Shown here: one piece after another, positions 1-64,000 of the stretch
Layout of the letters: the number at the start of each line of letters is the position of its first letter
How positions within the stretch are numbered: position 1 is the first letter of the stretch
Origin: Ylistrum balloti
Taxonomy: Eukaryota
Assembly: GCF_031769215.1 (NCBI RefSeq)
Contig: NW_026782240.1
Span: forward strand, 496,001-560,000
DNA: 64,000 nucleotides
Direction: 5' to 3'
The notes under the pieces: model-generated
Database searches by the model: none
The model's input: the letters and a program-made list of their open reading frames with translations, nothing else
What the model was told of the DNA's origin: nothing
Made by a program: the position numbers and the translations under genes

Positions 1-307
1 TTTTTTTAAAGAACATTAACAATGACCTTGACCCAACAACCCTAAAACTTTAACTTGTCCAAGATAAACGTGTGAAGTTAGAGTGCTGATAAATTTTCAC
101 AGATACAGGGATAGACACAAGCAGAAATAGATGGTCCGAGAGGAAAACCATCGTAATCTCTGAATTCACAGTAAGAAAATATCAATGAGACAAACTATGA
201 AGGTCTAATCTTATACCTAATAAAGAGGATTGTGTACAAGTGGAATAGGAATACCATTCTAATGAGAAACTGCTATATTGATGTAAATAGGTTAACAGTA
301 TACTCAC

Positions 308-3300
308 CCGATGATAGATCCAATATGAGGCAGAAACACAGCAAACACAACACACACAGCCACTATGCAGATATTCAGTCCCAACACATGCTTGAAACTA
401 GGATGGAAATAAAGCAGGGCATACACCAGTCTGAATCATGTCAAATCTAACAAGCAATATTTATTGAAGCCTAAGTTATATCCAATCCTAAACTCTTCAA
501 TAATCTTCAGGAAATGGACGAGTTTAAGGTGGTGCAATCCATTGCATGGCAGTACAAAACATACGAAAATCACAGAAACTGGAAATTTTTCGCTGACCCT
601 GCACTCTACAACTAAAATGTATTCATAGAGCTAAGTGGTGTATTACAAATCAAGCAACATACTGTTATAGCAAAGTATGAAATTGTTTGACATCAACTGC
701 GCTTTAGAATACACTAGTATGTTACTTACCTAACACAAAAGTAATTACCAAAAAGAGGTCAAAGACCACAGTTACAAATATCAAGACATGCACATACATA
801 TATTGAGGTATTTTGGAGTATTATTCTGAATGTTTTGTTGTATTAAATCAATTGCTAACAATAGTTGTAACTAGGGGCATGAGGCCAATAGTTGCTATTG
901 AGTAAAGGTTTCTTTCTAAGATTTTGTATCCTGGATTTTCGACCTCTGTTGGCTAAGATTTCATATTAAGGTCAGTTATTGACAAGTACTGCAACCATAA
1001 GGTCAAACATCTTCACTAGTTTGTGTTTCTCTATCAATATTTTGAATAGTGATAAAACATTTTAAGATTGGTATAAGTAGACCAAGCTGAGTAAGTCATA
1101 ATTTTGTAAAGGCAGATGGTGGACGGAGAAAATTAACTTTTGAAAAAGTTTGCATAACAGTTATTTTACCTCGGCCATACAGATCCAAACACAGTGTGTA
1201 GAAACTGGACCCGGAATATATACAGCAAGAGTGGAAATACACACATCATCTGGAAAAACAGTCCAATCCGTGCCACAAATGCCAACACATATGTGTCTGC
1301 CATGTTATTTAAAAGATTCTGAAAAACATCACAACATCGGGATTAAAAACTCCATTACCAACAATGCTTCATCATTAGTTTTCATTCCTTATTCAAGACC
1401 TATGTATTTTTTACTGGGAGTACTGAATTTGATTTCATCCCAGTTGCTCAAAGCTTGGTTAGAGTTAAGTAAAGTTTAGTGAAAAAAATGCAGATATGAA
1501 TTTAACAAAATTGAGAACATTCATTATCATTTCACTGTTGGAGATATATTGAGACATGTCAGATTGGCAATGTTCCATTGTCATTTTTTATATAAAGGTC
1601 TTTGTTTTTTAAATTTACACAAACCATTGGTTAACTCTAACAAAGTTTCAAGCAAATGGGACCTTAAATATATATATAATTAAGAAATATATTCTGTAAA
1701 AAAAAAAAAAAAAGGTTAAAAATTCAACCTGTCTAAGGTAAAACATATGTACAGCATACTTATAACATTATTATGTATATTTAAGACCTGGAATTGAACA
1801 TAACTGGTATACTGTACATTTACCACAAACCAATTTAAGCTTACTGAGAAGTATTTATATCAACACCTTTCATACAACTGCTTTACTTTTTGTTTTTCAA
1901 TGATATGTAAACATTTACCTATCACTACAAATATAAGGTGTAAAATAACCTTATCAAATAATCACAGCAACTTACATCTTCTATGCAGTCTTTAGACATT
2001 GGAAATGAGGAGTAGAACATCACTCCCATGTAAGTATAGGTGAGAGCTACCAATACATAGGCTATCACCAAGTCACGCACCTGTAACACAAATATACATC
2101 ATACACCAAGGTGGCAAGAATCAGGTATTTTTTAACAAAGTAATTTGAAAACTAAACAAAGTGCGGAGGAAGTAGAGAGAAATTGCTGTTAAACAAATGC
2201 TTTGTGTAATTGTAGGTGCATCCTTTTCTCTATAAACAATCTGAGAGAATGATCGCAATCATCATTATAATTCAGGTTGACATGCATTTCAGTAGCACTT
2301 TATTAGCAGAACTTATACATGACAAAACCATACTTACATTATTTTCTGGATGTTTTTGGTTTCTAACAATGGATATCACACAATTCTGAACAAAGTAGGC
2401 TAGGGCTGCAACTCCAGTCAGGGCTGCAAATGTGCCCTTGAACACTGGAATAGAAATGACCAATGATCTTATCTTCTGGGGTAAGATATAAATAAGGAAT
2501 AAAAACCTAAACATTAATATATCAGTTAGTTTACATTTAGAATCTGTATATATCTACATTCTTGAAATTGTGAATACAGACTACATGTATACAAGTTAAG
2601 TCTACAAATGATATTCATCCTTATCTTTTAACTCAGGACCACGAACACTTGACTAAGAAAAGAAATGCATCAAGTTTACCCATGCAGAACACATTTGCAT
2701 GTTGTTAAAAAAAGAGAAATATTTGGTGTAGTAATACACCATGGATGATCTGTTATCATGAAGTACGTTAATTGTCTGGCTTTGTAAGCTTCTTTATCCT
2801 GAACCATCTGACCTGATGAAGCTAAGCCAGATTCTTTTAAACCAATCACATCAATGAAGACTTTGGACTTAGCCACATTAATTTTCCAAGCAGACAGTTT
2901 GATTTCCCCAGTGACAAAAATGCCAGGCTTAACACAAATTTTAAGGGGTAGAGCAATTACAATGGTAATTCATGGTCACATGTCGTGTGGCAGATTGGTG
3001 ATGCCCAGTGAACATACTACTGGGTCAGTTCCAGATCACTCAAGGAGCAGTCATCTACAAATATTGTCCACACAACAGGGCAGGACAATTTGTTGTATCT
3101 ACACTACAGGTTCAAGACTGATGCATATTTCAGGCATTCACTGTAGACTCATCAATGTTTGACTGCCAGCAATTGATGGAGTGTCAAGAGTAACATCACG
3201 TGTCAGCCTTATGTCAAGCCACTTCTGGTACCATGTAGATAGCAACAGTGTTTTGATTTGATGCACATTGTATGACTGGGTGAGGGATATGTCAGTGGAT

Positions 3301-6300
3301 TTGTGTGGTGTTCATTAACGAGTCTAGATTTTCTTTGTACTACCAAGGCAGCAGAAAAAGGGTATATCGCAGATGCAGTGAGCGTTTTACCAATGTATGC
3401 ATGGTTATGCAATAAATTCTGAGGGGCTCATGCCATGGTTTGCGAAGACATTTCCTAAGAAAAATCTCAAAGCAGTCAGATACTGAGACAGATCCTCCAA
3501 CTATATTCAGCAAGAAAATGCTCGACCACATGTTGCTAGAGTCTGTCATGATTTTCTCACAGTGAACAATGTAAAACTTCTAGAATGGCCTCCATATAGC
3601 CCTGATATCTATTAAACATCTTAGGGATGAGCTTGATGGACAAACAAGAATACATAGAACCTCCAACTAACCTGGCCCAGATGAATTCAGCATTGACTTG
3701 AGGTAAATTAAACATTTTAAGAAATTTCATACATAAGAGAATCTGTACAGGAATCCTGGCCAGAGATGTCCACACCAGGTACTGAAGCATCATTTTCTAT
3801 AATGTGGGTATCCCACTCACAGTGACTAACAGTAATACAAGTGACGTCATACACACTTTCCTTTTCAGTATTGTAAAGAGTAGACTCATCCCTTAATTTA
3901 AATTTAAGGTTTTGTATAAATGTTCAAAACGATCATAAGTTATCAACTGCTTAACTCACTTGGGCCTTTTTTTGTCGGATATAAAATTAATGTATCATAG
4001 CAGTCATGATCTAAAAACTTACTTGGTATATGTTGGCTGCTGCTAGCAGGAATGCTAAGGTCAAGATGAAACCCCCATTGTGAAGCGTTGTAAGCCACAA
4101 ATATCACAAGGTAGGTCACAGAAATAGTACCTGAGCAATATATCATATGACAAAGACTTTTGTTAATCATTCATCAATAATATTACCCATAATATAATAA
4201 TAATATAGTATTACTCTGAATCTCTCTCTTCACTGCTAGTAGCATTTCCTCAGAAAGTGATTTACATAAACAGTTTTCAAAGTGCATTTGCAAAAGTATT
4301 TTTTATCTATTGAGAATATTTCATTATAGCAGGAGCACACAAGTGAAAATGATAAGTAACACACAAACAATATCATTGTTTTGTAAGTTAATAGTGTTGC
4401 ATATTAAAATGAATTCCTTTGTGACTCATACTTAAGGACTTGGCAACAAATTGCCAGGTGCTGGCTCTAAATGAAAATCCTGCCCTTTACAAGTATTGAA
4501 AAAGATAGCTTTTTTCACATTGTTAAATGAAAATTATTGACGAAGATAGCTTTTCATTATCTACTTTTTATTGTGTTACAATACATAGGGTACAGATACA
4601 TAGGGTCAAGTATACAGATACTCACCTAAAGAATTAAATTTTGTGAAGAAAGTAGGCGACTTAAAGTTGATAAGGGGGAGAAGTACAGCGACGAGGAACA
4701 ATGGCACAGTGTGGTCCTCCTGCCAAACACGGTCAAGGGTGGCATCATGGGTGTGGCTAGCTGACCCCATCCACATCAGGTGTGGAAGTGAGTTCATGCT
4801 GGCATTATGAGTTAAGTACACAGAACCATTTTGCCCAGCAGGTGGGTGAGGACAAACTGTTAAAAAATTCCATTTATCATAACATGTATGATAATAACAA
4901 AAGATACATATTGATGCATGTTTAAAATTATGATGTAGTTAGCACCAAATGCATCTACTGGGCAGTATATTGATAGCACTAAACAGAAGGTATGTTACAC
5001 AAAAATTTCCACATTTCTATTGGTTATTTTAATTAAATTAGTTCTATCAACATGTATTCCAGACAGCTTGTACTACTCATCTGGATATCTAAATCAACAT
5101 TCAAAGTAATTTTAGTATACAATAGTGTCTGTCATCCATCTGTTAACAAGTACTTAAAACAATTTCTTCTAATTTAACTGCAAAAATCCTTATGTGATAC
5201 AGACCAGAAAAGCTAACAAGATTTTGAAGAAACTACCAGGCACAGACAATTACTGAACCACTGAATCTCTATGAGAATTGGTTTAGAGGTCCTCTCTGGA
5301 CAACATATAGACAACATTAATACCCTGACCACACTGTAATGGGCAACATATAGACAACTTTAATACCCTGACCACACTGTAATGGACAACATATAGACAA
5401 CTTTAATACCCTGACCACACTGTAATTGACAATATAGGAACAACTTTAATACCCTGACCAGACTGTAATACACAACATATAGACAACATTAATACGCTGA
5501 CCACACTGTAATGGACAACATATAGACAACTTTAATACCCTGACCACACTGTAATGGACAACATATAGACAACTTCAATACCCTGACCAGACTGTAATGG
5601 ACAACATATAGACAGCTTCAATACCCTGACCAGACTGTAATGGGCAACATATAGACAACATTAATACCCTGACCATACTGTAATGGGCAACATATAGACA
5701 ACATTAATACCCTGACCACACTGTAATGGACAACATATAGACAACTTTAATACCCTGACCACACTGTAATGGGCAACATATAGACAACATTAATACCCTG
5801 ACCACACTGTAATGGGCAACATATAGACAACTTTAATACCCTGACCAGACTGTAATGGACAACATATAGACAACTTTAATACCCTGACCACACTGTAATT
5901 GACAATATATAGACAACTTTAATACCCTGACCAGACTGTAATGGACAACATATAGACAACATTAATACCCTGACCACACTGTAATTGACAACATATAGAC
6001 AACTTTAATACCCTGACCAGACTGTAATTGACAATATAGGAACAACTTTAATACCCTGACCAGACTGTAATGGACAACATATAGACAACTTTAATACCCT
6101 GACCACACTGTAATTGACAATATATAGACAACATATAGACAACTTTAATACCCTGACCACACTGTAATGGGCAACATATAGACAACTTTAATACCCTGAC
6201 CAGACTGTAATTGACAATATAGGAACAACTTTAATACCCTGACCAGACTGTAATGGACAACATATAGACAACTTTAATACCCTGACCACACTGTAATGGA

Positions 6301-9300
6301 CAACATATAGACAACTTTAATACCCTGACCAGACTGTAATGGACAACATATAGACAACTTTAATACCCTGACCAGACTGTAATGGACAACATATAGACAA
6401 CTTTAATACCCTGACCACACTGTAATGGGCAACATATAGACAACATTAATACCCTGACCAGACTGTAATGGACAACATATAGACAACTTTAATACCCTGA
6501 CCAGACTGTAATGGACAACATATAGACAACTTTAATACCCTGACCACACTGTAATGGGCAACATATAGACAACTTTAATACCCTGACCACACTGTAATGG
6601 GCAACATATAGACAACTTTAATACCCTGACCAGACTGTAATGGGCAACATATAGACAACTTTAATACCCTGACCAGACTGTAATGGACAACATATAGACA
6701 ACTTTAATACCCTGACCAGACTGTAATGGACAACATATAGACAACATTAATACCCTGACCACACTGTAATTGACAATATAGGAACAACTTTAATACCCTG
6801 ACCAGACTGTAATGGGACAACACCCTGACCAGACTGTAATGGACAACATATAGACAACATTAATACCCTGACCACACTGTAATGGGCAACATATAGACAA
6901 CATTAATACCCTGACCACACTGTAATGGGCAACATATAGACAACATTAATACCCTGACCACACTGTAATGGGCAACATATAGACAACATTAATACCCTGA
7001 CCACACTGTAATGGGCAACATATAGACAACATTAATACCCTGACCACACTGTAATGGGCAACATATAGACAACATTAATACCCTGACCACACTGTAATGG
7101 GCAACATATAGACAACTTTAATACCCTGACCACACTGTAATGGACAACATATAGACAACTTTAATACCCTGACCAGACTGTAATGGACAACATATAGACA
7201 ACTTTAATACCCTAATCAGTCTAAAGGACAGCATGTAATGAGTGGACATTCTTTTTTAACAATAATAAATACTCACTGTAATCTTTAGAATTTTGTGTGG
7301 AATTAACAGCATCAGAATCTGAAGCTTTGTCTAAGAATCAAAACAAGAAATTCTGTAATCATCCAGTCTTAATATACTGCATGTAAAAACTTTAGAAAGA
7401 TGAATATAACTTAAATTTTTTCAATGAAAAATTATGTTTGTCTCAAGAGAAAGATGGCAATGATTTTGATAAAGTGAATAACATTGTTTTGATGTATTTA
7501 CTTTACATGAAACATGAACATTTTACACAAAAATTATAAAACTATAAAACACAAAAATTTAAATAAAAACCTATAACCTGACTATGTATACTTACGGTAG
7601 ATAAAGGTGACAATATTGTAGAGAAAATTTGACATGAGTATCCAGTAGACAATGGCCCCGCCCAAAAGTGTCAGAAGGGATGAGACTACTGCCAGAATCT
7701 GGGCCCAACGACCCAGATAATGTTGACATACATCAGAAAAGTCTAAAGCCTCACTTGTGGAATCCGATGCTGTCAACATTTTAACATTCTGTTAGTTTAC
7801 ATATGTACATATATAGAACTACACTGAACATGTGCACAAAGAACAACAGATGTTTCACACAAATGTCCATTTAATGGTTTTATAACAGGACTGAATTTAT
7901 GCCAATTAATTTTCTGTGTAGTTAACACAATCAATTTTCTGTGTAGATAACACATAATTGTATTGAGAAGACTTGGGTTACATATTTATGCCTTGTACTG
8001 CTGTCAGTGTGTCACTAAGATTACTTACACATGTCCTGTACTGCTGTCAGTGTGTCACTAAGGTTACTTACACATGTCCTGTACTGCTGTCAGTGTGTCA
8101 CTAAGGTTACTTACACATGTCCTGTACTAAGGTTACTTACACATGTCCTGTACTGCTGTCAGTGTGTCACTAAGGTTACTTACACATGTCCTGTACTGCT
8201 GTCAGTGTGTCACTAAGGTTACTTACACATGTCCTGTACTGCTGTCAGTGTGTCACTAAGGTTACTTACACATTTCCTGTACTGCTGTCAGTGTGTCACT
8301 AAGGTTACTTACACATGTCCTGTACTGCTGTCAGTGTGTCACTAAGGTTACTTACACATGTCCTGTACTGCTGTTAGTGTGTCACTATGATTACTTACAC
8401 ATGTCCTGTACTGCTGTCAGTGTGTCACTAAGGTTACTTACACATGTCCTGTACTGCTGTCAGTGTGTCACTAAGATTACTTACACATGTCCTGTACTGC
8501 TGTCAGTGTGTCACTAAGATTACTTACACATGTCCTGTACTGCTGTCAGTGTGTGACCAAGGTTACTTACACATGCCCTGTACTGCTGTCAGTGTGTGAC
8601 CAAGGTTACTTACACATGTCCTGTACTGCTGTCAGTGTGTCACTAAGGTTACTTACACATGTCCTGTACTGCTGTCAGTGTGTCACTAAGGTTACTTACA
8701 CATGTCCTGTACTGCTGTCAGTGTGTGACCAAGGTTACTTACACATGCCCTGTACTGCTGTCAGTATACGGTAGCTGGTGTATAACATGAGGCCTGCCAT
8801 CAATACCAGCAGTATAATGCCAGTCACAAACCCGGCCTACAACAAGCAAAGACCAATTAACCAGTACATTTAATCCTTAAAATGATGGTTCATCCTTCAA
8901 CCTTGACGGCAAAATAAAAACATAAGAAAGAAAACAATTTTCCTACATTTTATTCTGCAGGATAAAAACTTGAAAGTTTTAAGAACTCTTTTTTTCAACA
9001 AAGCTGTCCCCAGAAAAAGCATACAAAGGTACATTCCTATTCTTTATTTGCAAAATATTACATCTACCCATGATGCCCCAAAATTCTTCAATCTGGTTCA
9101 CCTCTGTTATATGTTCAAAATGACCTGTCTCACCATGATATTGAACATCCTAAACATACAAATGCTGTACCTGTCTTATTGCCCAAGGCATACTTAAGAT
9201 TGATGTCCCCATCATGGTATTCCAAAGTGAAAATCTACAAGACAAATCAGTATGACATTAATTTCAAAACATGTTGTATGTTTTGTCATCAAAAATACAT

Positions 9301-12300
9301 TCAGTTGGTACAGGAAATGACAAGGAGAAAAGATAAGTACATTTTTACATTAAGTCTAAGATTTACAGATTCTTTATTATAGATGAATAAACATTTCAAG
9401 TGTGCTTGAAATACGTTTTACACTATTACTACACATAGCAAGTATCACACAAATTATTTACAGACATTAAAGGCAAGACATGTACTTTGAGAGAAACATT
9501 ATTCTTGCAAATGAATAAAGCAAAGTTTGGTTGGAAAAAAAAACCACTTCTGGAAAAAATGAAAATAACCTATCCTGCAGTATCATATCTGTCTGCAGAA
9601 ACTTAATAGCATCGCTCTTACAATATAATAACCTCCTGATTCCATCATTTGGAAAAACTTACAATGATTATTAACATTTTGCACTGTAACATGTTTAATA
9701 AATCATAGTTTTTAGGTCAAAACCATTTAAATGTGTCTCAAACTAGATCACAACCAACATATATATACAAGAGTTCCTCAGAAGTATATGTGTCGCCTGC
9801 ATAAAGTGTCACGGTCACCCAGAAATTGAACTGGATGTGCAACGTTCAACCATAAAGTTGTAATACCAAATTTCAATTCTATAACTCGAAGCATAAAAGT
9901 AAAACTGCACAAAGCCATATTCCTGAGAAATTTTCCAAGTTCAAAGGGACATATCACTGCCAAGAAGGGTTACAGACTGCCAAGAAGCAAACTCAGTGTG
10001 TAACTTTTGACCAAGAACTCATATACAAAACTGCATTTTGATAACTCGAAGCATAACCAAGAAAATTTTCGAAGTTCAACGGGGCATAACTGTGCCAAGA
10101 AAGCCGTAAATCAAACCTTATCTGTAATGTTCGACCATGAAGCCATTTCTCATATATCATGTAAAAAACTCTAAGCATAATCAAGAAAAGTACAAAAAAC
10201 CATATTCTCGAAGAATTTTCAAAGAGGCATAACTCTGTCATATACCAAATTTCATTTCTATAACTCAAAGCATAACCAAAGAAAGTTCACAAAACAATAT
10301 TCCCGGAGACTTTTCTAAGTTCAAAGGGGCATAACTCTGTCAAGAAGGCTTACAGACAGCTAGGAATCAAACTTCATCTGTACCCTTCTAACAAGAAGCC
10401 ATATACCTAATTTCATTTCAATAACTTAAAAGGATAACCCAAAGAAGTCTGGAAAACAATATTCCCAGAGAATTTTCTACGTTCAAAGGGGCATTACTCT
10501 GCCAAGAAGTGTCACAGGCAGCTGGAAATCAAACTTAATCTGTACCCTTCCAACATTAAGCCACATACCAAATTTCATTTCAATAACTCAAAGGGTAACC
10601 CAAAGAAGTCTGGAAAACAATATTCCCAGAGAATTTTCTACGTTCAAAGGGGCATTACTCTGCCAAGAAGGGTCACAGACAGCTGGAAATCAAACTTGAA
10701 ACAAATAATACAGTAAAGTTCAAGTTTTGTTCAGGTATATCCCTTTAAAAATCTGAATGAATATATTGATCAAAGCTATGACTTTCTTGACTTTCAGTTA
10801 TGATCAATAAGGAAATCGTTAATGGTATGGTTGTGCATTTCAGGTTTGTTTACAAATGGTGACTCCACACTGCTACTACTGGTCATTCATAAATTTGATT
10901 ATCTAACTATTTCAGAGGAAGGCTAATGATTTATTCTAAATGAAATAAATAGCAACTTCCTTGATGCATCTTAGCCATTGGCAAAAAAAAAAAGGAAATT
11001 ATATAAAGTTAACTTATCATTGGAAAACACCAAACAAAAAGTCTCAATGATCATCACCATTTCTCAGACAATCAAGGACCATTTATCCATCAATCACAGA
11101 ATGAAAGGAATATTTATCTACTTTTTGAGCTCTGATTTGTTAGCTGACCAAGCGTTTTGTTCAAATTTGTAAAAAGTGAACTAAAGAAATCAGTCCTTAC
11201 ATGGTGATGATGCTGTTTTGTTCACCTCGAACAGTCACATAGATCACACTGAAGAAATTTGGTGGCACCACATGGTCAGGCATTTGCTATCCAAACAGAA
11301 ACATACAAAATGATTCAAACGGATGAATAATGTTTAACAACTTACAAATTCTGTGTGTATGGTTACTCAAATATCCACTTATGTTATATATATTGCTGTA
11401 CAGTAAAAGTCTTTATTCCTAAATTTGGAAAAAAGTGCCAACACTTAATGTTGATCCAGAAAGGTCTAAAACAGCATGGGAAGTCGCAAATGAAAACAAA
11501 CACTTGACTGCCATATTGGTTTATCTTAATCAATAACAACATATTAGCAGCACTGAGATACTCATAATGGATTCACCAACAAAATTATTTTGAAGTCACC
11601 TGAATCAATCTGATAAATCGTGAGTCAAGGAAAGTACAAGAATTATCACTATACAGATCATTCAGTAAAACTTACTTTTTATGACTCTTGAACAAAAATG
11701 TTTGTTAATTTGATGCAAAACAGGAAAATCCAACAGAGACATTGCCAAAAAAAAACAACATTCAATTAAACAACATTGCAGAGACACAAGAAGAGCATTG
11801 GCTTTGCAATTGTTTGCTATAAATAATATACATTATTCTGTATACTTGAGACTTACAAAGTTGCTGTTTCTGTATGGAAACAACCTGGAATAGTACTTGT
11901 AGCGACTGACCACAGCCACGGTACTGGCATCATGGTTGGGTGTGTTGATGGAGTAGTACTGTACAGGACGCCTGTAAAATTAATTCACAAATTATCTTTC
12001 TGTTGAACACAGGACACATTTGTTTGCCCCATTACCCCAACCCATCCATTCAAAAAAAAATATCAACTTATATTAATTTGTTTGCCATTATCCTTGCATA
12101 AACATGCCTAATGTCAAAACCATGAGTTGGTGCCAAAGCTAGCCCTGGAATCTTATATGGTAAATTTCCTCTGCTAGCAGTTTTCATTCTTGAACGTAGT
12201 CTTTGAATCTCTTGCCAAAGACCAACCTCTCTGGAGCCCATATCAGTGAAATTTGACCTCCCCTTTAGTCTGACAACCACCTGACATGTTTTTTGCCATG

Positions 12301-15142
12301 GTGAATCTTTCATTGACTAGTGGGTTTTAAATGACTTAAAGGACATGTTAAGCACTCAACTTTGCAACAGTGTCATGTATAGGTTTCCTAAAATGTACCA
12401 CCTGATCAACAGTGATGAAATATGCAACAAAGCAAGGCAAGACATTATGTCACAGTGTTCAGAGTAAATAAAACAGATTGAACTGCATATCAAACAAAAT
12501 CTAGGCTGAGGATCAGGGTATTACTAAACCCCTTCCTACCTATCCTAATCCTGGCTGTCAAGATTTTTTCAAAACAACCGGACAGTGAGACAATGAAATT
12601 AACACTGAGAGAATGTGTAACATTAACATCTGTATTGCATTTAAGTGTCTTTACAGGACAGAGTATACATCAAAAATGTTAGAATTATAACTTCTGTAAT
12701 TTTTGCAAAGAGTAAAATGATCCTGAGTTAAGAAGGGAATCAGCTAATGCACCACCTGCCTGGGCCTGGCGGAGTTTGAACACTAGTTTTTAATGCTACA
12801 TGTATATATTGCAGCAGTTGAGATTAAATGATGTAGTCCCTGATCCGCAGCAAAAAATGTAAAAATTTAGTTGTTTTTCCGACACAGGATCTTTGTTTAT
12901 CAACACAGGATTTGTTTGATTTGGAGTCACCAGAAAGAACTATGTACTGTATATACCAGGATATTTTCACCCCTTCAAATTATTATTGCAATTGTACCAG
13001 TATACACAAATTTATCTCATTTTCATTTCAGTCTCCGACAATTATTTAGAACAGTTATATAAGTATAAAAAATTTGTGCCCTCATCTTAAATTTGCCTTT
13101 GCTTCCTATTCATGGACAAAAGGGGCAAGAATTAAATGGCTTATTTATTTATTTATTTTATTTTACAGGTTTTACATCCACTATTATGGCCTTTCAGGCA
13201 ACAAGTAAACATAGGGGCGAAAGAATACCAGTAATTTGAGTATACAGTAACGCTGTGAACGTTAATACACAAAATCAAAAAATAACACCATGGTATCCAT
13301 TAAACCTGAATGTTAGGTCAATAATTTATCAGAAGAAATACCTGACTCTCCTACTATTTCCATTTGTATTCCCATCATCATTGACCCTGTGAATAAAAAA
13401 ATACTTTTATATAGACATGTACACAAATATATATGTCATGAGGCAAAATCTGTTCAGTTACAGAAACCATTCCTTCTTATGTTAACTGTTATATGAAAAT
13501 CAGGATATAAGAGCCTTATCTGCACTGATTTGATATTGGTTCTTTGGGGTTTTCTCCACATTTATTTGTTTTATGAAAAGTTTGAGGAAAATTTTCAACA
13601 TTTTCAAGAAATTATAACTTAATCTGTACTAGACATTGGAATGGCAGCTGTAATAATGGCTACAGATGATAGTAATAGTTAAGTCTTCATTGATGTCTCT
13701 GGATGTTTGTGAGGACACAGGCAAATTGTTCTAGGCCTGGATTTATAAATGAAACTACAAAGCACAGGGGCATGCAACAGGAATACATTGTCAAAAATCA
13801 AATTCACTAGAAACAAATATTATATATAGTGTGGCAGGATCAACTTTTAATATAATGTGAATTGTATTGTCTCCGTTATTGATAAATCCTGTTTAGTAGT
13901 TTACATCTATACTGTATCTTGTTCATCAGCAGGGCTCTCACACCCCATTTTGGGACTGGGGCCCAGGGCCCTTAGAACTGGGAAAAATAATGGTTTTTCC
14001 TTAGAATTGGGAAAACTTGGGGTCTAAATTGGGAAAAAAAGATACTATTTTGCATTGGGAATGGGGCCGAATATTGGCCCCAAATCTGGCAGATCGAGAG
14101 CCCTGATCAGTCACGTGTATACCTAAGGGTTAGTCTCGTAAATTGCCTCCCTATATAGTGTCATGTGGTCAGCTTAATTTTGTCTTGTTTCACAGTCTTA
14201 TGTCTTATTTTACTGGTTGTTTTGATTTTGTAGTATTTGTAAGTTGCGGTCATTGTTTGACAGACCGATGGGTGGATCGTATGCTTTGTAACAGTAATCT
14301 TGAAATACCTGTCACCAGTAAAACTTTACTTAACTATCGATCAATCAATATCAAAATGTAGACACATCTGTTTGTCAGCGAAGTTTGTGCTACACACAGA
14401 GTTCATACTCTTTCGATGTCTATGATAAACTATGGTCAGAACTCGCCACTGGTTTCATGTCATTATTGAATATGATATACCCAATCAGTATCATGTAGCA
14501 CATTCTAGATTGTTAGGAAACTTGATAAATGACAAGCAATGAGCATGTAATGTTAACAATGCCCCTGTGCTCAAACTAATATAACTTGTAAGTAACGTTA
14601 CGCCGTGTTATCATATACACTATACACATACTCCTGATCAGATAATAACATATAACATCTGACTATTTCCCACCCCAGTTTGTAAAACCCATTGAATTAC
14701 ATTCATACGATTGCGAGCGCACTTGCATTCATCCGTATCTAGCTGCTACCGGATGAATTCCTCACTGTTCACATTTGACAACAGGCATGTCAAGGTAAAA
14801 CACAAAAAAGTGCTAGGTCTAGCTGAAAAATGCGACGCGACACGGGGAAGTGAAAGACCCGTAGAAGATAAATGATACACATACTTTTTCATCATTTCCA
14901 GCTACAGTAAATGTGAAATCCTATTCGCCATGAATAAAATATATAGTTAACACGGTTTGACGTGGTTATGTTTATACGAACAGCATAGCAAAATGACAAC
15001 AATAAAGCCTTACGCTCTGGGTAGAAGAAGGGGAGGTTCTCGTTTGAAATACTCACTCCGATTCCTCTCTGATATCATCGTCGTTGAGATGAAGGGGCGA
15101 TTTTTCATCCCCACTGCTACTGTCGGGTGATGACCCACTCAT
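308..15142 (-). CDS. SLC38A9: Lysosomal amino-acid transporter / mTORC1 sensor SLC38A9 (3' end runs off the window)
   Basis: 14 phase-consistent GT-AG exons: 15057-15142, 13342-13386, 11857-11971, 11201-11286, 9171-9234, 8743-8836, 7596-7769, 7277-7330, 4626-4856, 4023-4130, 2338-2444, 1976-2080, 1170-1318, 308-397. Hallmark motifs: [101 protein letters not shown]. Confidence 0.95.
2644..3871 (+). mobile_element. Degenerate Tc1/mariner DNA transposon in an SLC38A9 intron
   Basis: Broken plus-strand frames give [25 protein letters not shown] (WxxVLFSDESRF-like) and [37 protein letters not shown] (QQDNARPH / WPxxSPDLNPIEHLWDEL-like), with stops and frameshifts. Eroded TIR-like ends near 2645 (acacttgactaagaaaagaaatgc) and 3853-3871 (acactttccttttcagtat). 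Confidence 0.85.
5298..7213. repeat. 43-bp minisatellite, about 44 copies, intronic
   Basis: Unit ggacaacatatagacaactttaataccctgaccacactgtaat repeated head-to-tail with a few recurrent variants. Confidence 0.98.
7990..8765. repeat. 43-bp minisatellite, about 18 copies, whose unit spans the SLC38A9 exon 6 end and its splice donor
   Basis: Minus-strand unit ACTGACAGCAGTACAGGACATGT|GTAAGTAACCTTAGTGACAC; the first copy is the true exon end and donor at 8743/8742. Confidence 0.95.
9780..10700. repeat. Degenerate ~120-bp tandem units resembling the internal satellite-like core of bivalve Helentron/HINE elements
   Basis: Recurrent aagttcaaaggggcataactctg...aatcaaactt...ccaaatttcatttcaataact...ggaaaac; 10430-10550 is nearly duplicated at 10610-10700. 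Family assignment from memory of the motif style. Confidence 0.6.
13930..14105. mobile_element. 176-bp MITE, hAT-like, 10-bp TIR, 5-bp TSD
   Basis: CAGGGCTCTC...GAGAGCCCTG perfect TIRs, flanked on both sides by ATCAG (13925-13929, 14106-14110); several internal TGGGAA motifs. Confidence 0.8.
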
Positions 15143-15539
15143 TCCAAATCAAATATGAATCGGAAATCACATGTTAGTTTGCTGTCAATTGTGTCAAACT
15201 CTGAAATGTGAACTTTATCCACAGCAGAAAACTGCTTCCTGTTATAGTCTTTTCCAAAGTAGGATGACGCCTACAAGTATAGTGTGTTTCATGAAAGCTA
15301 CATATTTTATTTCTATATATTGTACACCGTAGTCCTCAGCGCTGTTTTTGCAACAAAAATTATCAATAAATTGAAAGTGTAATCATTAATAACATTGCAA
15401 GCCACACTATTAAAAAAGACACTAAAATGTCATTCATCCAGATATCATATCAAAGAATAACAATATGTTATTATCATGTTTTGCACTTATCAAACATGGA
15501 TTTATTACAATATATATTTAGGTCGCCACAGCTTCTTAT

Positions 15540-16575
15540 TAGTTTAAACATATTTTATTCGACAAAGCTGTAAATGGATTGGGCACAAGTTATTTCAACT
15601 TATAAAACGCCCTCTCCAAAATACAAACAAATAAACACAATGTACATAATACAATTATGACAATACGTATTTCAAATCAACAACAAATTGTTATTTATAG
15701 AAAGAGTGGGGAAGTAAGGGAGAGGGAGAGAGAGAGAAGGAAAGGGATGGAGAAGAAGAAGAGAGAGAGAGAGGGGGGGGAGAGATAAATCAGTTACATC
15801 GGATTTAGATATTGAAAATGGCATGAACCGTTATACTTAAAACCTGCTACTGGACTTTAAACAGTGCTGAACACATGAAAAATTCACAGTTTGTATCATA
15901 CGACAACTCTTGGTTACCAAATAAAGGCAATTCTAAATCACAAGGAACCTGCAAATCTAAGTCGTTTAGATTCTGGAAGAGAATATTTCTTTCAGTATCA
16001 AAACGACCATATACAAAGAAAAAATGACAGGCATTCTCACAAATATGTCCACATGTGCAGCTAGAGGTTTCCACAAGGCTCAAACGGAATACGTTGTAAT
16101 TTAAAGAACTACACTGGTGTCTAAGCTTCGTGTGGATAATATCAAGTTTGCGGTCGCCAATGCCAAAGTGAAAAGGAGGAGAAAATTGATTACTAGGTAT
16201 AAATGAACTTTTGAAAATACTTAAAGAAGCCGATGATCTTCCAGAGTTTTCGAGAGAATTCCAAGAACGAATGCTGTTGACGGAAAGAAAGAGGATCTAG
16301 TTAAAGTTAATCTACTATATGGTACTCTGTAATCGTTTGTGTTTCTTAAAGGATATCGAACATCGTCTTGGATAGAGGAGGGAAGTAAAGAGGAAAGATA
16401 ATCCGGAGTTTGATTATTACGTATCTTATACAAAAGCTGAAGTTTTCTTCTCTTTCTTCTAGTCGATAGAGTTTCTAAACCTGTTTCAAAGTATAAAGAT
16501 TGGTTACCTGTATAAGATGGAAGACCTGTGATAATTCTGGCTGCTTCACGTTGAGCTTTTTCTAACTACATTATT
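15540..16575 (-). mobile_element. 5'-truncated CR1/L2-like non-LTR retrotransposon (ORF2 C-terminus and 3' UTR)
   Basis: EKAQREAARIITGLPSY..LYFETGLETLSTRRK (frameshift) YKIRNNQTPDYL..RYPLRN..RSSFFPST..SCTCGHICENACHFFF; 3' UTR with a GA/CT-rich tract, ending aataaaatatgtttaaac on the minus strand. Confidence 0.8.
15716..15786. repeat. GA-rich microsatellite inside the retrotransposon 3' UTR
   Basis: gggagagggagagagagagaagg...gagagagagagggggggagaga. Confidence 0.9.
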
Positions 16576-18381
16576 TTTTTATTTAACGCATGTAAAAACA
16601 TAAAAAGGCGAACACAATACTAGAATATATGGCTATCTTGAATACACTGACAAAGGAATCCGGTTTGTTCAAGAGTCTAAGACGTTCACTAAGAAATCTA
16701 GAATATGTTCTAAAATAAAAAGCACCAACAGCGCACCTCCAAGAATCAATACAACATCCCATTATGGAGAGTAAAAATAATAATTTTTGACAGTATTGAG
16801 GCGTCTAGTGGTACTTTTTCGAGCACAAAACCATACATCATCCGAGTAACTATATAACATAAATGGTAGGAAGTAGAAGTTTGTGAGGAAAGGTGATAGT
16901 AGGGGTTCGAGAGAGAAGAAAGTGAGTTTGGACGCAAAGAAAGTAATAAGGAAAGCAATGAAACAAAGTTTAGGAAAGAAAGTCGATAAGTTCAGGAATA
17001 TTGATATAGAAAGGGAAATAGGAAGGACAGGTAAAGTAACAGAAAGCATGAATATATACATATTTAAGGTGAGGGTAATTAACTGTCCTGATACAGGTTG
17101 AAATAATGATGTTAATTTGAGATACAATCGGCCTGAACCTGAAGGTACACATGGCGGTGTAAAATTTAGTTTTAGCTATATACATTTGCTATTTTCATAT
17201 TGTACATGTCTTTACAAAATACTCACAAGCTGAGTAAGGTGTGAACGAAACTTCAAAACAATACAAACTGCACTCGGGGCTGAAACATAATCAGGGTACT
17301 CAAAAAAACTACATACATTTGTATGTCTTACAGTTCAAAACATTTCGTAAGAATGAACTATGTATAGAACTAGACACACGATTTAACATGACACATAGTG
17401 GTGTCCAGTAGATATATAGATACTACCTGTCAGGGATATATCTTCTATAAATACACATTGTACTATTTAGTACATTTACAGTGTACATATCGTATGGGAA
17501 AAAAACTGTTCTGTACGTATAGACTCAAACAAACAGAAAATGAAACATAATGATTATATCTAGTTGCAGTCTTTTTCTATTGGTGTTATTATTACAGTAT
17601 ACCAAAACTGACAGCCATGCCATTACAGACTTACATTTATATGTAAATGATTTCGACTTGCGCTAGCCTGATCAACTGTACCGAGAGCCTAGACTACACG
17701 TTGATAAAAAAAAACGCTAGCCTGACCAGGCTCCAGAGAAAAAACTTTTTTTTTTAAGGATTTCGATTTTTCAAAATAAATACTTTTTGTACGTAGGTAC
17801 ATGTAGTACGGTAAATATATAGTACTGTAAGTACTAAAAGGTAAAATAAATACCTATTGTAAGTATGAATTATAATATATATATGGTATGGGTATGTTTA
17901 CGTCATACCTGAGTGAGAGAGTGGACAATGTGTAGAAGTCACATGACCATAAACTAAAGTACGTACACAATTTCAAAATGGCGTCGTCCACTTCGGGTGG
18001 GTTTTGCCGACATCATTCAGGTACTCTACTTCCTTTATAATTGGGCATTGGCGCAAAGAAGACTAGAATGACAGTATATTTTATGGAGAAAACCATTTAC
18101 GACGTAATTGTGTACTTTTCTAGTTAAACCCGATCAACTGATCTTCCGGGTCGACCGTCATTAGGATAGCGTTCACAATTCTATAACAATATTGATCATC
18201 TGGCTCTTTACGATAAGATATAAACAATATCCACATCCCTAATTATTAATATTGTGATATCATGTAATTTCATAACCCAATTGTGTGAAAAGAGCGCTTA
18301 ATTTGAAAAATTTAAATATTATTGTAAAATTCGTATCGTTCGTAATGGTGGAATGTGCATGCCTCTCAAGTAATCTCGTAG

Positions 18382-18461
18382 GCGCATGCGCAGCCAGATT
18401 TCATTACACATGCAGCGATGGCACAGAATAGTCCTACAGCTCCCACCGAGACCTGGTAAGA
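18382..18461 (+). promoter_or_regulatory. NRF1-type palindrome followed by a candidate short first exon
   Basis: GCGCATGCGC at 18382-18391; ATG at 18418 reading MAQNSPTAPTET, then TG|GTAAGA donor at 18455/18456. No downstream partner exon found. Confidence 0.3.
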
Positions 18462-20163
18462 CAGACTGACCAGTGTCATATTATTGTATATAGTTTAAAT
18501 CCATTTATTACTTTCTGTTGGATGTTTATGTGATAATATTTATCTATATCTGTCTACTACAGTATTTATATTGTAATTGTAAGCTTGTGTAAAATATAAA
18601 TAAACCACTACAGAACCTTAGAAAAAGTGTCCATGTACTGATTTAACCGAGAGGACCTTACAAATATACAAAGCAAATTAGCATTGTTTAGTTAGTTACC
18701 AGTTGATTTCAATATATGAATGAAAATCTAATACCACAAAGACGTATGTTGCCCTATTCAACAGCCTAAAAATGAAAACCATATAGCCGAGCTATCATCT
18801 GTTTAAGTGCATCTTTATACAGTTGCCGTTTATAAGCCATACCATATTTGGTTAAAATCGAATTTCCGTCCAGAAATAAGTGATTATTAACGACAAAACT
18901 TTCAAAAGTTACAGGAGTCGGATTTATTAAAACATCGAAACGGTCAGAAATTATAATATTTGGCAGGTAGATTCGTGGAATGAAGGTAAAGTTTGCGAAC
19001 TGGAATGACCTTGACTGTATTCAACAATGTTTAGTCATAAGTGATATCAGCTTTCTAGCTTTTACTCAGTTTATATCAACTGGATATCTCCAGTTTGTAT
19101 GTACGGCATAGACTCTGCTATAGCTATGTCTCTAAATACTGAGTGTAGAACCTAATCCAGTTTAACATGTCTGAAAATATGTAAATGCTCATGGATGGAC
19201 ACTTAAACAAAATAAGTTTGAACGTTGTATGTGTTAAAAGAAATTACTTTTAATATAAGCAAAGTATTAACCTCTTATTTTGCTTAATTCATGAAGTCAT
19301 AAATCTAATGGAGCACAAGGTAGCAGTACACAGTTTCTCGGTGTGGACATGGGTGATTTTTTTGCTCATTAGATTACCCCATTATAAAGGTTTTAATTAA
19401 AAATGGAAAAAAAAATCCTTGCTAAAATTGGTCCTGTCATGTTAAAGTGGGCAATGTGGGGTTTCATTTTTTTTTTTTTCAGGATAATATTTTAGCTTTG
19501 TGTTGGAGATTACTATTTGGGCAGTCTCGAATCTGTGTCTACGCACCAAAAACTAGCTTTACAGGAAGTGAAATTTTCATAGTGTTTACATGTGTTCATG
19601 TTATGAAGAGTTTCCGAGTTGGAATTTGCTGAAATGTAAATACTTTGTTACCATGACAGTGTTGTTAATTGTAAGATAGGTGTTTAGAATTAAATTTCTC
19701 CTAGAAAGTTATAGTGTTGGGTTGGAATTAGCAGTATTTTTGCATTTTTAGCATTTTTTCAGTAGGTAACCATGACAATCAAATGTCAGAAATCAGAGGA
19801 ATTTTTTTTACACAAATTTCATCTCTCTACTGTTAATGTAATTGTTATACAGTTTATAAATATATATACATGTAATGATGTATTTTTCATAACCAATCTG
19901 CTAAACCTGTATATCTCAAACATGTTTCAAACAAAATAATTTCAGGAAAAATGCAAATTAATTGTTTACTGCTACCCAAGGTAAATTGCTCGTAAACGTG
20001 ATCTCGTTGTTAAAACATAAATTTATGATCTAATGTCACTTATATACAACAAACCAATATAAGCAGTTGGGCCATTATAGTCATTTAACTAAATCGTTCT
20101 ATAACTCTCTACACACAAGCGAATGAAGTCGGATTTACTGTACATCTCTGCAAACTGATGACC

Positions 20164-21783
20164 TCAGTTTTTGTAGTACTTGATGGTTCTTATTTCAGAC
20201 TCATTGGATTCAGACAGCACATTTAGGACCCTTCCAACCAATCCACTTTTGTTCAGAAGAACACACACCACACCCACAGCATATCGCCTGACTGAATGCG
20301 AATTGCTGATATGCCATCTGTGTTCTTCTGTATTGCTCCAATGTACATTCCTTTTCCACTGACCAGCTCTACATCATGAAATACAGTTTCAATAACTAAA
20401 TTGCTTCTGTTGTCATAGACAGCTGACCATGGACTGAAATGTGGTTGTCCATCAGTTTCATCTCCTCCGTAGTTAAATAGGAACTTTAGTGTTTTCTCAA
20501 ACACAACAACTTTCCTACACCGCTTGTCATCACGTTGTTTACACCTATATACTACTGCAAGGTTACTTGTCATTGGACAGTGTGAAACAGATCTTGGCAT
20601 CGTGTAGCTCTCTTCAACATCGACAGAGTTTAACACGTGGCCTTCTGTTGTGTAGACCTTTATACTGTGCAAAGTACACACCGCTACATTTTCCTCTCTT
20701 GTTATGCAAAGACAAAATGTTTGCGTATCTGTTGTAAACCTTGCCTTTGGCGAAGTTGAACCAGGAACAAGTTCAAAGATTGAATTGCTTCCGAGGCAAA
20801 TAAACCAAAGACTGTTTGTTTTTGGTGAAGTGCAGATACATGGTATGGTCGAACATTGCTTGATCTTATGTTTTATATTACCTCGAAAGTCCACTAGTAA
20901 CAACTTGTCAGACTGCCAATGACTAAGCCAAACACCACTGGGAGTTGGGCAGATTGCAGAGCATTTCATAGGATTCCTGAAGTGTTTCTGTACAGCTGGT
21001 AGTGCAAGCAAGTCCACGTTTGGAGTTGTCTTATGGTGACTGACATCGGAAGGGACCTCTGTAACTGGACGTTGTGCAGTTGTACCCCGAGATGTTGTGT
21101 TAGTTGATGTCGATTGGTCTTTCGATATAGTCAAAGTGCCAAGAATTTTTCTCAGTTGTTCAGTGATGGATGTTCGAGATGGATGAAAGTCAGCGTCATG
21201 CAAGATGGGTTCATCAGGATGTGCAGGAATATCAGTTGAAAGAGCGGGCGATTCATCGTACACCTGAACTGGGCTTCCAGTCTGTAACACCATTTTACAA
21301 TCTTTTATTTGTTCAAAGAGTGACTCGTAATTGTTCTTTAGCTCGACTTTGTACAAAATCTTTGTTCTCCGCTGCCAGCCTTTTGGATAGTGCGTCATAC
21401 TTATCGATTATGACGTCAATCTCCTGTTTACAGACTTCACCCTGCTGCTTTACAAGTTGACAAGACTCTTGGAACTTTGCGTCGTTTTCAGCTAGTCTGT
21501 TGTCAATTGAATCCATTTCTTTCTGGAGCTGGACAAGATCGTTATTCTCAATGTCATTAATAAAATTCTGCAGTTTGGTTTTCCTTTGTAATGTAACATC
21601 CGAGAGCTCCACGAGACTGTGTCACTTGTGAGTGGAAAGGCTGCATGTAAGACAGATAAGAATATTACAGTCCGAGCAGTGTAACAGTACATCCTTATTT
21701 CTGTGGACAGCACACTTAGAGCTCCCCTTCGCCCTAATAGGTGTCTGGCCATGGCTCTCTACCGCAGGTACGCTTGCAGCCAT
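20164..21783 (-). pseudogene. Intronless B-box / coiled-coil / NHL-like beta-propeller (mollusc-expanded TRIM-like) pseudogene
   Basis: MAASVP..GQTPIRAKGSSKCAVH..CSDC..CLTC..THK*HSLVEL has an in-frame TGA (21622-21624) where Gly is expected. Coiled coil follows, then a frameshift near 21350-21360 into LKNNYESLFEQIKDCKMVLQTGS, propeller repeats (AICPTPSGVWL, FCLCITREENVAV, PWSAVYDNRSNLVI), and a probable third lesion near 20270 before ..TIKYYKN*. Confidence 0.8.
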
Positions 21784-23869
21784 GACCAACGCTCTAATAT
21801 GGCGCCACACACCCGGATGTAACGGGAACACATCCTCGGTTGTTATCATGCCTACACGTATACATTTACACTTGAACAACATCATGATATTGCAAAAACG
21901 GAATGAATGCAGTCATGTGTCTCCAGACAAACAGAATATATACAAAAAAAATTATCTCTAATTTTAAAATTTGCTCAACGAAAACAAATTAATTCATAAT
22001 ACCAGAGAGATCAGTTTTCTGGTACCTGGATGTAGTTATATGACTTGAAATATACACAACATTAAACTGCTAACCCGTATTGACTACCCAAACAAGTTTG
22101 AATGATATCCACTGAAATTAAACAAATGATGTTAATGAAAACTACAGAAAACTATATCTCTCACAAATGCACAATTTTGATAAAGCATAATCAGTATCAT
22201 TCTATCATATCTGGGTATTGAGAAGAAGTTTTTGAAACCATTATGAATCATTTTGGCCCCATCCTGGATGTATCTGGGTATTCGGGACGACCTATATGAT
22301 TTGAAAATCGGTTCATGAATCGATTCATGGGATTTTGAGAAATAGGGTCGATCATGTCGCAAATGTAGATTGTTTGCATTCACACAATGTCGGACAAAAA
22401 GGCGACGTAGGTCACGTGTGATTTCCTCTCAGGTGACCTTAAAACCAAGAAAAAGTCTTAAAACTATGATAACCAGGTGGGCGCAAATATTAATAAAATA
22501 TGTTGAATTTCATTTTTTTTATTACCTTTTCCCCAATTTTTCAGGGAGTGGGAAGGGGGGGGGACACGTAGTTGTAAGATAGAACGAAAGCTTACAAAAT
22601 CCAGGCTATCTAGATTTCGCAAGTTGCATATATATATTTTATATTAAAACATCATGTAGTACTAGTACATCGTTATGTTCTTAGTATAAAGAAAGTGGTT
22701 TACTTGCAAAAGCGATGGCTGTATGTATGTGAAGGTTTGATATATGAATCAAGAAGTTTACATCCTACCATACTTTCAGTACATCAATGCGCCTGTCATT
22801 TCCTACAGTAACTTGAAGCCCTTTGTGTCCGAATCTTTCAATTACAAACCAAAGCTGCAGTAGCTGAATTTAGATGATCCAAGAAACATTCCTTTCCGAC
22901 GTGCTATTTTTTATATTTCTTCTTGGCACAGCTGTACCATATGGTTGCAATGACCATTTGGAAATTTGTCTAGTACCCCTAACGCTATGACATTTTTACG
23001 TCGTAATCGTATACACTGACAGCTGTATTACAATTAACCTACCGTATACCTTATGGAAGCTTGCTTAAGCGGATTCGGCTAATACTGCTCCTGACGACCT
23101 GTGGTAACTAGCTTGGAAATTTCATAAGATTATTGATGGAACTGAAACAAATAAGTTCAAGTTCTTTATTACCTTGAGTCGTGTGACTCATTGGTTAAAG
23201 CAAACAACACATAGACGATTTACAAACATATAACAATATACAAAAAAAAACAGAAACAACACAAACCCGGAGAGAGTAAACTAGGCTATCAATTGCGGTT
23301 TTCTCTTAAAATGCAAGCTGCCTTAATATATTTAGACAAGTTTGTTATTTCTTTTGTATTGTTCGCATTTAAGAATTCTATCAATTTAAACATACTAAGA
23401 CTCTTAACTATTTGTCAATTTTTGAAAGCTGAGTTGGCAATTAAGAGAACGGGTGCTTTAAACAGTAATATCTGTTCAGGGTTACACAAATACATAAAGC
23501 TACTCGAAGTCTACTGCGTTTAACTTTTCAATAACAAACAAATGCTACAACAACTTAATAAAGATGACCTGAGAGCTCTCAATAGTGGCGAATTCTGAAT
23601 AAGGGCAAAGTTAGGAGAGGGGTGAAGGGGGCGGGGGTCCAAATTGGCTCAATAATGATAAAGAACAACACCAAACCAAATGGAAATCAACACTTTTCAC
23701 ATAATACTATATATATTGTTACATGGCCCCTGACATTCGATGCTATACCCCCTGGACAGGTTGTGAACGGGGATATCGGATTTGTATGTCCTGAGCAGGA
23801 TATCCACGGAAAGTCAAGGCTGTACGTGCTGAACAACTTGCTAACACCCGCGGGAAGTCGAGAATGTAC

Positions 23870-24600
23870 GCCCTGAACCGATTGGGAACACATTCGTGAA
23901 ATAGAATCTATGTGCGAAAAAAATGGAACCCAGTATATTTTTGGTTGATAGCCTTTATTCCAAACAAAAGGTAATCGCCTTCATGCTTTGAGAGGTTTCT
24001 TTTTAAAGAAAGGTGAAGGGTGGTACGAGAATACGGTTGTTAACCAGGATACTAACAGCGTATTTCATGAAAAGTACATCTTGACGTCCAAAGCCAAGAG
24101 AAAATAGACGGATGATCGATTCGTGGAAAGGATATAAATAGTACTTGTACTTAAGTTTGGTTGCGAGATCTTCGAACAGACCATTGACATGTCCATATGA
24201 ACAAAATGTGCTCGTATAACCTGAATTATTCTGAGGTCTATTGGCTTATATGAACGTCGTACATCTGTTGGCTGGCTTTTGTACGAGACATAATTCATAG
24301 AACTCATCAAACCAGGACACAACGACCTTGCAAAGTCCTTCAGATTCAGTTTTAGATAAATCGGTGTCTTGTCTTTGAATAACAAGCATTCTACAATATA
24401 GCCGCTTATTTAGTACCTCCATATTTTCCTACGGCGAAACAAACAGGGATGACTTTTCATCAAGAAAGGAGTAACGGATTGAATTTATCATCTATAGATA
24501 CCAACCACTCTTATTTCCCATCCAATAGTGTTTACATTTCGCAGTTACAAATATGTTTTTTTGTAAAAGATGTCCATGTGTAACAGATATAAACATACAA
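23870..24600 (+). mobile_element. Heavily decayed Penelope-like reverse-transcriptase fragment
   Basis: Plus frame with many stops: VLKFGCEIFEQTIDMSI*TKCA (FGGxIFQQxIGIPMGTNCAP-like), LYE..FIELIKPGHNDLAKSFRFSFR*IGVLSLNN (YE..FIQxLLKxG..LAxSFNFTFRYIDDVLSLNN-like). Confidence 0.7.
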
Positions 24601-26399
24601 AAAACGGATTGAAGTGTTGCAGATTGATGGAGATGTTTAACGGTCGCTACCATGATTCCGTAAGGAAATATTCCGTGTGATGTGAAGTTCGATATTTTCG
24701 ATACTCTTTAACACGACTGGTGGTTTTGTTGTTGTTATAAGACATTAACCGAGAGCGACAGTATTTATGAACTGTCATCCTTTGGCTTAAGTATAACCGA
24801 TAAATACCAAATAGATTTGACCTGAATAGTGAACAAGGTTGACTTCATTTAGATGGCGGTTCCTGTACTTTTTATTCTGTCGTAAGGCCCATCTAAATTT
24901 TGTCATTTACTCCGTTTACATCTCTTAAGCCGTTGTACGATGGTGTAGTTTGTTAATTAAGTTGTTCTCTATACCGAGGCCAGAGTTACATATACTCGGA
25001 GTGGGTATTGGTTTTGGGCATGTTGAAACGCAGATTTGTTGATTTGTCACTTTGTGATCTTTTTTAACATAATTATGAACTACCTTGTATGTATTCAGGT
25101 GTAAAATGGTCAGCAGATTCAACGGTGAAAATTTCAGAATTATCGAGAACTGGTAAATTTGCAGTTGAAAGGGCAAAATGCAATGATTTCCAAGAAAGCC
25201 CTCCGACTATAAGACTATGATTCTGTTTGAAAAAACAATTTTGGCTGTATGTTATCTTCACTTCATAAATGGCATTATTTAAGGCTATCTACATAATACT
25301 ATTTCGAACTTCTTCGTGTACAAGAAAGAAGGTGCATCGCTTCGGTAAAAAACATCATCATATCTAAGAATTAACTGATTTTTTTTTTACATTTTAATGT
25401 TTGAAATTGTATATTGTGCTACAAATAGCATCCAGCGAAGTTTAAATTGGTTCGTGGGCAAAAAGATATTGTTCCGGAAAATAGTATGTAGAATCTACGC
25501 GATGCTTTCATGTGTTGCAACTCCGGACATATCTTTCAACAAGAGGTCCCTTGGGTCTTGACGGTTTCCCGAGTTCAAATCCTAACGCGTTTTTCGCTTG
25601 GTAGTTCAAATTCCTCAAAAACTAAAAGTGGGCTTCTATAAATAACCGTCACGTGACACAAAGCATTGGATAAGGACAATGTATTTTGTGAGCAAAAAGA
25701 AATGATTGAAATGCTAGGTAAAAAGTTTCTGAGAAAACTGGTAGTTTTACTACTTCCAAGTAATGTTGACCTTTGACCTTGTGACCAAGAAACGTCGTAA
25801 AAATATCTACGCGTCATGCCAAACCTGAAATATTTCTAAAATGCAAACGTTCCATGGCACAAAAGGTTGACAGTTTTCGTAAGGAATTGGCATATTATGG
25901 CTGTTTCAGTGTGTTTGCCTCGCCCATAAATTGCTCCGTCTCTCTGGAGGCATAACGACACATTCACATACCACAACTTTTACAATTTATTCAGAGTTAC
26001 TCCAAGGACCCCAAGAATCTTTGCAATGGGCCTGTTTCCAGTAATGTTAATTCTCCATAGGAGCCTGCCCCCGTATAATTTCTTATCCAGCTCAACTACT
26101 GTTTTTTTCTTTTCCGAAAAATAATTTTACACCTTTCCGACACCCAGATTTCATAATTTCAGTGAAAATGTATTTTTATAAAGTTGTCAATTTCAGCATC
26201 AAAGACATAAGTTCGTAAATAAAAGAAGGTTATCTCGAAATTGTAATTCGCAACATAGTATAAATTTCTTTTGATAAATATTTCCAAAACATCGTGTTTA
26301 TTCATAAAACATAAAAAAAATATTCTCGGATGAAAGTGCACTTGCAGAGACACAATTATGAAGAAAAATGCCATAAATTTGCAATTTTCTCCCGTTATA

Positions 26400-26960
26400 T
26401 AGTTTTGGATGCAAATTTCCATCAGAAAATCGGATAGAGCTTTACTTGTTTCATATATGTACCAAAAATCAGCTAATTCCATGTGGTGGAACGTTCTCAT
26501 ATCGCCGCCTCAATGTGGTTGTAAATTGAAAGAAAAGGGGAAATTAGTAACAACCTTGTCTGAAACCCTATTATATACAAACTTTTATATTGAATATCAG
26601 AGCGGATATTTTCATGACAGTTTTATGATGTGTAAAAAAATAAATAAAAATAAAGTACTGTTTCCCCGTCTCGATCTTGATTACTTGAGAACCATTACGT
26701 GTGGAACGTATCAGATATCTCTGGCTCCTGGTTACATTTAAGTGATGACGGCGACTATGAGGTGTGGCTTTACCAGCACTCCCAAGACCTTCTCCGATGT
26801 CAAATACATTCTCGACACAAAAGCCAAACGAAATATAACGTTTGGATACGGTTCACCGTTTCACCCGATGTTGAGGCCCCAAGTATCTTGTACTACCTTG
26901 GGTATTACAGGACGCTGGAAAACCCTCGACCATTACAACCACAGGTAAAGAAATTCCGAC
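26400..26960 (+). mobile_element. Relic of a DDE (PIF/Harbinger-ISL2EU-related) transposase C-terminal region with the SWIM core apparently deleted
   Basis: LDYLRTITCGTYQISLAPGYI (frameshift) HLSDDGDYEVWLY..LLRCQIHSRHKSQTKYNVWIRF..SILYYLGY matches a recalled LRxLTxGxYQxKLAxSY..GDYEI..IQSRH..YxxWIxY..ASVLWYLG pattern. Superfamily assignment is tentative. Confidence 0.55.
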
Positions 26961-27699
26961 AAAACTTGAAATAGTTTTCCATGCGGCAACAGAGTGCATA
27001 TGTCGAAAGTATGTTTGGGGCTCGATATGAAAGATCCCCGTTACCATGTGACTAACCAAACTTATATATAGGTATTATACAATCGCCGGTAGCTATGAAC
27101 AATCCCGTAAATGCGAAAACCAACCAAAATCATAAGGAACACGTTTTGTTTGTTGTTCTGTCTATTTGTCAGCCAATGTCTTCAACCACGGTTACTTGCG
27201 AAGTAGCCATCTTGGATTTTTTTATGAAAAAGTGTTTCTCTCACTTCTTTTTCATATCTGTGTACATATTCTCAACATACCGAGCAAATACTCTCGTTTT
27301 TTTTGTTAATTATCTAAAGAAAGTCGAAAATCGGCAATTCAACCATAGGCTAATTCAACCCAACATTTGAAAATGTTCCACCACTTACATTTTGATGATT
27401 TTCCCTCTCATCAATAGCATCTTACGTACTATTTAATAGGATAAAAATTGGTTTGCATCCGATGCCCATAAAAGGGTGTATTCTCTAAAAAAAACAGTTT
27501 TTGTGTATAAAATGTTATCGAAAATGGCATTTTTGAGATTGTTTCTTCCATAAAACAGCCAAATGGCGCGATGGAAACATGATTTTTTGTCACAATCATG
27601 CTATGAATGTATTCTTTACGGTGACTATCATTTGATTAGATTTTCATTAATATTTTACATAACATGCACATTTTATCAATACTTAGACAGCTTCTGAAA

Positions 27700-28605
27700 G
27701 GTACAACTTTGAGGAGCCATAAAAAACAAACCAAGTGACCTAAATCTTTATACTTTATAGATTTGTGACTACAACGGCACGGGCAATGCACCACCAACAG
27801 GAAATTTGAATCAGAGAAGGGAAACCGGCCCTTTGATATCCCTTCACGTATTGATGACACTGGCCGCGTTTGGTTAGAATCGGCCCAGTGTTTTTGAGAA
27901 GGAGCTTGACATGCAAAACTTGACGGACGACGACGGAGAAAAGGCTACAACAATCAGTCATGTGCCTTTGTGCCTTTGGCTGAGGTGACCTAACAAGTTT
28001 TCTAGTGGTCTTGACAGTCAACTGAGACAAACAGTATTCAATACAAAGATTATAAGGATACATCTTAACGTTAGGAGCTTTCAAGTGCCATAAAAAGAAA
28101 TTGCGAAATTGATGATAGAATTAGAAGACTTAGCGATATGTTGAAACCTCTGGGGTCATCCAAGGTAAATATACGCATACCATCCACCGTCAACCAACAT
28201 TTATAATTCTAACCAAGTTTGAAATATTTCCGATAAAAATGAAAGAAATTGTGCTCAAAAATTTAATTTTCCTATACAAACTACATTTAACATTATTCCC
28301 GCCCCAGGGGGAAATGTGAGGTACTGAATTTTCACAAAACACCTTAAGACCTTTCCATCAATGCAGCACATTCGATTCTACCACATCTGGGTGTAGAATG
28401 CGTTTTTGAAACTGGCGTCAATATTACCCCTAGAGACAGGAATCATATAATTCAAAATTTTGATTCCCCTTAGGTCAGAGAAGTTATCACTGAAATTTTT
28501 TTTCCCTCCAGAAGTTGAAAATGTTGTAACTTTGTGGATGTACAACGCCCGACAAAATGGGATTGGCAATAGGTCAACATGAGACTTTGTTTCAAGCTAC
28601 CTAAA
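27700..28605 (+). mobile_element. Two adjacent non-autonomous Helentron/HINE-like elements
   Basis: 3' ends with gacggacgacgacgga..agtcatgtgcc..ggctgaggtgacctaacaa (~27925-28000) and gacaaaatgggattggcaataggtcaacatgagactttgtttcaagctacctaaaa (~28550-28605), typical of the terminal hairpin-type ends of these elements. Confidence 0.5.
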
Positions 28606-29289
28606 AATCTTATTCCCCTAAATTCTTAAAATAGATTTTGTGCAACATAAGATAATTCATAAACAAAACAAAGATGGTGCTTTCTTGTAAACTGCATTTT
28701 ATTCTAACGACTATATGGGATTAAAAACATTATTAAATATCAAGGTTCTACAACAAAAATATACTGTCCATCCCAAACCATATCTAGACAAATACATTTA
28801 CAAGGGTTTGAATATCAATGTTAAATATGAAAATTATAATAAATGTTTTAAAATTCATACATACTGTCCAGATAAAAAATATATACACACAATACTTATG
28901 TCACTAATGAATGAGGGTGGAAGGGCAGCGACTTGTTCTTCAATAACACTGTAAATAGCCAATTAACTGGAAAGTGCTTTGGATTGATGGAGTAATACTT
29001 ATTAATCAAAGGTCTTTATAAAATGTATAGAATAGAACTTAAAGGTACCATTTTATTACAGAATGGATCTTCGCTTCATGTACCTTGTTGAAATGCTCAA
29101 TCAGCATTTGGTCATTGTGTTTAGAGTTAGGAAATGTGGTGTATATCATTATACACATTGTGGTATAAGTAGATACCAAATTAACCTTAAGATAATACTG
29201 ACAATCAAGTTCATGATATAGACTTACAATTACCACCCCCAAAAAAAGTCCACCTTCAGTTCCAAATAAAGCTCTGATACAACTGTTTT

Positions 29290-29627
29290 GATATTGTCTG
29301 AGAACACCTGTGTAGTGATATTGACAGAACACCTGTGTAGTGATATTGACAGAACACCTGTGTAGTGATATTGACAGAACACCTGTGTAGTGATATTGAC
29401 AGAACACCTGTGTAGTGATATTGACAGAGAACACCTGTGTAGTGATATTGACAGAGAACACCTGTGTAGTGACATTGTCAGAGAGCACCTGTGTAGTGAT
29501 GTCAGAGAACACCCATGTAGTGACATTGTCAGAGAACACCTGTGTAATGTTTTTGTCAGAGAACACCTGTGTAGTGATATTGTCAGAGAATACCAGTCTT
29601 GTGATATTGTCAGAGAACACATGTGTA
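29290..29627. repeat. 25-27-bp minisatellite, about 13 copies
   Basis: Unit (ga)cagaacacctgtgtagtgatattga; explains ORFs 29039-29620, 29230-29622, 29390-29647 and 29415-29759. Confidence 0.95.
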
Positions 29628-31344
29628 ATGCTTATTTTTCACAATAGGCACTCCACCACTTACCTCTCAGTGTCTTTTTCTTCTATAATTGGGTTTACTA
29701 CCTGTATTGCTTCCCCATTACATTTTCAAAACATACAAATCATAATTTATAAATCATAAAAAACCTGATTTCAGACAGTGAGGTACATGTCTTGCAAGCA
29801 ATTATCACATTTTCATACAACTGCTAGATGGCATGAAAAATTACAAGCTTATAGCCGATTCATCAGCATTTTTAAACATTTCACAATTGAAAATCAATGA
29901 AAAAACAATCTATACTTCATTCATCAAACTGTTAAGTTTTTATTTACACAATCACATTTTTCACATTTAGGATTTACATAATACAAATTCACAAAGATTT
30001 CATTAGTTACATGTCATACATCTTAAAAATCTAAGAGTTCACAAATATAAATATCATATTTGGACCCTTTTGTATTTTAAGCAGAACTTGAATATTTCAG
30101 AGGGGCATTTTCTACTATTCTACATCTACAGTTTACTTCAGCCATTTCATTTAACCTGCTTAACAGGAAATGATCTGTACATGAATCTAAAATGTGAATT
30201 TCAATAATGTAACTAACCACTTTCTGGTAAATAACATGCTAAATTCTGAAAAATATGTTTGTTTACACTAAAAAGTAAAGTATGTATATGAATAAATCTC
30301 AATTTGAAAAAAAAGAGCACCAACAGTGATGGTAAAAAACACTAAAGCTGGAGACAGAACACAAAAATACTCATGTACCTGGTATTTACTTTAACCACAT
30401 CAGCAACACCACAATCTTTTACATCACTCAGCATACAGATGAATATGCACTGACCATTGTAGCTGTTCACAAAATATCATTCTTTTGCAGGTTTGATGGT
30501 TTTTTGTTAATAAACTTTTGTCCTCTCTATAAATTTCATATCCATAAAAGTGAAACAATAAACCATTCTGGCAAGCTCTACATCCTTCTTTCAGTGACAA
30601 TGTTTCCTACACTGTCACATAATGTAAACTAGCTTTACCCTTGCAGAAATTAATGTAGATCACCAGAACGGGAAACATCAACAGATTAACCTTTACTATT
30701 ATATGACAGTATTGACAGCACTATAGAAAGATATCTAACAAAGGCAATCAAAATGACGACTGACACCATCTCTTGCAGGAAGTAAATGACCCTCCCTGTT
30801 TTTCATGAAGCAGTGGCATCGTTCTTTAAATTGGCAGAAATCATACATTTTCCACAATATGACATTTACATGTACTTATTTCCTAAGGTTCATACTTTTA
30901 ATGTTTCGTTTGTGACATTATGTTTAGGTGAAGGTGGAGAGAATCATTACAATTGAAGACGTATCATGTATTAGAACTGAAGTTTACCCAAATCTACACT
31001 CATGGTAAGATGGACTCTTGTAAAGAATTTTCATTTAATTATTTCTCCATACATGCATACAATTTTTATGCGAGTGAGCATTTTCAGGAGAACAATATAA
31101 AAAGATTTTGATATGTGACATTTCTGACCTATACTCATTATACTACAGGATACATATAATCTGACTGAAACAGTCCATTTGATTTAGTCTATCCCATTTG
31201 TTCTAGCTAGAAAGCAACATTATGTATATGGGATTAATCTCCTTTTTTATAAACAGTTGGCCATTACTTAATCTGTCTGGAATGTGACAATCAAGTTAAA
31301 AACAAATCTGATCAAACAAAAAGTTTATTTTATCGCTTTTTTAG

Positions 31345-32010
31345 AGTGAGGTTCACAAGTACACTAACCTATACAGTGAGGTTCACATGTACACTAACCT
31401 ATACAGTGAGGTTCACATGTACACTAACCTATACAGTGATGTTCACATGTACACTATCCTATACAGTGAGGTTCACATGTACACTAACCTATACAGTGAG
31501 GTTCACATGTACACTAACCTAAACAGTGAGGTTCACATGTACACTAACCTATACAGTGAGGTTCACATGTACACTAACCTATACAGTGATGTTCACATGT
31601 ACACTAACCTAAACAGTGAGGTTCACATGTACACTAACCTAAACAGTGAGGTTCACATGTACACTAACCTATACAGTGAGGTTCACATGTACACTAACCT
31701 ATACAGTGAGGTTCACATGTACACTAACCTATACAGTGAGGTTCACATGTACACTAACCTATACAGTGAGGTTCACATGAACTCTATCCTATACAGTGAG
31801 GTTCACATGTACACTAACCTAAACAGTGAGGTTCACATGTACACTAACCTATACAGTGAGGTTCACATGTACACTAACCTATACAGTGAGGTTCACATGT
31901 ACACTATCCTATACAGTGAGGTTCACATGTACACTAACCTATACAGTGAGGTTCACATGTACACTATCCTATACAGTGAGGTTCACATGTACACCAGCCT
32001 TAATAGTGAG
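31345..32010. repeat. 30-bp minisatellite, about 22 near-identical copies
   Basis: Unit gttcacatgtacactaacctatacagtgag; explains ORFs 31387-32031 and 31826-32077. Confidence 0.98.
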
Positions 32011-32643
32011 GTCCAAATGCATACTAGCTAGACTAAAACGTGAGATTGACATGTACACGTTCAAGACATATGTTTGAGATCCTTGAGTTAATGGCACATA
32101 AAATGATGTAAACAAGACAAGTGTCTAGACTAGTATTTCAACTATGAGTGACTTGATGAATAAAAAAATATATTTGTATATTAGATGTCTTCTTTGTGCT
32201 ATCTAGTACAAAAAAGAAATACCACAGTTTGAAAGAAGTTTTATCTATCGCAATAAAAATGTTTGCAGATTCAGCTGAACATCGGCAACAATCTTGTTAC
32301 CTCCCTTTCTAACAGTACCTACAATGATCAAACATTGCACGTAGGCTAGTTACTAACTAATGACCATAAACAGTCATCAGACATCATTTCTTTTGGTCAA
32401 CACTGCTGAGAAAAAAATTTCAATACAATTTGCGATCATCCTTGTTGTTAGTCACATTTTCTTTTTTTCAAAAGGGAAAACAAGGTTGATCAATGTTTGA
32501 AAAAGATGTACACTGAATTTGATCATTAACTAAGCTGAGCTACGAGACCAAGAAAATGATCCATCCACCTTGTATCTAGAGATAGATAGTACCCAGAAAT
32601 TGAAACAACAGTAACAAATATAACATAAAAAATTTAGTTTGAT

Positions 32644-35600
32644 CTATCTGCCAGCTTCATAACCAGGAAAGAAATTCTGTAATATTGTCCGCAGTGTTTT
32701 GTTAACTTTGAGTTCATCCTCATCCTGCTTCAGGTCAGTTCGACACATAGGACAGCTGTACACCTCAGCTTTGAATGATCTGAGTAAACATGGCTGAAAC
32801 AAAATATAAATTACTAATAAGACAACAATGCAGACAAAACCCTAATGTTTAATTCATATTTTGTAATTCAGAAGAAATTTGCAGGTGAGGACAATTGAGT
32901 TTGTTGTGACAATTAAAGACTAACACTAACAAAACAATGATCTTCTCTTTCAGAAATCAGTCCCAATGTACCTAAATAACAATTTGGCTTTTTTAAAGAA
33001 AAAAAAAAAAGAAAAATTCAACAAGAGGCTCATGGGCCTTAACGATCATCAAACTACAAAAACTTCCGGTAGGGAGAAGGGTTATTTTTTTTCTACTTTG
33101 AATGAAACCTTACTAAGAAGCTGTTTTCCATGATGCAAAAGGTAGTTTTGGTTAAGTGTTGGTAACTGTAACAAGTGTTACATATGTTTTGCCAGTAAAG
33201 TGTGAAATAGATATTGCTTAGGAAAACCATGATTGTGCAATCATGTTACAAACTGGCCACCCTGGCTGCTGTAGCGAAGTTTTGACGAGGTCGAAAAATA
33301 ACAACACTTTGTCTTTGTTGGCTATCTTTCTTTAACATTCCCACTATTTTTTCTTTAGGTAAATGGCACCATTGGAACTGGAGAAGAAGTTCAAAATATA
33401 TTTTTCAAGATTGTGGCCATGGCAGCCATCTTGGATTTCAGACATGCCTGAAAAATAACAACACTTGGTCAGGATCATCTCAGGATCATTTCATGCAAGT
33501 TTGTGCTCAATCCAAGTGGTGGAACTTGAGAAATTTGAAATGTCAAAAGTTTACACACTGCGGATGATGACAGACAAAGCATGATGACTATAGGTCATCA
33601 GATAACCTAAAAATCAAACTTGCCAAAGACATGCTTCAGTTTTAGAGATAAAGGACACCAGATTGCTTCCTGCTGTATCAACACGTTACACATTAAACTT
33701 ACCTTACAGATATTATGGTTGCAGACAGTTGTGACAGGTTTGAACACAACCTCCTGACAACAGATACAATTGAAAAGCTCCTCTACTTTCCCTAGAAACT
33801 TCTGCAAAAGAATTGATGTAAAGTCACGAAGCGTGTATTTCCTATCCAATTGTGTATAGGTAAGGTCATATATTGAAGTTTCTGTAACAATACAGCAATA
33901 TTATTTCATACATTATTCTATCAAACAGAAACGCATCCCAAAAATGACAAAAGGCTGTTATGCTGATATCAAATCCTGTTATCTCAAATCTGATAGCCTC
34001 ACTTACTGAATGCCTGTCTACAAAAATCATGAAACTAAATATGGCCAACAGCTAGACAGTGTTTTTCCAGTTACCAATATATTTCCACAGCAAATATTGT
34101 CTTCACACTGAAATAACTTTTCCAGAGAATAGCTCATTTCACTCTATACACATAATAGATTGTGTTGCAGTTCTTCGGAGTTTTGTCTTCATACCAAGAA
34201 TGATAGTGAACATGTTAAACCTAAACCTGACCTTTAAATTTAAATGCTTCCATGTCACTTACCTGTCCCCCCTCCTTGGTAAGTAACATAGCATCCTCCC
34301 ACAGCTTTTTGTTAATTTCATCCTGTTTGATGAGCTGTAGCTGTGCCGAGTCTATTTTGTATTTGGCCACCTTCTGTTTCTTCTCTGGAGTGCCACCTGG
34401 TGAGGAATCTGGACAAAAGATGAATAATTTTTTCAATGTTTCAGTGGGTTATGGGCAAAGCAATGCTGTCAGATTATGTGTAAAGACATTCCTAGACAAA
34501 TTCCAAGTCATTATCTGTGATAATTCAAATCAATACATTAAAATTTGAATTGTTTGCGTCCTTGTTTCTGGCATGTACACCTAAATACATGTCAGTTTTG
34601 AAAAGAAACTGAAAAATGTGTATCTGCAAAGAAACTCTAATGGATAGTTCAATGGTGCCAATAATTTGATATTCCAGACAAAAATATCTTTTTTCATTTG
34701 AAGGATGTGAAGTTTAACATTGCCAATAGGATACTTTGAAAGCATCTAGCAGGAGACATTTAAACCAATGTATTGTTGAGTTTTAAGACTACAGAATAAT
34801 CAGCTGATCAAGTCATCTTTCTGTTGTATCAGTCTATGATAAATACATCAGAACAGTTTGGATTCCAAATGAAAGGTATAATAGATTTAGTGATCATTAA
34901 TATTTTAAGTTGAATGCAATGTCCTGTTTTGTGAAGATTATTTCCTATTAATATATTACCTAGTTGTTGTTGTCTGGTCTAGAAAGTGTTAAGTGTTAAT
35001 CCTTTCCTGATTGAATAAATCTTTTAAATATTTGGATATATTATTTGGGATATTCCCTCATTTCAATATTAATATGTATGTACCCAAGTAAGTTTGTTTC
35101 CTCACTTAGTATGGAGTACATACCAGAGTCACTTCTCTTCCTCTTGCCTTTTCTCTTCTTCCCAGAAGAGGATCCTGATGTTTCCTCTTCCTCCTCTTTC
35201 TTCGCCATGGCCTCCAGATACCCAGCAGGATACTTTAGAAACATGCAGGTATACAATCACTTTTCACATTCAGATACAGTTTTAGATCACCAACTTTATG
35301 AATAACAGTTGGAGGAAATACCAATGTTATTTTAAGCAAGAGGTGCAATGGGCCTGCATCACTGACTTGGTAATTGATGTTTTTTTGGTTTTTTTTTTTT
35401 TTAAATATATGTCATTGCTTTCCAAAGCAAATCTATCAAATTTATCCATTTACCTGTCAGATAAATCTATCAATTTTATCCATTTACCTGTCATATAAAT
35501 CTATCAATTTTATCCATTTACCTGTAAGATATCATGATTATAGGATTTTCAGCTGAGCAGAGGAAGTCATATGAAAAATTTAACAAATATGACTTGAATA

Positions 35601-38600
35601 TGAATCAAGATATTATTTTCATTAACTTCATCAGGCCTCATCCCAGGAACCTACCATGATTAACCAAAAAGCTGCCCAGTCAATGAGCCGCCATGGAGAA
35701 GTAATTCTAGGTGAGTGGTTATTTGAGTAAAAGAAAAAAAAAAGTAAAAATTTTGTACTTGAATATGGGGCAAGGTTATTTCTTTGTGTAAATTTCCTCA
35801 GCATTCATCCTAGCAATCTTCCATGCAAATATCATGATTCTTAGCCCTGAGAAATGCGTGAATAGATTTGCACAATACCAAACTTAGTGTATATAATCTT
35901 ACCTGCATTTCCAAGCCTAGTTCTTCAATACGCTTCTTGCCAGCTTTTGTCCAGGGAGCTGGAGTTGGGTCATCTCTCTTTAAGAGGTACCTCCAGACAA
36001 GGAAACCAGATTTCCCTTTCTCTGGCCAGTATTTGGTTATCTAGGCAAACCAAAAGTCAGAATCAATAACATTTTTACCTTTGTATTGCAGATTTGTACA
36101 GTGTCAAATCTTAAACAGGTCATTCAGTTTCTAAATGTCTCATTTTAAATTGGTAATATTACTTAAAATTTCTCTTTTTGTTTCAATAAATATTTTTTTC
36201 CCTTAAATCTCTTAAATTTCGAATTAATTCCATTTCATCATTGACGGAAATGGTGCTTGTTTAGATTTCTTTTGAATTCACATTTAAAATTTTTTCTAAG
36301 TTAGCATTTCTGAGAATGTCAGGTTTGATGACATAGTCTCTGTTGTACATCAGATATTAATCATGTAATGCAGGGGTAATATTTTCAGTTTTGGTGTAAT
36401 TTCAGTCCGATATTGACACTTTGTTAAAGGGATTTTGAGATTTAGTCCTAGAACTTCAGACCAAATATCTCTGGTCATCATATGCATGATTTAATTAACA
36501 GGAGACCTCTGAGGGATTTTGGCATCACTATTTATTTATTTCTTAAAAGTTGGATCTTTTCTCTTCAGTTCTCCTCTTCCTATGTTTTTTGTTTTAAATT
36601 ACAAATTCCTTGACAAATAGCAACAGTAACCTATAACTGCCAAATCCATGATGGTCACCTGTTGGCCATTTTGTTTTTTCTGATTAGACCCAGAATCAGA
36701 AAGGCACAACTAGGAAACAAAAGGAACCTGCATATGAAATTTGACAAAGATCTATCCAGTATTTTTTTTACAAAACCAACTCTCAATTGTCAAAATAAAA
36801 AAATGGCTGCCTGTCACGTCTGGTTTTATATCAGTCCAAAAATCAAGGGGTGCAATTTAACTAGGGACAAATGAGAAACTACATATCAAATTAGAGAAAT
36901 GTCTATCAGGTATCTCTCAGTTAACATCACAGTGATATTGAGACCTGTTTACTGATGGAGGGAAGAGAAACCAGGATGTAGGGTGATTCTAATATCCCAC
37001 CCTCTCTGATAATCATTGCCAATAAAAGCGAGTGTTGTATCAAATCTATATTTATAAAGCCAGTCAAATATCCAATTTTTAGGGCAAAGGTTTCGCTGAC
37101 TAATGATTGGTCGTTGTACAGAAACAATCATCAAAATGACATGACATCACATTCCCAACACTAATCAAAACATCTATACTGTACTCAACAAAAAAGCCTG
37201 AAACACTCATTGATACTACAAACACTAGTCAAACACTGATAATTCCCACAAATGCCAGTAAAATACCAATTAATCCTACACATGCCATTCAAACACTGAT
37301 GATCCCTTTGCATGCCAAACACCCAGAATTCCAAAGCACGCCAGTCAAACACCAATGAATCTCAACCATGCCAGTCAAATATCAATGATTCCAACACATC
37401 ACAGTCAAACACCAATGATTCCCACACATCACAGTCAAATACCAATGATTCCCACACATCACAGTCAAACATCAATGATTCCCACACATCACAGTCAAAC
37501 ACCAATGATTTCCACACATGCTAGTCAAACACTGATGATCCCCAAACACACCAGTCCCACACTCACACACCAGTCAAATATTTATGAAAGCAGCACACAT
37601 CATTAAAATACTAATGTATAAATTACCGATAATACATACCTTGTAAATACCATCATAGCGGTTGCCTTCCTCTGGGGCATACTTGGAGTGTTTCCTTCCC
37701 TTACAGTTGCGTACGACACGCACTGGCTTCCCTTTCTTCCATTCTTCAGAACAAGCACCCTTCTTGTTGTCTATGGTGGCATTGCAGTTCTTAGCAAGAG
37801 CTCTGTAATAACAGTAGAAACAGAAACCTTAAGTTGACCCCAGATGACAGCTATTATTGATAACTGTTTGATAAGTTAGATATTGCTATCTGTTGTTAAT
37901 TACCTGTTATGTTAAAGTTGATGATATAAAAAAACTAGCATACTTAGTGTTGCAAAACAAGTCCCCTATAAGCTCCCACAAGCTATTATACTGTAGGGAT
38001 TCATAAAGTTGTGACTAATTTTAACGAAACCATGCAATAAAATAAGTATGACAATCAATACTAATGTTTAATGTATTATGGTCATCTATACTTTTGTGAA
38101 GTTTCATTACCGTAAATGTGGAAATTTACACGTTGGGGAAATTTACATGAAATATGTGGAAGTCATTTGTGTATGAGTTTTAGACATATTACTGATATCA
38201 AAGTATACATTAGATATGTGAAGGTACATTGAAAGAGAAAATAACCCAATGTGGAAATAAACATGATGTCAGTATACATAACAACGGACCAAGGTGAACA
38301 TAGAGAAAATTTGAAAATGATCCATTAAACACTTTTCTAGAAAAAGAGACAAGGATGGACGATGGACACAGGGCAATTTGAACAGCCCACTATCCGATAA
38401 TGGTGGACAAAAAAATAATGGATGGCCCCCACCCTATGATGCGTAAAAACTTGATCCTAGATTGGTACATATTTCAATCAGCAGTCAAGAAGTAGAAAGT
38501 CTGCATGTCTTGATATTTAGGTCACAAAACAAAAGTAGAGTACTTAAAATCGGTTCTTACGTGACATTTTCAATATTCTTGGCAGTAAGTCTTAGTAAAG

Positions 38601-41600
38601 GCAAAAGATGAAAATGAACAGGTCAAAATATCTTCACAGGGCGTGTATCTTTGCTTTGCTGACAGCAATTCCAATGATAGAAAATGGTTGGAAATATTTA
38701 CACCAATGAATGAAACTATATAAAAATGAATGGCTTCGATGGTGATGAAGACAGGAAGTATCTGGCAAGACAATGAGTACATGATGTGATGTACTAGCTC
38801 TCACAGGTAGACCACAAACTGTGAATCATTTGACAAAATTTGAGGCAAGATATCTCTTTAAACTGACCAATAATTACATTGATTATCTTTATCATGGCCC
38901 AAGCATATCATGATGAATTGAAAGAATGGCTGAAGAAACAACAGCTAAAAATGGTGTCTAGATGATAGCCTGTTTCAGACATAATTATCACGATATGGCT
39001 GGTCCAAACAATATTTTAAACCAAATTTAAAAGATAACATGCATGAATAATTTTTCTTTTGTCAATTTCTTTTTTGCAAGGGACTGTTGACCTGTAACTG
39101 GATGATCATCCCTCCCCTTTGGTTGGTGTCATAATTGCAAGCATTCCTAGAAGACATCTAAAAGTGGGGACAGAGCTGATATGCAAGTTGGGGCTTATCT
39201 AATGGAAGACAAAATAATACACAATGCTGACAACTCATTTTAACATGAAAGATCAGTACAGACAACACTATCAAAACACCCACTTATTCATGCGTGTCAG
39301 AACCTGGTCACATGACTGTTCTGCTGTACGCTTATTTCCAGAAAGGTCGCGACCTCCACTTCCTGTGTAAGTAAACTGTTCTCCATCATCCTACAACATA
39401 AAAATCAACTTATTACAACATACAAAAGAATTTTTTTTGTATTTTGCCATAAATTTTTATTCTATGAAAGTGTTGTTATAAGGCTCCTTTTTTTGAAAAT
39501 TTCTATCTCTTTTCCTTCTTTCTAAAATAACTTTTTCTTTGCGCTTAACAGAATATTTTTATCTTGTAAACTGTTTAACAATAGGCAATAAAACTCAAAG
39601 CTGCAGAACACTTAAGAACAAGATGTAAATGGGGTAATGCCTCCACTTTAAGACTAAACACATATGGCAGACTTTATTATGATATATTTTGTCCCAATGA
39701 CACATGTATCTATTATGGTCTAAATGTTGTATTTCATCAAGCAACCTGCTTCTTTAGGATCTTCATTCCTGCCATTTTTGTTATACATATTAGACATGGG
39801 TGTACAATTCTGTGAAGAGACAGTAAGTGAAAATGTCATTTTGATTTTAGGATCTATGGGTCTAAATTACAAATCAAGCAAATCCTGATGATTTTGTAAT
39901 TGAAACAAGATCATTTGTGGTTAGAGCTAAGCCTTTGATAGGTGTGACCTAACATTATTAATCAAAATAAGTTGGCTTTCTAAATGGAATAATTTAATAT
40001 TTTAGTTACATGCAGATATGTATATTTGACAAATATTCAAACATTGCCTTTCTCAGTATTTTTTGTTGGCTTCACACTTGAAACATTGAAAATTTATAAA
40101 TTAAAACTTCAACTCTATCACAGGTTTTCCTATGAGATTTAATTGTTGCCTAAAGTGCTTCCTACTGGAAATTGAGATGGAGGAACGAATTACATGTATC
40201 TAGAAAGTAAAAAAATCAGAAGCTTCTTTGTTGAAATGGTTGTATTCAGGTTTTAACATTATATTTTGTTCTTTATGATTTAACAGTTGAAGTATATTTC
40301 AGTTTGCTTATATAAAAAAAACACTTTGACCTGATTGGGTCATGGTAATTAGCTGTCTGAATATGCAACTTGATTATGTATTATGTACCACTTCAATGAA
40401 ATTCATGTATCCTTGTAGTATACATGTATGTTAATTAATTTCTTTCATGTTAATTATCAACTTATTGTACAGAAACTAGACAAACAGTACCATATGCATA
40501 TGTTTCATGCTTTATTGAACAACACAGATTTTATCAATTCTATTAAAGAAACCATGAATTTCAGAGATTTAGTGTTAATTAAAAAATTTTCCAAAGGTGG
40601 GGCTACCCATACTGAAAAAAGTGCACCAAAGTATACTTTAATGTTGCTTTTAGTACATACATTAGTGTACTTTTTCTGAAAAGTACAAGAAGTATACCTT
40701 TTTTGTACTTTTCAAATCAAGTCATCATAACTGGTATTTTTTGTACTAAATTTGGACTATTTTGTGCTTTTTGAGACTTTCAAAAGTACTTGTTAAGACA
40801 TATTTATGTTCTTTTTGTGTGGTTTCTGAAATTACCTGTAAAATACTATAAAAGTATTTACAAGTACAAATTAAGTACACTCATTTTGGTCTGTGCTTTT
40901 TCAATACTTTGTATGATTTTTGTACTTTTATGATACTATTTCTGTACTATTTATGTACTTGATCTGTGGTATTATCAAATATACCAAAAGTATACTGTTA
41001 TTAGCCTTTTTTGTACAAATGAACTTTTTTGGCCTCAATTTGGGATGTTGAATTTTCAGTTCAAAATTCAGCCGAAAAAAGTCTATTTTTGTACTTTTTT
41101 CTGTACTATTTTTATACTTTATTTCAGTATTAGTTTTGATCAGGGCTAGTGAGAAAAAGTGTTCAGGTTATCAAATCATTTAAAGAATACAACAATTCAT
41201 AGTCACAGAACACCTAAATGGCTGATAATTATTAACAATAAGGTGAGGAAATTGTACCTTGTCATCTTCATAGCCTCCAGAAAGTACAATAGAAAATGCT
41301 CCAACATCTTCACGTCCATGGATACCAGCCACATGTGGTCTGTGTACTCCAGCCTCGCTAACCTATTAAGACATGTAACACAGTATTCTTATCTCCAATG
41401 ATTAAATAAAAGCTTCAAAGCTATCTGGAATACAATACCTAATACAAGTTTCTGTCCTTTTGGGCAGTGTGGTTAGTGTAGTGGATATGTGTAGTGATAT
41501 AAATAACATTTAGTACAAGTTTCTGTCCTTTAGGACAGTGTGGTTAGTGTAGTGATATAAATAACATTTAGTACAAGTTTCTGTCCTTTAGGGCAGTGTG

Positions 41601-44600
41601 GTTAGTGTAGTGATATAGATAACATTTAGTACAAGTTTCTGTCCTTTAGGGCAGTGTGGTTAGTGTAGTGAAGTGTAGTGGATATAGATAATAAGAATTA
41701 TGGAAATCCAATTCAATACAAGTGATTTCAAAATTAGTTTATTCTTAGAAATATCAAAGTTTTTTCCCCCCAACTTATCTTGGGGTACAACTTTTAAACA
41801 AATTTTAATCTTTATTTTAACTCTAAAACTTTGTCTGAATAAATGAATACTTACCTGAACCCTGAACTTCCACAGGGTGCCAACCTCTACACCAGGAATG
41901 GACCCAAAATGATTTGCTGGAACAACTGTGCACACATTCTGTCGGCCCACACAAGCCATTCCCTGAAATAGTGAGATTTCCTACCTTTAATTCTGCACTA
42001 AAGATAGTCCCTTCCATGAACATATTCTTGTTCATAAAAATATAACATAGGCTTCAAAATCAATCTAATCTTATTCTTAACACATATGCATTATGGTCCT
42101 AATGGTACTACTTGCAGAAGTTTTAATTTGGTCCTAATGGTACTACTTGCAGAAGATTTAATTTGGTCCTAATGGTACTACTTGCAGAAGATTTAATTTA
42201 ACTATATTCACAGTCTAATGCATCATTAAATAGCTGTCAACTCTCAACAACAAGGACAAACCTAAAAATTGGCTTCAAGAAATTAAAGAACTACAAAGTG
42301 TCCAAGGTAGTTGATAACACAAAAAAAGTTATTACTATCCAACCTTACCCTGCCCCAATCTTGTCTTGTATAGATATTAATACAGAACCTTACCCTGCCC
42401 CAATCTCGTCTTGTATAGATATTAATACAGAACCTTACCCTGCCCCAGTCTCGTCTTGTATAGATATTAATACAGAACCTTACCCTGCCCCATTCTCGTC
42501 TTGTATAGATATTAATACAGAACCTTACCCTGCCCTAATCTTGCCTTGTATAGATATTAATACAGAACCTTACCCTGCCCTAATCTTGCCTTGTATAGAT
42601 ATTAATACAGAACCTTACCCTGCCCTAATCTTGTCTTGTATAGATATTAATACTGAACCTTACCCTGCCCCAGTCTCGTGTTGTATAGATATTAATACAG
42701 AACCTTACCCTGCCCTAATCTTGTCTTGTATAGATATTAATACAGAACCTTACCCTGCCCCAGTCTCGTGTTGTATAGATATTAATACAGAACCTTACCC
42801 TCCCCCAGTCTCGACTCGTGGAGTTTGTTGATGATGCCATCCTGGCTTTCTTTTTGCTTTCTTTTAACTTCTCACCAGCTTTTACAATTGCATCACTGTC
42901 TGTTTTACAATCTGGACAATACCTGTAAAAGTATCTGTGTGTAAATAAATTCATCAATGTGTACTGAAACATGTTTTCCATCATGTATACAGGATACCAG
43001 ATATTTGGTTTTCAAACTTTTTGATTTTTTGTAATATGTGTTTGAAAAATTTCGGCGTATATCAGATACATCTAATGAACTCCAACCAACCTTCTGGAGA
43101 TTATATTACACATACATGTACAACTCATTGATCTTAAATCACTCTTTCATTATTCCGAATTGAAGCCAAACTTGTTGCTACAAAAACTTATCACCACTTG
43201 TGAGGTAATTTGCCCTCTAGACACATCTAAATTCTGTCTTATCAAAAGGTATACTTTTCTGAGGAATATTTAAGATTAGTATACTGCAAATTCATGCGGA
43301 GAGAGATTTTTGGCTAGTCACTTTCATGGTATGGGTTTAAGAAAATGTATACTGCTACAAAGAGTGAAACAGTATATCAGTGTTACAAAGACTACAAGGT
43401 GAAGTAAAAGCACTTTAACGTAATCTTTCTGCTACATCATAGAAATTGCTCTTCATTTTGTTTTGAAGTAATTTTCACATGTGCAGATGCACAGAAGTCA
43501 ATGAAAGACCAGATAGTATCCTATTAGATAACATGATATCAAATAGAAAATTGTAAAAATTTGGTTTTAATAATGAACACATCAGATGAAGTATCATTTC
43601 ATGTGCGATTAAACATTTTCAAGGCTCCCTAAAAAAATTGCAGTGTTAAGGGTAATATCATAATGAATTCAAAATTTGATCAAAATTAAAATACACATGA
43701 ACATGCTGTTTTCCCAATTTGGAGCTGCCTCCTCCTTGTCATTGGACTGTATAAAAACCTACCACTCATCGTCCTCAGGAATACTGTCGAGCGGAGGGTT
43801 CATACACTGGAGATGGTAGGCCTGGTCACACTCATCACAGAGGATCTGTTTGTCAGGGTCGTTCTTACCACCACACACACAACAAGCACAGTGCTTACAT
43901 TTCCTACGAGGGTTGTCCATGCAATGACTACAATCTGGCTTGTTCTGACCTGCAGATAAAACAATGAAAATAATCAAATGCCTCTCATCATGTGAGGAAA
44001 AGTTGTGCAATGACAAGCACCGTAAAGGTTGGGTCTTATGTTTTATATACATTTATTTGGTTGCTACTCAACAGTAAACAATTGATAAAGTTCACCATAA
44101 AAGTTTGTAAAATTGCTTTCTGGCAGATGATTTCCCATGGTAACATACGCTAACTTACGTTTCACAGGTGATTGTGACGGATCTTTAGTAACATCTTCCA
44201 CATTAAGTTGTGTACCAGCTTTTTCAATTTCAAATATTTCATTCAAAAATAGAATGTTGCAGTCATCAAGAGGCATGAGGTCAGGGCTGGATAGAAAAAA
44301 ATTAATCATAACTGCAAGCTTCTGAACTATAATCAACACCTGTGGCTTTCTCATTGCAATTTCTTTTATTAATTTGATGCAAAATATAAATATTCTTGAG
44401 CAACTTTTCACTGTAGATCCAAATTTTGATGTTCATATCAAAAGAAGGATTATTTCTTTCAGTTCATTTTGTAAGCTCCTCAGCTACAATAAATATCTTT
44501 TTGCTCCATGTAGATGTTTTTATGCAAAATAATACAAGAAGTAACTTTGTAGATATAAAATTTGTTATTTTATCAGGAAAAAATGCTTTTCAATTAAAAA

Positions 44601-47600
44601 TTGTATTTAACAGCTTGTACTGTAAGAATAGCAATATAAATGACTCAGTCCACAAGAAACAGTAATATTTTTTTCACTCTTCTGGTCTTTGCTATTTTCA
44701 AACAATATGTACTCTTGCATCCTTTTCTTACCCTATGAAAACTGTTGCTAAAATTTTCTTGATTGTTCTGGTGTCCTGTTTCTTGGTGATAATAGCGTCG
44801 TACCAGAACCCACGCTGGTCTGGATCATCAACATTGTAATTTATCATAACTTTTTGTCCTTCTTTAACTTCTGAAAGTTTTAAAATTGTCTTCGCACGTG
44901 GACGGATTCTTCCACATGTAAGCTCCTCTGCATCTGTATCTTCATATCTAAAATTGTGATAAGGTAACATAATAACAGTAAGGAAAATTCATTTACCAAT
45001 AAAACAGTCTACAATGACCTTTTATACAAATACAAAGTGAACTTTACATTTCCAAACAAAATGATTATTGTATATCTGCAAGCCTAGTTTTCTTCAATAC
45101 CTTTTTGATTACTATTCCTTATAAGTGGATTTAAAATAGTCTTATCACACAAGGAAATACAATTCTAGGACTAATTCAGGTTGAACTATACAAGTATCTT
45201 TATATTTGTATAATTTTACAGTGTTGTGTTAAGTAAAATAATACAAAATAAACACATTAAGTTAATTCATTAGCAAGCATATTTGTGTGACAGGTAAGGA
45301 AGACTTGTTAAACGAATGCTTAAGTAAATTTTAAACTCATTAATTTGAATCTTTAGCAAAAGACTTTGTTAGTTTGCTGGTAGATCACTCCGCAGCCAGG
45401 ATCATTTAAAAGGAGCTCCCTGTAGCTACTGGTGGCTTTGTCATTGAGCATATGGTAAGTCAAATGCACATACTCAAGAGTAATCAAAATGTTTCACCAA
45501 AAGACACACCCAAAGCTAAGATACAAAGTTATAGTAATACTTCTGTGTACAGTCTCTATTAAACATACTATCACTTTTAAATAATAGTTATGAACAAGTT
45601 ATGAATTTCTCATCACAACTGAGAAGCTTCCTCAGTATGATCTATTCAGCAATGGTTTACTTACTTACCCTTCAAAAACAACATGATAAACAAAACCATC
45701 ATTTAAATTGTCTATTTCCTCAAAGTTTTTGTCTGTTTTTATTTTGTCTGTTTTTTCGCTGTTGTCATCCACCTCCATAGAATTGTCACCAGTGTCATGA
45801 CTGCCTGTTTGTTCACTAGAATCTCTAAGTTTTTCACTCAAAAGGTTATTGTTGTGTTCAGTTCCAATCACTGTATTGTCATTATTGTTAGGTTCAGCTA
45901 CTTTCTCCACTTTTTTCCCAGTGTCTACCACAATTTTCACAATTTTTGCCTCAAACCATGCTCCTACTGAAGTATCTCTTGCATCAATTATGTCTCCAAC
46001 CTGAAAATGACACCAAGTAACAATTCTTAATTATAAGATGGACCTTTTGTAGTACAAATATCAGCAGTGTGTTAACAATATCCATAACTACTGGAAAATG
46101 TATATATATATATATTTAGACTTTCTGAAAGTAAGTGTTTTAAAAGATGTAAGCAGTCTAAAGACTTTGAAAATTAAACTTTCTGTTTCATGGATATCTC
46201 TCACAAAAGTTTTCTACCACATTTTTCAACACAGCAAACAAAATAATGTGTTAAAGATGAAATTAAACAATGTAATATAATCCATCATTTGATTACAATC
46301 GACAAAGTCCTTAGAACATACCTTATATGTAGATTGTAAATCTTCTACAATTTCTTTACTCTCCACTTCTTCATTTGATGTCGAAGCAACCCCAGCATCT
46401 GGCGTCAAGGGCTATAATTACCATGAAAAACTGATAGTTACTAATGGAATAACATACATGTTTATACTTTGAGAATTCAGATATTTTCCTATATTTCTAT
46501 TTCTGTATGAAGTTAATTAAAGGGTTTATGATCAGATCTTGGTGCCTTCGAATGCAACAGCTATGTTATGTTCTGCGAAAATTGGATCAATAAAGAAGAA
46601 AAACCTGTTAGCCATTTCACTTTTGTGATCAGTCCCACATTGTACAATTCATAACATGGAAACATGGGAAACCTACATGAGAATGATCCATCAAGTACTA
46701 CTCAAGAAATGGCAATAACAAGGATGCTGGCCAATTTGAACAGCTCACATACGAAGGTGGGCTAATAACATCATGTGGGTCATCAAAGAATGAAATGACA
46801 CTTGCCTAAGCTAAAATGAAATTTTTACATACTTAATAATACTTATTAATTGTTGCTATAAGTAATTTTTCTAAGTACCCTTTTATTTTCCTTGTCTGAG
46901 GCAGAACTCTCCTCTCCACCACTGTTGTAGCCATTGATTTGAGATGTGACTTTTTCGGATGGTGCATCTTGTCTAACCAAGATCTGTATCAGGTCATTCA
47001 GGCCAACATTGTAGTCAAACAGTGAATGTCCATCTGTCAACTGGGAAAAAATGTTCACAACCTGGTTAATTGCCACAGAATTATACTGAAATTACAACTT
47101 GCAATTATACGTCCTGAAGAAGCCTCTGTGACAGAGGCGAAACTAGTCGACAATAAAGTCAACACTCTCTTAATCAGTAATGTGCGAGTATGTTGTGATT
47201 AATAGCCTCTTCATATATACTTCTTAGTCTTTGTTTAATTTACCTCCACAACTTTAGAGTATCCATACTCACAGTGAAGTCCCCACCAAACACCCACTTA
47301 CTTATACCTGATGTTGGCTGCTTCATTTTGAAACTAGCCATAATATTATAAAAATCAGAGATAAATGAAACAAAAAACAAGCAGTTATCAATGAAAGTAG
47401 CCGTCAGTTAATCAAGGTGATTATATAATTATCTTTTCAATGCCTCAACTAGGGACTGGACCATGTATACTTGTGCTTAAATGATCAAGTAGAAAGAAAT
47501 TCTCTCAAGCCAAGTGATATTATGCCTTGCATTTTATCTACAAGGGTTTACTGTTATGTCCATTCAATCTCTTCTTCAGTTTGAACCAGATATGATGACT

Positions 47601-48482
47601 TGTACTTCACTTCCAGCTAAAGAGAAGCGCTTTATGATAATACTCAACTTTCTACTGTTCAGTCACAGGCAATTAACTTGTAGAAGAAAAAATTGGGTAT
47701 ATAACAGATTATATATAAATACTTTCTTTTCCATCAGCAAACAAAGTGCTATACATTAGACCTGTTGTTTTAACAGTTTAATTAATATATACGGTGCTTG
47801 CGATTAAATTGCCTATAATCCTCCTGCTGAAAAAGAAATGTATTGATTGCCATTAGCAAACACTAGTGCTCTGATCACTTGATTTTTTGCATTCTTCGGA
47901 CTATTGACAAGTTCCCAAGGAATTCAAATTGGTGTCTTTTTTAATGTCAGCCCTATATTATGTAACATTATAGTAATAACCAGGGACGTATATATACGTC
48001 CCTGTAATAACTAATAACTTTATGGACAGTAATGAGTTTGCGTAATGGCCAATGGCCTTCCAACCCTCTAATTAAATTTTCCAATGGAATTTGCCACGTG
48101 TATTGTATTTGATTCAATGTGAAGTATCTCATTTGTTGAATAAACAAGTCAATTTATTTACTGTAGCTGCTAGTATTTTTGACAACATACCTAACATTTG
48201 ATGCGTGATGTAATTAGCACTTAACATTCATTATGCAATGTGATAACGAAAACGACAATCCTGTCTTTGACTAAGTCATTATGAACTGTTTCCTGATAGC
48301 CTAGTAGGTATAAATAGTGAACAAATCACCTGTTTCCCTCTGTAAAATAAGCGTTGTCTATCAGTTGGGGCATTGAACTTTGCAACAAGTCGCTCTCGCA
48401 AATCTTCAATTTTCGTCAACTTCGACAAGTTGTCAACTTGCATCGAAATCTTCCCATCGAAACTTCTGACTTGAATCCACAT
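32644..48482 (-). CDS. UHRF1: E3 ubiquitin ligase UHRF1 (UBL-TTD-PHD-SRA-RING), complete, 838 aa
   Basis: 17 phase-consistent exons: 48330-48482, 46879-47040, 46322-46411, 45669-46000, 44732-44947, 44159-44286, 43763-43949, 42799-42922, 41855-41962, 41258-41362, 39284-39390, 37640-37802, 35903-36040, 35124-35232, 34263-34408, 33703-33801, 32644-32793 (2517 nt including TAG). Motifs: [103 protein letters not shown]. Confidence 0.97.
33021..33612 (+). mobile_element. Non-autonomous HINE-like repeat in the last UHRF1 intron
   Basis: Starts aacaagaggctcatgggcc and ends gacagacaaagcatgatgactataggtcatcagataacctaaaaa; a similar start occurs at 25538 (aacaagaggtcccttggg). Confidence 0.5.
35429..35527. 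repeat. 34-bp tandem repeat, 3 copies
   Basis: aaatctatcaattttatccatttacctgtcagat. Confidence 0.9.
37215..37590. repeat. Degenerate 30-bp minisatellite, intronic
   Basis: cacatcacagtcaaacaccaatgattccca-type units; explains ORFs 37312-37524 and 37355-37606. Confidence 0.9.
41443..41680. repeat. 58-bp tandem repeat, about 4 copies, intronic
   Basis: tacaagtttctgtcctttagggcagtgtggttagtgtagtgatataaataacatttag-type units at 41514, 41572, 41630. Confidence 0.9.
42095..42199. repeat. 35-bp tandem repeat, 3 copies
   Basis: ggtcctaatggtactacttgcagaagatttaattt at 42095, 42130, 42165. Confidence 0.9.
42341..42815. repeat. 45-bp minisatellite, 10 full copies plus the exon end, spanning the UHRF1 exon 8 splice donor
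   Basis: Minus-strand unit CGAGACTGGGGCAGG|GTAAGGTTCTGTATTAATATCTATACAAGA; units start every 45 bp from 42341 to 42791; true donor at 42799/42798. Confidence 0.95.
47981..48004. other. Perfect 24-bp palindrome flanked by a 7-bp direct repeat (possible micro-MITE or footprint)
   Basis: TAATAAC-CAGGGACGTATATATACGTCCCTG-TAATAAC in UHRF1 intron 1. Confidence 0.55.
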
Positions 48483-48775
48483 TGCTCAGATTCGGAGATC
48501 AAACAAATTTGTAAGATGTCCGTCCTACAGCAACCTATCAGTCAAAACAAGGGTACATGTGTTTGAGTGGCGGGAAAATAATGGGGTGTTCCCGCGGTAT
48601 TTCGGAACATTATATGTATGGAAAATGAAGACTAAATATCCGATAAGTTCCGAAATGACGGAAGTTGTCAACGACGCGACCTTGTAGCCTTGACCTGAAT
48701 TGACCTTTACACCAGCGACAAGTCGTGATCCCGGATTGACAGGTGTTTCGTTGTGGAAGCCGGCAAGGCGGCGTT
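48483..48775. promoter_or_regulatory. Bidirectional promoter / 5' UTR region shared by UHRF1 and DHCR24
   Basis: ATGs at 48482 (-) and 48776 (+) with 293 bp between them; CpG-richer than the flanks; GGCGGGAAAA (48569-48578), TTCCCGCGG (48589-48597), ATGGGGTGTT (48581-48590), TGACCT-gaat-TGACCT (48691-48706). Confidence 0.8.
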
Positions 48776-51700
48776 ATGGCGATTGAATTTTCTTTGGAGA
48801 GCGTTGTCTTTATCGGCATTTCGGCGTTAGTGTCACTAATTGGATGGATCAATTATCGGGGTTTAGAATATGTCATAAAAAATTACCGATGGGTATTCGT
48901 CTGTCTGTTTCTGTTGCCAATGTCAGTTGTCTACGATTTCTTCATGTATTTTCGAAATTGGATCGTCTTCAAGATGAATTCAGCCCCAAAACAGCACGAC
49001 AAGAAAGTGAAAGATGTTCAGAGACAGGTATTTTTCAGTATTATCTGCACTGTGTATATACGAAAAATATTTTTTCAGTGCATTATATATATCCTTGGCG
49101 CATTAGTTTATGACCCCTTAAGAATAATTTTCCGCTAGATACGCAATGTTGATAAACTGCCACCAAACAAATACGTAAATGGCTTGAAATATGTTCATAT
49201 TATAAGATTGTAATATATTATCATATTATAAGAAAAACTGGTCTGTTATATACCAATATTTTCACGAAAAAAATATATACAGATACAACATTAAATTCGT
49301 AAAAGTATCGGACATGTAACTGCACTTCTGTTTCTGATAACATCACTAAATCACAGAGACGCTTGTTAGCATAAGGTGACCCAGAAGTACACATATATTT
49401 CATAAAATCATCGTTTGAACGGGAATAACATTTTGATGAAAATAAAAATCAAAATACATTGATATTGTGAAAGTGATGGATATCTGTGTTTATGTGTGCA
49501 CCATTTCTAAAGGGTTAGATTTAAGTTTTTATTGTTTGATCCTGTTTTTGCAAATGAGCAATATTTCTCAGTAAGTTTCTTTTTTAAAACACAAACTATT
49601 TAAATAAAGTTGATTTTTCAACTTTTGGTCTACAACTCTCTATTCAAATAAAATTGAAAATGAGTTGTCAAAAGGGATGATTGATAAATCATCATTTTTT
49701 CAATGTAAGACGTGCAAGTTTGGACTTTGCAGCCAAAGCCAAAAAAGGCAAGAAGGCGTAGCCAATTATTTGTGGTTGATTTGAATTCACATGACAGTAC
49801 TATACTATTCTTATAAATATTTGTTGTTTATAGAAAAGAAATATGTAAAGGAGTTTTATAAATCATGATTTACAGGTTAAGAAATGGGATAGTGATGGCT
49901 GCTTAAGGCAAATGTGTACTGCTCGTCCAGGATGGATGACAATCAGCTTTCGACAAGGTCTCTACAAACAAAGTAGTCGTAAGATAAAAGTTAATTTAGT
50001 GGATATCCTGGAAATTGATTCTGTAAATCAGACGGTCCGAGTCGAACCATTGGTCAGTATGGGTCAGATATCAGCTTTCCTGAACCCTCTTGGATGGACC
50101 TTACCTGTCTTACCGGAATTGGATGATCTCACCGTGGGTATGTATTGTAAGGAGTTATCAATAATCAGCAGCTTTGTTTTCCATTAGTTACCTTGAATGG
50201 AATTTGGGAAAAACCAGTGTACATGTTAACTGTATTGGATAATGTTTTTGGTATACTAATTTGTCATGTGATTTTAGGGACACAAATGTTTGAATCCTGG
50301 ACTCATGCATTTTGTGTGACTGATTCAAATTTTGAAAATCCACTAAATTTGATTAAAACTAAACTCATCAAAATGTTGGAAATGGTGCGCTGGATTCACA
50401 AGAAAAATCTTGCAAATATTAATGTTATTTAAAAAAGAAAATGACTTAAAGAAAATCATAAACTAAGCATATTTTCTAATTGGTTTAAATCTAGTGATTG
50501 TCAATTTTCACTTAAATTTGTAAAGGAGATGCAGATTTGTATGCTGACTATACAACATCTGGTTTTGAGGTATAATTAACTTTTTTTACTCGATCACTAA
50601 AGATACTGGTTTTCAATCCATGAAATTCAAGCGAGCCACTGGTTTGCTGATCAATACATTCATTCCCATAAGTTGAGGCTGGTTTTGGGTATATATCCCA
50701 ACTGCAATGTTTTCTTAAAGGTGTATATTTAATGCATGTTACCTTTAGGCTTGGTTAAAGGGCATATGTAATTTTCATTACAACTGAAGAAGGAGTAACG
50801 TTGAGACATGACATGTTAATCTGGTTGTTACAGGTGGTTTGATTATGGGAGTAGGCATAGAGACATCATCACACAAACATGGTCTGTTCCAGCACTGTTG
50901 TGTAGGCTATGAGCTGGTCATGGCAGATGGCAGTGTAGTCAAGTGCTCAGAGGTAAATAATAAAACATATTATGAAAAATAACAGTGCTTTATTTACTTT
51001 TTACTACATATTTGTCACACTTCTTGTTTATAAGCATGAGCGGAAACAAGTTACACCATACTTGATTTTCTTCATCCTATAGAACAATTTGATAACATTT
51101 TTGTTATATTTTAATTAAAGTTTTATTTCTCACAATGCTTTGTTAATACATTGTTCTATTTTATGTAGTTTATATTTGTTTGTATCACAGGCCCACTGTT
51201 CATGAATTTTTCTTCAAGAGGAAGACAGTTTTAAGCTTTACATTTTTCCTTCAGTCCAATATTTATGCAGTGCCATTGGAAAATTTAAATAAGAAGTTTT
51301 GTTATGATAGATGTATTCAGTAAATTTGTCTTGTTTACCTGACTAGAAATAAATGTTAGTTAAATAATAACAGTTTTATCAATGAAACCTTTACTTGCAC
51401 AGACTCACAACAGAGAGCTATTTTACTCTGTTCCCTGGTCCTATGGTACACTCGGATTCCTGGTTTCTGCAGAGCTGAAAATAATTCCAGCAAAAAGGTT
51501 TATAAGGATGGAGTACACCCCTGTTTACACAACTGATGACATGATCAAAACATTTGAAAAGGAAACTATGAAAAAACAAAATAACCAGTTTGTGGAAGGG
51601 CTGGTATACTCTAAAGACACTGCTGTTATTATGACTGGAAACCTCACGGATGAAGCTGATATTGATAAGGTGATAACATTAAATGGCCTACTAAGGTTAA

Positions 51701-54072
51701 GACTTATGAAAGGTTATTTTATTGTATATTTTGTCTCGAAAAAGTTCGTATCTGAGTCAGTGATCATGGCATTGCTGGTGTAAAATCTTCAATATACCTA
51801 TATAGCTCTTTAGTACTTGTTTTATTGGTTTGCACGAATTCAATTGAAAGGTGAGGCCCTTGTGGTAAATAAAATACTATTAAGAAATTCTACAAAGTTA
51901 TTTTGAAACTTGCACGTGTATTCAAGAAAATGTGAAAATATTTCCAAGCATGAGACGAAAGATGAGATAAATTAGTGTTAACCATCAGAATGACACTTTG
52001 TAGATTAACCCTATTGGGTATTTCTGGAAGCCATGGTTCTTCAAGCATGTGGAAGACTTTTTGCAAAAAGGATCAGATGTAGAATACATTCCAATCAGGC
52101 ACTACTATCATCGGCACACACGGAGCATCTTCTGGGAACTACAAGTAGGTCATCCTAAATTTCTGCTCATCATGGTGATATCACCACTTCATTTGGTGCA
52201 TTAATGAGAACAGAATTGTGTCATTTATTAAGAGTACATTACCAGGTAATTCCTTGTGATGCAATGATTTCACTTTCTGCTCTTAGGATATCATTCCATT
52301 TGGGAACAATCCTGTGTTTCGGTATCTTTTCGGCTGGAGTGTACCACCAAAGATTTCTCTGCTGAAACTGACTCAAGGGGAGACAACCAAACGAATGTAC
52401 GAAAAGTACCAGATTATTCAAGACATGTTGGTCCCTATGGCGTCACTCAAGGAGGCTCTTGGGGTCTTCCATGAAGAAATCAAGGTATAGTATACTTTAT
52501 CAGTGATCGATCTACAATTCTATAAAACAAGTCTTTCTCAGTGTTAATGCTAAACACCATGGGCCCCACAATGTCAAATTTAAGTATTTCCAGAAAATTC
52601 TATGAATTCCATAAAATTTGTCTGTGCTCAGAACTTTCATTTAGATTTGCCAGTGCTTTCGATATATTTAATGATGAGGGAGTATTATAAGTCCCCAACT
52701 GGAAACAGGAGGTGGACTATAGTTTTGCATTTTGTCTTTCTGTCTTTCCATTTTATGTGAGCTCTCCTTGCTACAGTAATTGTCACTAAAACTTCATACT
52801 TGGGGTATTGATTCATTTTGGTCACTGGAAATTATCCAGGCTCTATCTCATACACTACTAGTCATTGGAACTTCTTACTTAGGACATTGGTTCGCTTGCT
52901 ATACATTCTTGGCATATAATTTCACATTTAGTGGGGAATTTTAATTTGATGAATTCCCTTTTTAACCGATGGTACACAGTTAGATGCTATTTTGTTTTTC
53001 AAGTAATCGAGTTTGTTATACTTATCAAAGAGATCTTGCCAACTTACTTGATAAAACTTTCTGATTTTGACAAATTGATATTTTTCTATAAAATATGATA
53101 TCTGGTGAATGCAGCAATTATGATCTCATCTGACCAAAAGTGCCAAATGAACTTTAGAAATTTTAAATAGAGGTAAATCTTTAAAATCATATCTCAGTTT
53201 GGTTTAAGGGGTTTTTGGACAAATTTAGTTTAGGACATCCTGAGGAGAAATGAACATGAATTTGTATAAACCAACGGTCTGGCCCTCAAGGGGGCAGAAG
53301 AGTGAGGCTTAAAAAGAAATTCAGAGTTATATACTGAAAACACAGCCGACATCAGAATATAATAACTGTTTCAAACTTTGTTTAGATGTACCCTCTGTGG
53401 CTGTGTCCCTTCAAACTGTACAACAACCCTGGTATGGTTCATCCTAAAGGTGATCAGGATGAGATGTATGTGGATATAGGAGCTTACGGTTCTCCCAAGG
53501 CAATCAACTTCGATGCTGTACCCACCACACGACGACTGGAAGCTTATGTTACAAAAGTCAATGGGTATGATGGCATTGTATTAAAGGTCTATGAACACAA
53601 TCTTGGAATTAATTTTTGCACTCAATAGTCATGGATTTGTATTTTGGATTTATTTTAAAGGGTAAACAGCAATCACAACAAGCTCTGGATTCTGAAATAT
53701 TATTTATTACTGTTCATCTACTGGTTTTGCCTGAAACATATGGGCTTCTTCAGGACATCTTGGATATATTTTTATATAGGTTTCTCAAAATCTTTCTACG
53801 GTTACAAGAATTTGTTAAAGAAGTTCTGAATTTGTAGCTGGGTAAGGAAGTTCATGTTTTGTTTATTTTTTCCAGTAATTTACAATTCAATCTTATACCA
53901 CTGTTAATTCATCAGGTTCCAGATGCTGTATGCGGACACTTACATGACAAGACAGGAGTTTCGCAAGATGTTTGATCACAGCCTGTATGATCAAATGAGG
54001 AGGAAACTTGATAACTGTGAGAGAGCCTTCCCAGAAGTTTACGACAAGATCAACCGTAAAGTTAGGACATAG
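48776..54072 (+). CDS. DHCR24: Delta(24)-sterol reductase, complete, 524 aa
   Basis: 8 phase-consistent exons: 48776-49027, 49876-50137, 50834-50952, 51403-51669, 52004-52144, 52287-52484, 53386-53564, 53916-54072 (1575 nt including TAG). Motifs: [105 protein letters not shown]. Confidence 0.97.
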
Positions 54073-56157
54073 TCATCCTTACTTTGAAAAGCAAGTACTA
54101 ATGGAACACAGTGGTAGGTCAGAGGTTTCAATTCTTTGTTTCTGACAATTTTAGATCAGCCATGTTTTTTCACTAGCTTTACAAATTAGGAAGGACTACA
54201 ATACACGTACAATTTTTTAGATTAAAATTAATAATTTGTTTTGTTTCTGACAAGAATGTCCTTATTGCTGATGCAAATTACATGGCCAAAATTTTAGGAA
54301 ACGACTAAGCTCAGATGTAAACAAAGTTTTGGACCCTACATTAAGTTAAACTTTTACTTGAACTAAACGTTTGTTCTTGGAATAGAAAATCTTGAAAAAT
54401 CAGGAAATGAGATTTTTTAAACATCTGTTAAACATAAACTTTTTAATGAATTCATTAACAAGTTTCAATTTGTTAAAATAGCTGATTTTATGGAATTCAA
54501 ATCAAAATTTGTTATCTTTCTATTTTAATGAAGTTGAATCAAAATACAAATCTAATTTTCTTTCTGCTACATTCCATTTGATGTGTGAATTGAGAATAAT
54601 TAGTAAAGTTGTTATTGTTATCAAAACTTTTTCCCTCCTATTCCCTTACATAACTTATTTTTAAATAGTTTAGTTTATTTTAGTGTATTTATTGTATGAG
54701 AGATCAGTGTATGTATTATATATACATATACCATTAAATTTGTGAGGTTTATTTTTATTAAGTTCACTGGAATGTTAAGCACTCAGTATTTATTTTCTAA
54801 GTTTAGAAAATTAAACATAAGAGGTGTAGTTACTTTGATATGAATGATGAAGTCCCCATTGTTTTTGTAACAGAAAAAACTGCTTTTTCCTTACAATACA
54901 CCAATATATGTCTCTTACAAAAGTCTACATATCACAAAATGAAATTTCTCCAAATTTACTTTCCTACAAGTTTGATGTTTCTCAATTTTAATATGATAAT
55001 TGGGTTTTTTAAATTTGAAATCCATCAAATGGTAATTGCATTGTTATCACAATAACTATAATTATTTTATTGTAATGAATATACACACTATTGTATTTTA
55101 TTTTTTAATCCATTGTGCAAAACAAATCATCAATAGATAATTGAGTTTGTCTTGGTAATTTGATTACACATTAGTAGCTATTGACACTTAGATGAAATAC
55201 AACAATAGGTTTATTGCAAAAGTTCTATCATTTGCTTAAATGGAGTTTTTCATCAATGCTTGCATGATTCATTTTCCATATTTACAATTTAAAAAGAAAT
55301 TTTACTTTTTTTTTGACAGTGTGTCTAAATTAAATGAGATCTACAGTTAGACAAAAATACAGAGCTCATTTACTTTATAATTCTTGTACTGTTTATGTAT
55401 GTATATATATGAGGGCAACCATTTAGGCCCACTGAGGTATCAAAATTATTTGTAAAGCATCTAGAGATTAGATATGAAAGTGGTTATGCTTTAGTTATCA
55501 AAAATGTTTCCAATTTTATTGTATTACTATATGTATTTGTATATAGACAATTTATGTAGGTAAGCATCACAAGGATACAGAAATGCAAGCACTAATGCTT
55601 AAATTGGTTTGTTCTTCAAGTTTATTTTAATATATATACACCAGGGTACAGTGTATTGAAAAAAATCACCATATCATTTTTTGGTTATGAGTGTCGATGA
55701 TTGTGGACATTTTTATGTTACTTACATATAAAACTTTATTATAATTTACTTTGAATTAGACACTTTATGTTGATATTTGATACTGTTGATCCACTTTAAT
55801 ATCCTGGAGGCATATTGGTCTCTTCTTAAAAGTCCCTGTAAATTTGCTGCTGTTATACATGCATTTGATTTTCATTCTGTATTTTTTTAGCCCACTTACC
55901 TGCTTCATTAAAACCTCAAAATATACTCTATACATTTCCTTTTTATCGATCTTTATATTTATCAATTTGACATAGTTAAAATGGCAAATTGTGTATCTGA
56001 GCCATGAAAAACTGCTTATTATTCGGCATATTTATTATCTATTTATATATTAAGATTGATGAATTTTTAGTGAAAATTGTATTTATAAAAAATTGATCGA
56101 TTATTAAGATTGAAATCCTTATGACTTAGTACTTTCTCTCTGAAAAGTGCAAATGAA

Positions 56158-56240
56158 GGGTTTAGATATATTGTGATAGGGTTTAGAGATATTGTGATAG
56201 GGTTTAGAGATATTGTGAAAGGGTTTAGAGATATTATGAT
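56158..56240. repeat. 21-bp tandem repeat, about 4 copies
   Basis: gggtttagagatattgtgata. Confidence 0.85.
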
Positions 56241-56454
56241 CTACTGTATGGCTCTGTTTATGATTTGATACTAACGATGAAGACATATCAACGATATATT
56301 GTTCCTAGTATAAATATTTATATTTGTGGAGTATATGATAATCATTCCAGAGGTCTAAAGCAATATAATGCAATAAACATGAATACAAGTGATGTCTCTT
56401 TATAATATCTCTATCTTATTTGAACCTTTATGACTTGTCACTTTTCTCCAAAGG

Positions 56455-57685
56455 TATCAATGAAAGGTTTATCATTGTCTACTATGTCAGCTATCTATAC
56501 TAAATACTACCTGTATCAGTGCAGGGTTTATCATTGTCTACTATGTCAGTTATCTATACTAAATACTACTAACATCAGTGACGGGTTTATCAGTGTCTAC
56601 TATGTCAGTTATCTATACTAAATACTACTAACATCAGTGACGGGTTTATCAGTGTCTACTATGTCAGTTATCTATACTAAATACTACCTGTATCAGTGGA
56701 GGGTTTATCATTGTCTACTATGTCAGTTATCTATACTAAATACTACTAACATCAGTGACGGGTTTATCAGTGTCTACTATGTCAGTTATCTATACTAAAT
56801 ACTACCTGTATCAGTGGAGGGTTTATCAGTGTCTACTATGTCAGTTATCTATACTAAATACTACCACTATCAGTGAAGGGCTTATCATTGTCTACTATGT
56901 CAGTTATCTATACTAAATACTACCACTATCAGTGAAGGGCTTATCATTGTCTACTATGTCAGTTATCTATACTAAATACTACTAACATCAGTGACGGGTT
57001 TATCATTGTCTGTTATGTCAGTTATCTATACTAAATACTACTGGTATCAATGAAAGGTTTATCATTGTCTACTATGTCAGTTATCTATACTAAATACTAC
57101 TGGTATCAATGAAAGGTTTATCATTGTCTACTATGTCAGTTATCTATACTAAATACTACCACTATCAGTGGAGGGTTTATCATTGTCTACTATGTCAGTT
57201 ATCTATACTAAATACTACCTGTATCAGTGAAGGGTTTATCATTGTCTACTATGTCAGTTATCTATACTAAATACTACTGGTATCAATGAAAGGTTTATCA
57301 TTGTCTACTATGTCAGTTATCTATACTAAATACTACTGGTATCAATGAAAGGTTTATCATTGTCTACTATGTCAGTTATCTATACTAAATACTACTGGTA
57401 TCAATGAAAGGCTTATCATTGTCTACTATGTCAGTTATCTATACTAAATACTACTAAAATCAATGACGGGTTTATCAGTGTCTACTATGTCAGTTATCTA
57501 TACTAAATACTACCTGTATCAGTGGAGGGTTTATCATTGTCTACTATGTCAGTTATCTATACTAAGTACTACTAACATCAGTGGCGGGTTTATCATTGTC
57601 TACTATGTCAGTTATCTATACTTAATACTACCTGTATCAGTGAAGGCTTTATCATTGTCTACTATGTCAGCTATCTTTACTAAAT
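56455..57685. repeat. 59-bp minisatellite, about 21 copies
   Basis: Constant gggtttatcattgtctactatgtcagttatctatactaaatactac plus a variable ~13-bp segment. Confidence 0.97.
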
Positions 57686-60600
57686 CCACTCACTTGTATT
57701 CTGATGTTTTACTTTGATGATATACATAACATGTGGTTTGAATGCATCTCTCATTTCCTCTGGATTAGATAATAGCAACCTGATGTAAATCAAGACCTGA
57801 AAGAATTGGAGAACCAAATCTGTATTTCTGTCACTTAGTAGTCAAATGCGACAGGAATAATTGACAGATACCTATAGATATTCACTTGACTGCCACGGAG
57901 ACATGTAAACATAGACAAAATGGAGCATCAATTCTGTGGTTTATTGTGTTGTCCATTTCCCACTGATTATCCATTACTATACTGCAATCATGTGTATTTT
58001 ACGATTACATCAACGCTGTAATGTTATCCTTAGGGCAGATTGTTGCGATGATTGTGAGTTTACTGAAACATGTTAACAACATAAACAAACCATGGAATCA
58101 AAGTTGTATCGTTCCATTCTCTAATTTCTGATGTAAATTTATAATAACTTACTGATTAGAATGAACTTTACTGTTAGTTTGAAAATTTCACAGCATCCTT
58201 TTTCAGCATCCTCTGAAGCACTTTATGTGGATCTGTGATTCTGTAGGTAGCAATTCTTGCATGTGTAACATGTACCTCGTAATTAATTAAACAGGTTTAG
58301 TTACATGATGCCATTGTAACATAGTAAGTCATGACTTCCCCCTTTTTTGTCTTTTATCAATTGAATGTATACAAATATTAACTTTTTCTTCATTTCATTC
58401 CATATAGTAAAGCTGTGATCATATGATCATTTATATACAATTTATGTTGCAATTCTAAACTTTTAAAATTTTTTCCCTCCAGACTCACATTAATACATGT
58501 ACATATCACTAATGTGTTGTTAATTTTGTGTTATGAATTGTGTATCGAATGTATAAAGGAACACTTTTGTCATTAAAGGGAAGTGTTTCCTTACTGGCCT
58601 GTTGTGTTGATGATATTAAGGAACTTTTATATACCAGGACTATTGAACTAAGCTTTTTGTCATCTGCCAAATAGATATGCTTAAGCATGGAGGTAAGATA
58701 AATATAAGTTACAACTGTACATGCAGTTTTTATCATGGACATAAAAATAATATGTTTACCATACAATGATAAAAGACTAACAGTATTTTTATTAACATTC
58801 TACCAAAAAAGGGTTACCCAATAGCTCAAGGTACCAGTAGTAATCAAATTAAGTGAGAATGATTTAATCATGGTAAATGTTCCACAGAGATCTATTTGTG
58901 TCAAAACCCCTGTAAGTTTTATAACTAAACAAACTTTGTCTATCTATTTGTAAATATTGTATGTGATCTAGCCTGCAGTTTGAGAACCTCCCTTATGGTA
59001 ATCGTTTTGTAGATATTTCTTCAGTAACCAGGTGTTTATTAAGGAAGAATAATTTCTGAAGTCTTCCTTGATTGGTTTAATCTTAATCATGTAAATTTGG
59101 TATGTGTCATTTACAATAGAGAAATGCTTTTTGTTTCCTCAGGATGTCTAGTTTCTTTACTGAAGAAGGTAAGCCTTACTAGTTATTCAACATTGAGTTT
59201 CAGTGAACTGTATGAACTTGATGTGAATTTTATTTTACTGTTTACATTTTATTTTCTTTACCCAATACCCTTTCTTTTTAAAATTGTGACCTGTGACACA
59301 ATATGTAATTTACCGTCAAATAATAGATATGACCAAATCATTTGGAAGGAACATGATGGGATATTCTATCTTTGTAATGATAATCAAAACCAAATCTTGT
59401 CTACTTTATGATTAGTAATTTTCTTGCTTTAATTTTAATTGAATTCATAATAATTCTTCATGCAAAATTTTAAATGTTTATGAAATGATAAACAGATCAA
59501 AATGGATATGGATTATAATATTACCGGGTAGTTGATGTAGCAAGCAAGATTTATCCACAAAATCTAGTCCCAACGAAAATGCAGTTTTATTCAACTAAAA
59601 AATGTGAACCCCCCCCCCCCCCCCCCCCAATGATAAAATGTGATTTTAAAGTACACTGTACAAGGTAGATATACAAGCCAGCCTAGAAAAGTTTCGAAGA
59701 ATGTCAGAATTTGCTATGGTTTTACATACATTATTATTGCTGTTACCATTTACAGTGTGTGCTATATTTCAACCAATCGCCATGATGATTTGATTTATAT
59801 TAATTGGTTTTTGACAAGAGTTGTTACAAACAGTATATGTTTTCTAAAAACACCAAAACAGATGGTTTATATAGAATGAAATCCACAGTTTTGAAAAAGA
59901 ATGATTATAGTCTGCTATAAATATTAATAAGAAATCATTTCCTTATTCACAGTAGTAAAATAATTCAAAATGATGCCTACAGAACAAACGTGTGATTGTG
60001 GAGTTATTTACAAAGTTGTGTGTTAAATTAGTTCATTAACGAGTCTAATTGTTGTGTTACTGAAATTAAAAGTGATATTGATTACCTTTTTGTTATTTTT
60101 TCAGCTTTGTTATGTCGTCAGGTTATCCTGGATGAGCTTGGTTAATGTGATGTAATGATGGTTTTAACTTTAAACTGATAGAAACTAAAAACTAGGAGAA
60201 CCAACACCCCAATTATTTTAAATATTGGTATCTTCTTGGATGGATATCTTAGGGTATCCAACAGAGGTCCATAGTGGACGAAATATGTTGACAACATCTT
60301 GATCACAATAATAAAGATAACTCTTCATTTCTACGTTTTAAATCTGAGAGTATTGGAAGTGATACTGAAGTGATAAAATAGCTATAAAAAAACTTTCATT
60401 GTTGAAATCCAAGAAAGCGGCCTGTCAACCATATGTTTTTCTTGATTAGTCCCGAAATCCACCTGGAAACATATAGGTACAAAGAGAAACCTACATATAC
60501 ATCTCAAGAAATAGCAACAACAAATTTTCTTTGTCAAAATCCAAGATGGACATCTGTCGGCCACTTTGTTTTTCTTATCAGTCTCAAACAAGGGACAAAG

Positions 60601-62980
60601 AGAAACCTACATATGAAATTTGAAAAAAGATAAATCCTATTCTTCTCAAAAAATAGCAATAACAAACTTTCATTGATGAAATCCAAGATGGCCACCTGTG
60701 GACAATCTTTTCCTGATCAGTCCTTTAATCAAAAAATCAAAAAGGCACAATTAAGGATGACAAGGGGAAACCTACATGGAATTTAAAGATCCATCCAGTA
60801 ATCTTGTACATAAAACAAAAATAACAAAACCAAAAAACATGCTAAGAATAAAAGATTAGGGGTGGATGTCATGTGCGTAAGGTTTCCTCTCCATCAGTTT
60901 ACAAGTTCCCCTCCCACTCCAAATGGAAGTAAAACGAAAAGAAAAAAAAAATCATAGTTCTACAAACTTGGATTGAAAGTTCTAACTTTTGTGTTTTCTT
61001 CTAAATATGAATCAAATATTAAGAATCAAATTGAATAGTGTAAAAAGACTGAGAAAATCCAGGGGTTATAGCCACTTAATTTATGAATGGTCTATCTTTC
61101 ATAACAATTTTTAAATAACCTAAATAAAATGGCAAACATTTGTCCCCACACAGAAAACAACAGTTATACATGTCAACACAAAGCCTGAAATTTCACATGT
61201 ATGAAATTAAACCCCCTGTAACAATGAAACAACTACACTACAAGAAAACCAACATCAACATCATCTTGGCAATACAGTGTTTCTTTATTTTATCATAAAA
61301 AATATTACAAGTACCCAAAATTATACAGAAAGTTATAAATTACATATCATTTCTATCACAGTTATTCATTTGCTGTCAGAAAAATATCCTTTTTCTACAA
61401 ATGTTTTTAATGGACAACAATGAATGTTCCTGTAAAATCGTTTGGTTGTCAAATATATAGATCAAGTTCTAAAAAGTTCTAATTTCATTTTTGAGTAATT
61501 AAAAAAAAGTAAGTAATGATAAAGTAACAACATGTACATGAATAAGCAAGATTTTCTTCTTAATTTGCTTTCAACTGAAAGAAAAAAGAAATAAAATTGT
61601 AAAAACCCTTATCCATTATTAGATATCAAATACTGAAGATAATCGTTATTTTCAATGACCTGAGAATTAACCTGTCAAATTAGTAACTCCCAATTTTGTA
61701 AAAGCGATACTTAGTTATATTGCACTCATTCCAATTACTTGCACAAAAAAATTAAATAGAAGCTGAGAAAGCATTAAGAATATCAATAATGAAGTCGGAA
61801 CATCATAATTCAATATTCAATTAAATTTGTTCATAATCTCAATAATGCTTGGCACATGTACAGAATTCAGAAATCAACCTAAGGAGACATGGAAACATTT
61901 CTATTTTCATCATATCAATATTTCCTTTAATATCCACACAAACATTAAAACATTATTTTAATTGTGCTAAACACACTCCCAGTGGATCACAGTTGATATA
62001 CATATAGGAAGACACATCCTTTTATATATATAGGAAGTGGTGGTCATTGAACATTATCAACTAAATGTGGTCACAAATGAAACAATGGGCAAAACATCAA
62101 CATATTTACCATAAATATAATTATCCTGTTTCTTTTCTCTGATAAAAGTAATGGGAATGTATCAATTCTTTGATAAAAGTACAAATGTAGTAAGAACATA
62201 CCATATTTTTTTCTTTTATCTCTTACCATCAGACACTTATTTAAATATTACATCCATATACTTGGAAGTGTAAGCATAGCACCCATTACTTATATAACGG
62301 CAGGAACACATCTGATAATACTACATAATCAATAGCTGCAATGCCCAGGAGATGCATTTAAGGTAAAATGTTCAGGCAAAAAGCATCTTAAAGATACATT
62401 TCATCAAAGGTAAAATGTTCACAACATATGTCAAATTTACAAGTATAACAAACATTTGAATCAACTAGCCTATTTAAGCCTATATGACCTGAACAAGGCT
62501 TTTAAGTTAATAAGGCAAGTCTGTTATGTACTGTTATGTAATGAGAAACTAGTCATAAAACACTAATAAAATATCATTTCAAATAAGCAAAATGATGATT
62601 GTCTACATGAAAATTACAATGATATCAACTTTTGAATGTAAGAGTTTCATAAACTGATGTAAAATCAAATAGAGGTCACACGATTATCAGATTCATGTGA
62701 TTGGCGTAAAAGATCTCAGATGTGTGTATGTATTGGCTCAATGAGAATGATCATTACAGGTCAGTTGTGAGACTATAGCTTATCATAAAACTTAAACGCA
62801 ACACATCAACATAAAACACATTGTTTTTTTTGTGTAAATTTATCAAACTATTGCTCACATTTTCTTTTAAAGATTAAATGTCTCAATTCCTATTATTCCA
62901 TCCTGCCTTACCAGGTACTTCTCTCTCACTAATCACACATGTTTCCCAAATAACTGTAAATTTGGATTGTCAAGCAAACA

Positions 62981-63836
62981 TCAGTTGATGTTTGGACGTC
63001 CTCGATTTGGAATAAGTGGGTCATTCTCGTCTGGCTCCTTCTCCTCTGCTGGGTCAGCAGCTAACTGGGCTGCTTTTATTGCCTTCTGTTTTCGACTAAG
63101 ATTTAGAATTCCACCCTGCATAAAACAAAGATTGATTTTCTCACTTTAAAACCTGATTTGTTTATGATTAAATTGGTAATAATAACAAATGCACTGCAGT
63201 AGAATTTTATCTTGAAAACATTATTTCATTGTTATTTGGCTGACAATAGAAATTTTGAAAACATTCAAAGAAAAGAGTTCAGAAATTTAACTATGTTACT
63301 TTACCTTGATCAAAAAAGATTTTTTGGTTTATATTCAAGAACATCTTTGTATAATTCATACCCCTAAAATGATGCAGTTAGAAGTAATTTTGTATCTATG
63401 GACCATTACACCAATAGATTTGCGACAATGTTTTACTCAGACCTATATCTAAGTCTGTGGTTTTACTTGGGAGGTTATTTTGTATTTACACTCTATATAC
63501 TTTAACTTAACACACTTGTGAGATAATTACTTTAAAGTTTAGAAAAATTGATGACACTTTTCAAAGCAAATACAACACTTCAATTTCAAACATAGCACAA
63601 CATTTGAAAATCAGAAAACAAGAACTGTTCTTTAACCTTTGTTATTGACCTGGAAATGTTGTCGGTCACACAAATGTGCTTTTAACAGGACATATGAGTA
63701 AGGCAGAAAAACATGACTAACCCTTCTTTTGTCATTGATGTTAAGGAACACTGTGGTTACCACACAGGCTAGGCTGTTTGCCAAGAGGAAGATCATGACA
63801 TATTTCCATCTTAGTAGAGTTTCCTCTGTCTTCAGA
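62981..63836 (-). CDS. Last two coding exons of an MFSD1-like major facilitator transporter (5' part off-window)
   Basis: Exons 63722-63836 (LKTEETLLRWKYVMIFLLANSLACVVTTVFLNINDKRR) and 62981-63115 (GGILNLSRKQKAIKAAQLAADPAEEKEPDENDPLIPNRGRPNIN*) join in frame. A TM helix followed by GGILNLSRKQ resembles MFSD1 GGNLNYSARQ. Confidence 0.65.
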
Positions 63837-64000
63837 CTAAATTATAATGATACAAAATGGAAAATGCTGGAATTAATCGGAGGTAACAGAACATAACTTT
63901 GTTACAATTCATCAACTTGTAATGACAAAAATGGTAAATTATAAAGAACTCAATTGATCTTTTTTCTATCCAGCTTTTAACATTAATCAGGCAATTAATT

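What the first reader, a model, noticed from the sequence alone, without database searches (positions are those of the whole stretch)
7990..42815. Recurring pattern: minisatellites nucleated exactly at exon/donor junctions in two unrelated genes
Seen: two arrays of unrelated sequence and similar unit size (43 and 45 bp) both begin inside an exon, include the donor, and expand only into the downstream intron. Two such cases among about ten arrays in 64 kb seems high given how little of the window lies next to a donor (not formally tested). Inference: a genome-wide mutational bias (duplication at 5' splice sites, e.g. R-loop or polymerase-pause-associated slippage) or selection that tolerates such arrays; a possible raw material for exon extension and intron evolution. 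I cannot tell whether this has been described in bivalves.
Basis: inference. Interest (0 to 1): 0.7.

Follow-up and report, generated by a model that had tools for sequence, protein, structure and literature searches.

The report
Splice-donor minisatellites in two scallop genes
Two bivalve genes (SLC38A9 and UHRF1) each have an intron that begins with tandem copies of the preceding exon end plus its splice donor; this kind of repeat is already known from amphioxus and several human genes, but it is unusually common at donors in this genome.

Summary
Confirmed. Both genes are on the minus strand.

- **SLC38A9:** a 43-bp x 18 array (7971-8770) starts 23 nt inside an exon.
- **UHRF1:** a 45-bp x 11 array (42327-42821) starts 15 nt inside an exon.
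- Each unit carries the exon end, the GTAAG donor and 20-30 nt of intron. That gives 17 and 10 decoy donors.
- Neither unit matched anywhere else in the genome.

**Known kind.** These match the 'mirage' minisatellites of amphioxus and the human F7, IFI6, CBS, LMNB2 and PDGF arrays. In F7 only the most upstream donor is used. This scan has already reported the same pattern many times on other DNA of this genome.

**Frequency.**
- In the window the excess is marginal: about 0.3-0.45 expected, 2 seen.
- Genome-wide, three tandem copies of AGGTAAGT occur 7.3 times as often as the same word read backwards. AGGTGAGT gives 3.4x.
- Two acceptor words give 0.9x and 1.5x.
- Two motif-picked arrays both start at real exon ends.

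So a donor-side excess is real. Its cause, mutation bias or filtering, is open. In two large arrays elsewhere in the genome, decoy donors are no better conserved than the rest of the unit, which argues against function. No RNA data were available.

The parts
7971..8770 (-). Array 1: 43-bp minisatellite. It has 17 full copies, one 26-nt partial copy and one degenerate distal copy, with 18 GTAAGT donors (1 authentic, 17 decoys).
8743..8836 (-). SLC38A9 exon (reads AGFVTG...LTAVQGM, phase-1 end). Its last 23 nt (8765-8743) form the exon part of the repeat unit.
8737..8742 (-). Authentic SLC38A9 donor GTAAGT, the first of 18 identical hexamers.
7597..7769 (-). Next SLC38A9 exon (acceptor AG 7771-7770, phase 1).
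42327..42821 (-). Array 2: 45-bp minisatellite of 11 copies, with 11 GGTAAG donors (1 authentic, 10 decoys). The distal copy is degenerate.
42799..42922 (-). UHRF1 exon (end of the PHD finger plus linker, ends ...SRDWGR, phase 0). Its last 15 nt form the exon part of the repeat unit.
42793..42798 (-). Authentic UHRF1 donor GTAAGG.
41855..41962 (-). Next UHRF1 exon (GMACVGR..., likely start of the SRA domain; the Pfam SAD_SRA match is below threshold, 15.7 bits against 30.7). Its donor is CAG|GTAAGT.

Best explanation
Both arrays are locally born minisatellites of the junction-spanning ('mirage', F7-IVS7) type. A short segment straddling the exon-intron boundary (23+20 nt in SLC38A9, 15+30 nt in UHRF1) was duplicated in tandem. 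It was then expanded and partly homogenised by slippage or unequal exchange, so the intron now starts with 17 or 10 extra copies of the gene's own 5' splice site.

Shown: the anatomy, the conserved exon ends, and the local origin of both units.

Inferred: the spliceosome uses the first, authentic donor, as shown experimentally for the human F7 array, so the copies are silent intron and nearly neutral. Occasional use of a decoy would give a stop two codons later in SLC38A9. In UHRF1 the first decoy would add 15 in-frame residues, and later decoys run into a TAG.

Genome-wide such arrays are several-fold more frequent at consensus donors than at control words, and less so at acceptors. I read this as asymmetric tolerance (upstream decoy acceptors would be used and are purged; downstream decoy donors are ignored) plus a donor-linked excess of birth or expansion whose cause is not established.
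For: Anatomy and exon identity.

Local origin: each unit matches only its own locus in the 648-Mb assembly.

Turnover: the degenerate distal copies, and a 4-unit higher-order repeat that includes the authentic copy (8556-8598 matches 8728-8770), fit array turnover.

Known kind and tolerance mechanism: PMC3087553 and PMC3902484; PMC1557585.

Genome-wide triplet counts, word against the same word read backwards:
- AGGTAAGT: 7007 against 955
- AGGTGAGT: 2082 against 610
- AGGTAAGT with spacer 50-80: 5260 against 642
- Single-word counts differ only 1.26-fold
- Acceptor words: 1498 against 1712 and 8449 against 5767

The 8 donor arrays listed all have different units. By contig C17 there are 8 donor arrays against 2 control arrays. 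Both motif-picked arrays with flanks start at the end of a coding exon, Peptidase_M14 (E 3e-12) and Nudix_hydro (E 2e-5, 25.1 bits, just under the 26.5 cut-off).

Neutrality of decoys: in those 28- and 52-copy arrays the 9-nt donor window ranks 14 of 31 and 24 of 33 for conservation.
Against: - No RNA run holds this locus, so use of the first donor is inferred from the human and amphioxus work.
- The in-window excess is marginal (P about 0.04-0.08).
- In 190 kb of randomly placed sample the donor-score enrichment among 38 arrays is only about 1.6x and not significant.
- Triplet counts are weighted by array size and have heavy tails. Composition-normalised null values differ among themselves about 3-fold.
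- Acceptor words are degenerate, so the donor/acceptor contrast is rough, and earlier notes of this scan list acceptor-side arrays too.
- In the two window arrays no decoy has lost its donor, but this is not significant (my arithmetic: P about 0.17 and 0.24).
Confidence: 0.75

Rival explanations
1. No donor-specific process. In a genome where about a fifth of the DNA is minisatellite and introns are short, random tandem duplications will now and then straddle a donor, and the two cases here are coincidence.
For: In-window expectation is 0.3-0.45 against 2 seen, only marginal. 22% of 254 kb lies in arrays, with 38 arrays in the 190-kb sample. The sample enrichment of donor-like units is 1.6x and not significant. 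The five other intronic arrays of the window are unrelated to their junctions.
Against: Tandem triplets of AGGTAAGT and AGGTGAGT are 7.3x and 3.4x their backward controls, while the single words differ 1.26x. Both motif-picked arrays sit at real exon ends.
Confidence: 0.13
2. Donors are true mutational hot spots for minisatellite birth or expansion, for example through transcription- or splicing-coupled stalling at the 5' splice site. In this view tolerance plays a minor part.
For: An excess over random words cannot come from purifying selection alone. The excess holds for two donor consensus words and two period ranges. Decoys look neutral.
Against: No direct evidence of mechanism. Acceptor-side arrays also exist (1.5x). 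Counts are size-weighted, and arrays inside genes may simply be younger and more homogeneous than arrays elsewhere.
Confidence: 0.3
3. The decoy donors are functional and kept by selection, for example as extra U1 snRNP sites that help exon definition or suppress premature polyadenylation, or as alternative 5' splice sites. In UHRF1 the first decoy would give an in-frame 15-residue insertion.
For: All 17 and 10 decoys in the window keep the donor hexamer. The first UHRF1 decoy is in frame and open. Human IFI6 and CBS use their two proximal pseudo-sites (PMC1557585).
Against: Donor retention in the window arrays is not significant. In the 28- and 52-copy arrays the donor window is no better conserved than other unit positions, and 3 of 28 and 6 of 52 copies have lost the GT. 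Any SLC38A9 decoy leads to a stop two codons on, and UHRF1 decoys 2 and beyond hit a TAG.
Confidence: 0.07
4. The arrays belong to a dispersed satellite or a transposon that inserted next to the donors, and the likeness to the exon end is chance.
For: Bivalve genomes carry transposon-borne tandem arrays (my own knowledge, not tested here).
Against: Each unit matches only its own locus. The exon parts are ancestral: RDWGR aligns with RDWGK of mouse UHRF1. Homology stops exactly inside the exon.
Confidence: 0.02

Closest known systems
Amphioxus 'mirage' minisatellites (Adh3, globins BflGb6 and BflGb9, troponin C, PGBD5)
   Same: Tandem repeats whose units span an exon-intron boundary, so splice signals are reiterated. 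Units are 10-160 bp. They show concerted evolution inside the array with divergent edge copies, and regular splicing is reported as undisturbed (PMC3087553, PMC3902484).
   Different: Different phylum. In amphioxus both boundaries are reported without a stated donor preference, whereas my genome-wide word counts here favour donors. Somatic instability, shown for Adh3, was not tested here.
Human minisatellites whose first monomer spans the exon-donor boundary: F7 IVS7 (37 bp x 5-9), IFI6 (25 pseudo-sites), CBS IVS13, LMNB2, PDGF intron 4
   Same: The first unit holds the exon end plus the donor, followed by identical pseudo-donors in the intron. Period and copy number are similar. In F7 only the most upstream site is used, by a 5'-to-3' scanning-type choice (PMC1557585).
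   Different: These are isolated cases in human. Here the excess of donor-word triplets suggests that thousands of donors carry such arrays (rough extrapolation). Splicing at the two scallop loci was not observed.
Intron gain by tandem duplication of an AGGT-containing segment
   Same: A tandem duplication creates extra splice signals from existing sequence. Mirages have been proposed as raw material for new introns and exon extension (PMC3087553).
   Different: No new intron or exon is seen here. The copies lie inside an existing intron.

Membership tests
Junction-spanning ('mirage' / F7-IVS7 type) minisatellite | Head-to-tail array of short units (about 10-160 bp), three or more copies | tested here: met
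   43 bp x 18 and 45 bp x 11
Junction-spanning ('mirage' / F7-IVS7 type) minisatellite | The first unit contains the authentic exon-intron boundary, so the splice site is reiterated in the intron | tested here: met
   The exon ends align with PDB UHRF1 and adjoin SLC38A9-matching exons. The units hold 23 or 15 exon nt plus GTAAG.
Junction-spanning ('mirage' / F7-IVS7 type) minisatellite | The unit derives from the locus itself, not from a dispersed repeat | tested here: met
   The own-genome search finds only the locus itself. The tool gives lower bounds only.
Junction-spanning ('mirage' / F7-IVS7 type) minisatellite | The authentic site is still used and the pseudo-sites are silent or minor | not testable with these tools
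   No RNA run holds the stretch. This is inferred from PMC1557585 and PMC3087553.
Junction-spanning ('mirage' / F7-IVS7 type) minisatellite | Copy-number polymorphism or instability | tested here: inconclusive
   The one DNA run is held as contigs of about 10x depth that break inside the array. The array-exon junction is covered.
Selected cluster of functional 5' splice sites | Donor positions of the copies are conserved above the rest of the unit | tested here: not met
   The donor window ranks 14 of 31 and 24 of 33 in the two large arrays. The window arrays are too small to tell.
Dispersed satellite or transposon-borne array | The same unit occurs at many loci | tested here: not met

The most novel reading that the evidence does not exclude
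5' splice sites are genuine hot spots for the birth or growth of minisatellites in this genome, through a transcription- or splicing-coupled mutational process. Under this reading a few per cent of all donors carry such arrays, and the arrays feed exon extension and intron evolution.
Probability: 0.3. Interest if true: 0.65.

Novelty: new member of a known kind. Interest (0 to 1): 0.35.

Why it matters
The two arrays themselves are ordinary members of a described class. The scale is what may be worth a paper: a genome with about a fifth of its DNA in minisatellites, where consensus donors are amplified several-fold more often than control words. That would make it a natural system, with thousands of loci, for two questions. 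How does the spliceosome choose among identical donors? And are exon-intron junctions mutationally special? The arrays also matter for annotation. Gene predictors and short-read assemblers will stumble over introns that begin with 10-300 perfect donors.

Tried and rejected
- **RNA evidence:** the run search returned one run, DNA-like contigs, and no RNA. Laying it showed only that the contigs break in the array.
- **Larger random sample:** The annotation-free donor-score test on arrays therefore has only 38 arrays and no power.
- **Two sample arrays with strong donor-like words** (L009 2431-2675, L014 1911-2263): no obvious exon beside them.
- **Other intronic arrays of the window as 'detached' junction copies:** their local alignment scores lie within those of shuffled units.
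- **Arrays at 35429-35531 and 31345-32026:** they carry donor-like words but do not abut an exon.
- **First attempt at copy extraction with best-match regex:** it skipped copies and was redone.
- **Literature search for molluscs:** nothing on junction arrays. The abalone TSSK1 paper describes an ordinary intronic minisatellite.
- **Spliced models:** all protein searches were made exon by exon by reference. Frames across junctions were only checked in a local script.
Full report
**What is there.** Tandem Repeats Finder lists 13 arrays with period >=15 and >=2.5 copies in the window. Two are the ones flagged.

- Array 1: TRF 7994-8765. In register it is 19 copies of 43 nt over 7971-8770, among them a 26-nt partial copy and a degenerate distal copy of 81% identity.
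- Array 2: TRF 42341-42813. In register it is 11 copies of 45 nt over 42327-42821.

The two units share no sequence. Each matches only its own locus in the 648-Mb assembly (the tool gives lower bounds). The window is G000:C383:496001-560000.

**The genes.** Both read on the minus strand.

Gene 1 is an SLC38A9 orthologue.
- The exon at 7597-7769 hits zebrafish SLC38A9 structures (6c08, 4.5e-11) and Pfam Aa_trans above threshold.
- The exon of interest is 8836..8743. Its acceptor AG is at 8838-8837 and its donor GTAAGT at 8742-8737.
- Joined to the acceptor at 7771-7770, the frame stays open.
- Homology between the repeat and the exon runs to 8765. The unit is therefore 23 exon nt plus 20 intron nt.

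Gene 2 is UHRF1.
- The exon 42922..42799 aligns over its whole length with mouse UHRF1 residues 364-404 (5.6e-15), ending RDWGR where mouse has RDWGK.
- The next exon (41962..41855) starts GMACVGR. Its Pfam match to the start of the SRA domain is below the family's threshold (15.7 bits against 30.7, E 0.013).
- The exon end is thus ancestral and the copies derive from it. The unit is 15 exon nt plus 30 intron nt.

Counting donor hexamers gives 18 GTAAGT in array 1 and 11 GGTAAG in array 2. All protein searches were made exon by exon by reference.

**Consequences for the message (inferred, no RNA).**
- In SLC38A9, reading past the authentic donor meets TAA two codons later, so any decoy would give a truncated, probably unstable message.
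- In UHRF1 the unit is 45 nt. The first decoy would add 15 in-frame residues. From the second decoy on there is a TAG.
- No RNA run holds this stretch. The one run found consists of DNA contigs at about 10x depth. They break inside the array but cover the array-exon junction.

**Array dynamics.**
- Edge copies are the most divergent.
- In array 1 the copy at 8556-8598, together with the unit before it, carries the same variants as the authentic copy at 8728-8770. This is a four-unit higher-order duplication that includes the real junction.
- This is the usual picture of unequal exchange with edges left out of homogenisation, as described for amphioxus globin mirages (PMC3087553).

**Is it known?** Yes.
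[quoted passage not shown] They are reported not to disturb splicing (PMC3087553, PMC3902484).
- In human, the F7 intron-7 37-bp minisatellite has a first unit that spans the exon-7 donor. IFI6, CBS, LMNB2 and PDGF have the same layout.
- In F7 the pseudo-sites are functional, but only the most upstream site is chosen, by a 5'-to-3' scanning-type process. IFI6 and CBS also use their two proximal pseudo-sites (PMC1557585).
- Earlier notes of this scan, which gave me the 'mirage' and F7 leads, report the same pattern in many other windows of this genome. They call the genome the scallop Ylistrum balloti, which I did not verify. They also report acceptor-side arrays.
- I found no published report for molluscs in the searchable library.

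**Is it more than chance? Within the window: marginally.**
- From open frames I count about 16 UHRF1 donors in 15.8 kb and about 9 SLC38A9 donors in 9.2 kb.
- Seven or eight arrays lie inside these genes. Random placement of their units predicts 0.3-0.45 donor-spanning arrays, against 2 seen (P about 0.04-0.08, my arithmetic).
- The five other intronic arrays are unrelated to their upstream junctions.

**Is it more than chance? Genome-wide: yes.** The own-genome pattern search counts a word in three tandem copies and, as its control, the same word read backwards.

| Word (x3) | Spacer | Count | Backward control | Ratio |
|---|---|---|---|---|
| AGGTAAGT (donor) | 20-50 | 7007 | 955 | 7.3 |
| AGGTAAGT (donor) | 50-80 | 5260 | 642 | 8.2 |
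| AGGTGAGT (donor) | 20-50 | 2082 | 610 | 3.4 |
| TTTTYAGG (acceptor) | 20-50 | 1498 | 1712 | 0.9 |
| TTTNCAGG (acceptor) | 20-50 | 8449 | 5767 | 1.5 |

- As single words, AGGTAAGT and its backward form differ only 1.26-fold (42,555 against 33,891).
- For TTTNCAGG, about a third of the listed arrays read CAG|GTR and may in fact be donor arrays.
- The eight donor arrays listed all have different units, so this is not one dispersed family.
- By contig C17 there are 8 donor arrays against 2 control arrays.
- Only two motif-picked arrays came with flanks. Both begin at the end of a coding exon. L035 is a Peptidase_M14 exon (E 3e-12), 31 bp x 27. L024 is a Nudix_hydro exon (E 2e-5, 25.1 bits, just under the 26.5 cut-off), 33 bp x 54.

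**Caveats on the genome-wide test.**
- The counts weigh arrays by size and homogeneity.
- The null values, once scaled by base composition, differ about 3-fold among themselves.
- Acceptor words are degenerate.
- A 190-kb random sample is too small. It holds 38 arrays, and its donor-score enrichment of 1.6x is not significant.

**Function or by-product?**
- In the two large arrays the nine donor positions are no better kept than other unit positions (ranks 14 of 31 and 24 of 33). Three of 28 and 6 of 52 copies have lost the GT.
- In the window arrays every decoy keeps its donor, but with 6-7 variable columns this is not significant (P about 0.17 and 0.24).
- I therefore read the decoys as neutral intron.

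**How it most likely works.**
- A local tandem duplication straddles the donor (shown).
- Slippage or unequal exchange then expands it (inferred from the copy pattern).
- The first donor is used and the rest is spliced out with the intron (inferred from F7 and amphioxus).
- Equivalent arrays on the acceptor side put decoy acceptors upstream of the real one, where they are more likely to be used, so fewer survive (inference).
- Tolerance cannot explain an excess over random words. Some donor-linked bias in birth, growth or persistence is therefore needed. I give it about 0.3.

**Verdict.** The repeat type is already known, the scan has found it repeatedly in this genome, and these are two more members. 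The genome-wide donor excess is the part worth a proper annotation-based test.

Noticed in passing
L005-L023 (19 x 10 kb from 19 contigs) plus the window: 22% of 254 kb lies in tandem arrays. The 190-kb random sample holds 38 arrays of period >=15, several of them 3-10 kb long. This is an unusually minisatellite-rich genome.
   Followed up: partly
window 8513-8770: Higher-order structure in array 1. The copy at 8556-8598 and the unit before it repeat the variants of the authentic junction copy at 8728-8770, four units further on. The real exon-donor copy therefore takes part in array turnover.
   Followed up: partly
window 8754-8755 and 7789-7790 (minus strand): A second in-frame splice pair is possible in SLC38A9: a weak donor GTACAG after ...RILTA (phase 0) joined to the AG at 7790-7789 (phase 0). 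It cannot be told from the GTAAGT/7771 pair without RNA.
   Followed up: no
window 42327-42821: Variation among the UHRF1 copies is concentrated in the exon-derived 10 nt (columns 6-15 of the unit). The donor and the intron-derived part are almost invariant. The unit also contains GGGCAGG, which recalls the human minisatellite core (my own knowledge).
   Followed up: no
window 5297-7213: The next SLC38A9 intron holds a 43-bp x 45 array with the same period as the junction array but unrelated sequence. It lies about 380 nt from the donor and is not similar to it.
   Followed up: partly
window 20256-21912 (minus strand): Long open frames (384 aa and neighbours) with a B-box-like cysteine pattern and a coiled-coil-like stretch. 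This is probably a single-exon TRIM-like gene between SLC38A9 and UHRF1.
   Followed up: no
window 15850-17175 (minus strand): Open frames of 114-149 aa that look like the C-terminal part of a LINE reverse-transcriptase protein. This is probably a decayed retrotransposon.
   Followed up: no
L024 1194-3084 and L035 1531-2360: Two further donor-junction arrays elsewhere in the genome: 33 bp x 54 after a Nudix_hydro exon (C7:167392-) and 31 bp x 27 after a Peptidase_M14 exon (C7:411522-).
   Followed up: partly
   Followed up: no

Follow-up and report, generated by a model that had tools for sequence, protein, structure and literature searches.

The SLC38A9 locus and its donor array

The window, by which we mean the whole stretch of 64,000 nucleotides analysed here, carries on its minus strand a gene that, judged by sequence matches, is SLC38A9, a lysosomal amino-acid transporter, from the saucer scallop Ylistrum balloti. 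Exons in the window are 100% identical to XP_060073701.1, annotated as 'neutral amino acid transporter 9-like [Ylistrum balloti]', and the exons flanking the repeat described below match the zebrafish SLC38A9 structures 7kgv and 6c08 colinearly (7kgv_A residues 133-160 and 171-220). A protein search with an exon outside the repeat (4627-4854) retrieved SLC38A9 proteins from molluscs and other phyla, and a word search with a bivalve orthologue led to a scallop cluster containing XP_060073701.1, the proteins of Mizuhopecten yessoensis, Pecten maximus and Argopecten irradians, and five Argopecten transcript contigs; PF01490 (Aa_trans) is precomputed for the orthologues. Structure matches, orthologue retrieval and PF01490 all speak for SLC38A9 orthology. 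An earlier reading of this DNA, made from the letters alone (the sequence-only reading), had named the same gene and had numbered the exon in question 6, which is right when it is counted as the sixth coding exon from the start codon at 15142, the position given by mapping XP_060073701.1 to the window.

Exon 6 ends in a tandem array with a period of 43 bp. Tandem Repeats Finder places it at 7994-8765, with 96-98% matches and about 18 copies, in two rows, 7994-8128 (score 263) and 8126-8765 (score 1182). Read on the minus strand, the units stand head-to-tail and consist of the end of SLC38A9 exon 6 and the start of the following intron, which confirms the earlier proposal that an exon end and its donor have been copied in tandem. 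The division of the unit that had been proposed, about 23 nt of exon and about 20 nt of intron, was near the mark, the register table giving 22 and 21 nt. The Ylistrum unit contains GTAAGTAACC..., and the exon side of the donor reads ...ACATGT. Units 1 and 5 are identical in sequence; most interior units carry GGACAT where the exon has GGGCAT (Gly), and a 26-bp partial copy is located inside 8162-8094. GTAAGT occurs 18 times in the array, and the count comprises one authentic donor and 17 decoys rather than the about 18 decoys proposed before. Decoys 1-9 lie at 8699, 8656, 8613, 8570, 8527, 8484, 8441, 8398 and 8355, and decoys 10-17 at 8312, 8269, 8226, 8183, 8140, 8114, 8071 and 8028. Coordinates of the exons, the splice signals and the parts of the array are collected in Table 1.

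Table 1. Exons, splice signals and array parts around the intron between exons 6 and 7 of Ylistrum SLC38A9, in window positions
Feature	Position	Strand	Description and basis
SLC38A9 coding exon 5	9171..9233	-	aa 112-132; tblastn of XP_060073701.1 against the window, 100% identity
SLC38A9 coding exon 6	8743..8836	-	aa 133-163 + 1 nt, AGFVTG...TAVQGM; translation, PDB match, XP_060073701.1 100%
Array unit 1	8722..8764	-	Last 22 nt of the exon and first 21 nt of the intron; register table
Authentic 5' splice site TGT/GTAAGT	8737..8745	-	G+1 at 8742; local exon 6-exon 7 join
In-frame TAA	8735..8737	-	Retained with any decoy donor; read-through ATG TGT AAG TAA
16 full 43-bp decoy units and one 26-bp partial copy	8008..8721	-	17 decoy GTAAGT donors
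Decayed end copy (18th)	7965..8007	-	Donor core/GT lost, about 8 mismatches in 38 nt
Candidate branch point CTAAC	7791..7795	-	22 nt upstream of the acceptor; putative, read from sequence
Acceptor AG	7770..7771	-	Sequence; exon join
SLC38A9 coding exon 7	7596..7769	-	aa 164-221; PDB match E 6e-11; 100% to the annotated protein

The intron between exons 6 and 7 measures 973 nt, or about 216 nt without the repeat, and the exon 7 sequence at the junction is CATCGGATT; all 17 decoys stand at least 258 nt from the acceptor. The array combines a homogenised interior, whose copies are 96-98% alike, with an edge copy excluded from homogenisation, which is the pattern of concerted evolution. By analogy, the decayed end copy fits the edge-copy exclusion known in mirages (PMC3087553). 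A genome search found the locus to be single-copy in the Ylistrum assembly and the unit to be absent elsewhere. Origin from a dispersed repeat or transposon was considered and rejected, the other genome matches being at only 67-72%, a chance level, and belonging to unrelated minisatellites.

Donor choice and the fate of decoy products

Exons 6 and 7, when joined locally at the first donor, reproduce residues 133-221 of XP_060073701.1 exactly, and the junction ...TAVQGM/S(S/T)DS in all nine scallop sequences corresponds to this same donor. A single protein model is annotated for Ylistrum SLC38A9, and it too joins at the first donor. The sequence and the exon join therefore bear out the authentic donor at 8743/8742 and the acceptor before 7769, as originally placed by the sequence-only reading.

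That reading had also stated that continuing through the first donor gives TGT AAG TAA and that decoy-spliced transcripts would probably be targets of nonsense-mediated decay (NMD). The stop codon is indeed there, in frame, and splicing at a decoy is predicted in silico to yield a product ending ...AVQGMCK-stop, with at least eight coding exons downstream. As the stop falls two codons past the junction, any transcript that uses a decoy is likely to be an NMD target. The premature stop that belongs to regulated unproductive splicing is present in silico; the decoys themselves are no conserved feature of SLC38A9, Pecten having none and Argopecten a decayed relic. A search with residues 1-163 of the Mizuhopecten protein for fragments ending ...GMCK returned no scallop fragments at all and is uninformative.

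The decoys are strong sites. The U1 genes of this scallop begin ATACTTACCTGG, and each TGT/GTAAGTAA site offers seven contiguous Watson-Crick pairs to U1 (+1 to +7), the exonic side of the donor (TGT) being off-consensus; from -6 to +8 the authentic donor and the decoys are identical. Local folding gave probabilities of being unpaired from -3 to +6 of 0.051 and 0.042 in the two GGGCAT units, against 0.002-0.009 in GGACAT decoys, and similar values at every site (0.02-0.09) from +1 to +6. Masking of the decoys by RNA structure was set aside as an explanation, since this difference in accessibility is too weak to provide one.

Variation within the arrays was examined for selection on the decoys themselves. 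In Ylistrum the 11-nt donor core is free of variation, the seven variable columns lying elsewhere (P about 0.13). Losses of G+1 in Mizuhopecten trace to about two events, which were then copied by higher-order repeats. Judged by this variation, there is no clear signal of selection on decoy donors, either way, in Ylistrum or Mizuhopecten.

The array in other scallops

The orthologous genes of three other scallops were fetched and their exons mapped. Mizuhopecten yessoensis has a homologous array at the same donor and in the same register, with a unit 1 of 43 bp followed by 35 decoy units. These decoys have been homogenised to a variant of their own, 40 bp long and without GCA, again the pattern of concerted evolution, and three 43-bp units survive among them. 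Matches within the array are at 85%; GTAAGT is kept in 27 of the 35 decoys and GT in 29, and the block T-AAGTAATCTTA is nearly invariant over the 35 units, with positions -8 to -2 varying. The decoy consensus sequences of Mizuhopecten and Ylistrum differ by three substitutions in 40 aligned nucleotides.

Pecten maximus has a plain intron of 608 nt without an array, in which CTGACA, the first hexamer of the unit, recurs 44 nt downstream. Argopecten irradians also has no array; what follows GTAAGT directly is a second, decayed version of the exon end, in a different register. The score of this relic was reached by 8 of 2000 shuffles, and its 13/13 match to the Ylistrum exon by none of 2000. Both species have the same TGT/GTAAGT donor as Ylistrum. 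Across the four genera the decoys thus number 0 (Pecten), a relic (Argopecten), 17 (Ylistrum) and 35 (Mizuhopecten).

The protein is under purifying selection throughout. dS is 0.68 between Ylistrum and Mizuhopecten and 0.54-0.93 across pairs, and dN/dS is 0.07-0.11 in all scallop pairs, which means that SLC38A9 is strongly constrained with or without the array. The single-gene tree of the four genera is weakly supported (80/71 and 86/89). On the sequence evidence, a single origin of the array before the split of Ylistrum and Mizuhopecten appears considerably more likely than two origins, given the common register, the surviving 43-bp units and the common GGACAT variant.

Splice junctions among scallop minisatellites

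Other arrays of this region and of these genes also involve splice junctions. At 42341-42813 of the window, UHRF1 contains a 45-bp array of the same construction, in which an exon end and its donor have been copied into the next intron; it differs from the SLC38A9 array in gene, period and copy number, and the unit sequences are unrelated. In SLC38A9, exon 3 of P. maximus bears an array at its donor, and M. yessoensis has three extra copies of an acceptor and exon start before another exon, the last copy being the real one. Intron 8 of Ylistrum SLC38A9 is filled by an array of 44.7 copies of a 43-bp unit (5297-7213), for which a 9-nt match to the exon 8 junction (P about 0.03) is the one sign of a possible donor origin.

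To place such arrays against a background, an unbiased, annotation-free sample of 200 kb was drawn from two contigs as 20 evenly spaced stretches, each 10 kb long. It contained 56 minisatellites covering 21% of its bases, and with minisatellites this abundant, chance comes close to accounting for the position of the SLC38A9 array at a donor. A donor-like 9-mer, defined as at least 7 of the 9 positions of CAG/GTAAGT with GT fixed, was present in 13 of the 56 units, compared with 4.2 in shuffled units and 5.9 in random genomic segments of equal length; a single resampling out of 300 gave as many. An exact GTAAGT was present in seven units where 3.3 were expected, and 8 of 300 resamplings reached seven. 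None of the control motifs, whether reversed, acceptor-like or scrambled, was enriched in the same 56 units. Taken with the other arrays of this genome, the SLC38A9 case suggests that donor junctions are over-represented among the seeds of scallop minisatellites, and this sample, though small, points the same way. A simple reason, as we see it, could be that with upstream-most choice a duplicated donor does no harm, the real one coming first, and a duplicated acceptor does, the real one coming last.

A probably tolerated donor minisatellite

We consider it probable that the array is a donor minisatellite of the mirage or F7 intron 7 type, which is tolerated with the first donor in use and has no regulatory role. 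Its period of 43 bp lies within the 10-160 bp of such head-to-tail arrays, and its first monomer holds the authentic exon-intron boundary, so that copies of the donor recur along the intron. The founding event would have been a small tandem duplication across the junction of SLC38A9 exon 6 and its intron, with the short direct repeat CTGACA as its probable seed; the spacing of this hexamer in Pecten suggests microhomology. The array would then have grown and shrunk through slippage or unequal exchange, and concerted evolution would maintain its homogeneity. Unit 1 would serve as the real exon end and all later units would be intronic, so that splicing at the upstream-most donor would remove them and leave the protein unchanged. 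Selection would be limited to unit 1, in which the Gly codon GGC is kept where interior units have GAC, and the 17 decoys would be strong yet silent, or nearly silent, donors. That the first donor is chosen in vivo we infer from the annotated model, the evolutionary persistence of the array and the experiments on F7. Degradation of any decoy product by NMD is presumed in addition, and array length is presumably polymorphic. The sequence-only reading had offered as one of its two alternatives that the first donor wins almost absolutely, and this appears to agree with the annotated protein, the three orthologues, dN/dS, the persistence of the array and the F7 precedent.

Several observations pull in the other direction. 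The decoys are strong, with their seven contiguous pairs to the scallop's own U1. Hodson et al. showed in HeLa cells and in vitro that of two strong 5' sites at least 45 nt apart the intron-proximal one is used almost exclusively (PMC3413131); by this rule the last decoy would be expected to be used here, which counts against toleration. In IFI6 (6-16) and in intron 13 of CBS the one or two pseudo-sites nearest the authentic donor are in constitutive use (cited in PMC1557585). The decoy consensus is also conserved between the two genera beyond the neutral prediction, with 3 changes in 40 nt at a dS of 0.68; this could hint at constraint, and exchange with the selected unit 1 can explain it as well.

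A broader reading, which we hold to be rather unlikely, is that donors are preferred seeds or survivors of scallop minisatellites, and that arrays with strong U1 complementarity are kept for a long time, either as useful elements or since upstream-most choice would render duplications of donors harmless and those of acceptors harmful.

The other alternative of the sequence-only reading was that the array acts as a tunable dial on an mTORC1 sensor. Decoy transcripts would acquire the stop and be degraded, and array length would set the output of productive SLC38A9 mRNA. The in-frame stop is real, a full-strength donor is kept in all 17 decoys at 258 nt or more from the acceptor, and both the intron-proximal rule and the use of the nearest pseudo-sites in IFI6 and CBS predict decoy use. 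A review reports that variation in F7 repeat number is associated with FVII levels (PMC7849579), which gives the idea a precedent. Nevertheless, the comparison between genera lends it no support: with the array absent in Pecten, decayed in Argopecten and doubled in Mizuhopecten, the constraint on the protein is equal throughout. The sole annotated protein model joins at the first donor, and in F7 strengthening the pseudo-sites to a consensus value of 91 did not make them compete (PMC1557585). Moreover, the occurrence of a like array in the unrelated gene UHRF1 fits a mutational by-product better than control specific to one gene. We therefore judge such a regulatory role to be unlikely.

A further explanation would have the array selected as a landing pad for many U1 snRNPs, which would help the off-consensus (TGT) real donor or, in a variant of the idea, guard an AT-rich intron against being cleaved and polyadenylated too early. 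The near-invariance of the T-AAGTAATCTTA block in Mizuhopecten next to its variable positions, the preservation of the unit consensus between genera and the enrichment of donor-like 9-mers among the sampled minisatellite units would all be in keeping with it. Pecten and Argopecten, however, splice the same exon from the same donor without an array, the Ylistrum donor core is not spared beyond chance, and the conservation is explained by exchange with the constrained unit 1; taken together, the two variants seem to us quite unlikely. Misassembly of a repeat, whether of the array or of its length, is very improbable: the assembly does hold a single haplotype of the locus, but the ordered variant pattern of the units, with their partial and decayed copies, and the homologous array that the independent Mizuhopecten assembly shows at this donor argue against it.

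Taken by itself, the tolerated array at SLC38A9 is one more intronic repeat, and it leaves what is known of SLC38A9 and mTORC1 sensing unchanged. Its value is that nature here puts 5' splice-site choice to the test, with 18 equally strong donors in one intron of a conserved gene, in a field where the published rules disagree, F7 pointing to the upstream-most site and globin and adenovirus constructs to the intron-proximal one. If the broader reading of donors as preferred seeds or survivors is true, this array, common to two genera at a dS of 0.68 and with a separate relic in a third, would be a natural experiment in which the first donor prevails in vivo over 17-35 strong decoys spaced 43 nt apart, a result that would run against the intron-proximal rule from HeLa and in-vitro work.

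Comparison with known systems

The kind of repeat described here is already known, from F7 and from the mirages of amphioxus, and the SLC38A9 case is a further example; in the scallop literature we found no report of such repeats. The closest counterpart is the 37-bp VNTR in intron 7 of F7 (Borensztajn et al. 2006, PMC1557585), where the first repeat element runs across the boundary of exon and intron. Borensztajn et al. were able to demonstrate with minigenes that the pseudo-sites are functional and that, nevertheless, only the upstream-most of the identical donors is used; only perfect pseudo-sites (value 100) compete, and these do not put the first site out of use (PMC1557585). The F7 repeat and the SLC38A9 array are alike in having the boundary in the first monomer, in being intronic and in their similar period (37 and 43 bp). 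They differ in that the F7 donor is weak, TGG/gtgggt (value 74), and present in 5-9 copies, whereas SLC38A9 has 18 donors with a perfect GTAAGTA on the intron side, and in that 4 nt of the exon are copied in F7 as opposed to 22 nt in the SLC38A9 unit. Donor usage in F7 was established with minigenes, and in SLC38A9 it is predicted here from sequence and annotation.

IFI6, with 25 reiterated donors, and CBS, with 15-20 repeats, resemble SLC38A9 in having many donors after the authentic one. Their pseudo-site use is constitutive, whereas such use in SLC38A9 would meet a stop codon at once. In LMNB2 and PDGF, on the other hand, the authentic site alone is used (cited in PMC1557585).

The mirages of amphioxus, found in Adh3 and in the globin genes BflGb6 and BflGb9, are tandem duplications of exon-intron boundaries that leave splicing undisturbed (Ebner et al. 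2010, PMC3087553). They undergo concerted evolution from which the edges are excluded, and their copy number differs between haplotypes (PMC3087553). The SLC38A9 array shares with them the minisatellite-like duplication of an exon-intron boundary and the unhomogenised edges. The amphioxus globin units, however, are 150-160 bp long, few in number and found on both the donor and the acceptor side, whereas the SLC38A9 unit has 43 bp and is confined to the donor side; and unlike the mirages of amphioxus, the SLC38A9 array is common to two genera.

Splice junctions copied in scallop SLC38A9

The end of exon 6, which is part of the repeated unit in Ylistrum balloti SLC38A9, has a decayed second copy in the Argopecten irradians gene, lying directly after the donor GTAAGT; this copy retains TACCGTATACTGA, as in the Ylistrum exon, unlike the Argopecten exon 6 itself, which has since been altered at synonymous sites. 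In Pecten maximus it is a different exon whose junction was copied: the last part of coding exon 3 with its donor (...AGAAACAGCAATTTT/GTAAGT, with the slash at the junction) is repeated some six times in the intron that follows. In Mizuhopecten yessoensis the copied piece consists of the acceptor and the start of the exon; three extra copies (...TGTTACAG/GTACGTGACCTGG...) precede the real exon, and the authentic copy comes last in the array.

Arrays and genes in the window and in other scallop sequences
Feature	Location	Strand	Description
Array in SLC38A9 intron 8	window 5297-7213	minus	43-bp unit, 44.7 copies, 88% matches
SLC38A9 exon 8	window 7330-7277	minus	54 nt
Open frame	window 20256-21912	minus	384 aa
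Array in UHRF1	window 42341-42813	minus	45-bp unit, 10.5 copies
Acceptor-side array, M. yessoensis SLC38A9	L007:13273-13468		three extra copies
Donor-side array, P. maximus SLC38A9	L008:3116-3362		intron following coding exon 3
Decayed copy of exon 6 end, A. irradians SLC38A9	L009:5346-5375		one further copy
Minisatellite, Y. balloti	L019:4432-5853		49-bp unit, 32 copies

A second 43-bp array in Ylistrum SLC38A9

Intron 8 of the Ylistrum gene holds a larger array of 43-bp period, which starts 63 nt after the exon 8 donor. Its unit has the 9-mer ATTACAGTG in common with the junction between exon 8 and its donor, a similarity that reaches only P ~0.03, and the distance from the exonic ATTACA of exon 8 to the first intronic ATTACA is exactly 43 nt. 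In three further scallops the corresponding intron measures 690-890 nt and contains no such array.

Minisatellites and donor-like motifs in the genome

Minisatellites (period 15-120, at least three copies) were counted in 20 stretches of 10 kb, L013-L032, from two Ylistrum contigs, C74 and C30, where they make up 21% of bases, with a density of roughly one array every 3.6 kb. Their units are enriched in donor-like 9-mers, matching CAG/GTAAGT at seven or more of nine positions with GT fixed, at 13 of 56 vs 5.9 expected from random genomic segments of equal length; the 49-bp unit of one array carries a perfect CAGGTAAGT.

U1 snRNA genes, with at least 42 matches above the Rfam cut-off in the Ylistrum genome, form tandem clusters on contigs C800, C571 and C604, with a spacing of, for example, ~1.17 kb on C800 and ~1.4 kb on C604.

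Neighbouring genes and the UHRF1 array

Between SLC38A9 and UHRF1 there is a long open frame with an upstream piece that has a B-box-like Cys/His pattern; judged from the ORF list only, it looks like a TRIM/NHL-type gene. In UHRF1, the unit of the array is the copied end of a UHRF1 exon together with its GGTAAGG donor, the same construction as that of the SLC38A9 exon 6 array.

What the first reader, a model, noticed from the sequence alone, without database searches (positions are those of the whole stretch)
42341..42815. UHRF1 exon 8 donor amplified x11; the first decoy gives an in-frame 15-aa insertion at the SRA N-terminus
Seen: the 45-bp unit is about 15 nt of exon end (RDWGR) plus about 30 nt of intron, with AGG|GTAAGG in each copy. 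Splicing at the second donor (42754/42753) would add [15 protein letters not shown] in frame before GMACVGR; later copies lie beyond a TAG (RQD*). Established: RDWG(K/R)GMACVGR begins the SRA hemi-methyl-CpG reader. Inference: possible productive isoform with a duplicated RDWGR motif plus several NMD-type isoforms for the key maintenance-methylation factor.
Basis: partly seen in the sequence, partly recalled or inferred. Interest (0 to 1): 0.75.

Follow-up and report, generated by a model that had tools for sequence, protein, structure and literature searches.

The report
Splice-donor minisatellite in scallop UHRF1
In the saucer scallop Ylistrum balloti, a young 45-bp tandem repeat has copied the end of a UHRF1 exon with its splice donor ten extra times into the intron; this kind of repeat is already known and probably harmless, and I found no sign that the extra donors are used.

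Summary
At 42341-42813 (minus strand) a 45-bp unit is repeated 10.5 times. It starts 15 nt inside coding exon 8 of UHRF1 and gives 11 identical donors (AGG|GTAAGGTT). Donor 2 would add [15 protein letters not shown] in frame. A TAG in copy 3 lies upstream of donors 3-11.

The window is 100% identical to Ylistrum balloti GCA_031769215.1. The orthologous intron in Argopecten, Pecten and Mizuhopecten has one donor and no array, so the array is young and specific to the Ylistrum lineage.

I found no evidence that the decoys are used. The annotated Y. balloti protein and all seven other scallop UHRF1 sequences in its cluster read SRDWGRGMACVGR without an insertion. No protein with the decoy peptide is in the public collection. 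An RNA-derived Argopecten contig uses the first of three tandem donors at another UHRF1 exon.

This is a new member of a known kind: the human F7 intron-7 VNTR and amphioxus "mirages". The scan has already noted the same class many times elsewhere in this genome, and once more in this window (SLC38A9). The isoform idea remains possible only as a minor by-product. Interest is low to moderate.

The parts
42799..42922 (-). UHRF1 coding exon 8. The first base completes the W codon; 42921-42799 encodes [41 protein letters not shown].
   Evidence: Sequence; tblastn of XP_060073689.1 and orthologues.
42341..42813 (-). 45-bp minisatellite, 10.5 copies. The structure is A(BA)x10, where A is 23 nt (the last 15 nt of the exon plus GTAAGGTT) and B is 22 nt (CTGTATTAATATCTATACAAGA).
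   Evidence: TRF; copies in register; B occurs only in the array.
42791..42801 (-). Authentic 5' splice site AGG|GTAAGGTT (exon ends at 42799). It has G at -4, where all decoys have C.
   Evidence: The junction matches the annotated protein and all orthologues.
42746..42756 (-). Decoy donor 2 (last exon-like base 42754). Its use would add 45 nt = [15 protein letters not shown] in frame.
42715..42717 (-). First in-frame TAG (copy 3). It is a premature stop for any transcript spliced at donors 3-11.
   Evidence: ORF end; copy table.
42341..42711 (-). Decoy donors 3-11, 45 nt apart. Their last exon-like bases are 42709, 42664, 42619, 42574, 42529, 42484, 42439, 42394 and 42349.
42290..42340 (-). 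Sequence after the last donor. It is probably the ancestral intron start, because it contains TTTTTTTGTGTTATC, similar to the Pecten intron start.
   Evidence: Local alignment score 25; 0.2% of shuffles reach it.
41963..42798 (-). Intron 8 (836 nt). It also contains a 35-bp x3 repeat at 42094-42199.
41855..41962 (-). UHRF1 coding exon 9 ([36 protein letters not shown]), which ends at CAG|GTAAGT.

Best explanation
This is a young minisatellite of the 'mirage' / F7-IVS7 type, specific to the Ylistrum lineage. A 45-bp unit holding the last 15 nt of UHRF1 exon 8, the donor GTAAGGTT and 22 nt of other sequence was amplified head to tail. The real donor is now followed by ten decoys, identical from -3 to +8 and 45 nt apart. 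Shown: the array, its absence from three other scallop genera, and an intact, conserved UHRF1 gene whose annotated product uses donor 1. Inferred: the spliceosome uses the first donor, the only one that directly follows the purine-rich exon body. The decoys are then silent or used at noise level, so the +15-aa form and the stop-containing forms would be minor by-products at most. The array is best read as a tolerated product of the high minisatellite turnover in scallop introns, not as a regulatory device.
For: The array and its 11 identical donors are real. The window equals Y. balloti GCA_031769215.1 at 17839/17839 bases. Intron 8 in Argopecten irradians, Pecten maximus and Mizuhopecten yessoensis has a single AGG|GTAAGG donor and no array. 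All decoys keep GGC, the state of Pecten and Mizuhopecten, whereas the real exon now has GGG, so the copies come from an earlier state of this exon end. All eight scallop UHRF1 proteins or transcripts in the cluster read SRDWGRGMACVGR, as do four other bivalves and a sea cucumber. No protein containing the decoy peptide is on record. The same gene carries independent border arrays in other scallops: a 27-bp x25 array on the Mizuhopecten exon-6 donor, and a 61-bp x3.3 array on the Argopecten exon-15 donor. An RNA-derived Argopecten contig joins the first of those three donors to exon 16. Array periods are 45, 43, 27 and 61 nt, so there is no bias toward multiples of three. Precedents: in human F7 IVS7 only the most upstream of 5-9 identical donors is used (PMC1557585); amphioxus mirages do not disturb splicing (PMC3087553).
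Against: Gnomon models and assembled contigs both drop rare isoforms. In-vitro and HeLa work with two strong sites 45 nt or more apart found almost exclusive use of the intron-proximal (downstream) site (PMC3413131). That rule would predict use of donor 11 here. Predicted RNA accessibility does not favour donor 1 (0.0055 against about 0.018 for the decoys). The origin of the 22-nt B segment is unexplained.
Confidence: 0.75

Rival explanations
1. The decoy donors are really used. Donor 2 gives a UHRF1 isoform with 15 extra residues in the PHD-SRA linker. Donors 3-11 give stop-containing transcripts that are degraded, so the array, and its copy number, tunes UHRF1 dosage.
For: All 11 donors are identical from -3 to +8. 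The period is 45 nt, so all are in frame, and copy 2 has no stop. Because the unit includes RDWGR, the conserved RDWGR-GMACVGR junction is rebuilt whichever donor is used. The intron-proximal rule for strong competing sites (PMC3413131) shows that downstream sites can win.
Against: No annotated or assembled scallop sequence carries an insertion. The array is missing from three other scallop genera, so no conserved function depends on it. Six of the ten decoys lack a stop, so an open copy 2 is expected by chance. Other scallop border arrays have periods that are not multiples of three. In F7 the decoys are silent. An Argopecten transcript uses the first of three tandem donors.
Confidence: 0.15
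2. The array acts as an intronic U1-snRNP landing pad. Extra U1 bound just downstream of exon 8 would strengthen exon definition or suppress premature cleavage, without the decoys themselves being spliced.
For: There are ten U1-complementary sites with G-runs within 460 nt of the real donor. F7 work shows that such pseudo-sites are functional yet unused.
Against: Three related genera splice the same, identically conserved donor without any array. Nothing here measures U1 binding. Across three UHRF1 loci, donor-spanning arrays are not significantly more frequent than random placement gives (3 against 1.1 expected, P about 0.10).
Confidence: 0.05
3. The array is an assembly artefact: a mis-expanded or collapsed repeat in the Y. 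balloti assembly.
For: Only one assembly of this species was available, and the exact ORFs across the array are found in no other public contig.
Against: The copies differ at defined positions and show a higher-order pattern (CGAGACTGG against CAAGATTAG variants), which stutter artefacts do not produce. Comparable arrays exist in three independent scallop assemblies. The copy number may still be wrong or polymorphic.
Confidence: 0.03

Closest known systems
Human F7 intron 7 37-bp VNTR (Borensztajn et al. 2006, PMC1557585)
   Same: It is a minisatellite whose first unit spans the exon-intron border, so the real donor is followed by several donors of identical sequence. In F7 only the most upstream donor is used physiologically.
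   Different: The unit is 45 bp with 11 donors, against 37 bp with 5-9. The host is a mollusc, not a mammal. Splicing was not measured here. Polymorphism was not tested here. Donor 2 is in frame and open, and its use would rebuild the conserved RDWGR-GMACVGR junction.
Amphioxus 'mirages' (tandem duplications of exon-intron borders in Adh3 and globin genes; Ebner et al. 2010, PMC3087553)
   Same: These are minisatellite-like tandem copies of an exon border plus adjacent intron. Many copies keep splice signals, and RT-PCR shows normal splicing. Edge copies are excluded from homogenisation.
   Different: Mirage units range from 10 to 160 bp and occur at both donors and acceptors. They are cephalochordate, not mollusc. 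The intron-gain model proposed for them has no support at this locus.
Other exon-border arrays in scallops
   Same: The anatomy is the same. I checked SLC38A9 at 7994-8765 (43 bp x18, TGT|GTAAGT), the Mizuhopecten UHRF1 exon-6 donor (27 bp x25) and the Argopecten UHRF1 exon-15 donor (61 bp x3.3).
   Different: Each sits at a different exon or gene with an unrelated unit, so they arose independently. The UHRF1 exon-8 array is not shared with related scallops, unlike some arrays described in note s1-236906.
Competing duplicated 5' splice sites in model substrates (Hodson et al. 2012, PMC3413131)
   Same: Identical 5' splice sites compete for one 3' splice site. A 45-nt spacing is exactly where their position effect becomes complete.
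   Different: Those substrates carry consensus-strength sites with high U1 occupancy and splice to the downstream site. Here the sites are of middling strength (six contiguous U1 pairs, my reading of the sequence). The gene's integrity also requires the upstream site.

Membership tests
Exon-border minisatellite (F7 IVS7 VNTR / amphioxus mirage type) | Head-to-tail tandem array of a short unit (tens of bp) | tested here: met
   Period 45, 10.5 copies, 94% matches, no indels.
Exon-border minisatellite (F7 IVS7 VNTR / amphioxus mirage type) | The first unit spans the authentic exon-intron border | tested here: met
   The array starts 15 nt before the exon end at 42799. The exon end is fixed by the annotated protein and 12 orthologues.
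Exon-border minisatellite (F7 IVS7 VNTR / amphioxus mirage type) | Downstream units carry splice sites identical to the authentic one | tested here: met
   11 of 11 copies carry AGG|GTAAGGTT.
Exon-border minisatellite (F7 IVS7 VNTR / amphioxus mirage type) | Normal splicing uses only the authentic, most upstream site | tested here: inconclusive
   The annotated protein and the cluster members use donor 1, and no decoy peptide is on record.
Exon-border minisatellite (F7 IVS7 VNTR / amphioxus mirage type) | Copy number varies between alleles or individuals (VNTR) | not testable with these tools
   Only one assembly exists, and exact look-ups of ORFs across the array found no other contig.
UHRF1 (host gene) | UBL - tandem tudor - PHD - SRA - RING architecture, with orthology to animal UHRF1 | tested here: met
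   Pfam finds ubiquitin 3-75, TTD 132-341, PHD 383-428, SAD_SRA 482-649 and RING 768-806 (RING E 7.9e-4, below Pfam's cut-off). Residues 380-680 match human UHRF1 chains at E 8.6e-158.

The most novel reading that the evidence does not exclude
The decoy array is a copy-number-dependent regulator of UHRF1 output. Leakage to donors 3-11 would send a share of transcripts to nonsense-mediated decay, and donor 2 would yield a linker-extended UHRF1. Alleles with different repeat numbers would then set different levels of the maintenance-methylation cofactor in Ylistrum. Even if that is wrong, 11 identical donors spaced 45 nt apart in an essential gene form a natural test between the 'first donor wins' and 'intron-proximal donor wins' rules, in a protostome.
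Probability: 0.06. Interest if true: 0.6.

Novelty: new member of a known kind. Interest (0 to 1): 0.27.

Why it matters
UHRF1 is the cofactor that recruits DNMT1 to hemimethylated DNA, so a splicing hazard inside it attracts attention. The evidence points to a tolerated, recent minisatellite of an already described type. Its value is mainly as one more documented case, in a well-conserved gene with clear outgroups, of how often scallop introns copy their own exon borders. It is also a ready natural substrate for testing how a spliceosome picks one among many identical donors. It does not currently support a new UHRF1 isoform.

Tried and rejected

2. Exact look-ups of the 89-aa minus-strand ORF (exon 8 read through into the array) and of the 177-aa plus-strand ORF across the array found nothing on record. 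Allele typing of the VNTR by this route failed.

3. A homologue search with the 89-aa ORF returned only exon-8 ORFs from other molluscs, none with the decoy peptide. Its length window of 49-155 aa means longer partial transcripts would be missed.

4. The representative search with the TTD exon gave no scallop full-length hit directly. The scallop cluster was reached through Tegillarca UHRF1.

5. Local RNA accessibility of the 11 donors gave no advantage to donor 1, so secondary structure does not explain donor choice.

6. Enrichment test: across three UHRF1 loci, 3 donor-spanning arrays were seen against 1.1 expected, P about 0.10. I therefore do not claim a donor-specific mechanism from my own data.

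7. Source of the 22-nt B segment: there is no other copy in the window and no match to the intron start of relatives.

8. Exons were searched separately by reference.

9. A literature search for Y. balloti genome or transcriptome papers found nothing useful.

Full report
**Observation.** On the minus strand of the window, Tandem Repeats Finder reports a 45-bp array at 42341-42813: 10.5 copies, 94% matches, no indels, score 806.
- Written in register, each of the 11 copies holds AGG|GTAAGGTT.
- Copy 1 is the true end of a coding exon (…ACGAGTCGAGACTGGGGGAGG|GTAAGG, …T S R D W G R). The next exon begins at 41962 after TTTCAG with GGAATGGCTTGTGTGGGCCGA (G M A C V G R).
- The ORF list reads straight through: …[33 protein letters not shown]. 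Donor 2 (42754/42753) would add 45 nt = [15 protein letters not shown] in frame.
- Copy 3 holds the first TAG (42717-42715). Copies 5, 6 and 7 carry the same CAAGATTAG variant.

**What the gene is and where it comes from.** Exon 9 matches the first residues of UHRF1 SRA crystal constructs (2zkd, E 3.5e-12).
- I reached the scallop UHRF1 cluster through a sea-cucumber and then a Tegillarca orthologue.
- The cluster holds Mizuhopecten, Pecten, Ylistrum and Argopecten proteins and one Logan transcript.
- The locus of XP_060073689.1 (Ylistrum balloti, GCA_031769215.1, JAUZWB010001033.1) is identical to window 49482-31644 over 17,839 of 17,839 bases.
- The protein has the UBL, TTD, PHD (383-428), SRA (482-649) and RING domains.
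- The exon 8/9 junction falls between R464 and G465. That is in the conserved PHD-SRA linker, 17 residues before the Pfam SRA domain, and exactly where crystal constructs start.
- The exon is the eighth coding exon.

**Age and origin.** I fetched the orthologous loci of Argopecten irradians, Pecten maximus and Mizuhopecten yessoensis.
- In all three, exon 8 ends …GACTGGGG(C/A)AGG|GTAAGG. Intron 8 (1056, 361 and 1591 nt) has a single donor and no array. The array therefore arose in the Ylistrum lineage.
- All ten decoys keep GGC, the state of Pecten and Mizuhopecten. The real exon end now reads GGG, a synonymous change. The copies were therefore taken from an earlier state of this exon end.
- The array is best written A(BA)x10. 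A is the 23-nt exon end plus GTAAGGTT. B is a 22-nt segment found nowhere else in the window.
- The sequence after the last A resembles the Pecten intron start (local score 25; 0.2% of shuffles reach it). The sequence after the first donor does not. That match rests on a T-rich stretch and is only suggestive.
- The source of B is unexplained.

The indirect evidence points one way:
- The RefSeq protein of Y. balloti carries no isoform label and reads TSRDWGRGMACVGR. From my knowledge of NCBI naming, no label implies a single annotated product.
- All seven other members of its 90% cluster read the same junction. So do Tegillarca, Ostrea, Sinanodonta, Potamilus and Apostichopus.
- Exact look-ups of the two ORFs that cross the array, and a homologue search with the read-through ORF, found no protein with [10 protein letters not shown].
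- Argopecten UHRF1 has its own 61-bp x3.3 array on the exon-15 donor, with three copies of GACAG|GTAGGT. A spliced Logan contig from run SRR19746220, 99% identical to that locus, joins the first of the three donors to exon 16.

Annotation pipelines and assembled contigs both drop rare forms. This evidence therefore argues against major use of the decoys, not against trace use.

**Mechanism.** Two published rules disagree.
- In human F7, a 37-bp VNTR whose first unit spans the exon 7 border gives 5-9 identical donors. Only the most upstream is used, in several cell types, even when the downstream ones are strengthened (PMC1557585).
- Here the sites are of middling strength: by my reading they form six contiguous pairs with U1, from -1 to +5.
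- Only donor 1 follows the purine-rich exon body.
- Use of any donor from 3 onward would truncate a conserved, intact gene.
- I therefore infer that donor 1 dominates, as in F7 and in the Argopecten transcript.
- Predicted local accessibility does not explain this, since donor 1 is if anything less open.
- Because the unit contains RDWGR, splicing from any decoy rebuilds RDWGR-GMACVGR. The +15-aa form would amount to an insertion five residues upstream in the poorly conserved ASSTNSTS stretch, and could be tolerated if it were made.

**Signs of selection for coding use.** I found none.
- Six of the ten decoys lack a stop, so an open copy 2 is expected by chance.
- Border arrays in this window and in the other scallop UHRF1 genes have periods of 45, 43, 27 and 61 nt.

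**The class.**
- The same anatomy occurs at SLC38A9 in this window: 43 bp x18, with exon end …TAVQGM and TGT|GTAAGT.
- It also occurs on the Mizuhopecten UHRF1 exon-6 donor: 27 bp x25, with 9 nt of exon plus GTAAGT….
- Earlier notes of this scan describe many more in this genome and named the F7 and mirage precedents. I checked both papers myself.
- In my own small sample of three UHRF1 loci, 3 of 26 arrays span a donor against 1.1 expected under random placement, P about 0.10. I cannot claim from these data that donors are preferred.
- Scallop introns are simply full of minisatellites. About 10% of this window is tandem array.

**Verdict.** This is a real, well-defined feature and a new member of a known kind. 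The proposed isoforms are arithmetically possible but unsupported, and by precedent unlikely to be more than splicing noise.

Noticed in passing
window 7994-8765 (minus strand): A second exon-border array in the same window. A 43-bp unit repeated about 18 times copies the last 26 nt of an SLC38A9-like exon (…ILTAVQGM) plus TGT|GTAAGTAACC. The period is not a multiple of three.
   Followed up: partly
window 5297-7213 (minus strand): A 43-bp x45 array begins about 65 nt downstream of a short exon that ends …GATTACA|GTGAGT. The unit contains ATTACAGTG, which resembles that exon end, and a GG|GTATTA motif. It may be a decayed border-derived array.
   Followed up: no
L004:7993-8679 (Mizuhopecten yessoensis UHRF1): A 27-bp x25 array copies the last 9 nt of coding exon 6 (CTGTCAAAC) plus GTAAGTTTCTGTCTGTCG. 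Many copies have mutated donors (ATAAGT, TTTAGT). The annotated protein uses the first donor.
   Followed up: partly
L002:14827-15028 and L005:2275-2345 (Argopecten): A 61-bp x3.3 array on the UHRF1 exon-15 donor holds three GACAG|GTAGGT sites. A spliced Logan contig (SRR19746220) uses the first of them.
   Followed up: yes
L002:11734-12522 (Argopecten irradians UHRF1): A 28-bp x27.6 pyrimidine-rich array ends exactly at the acceptor of exon 12. The transcript contig shows that this acceptor is used normally.
   Followed up: partly
L003:15059-18392 (Pecten maximus UHRF1, LOW QUALITY PROTEIN): Two exons (residues 575-630 and 676-711) and their flanking 44-bp acceptor-side repeat appear twice, about 2.5 kb apart. 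This is an internal segmental duplication or an assembly problem.
   Followed up: no
window 35429-35531 (minus strand): A 34-bp x3 repeat carries CAG|GTAAAT three times, about 370 nt inside the intron that follows the exon at 36040-35903. It is not at an exon border.
   Followed up: partly
window 31345-32026: A 30-bp x23 array lies about 620 nt downstream of the UHRF1 stop codon, either in the 3' UTR or intergenic.
   Followed up: no
window 48483-48775: UHRF1 and a DHCR24-like (FAD_binding_4) gene are head to head. This arrangement is kept in all four scallop loci fetched.
   Followed up: partly
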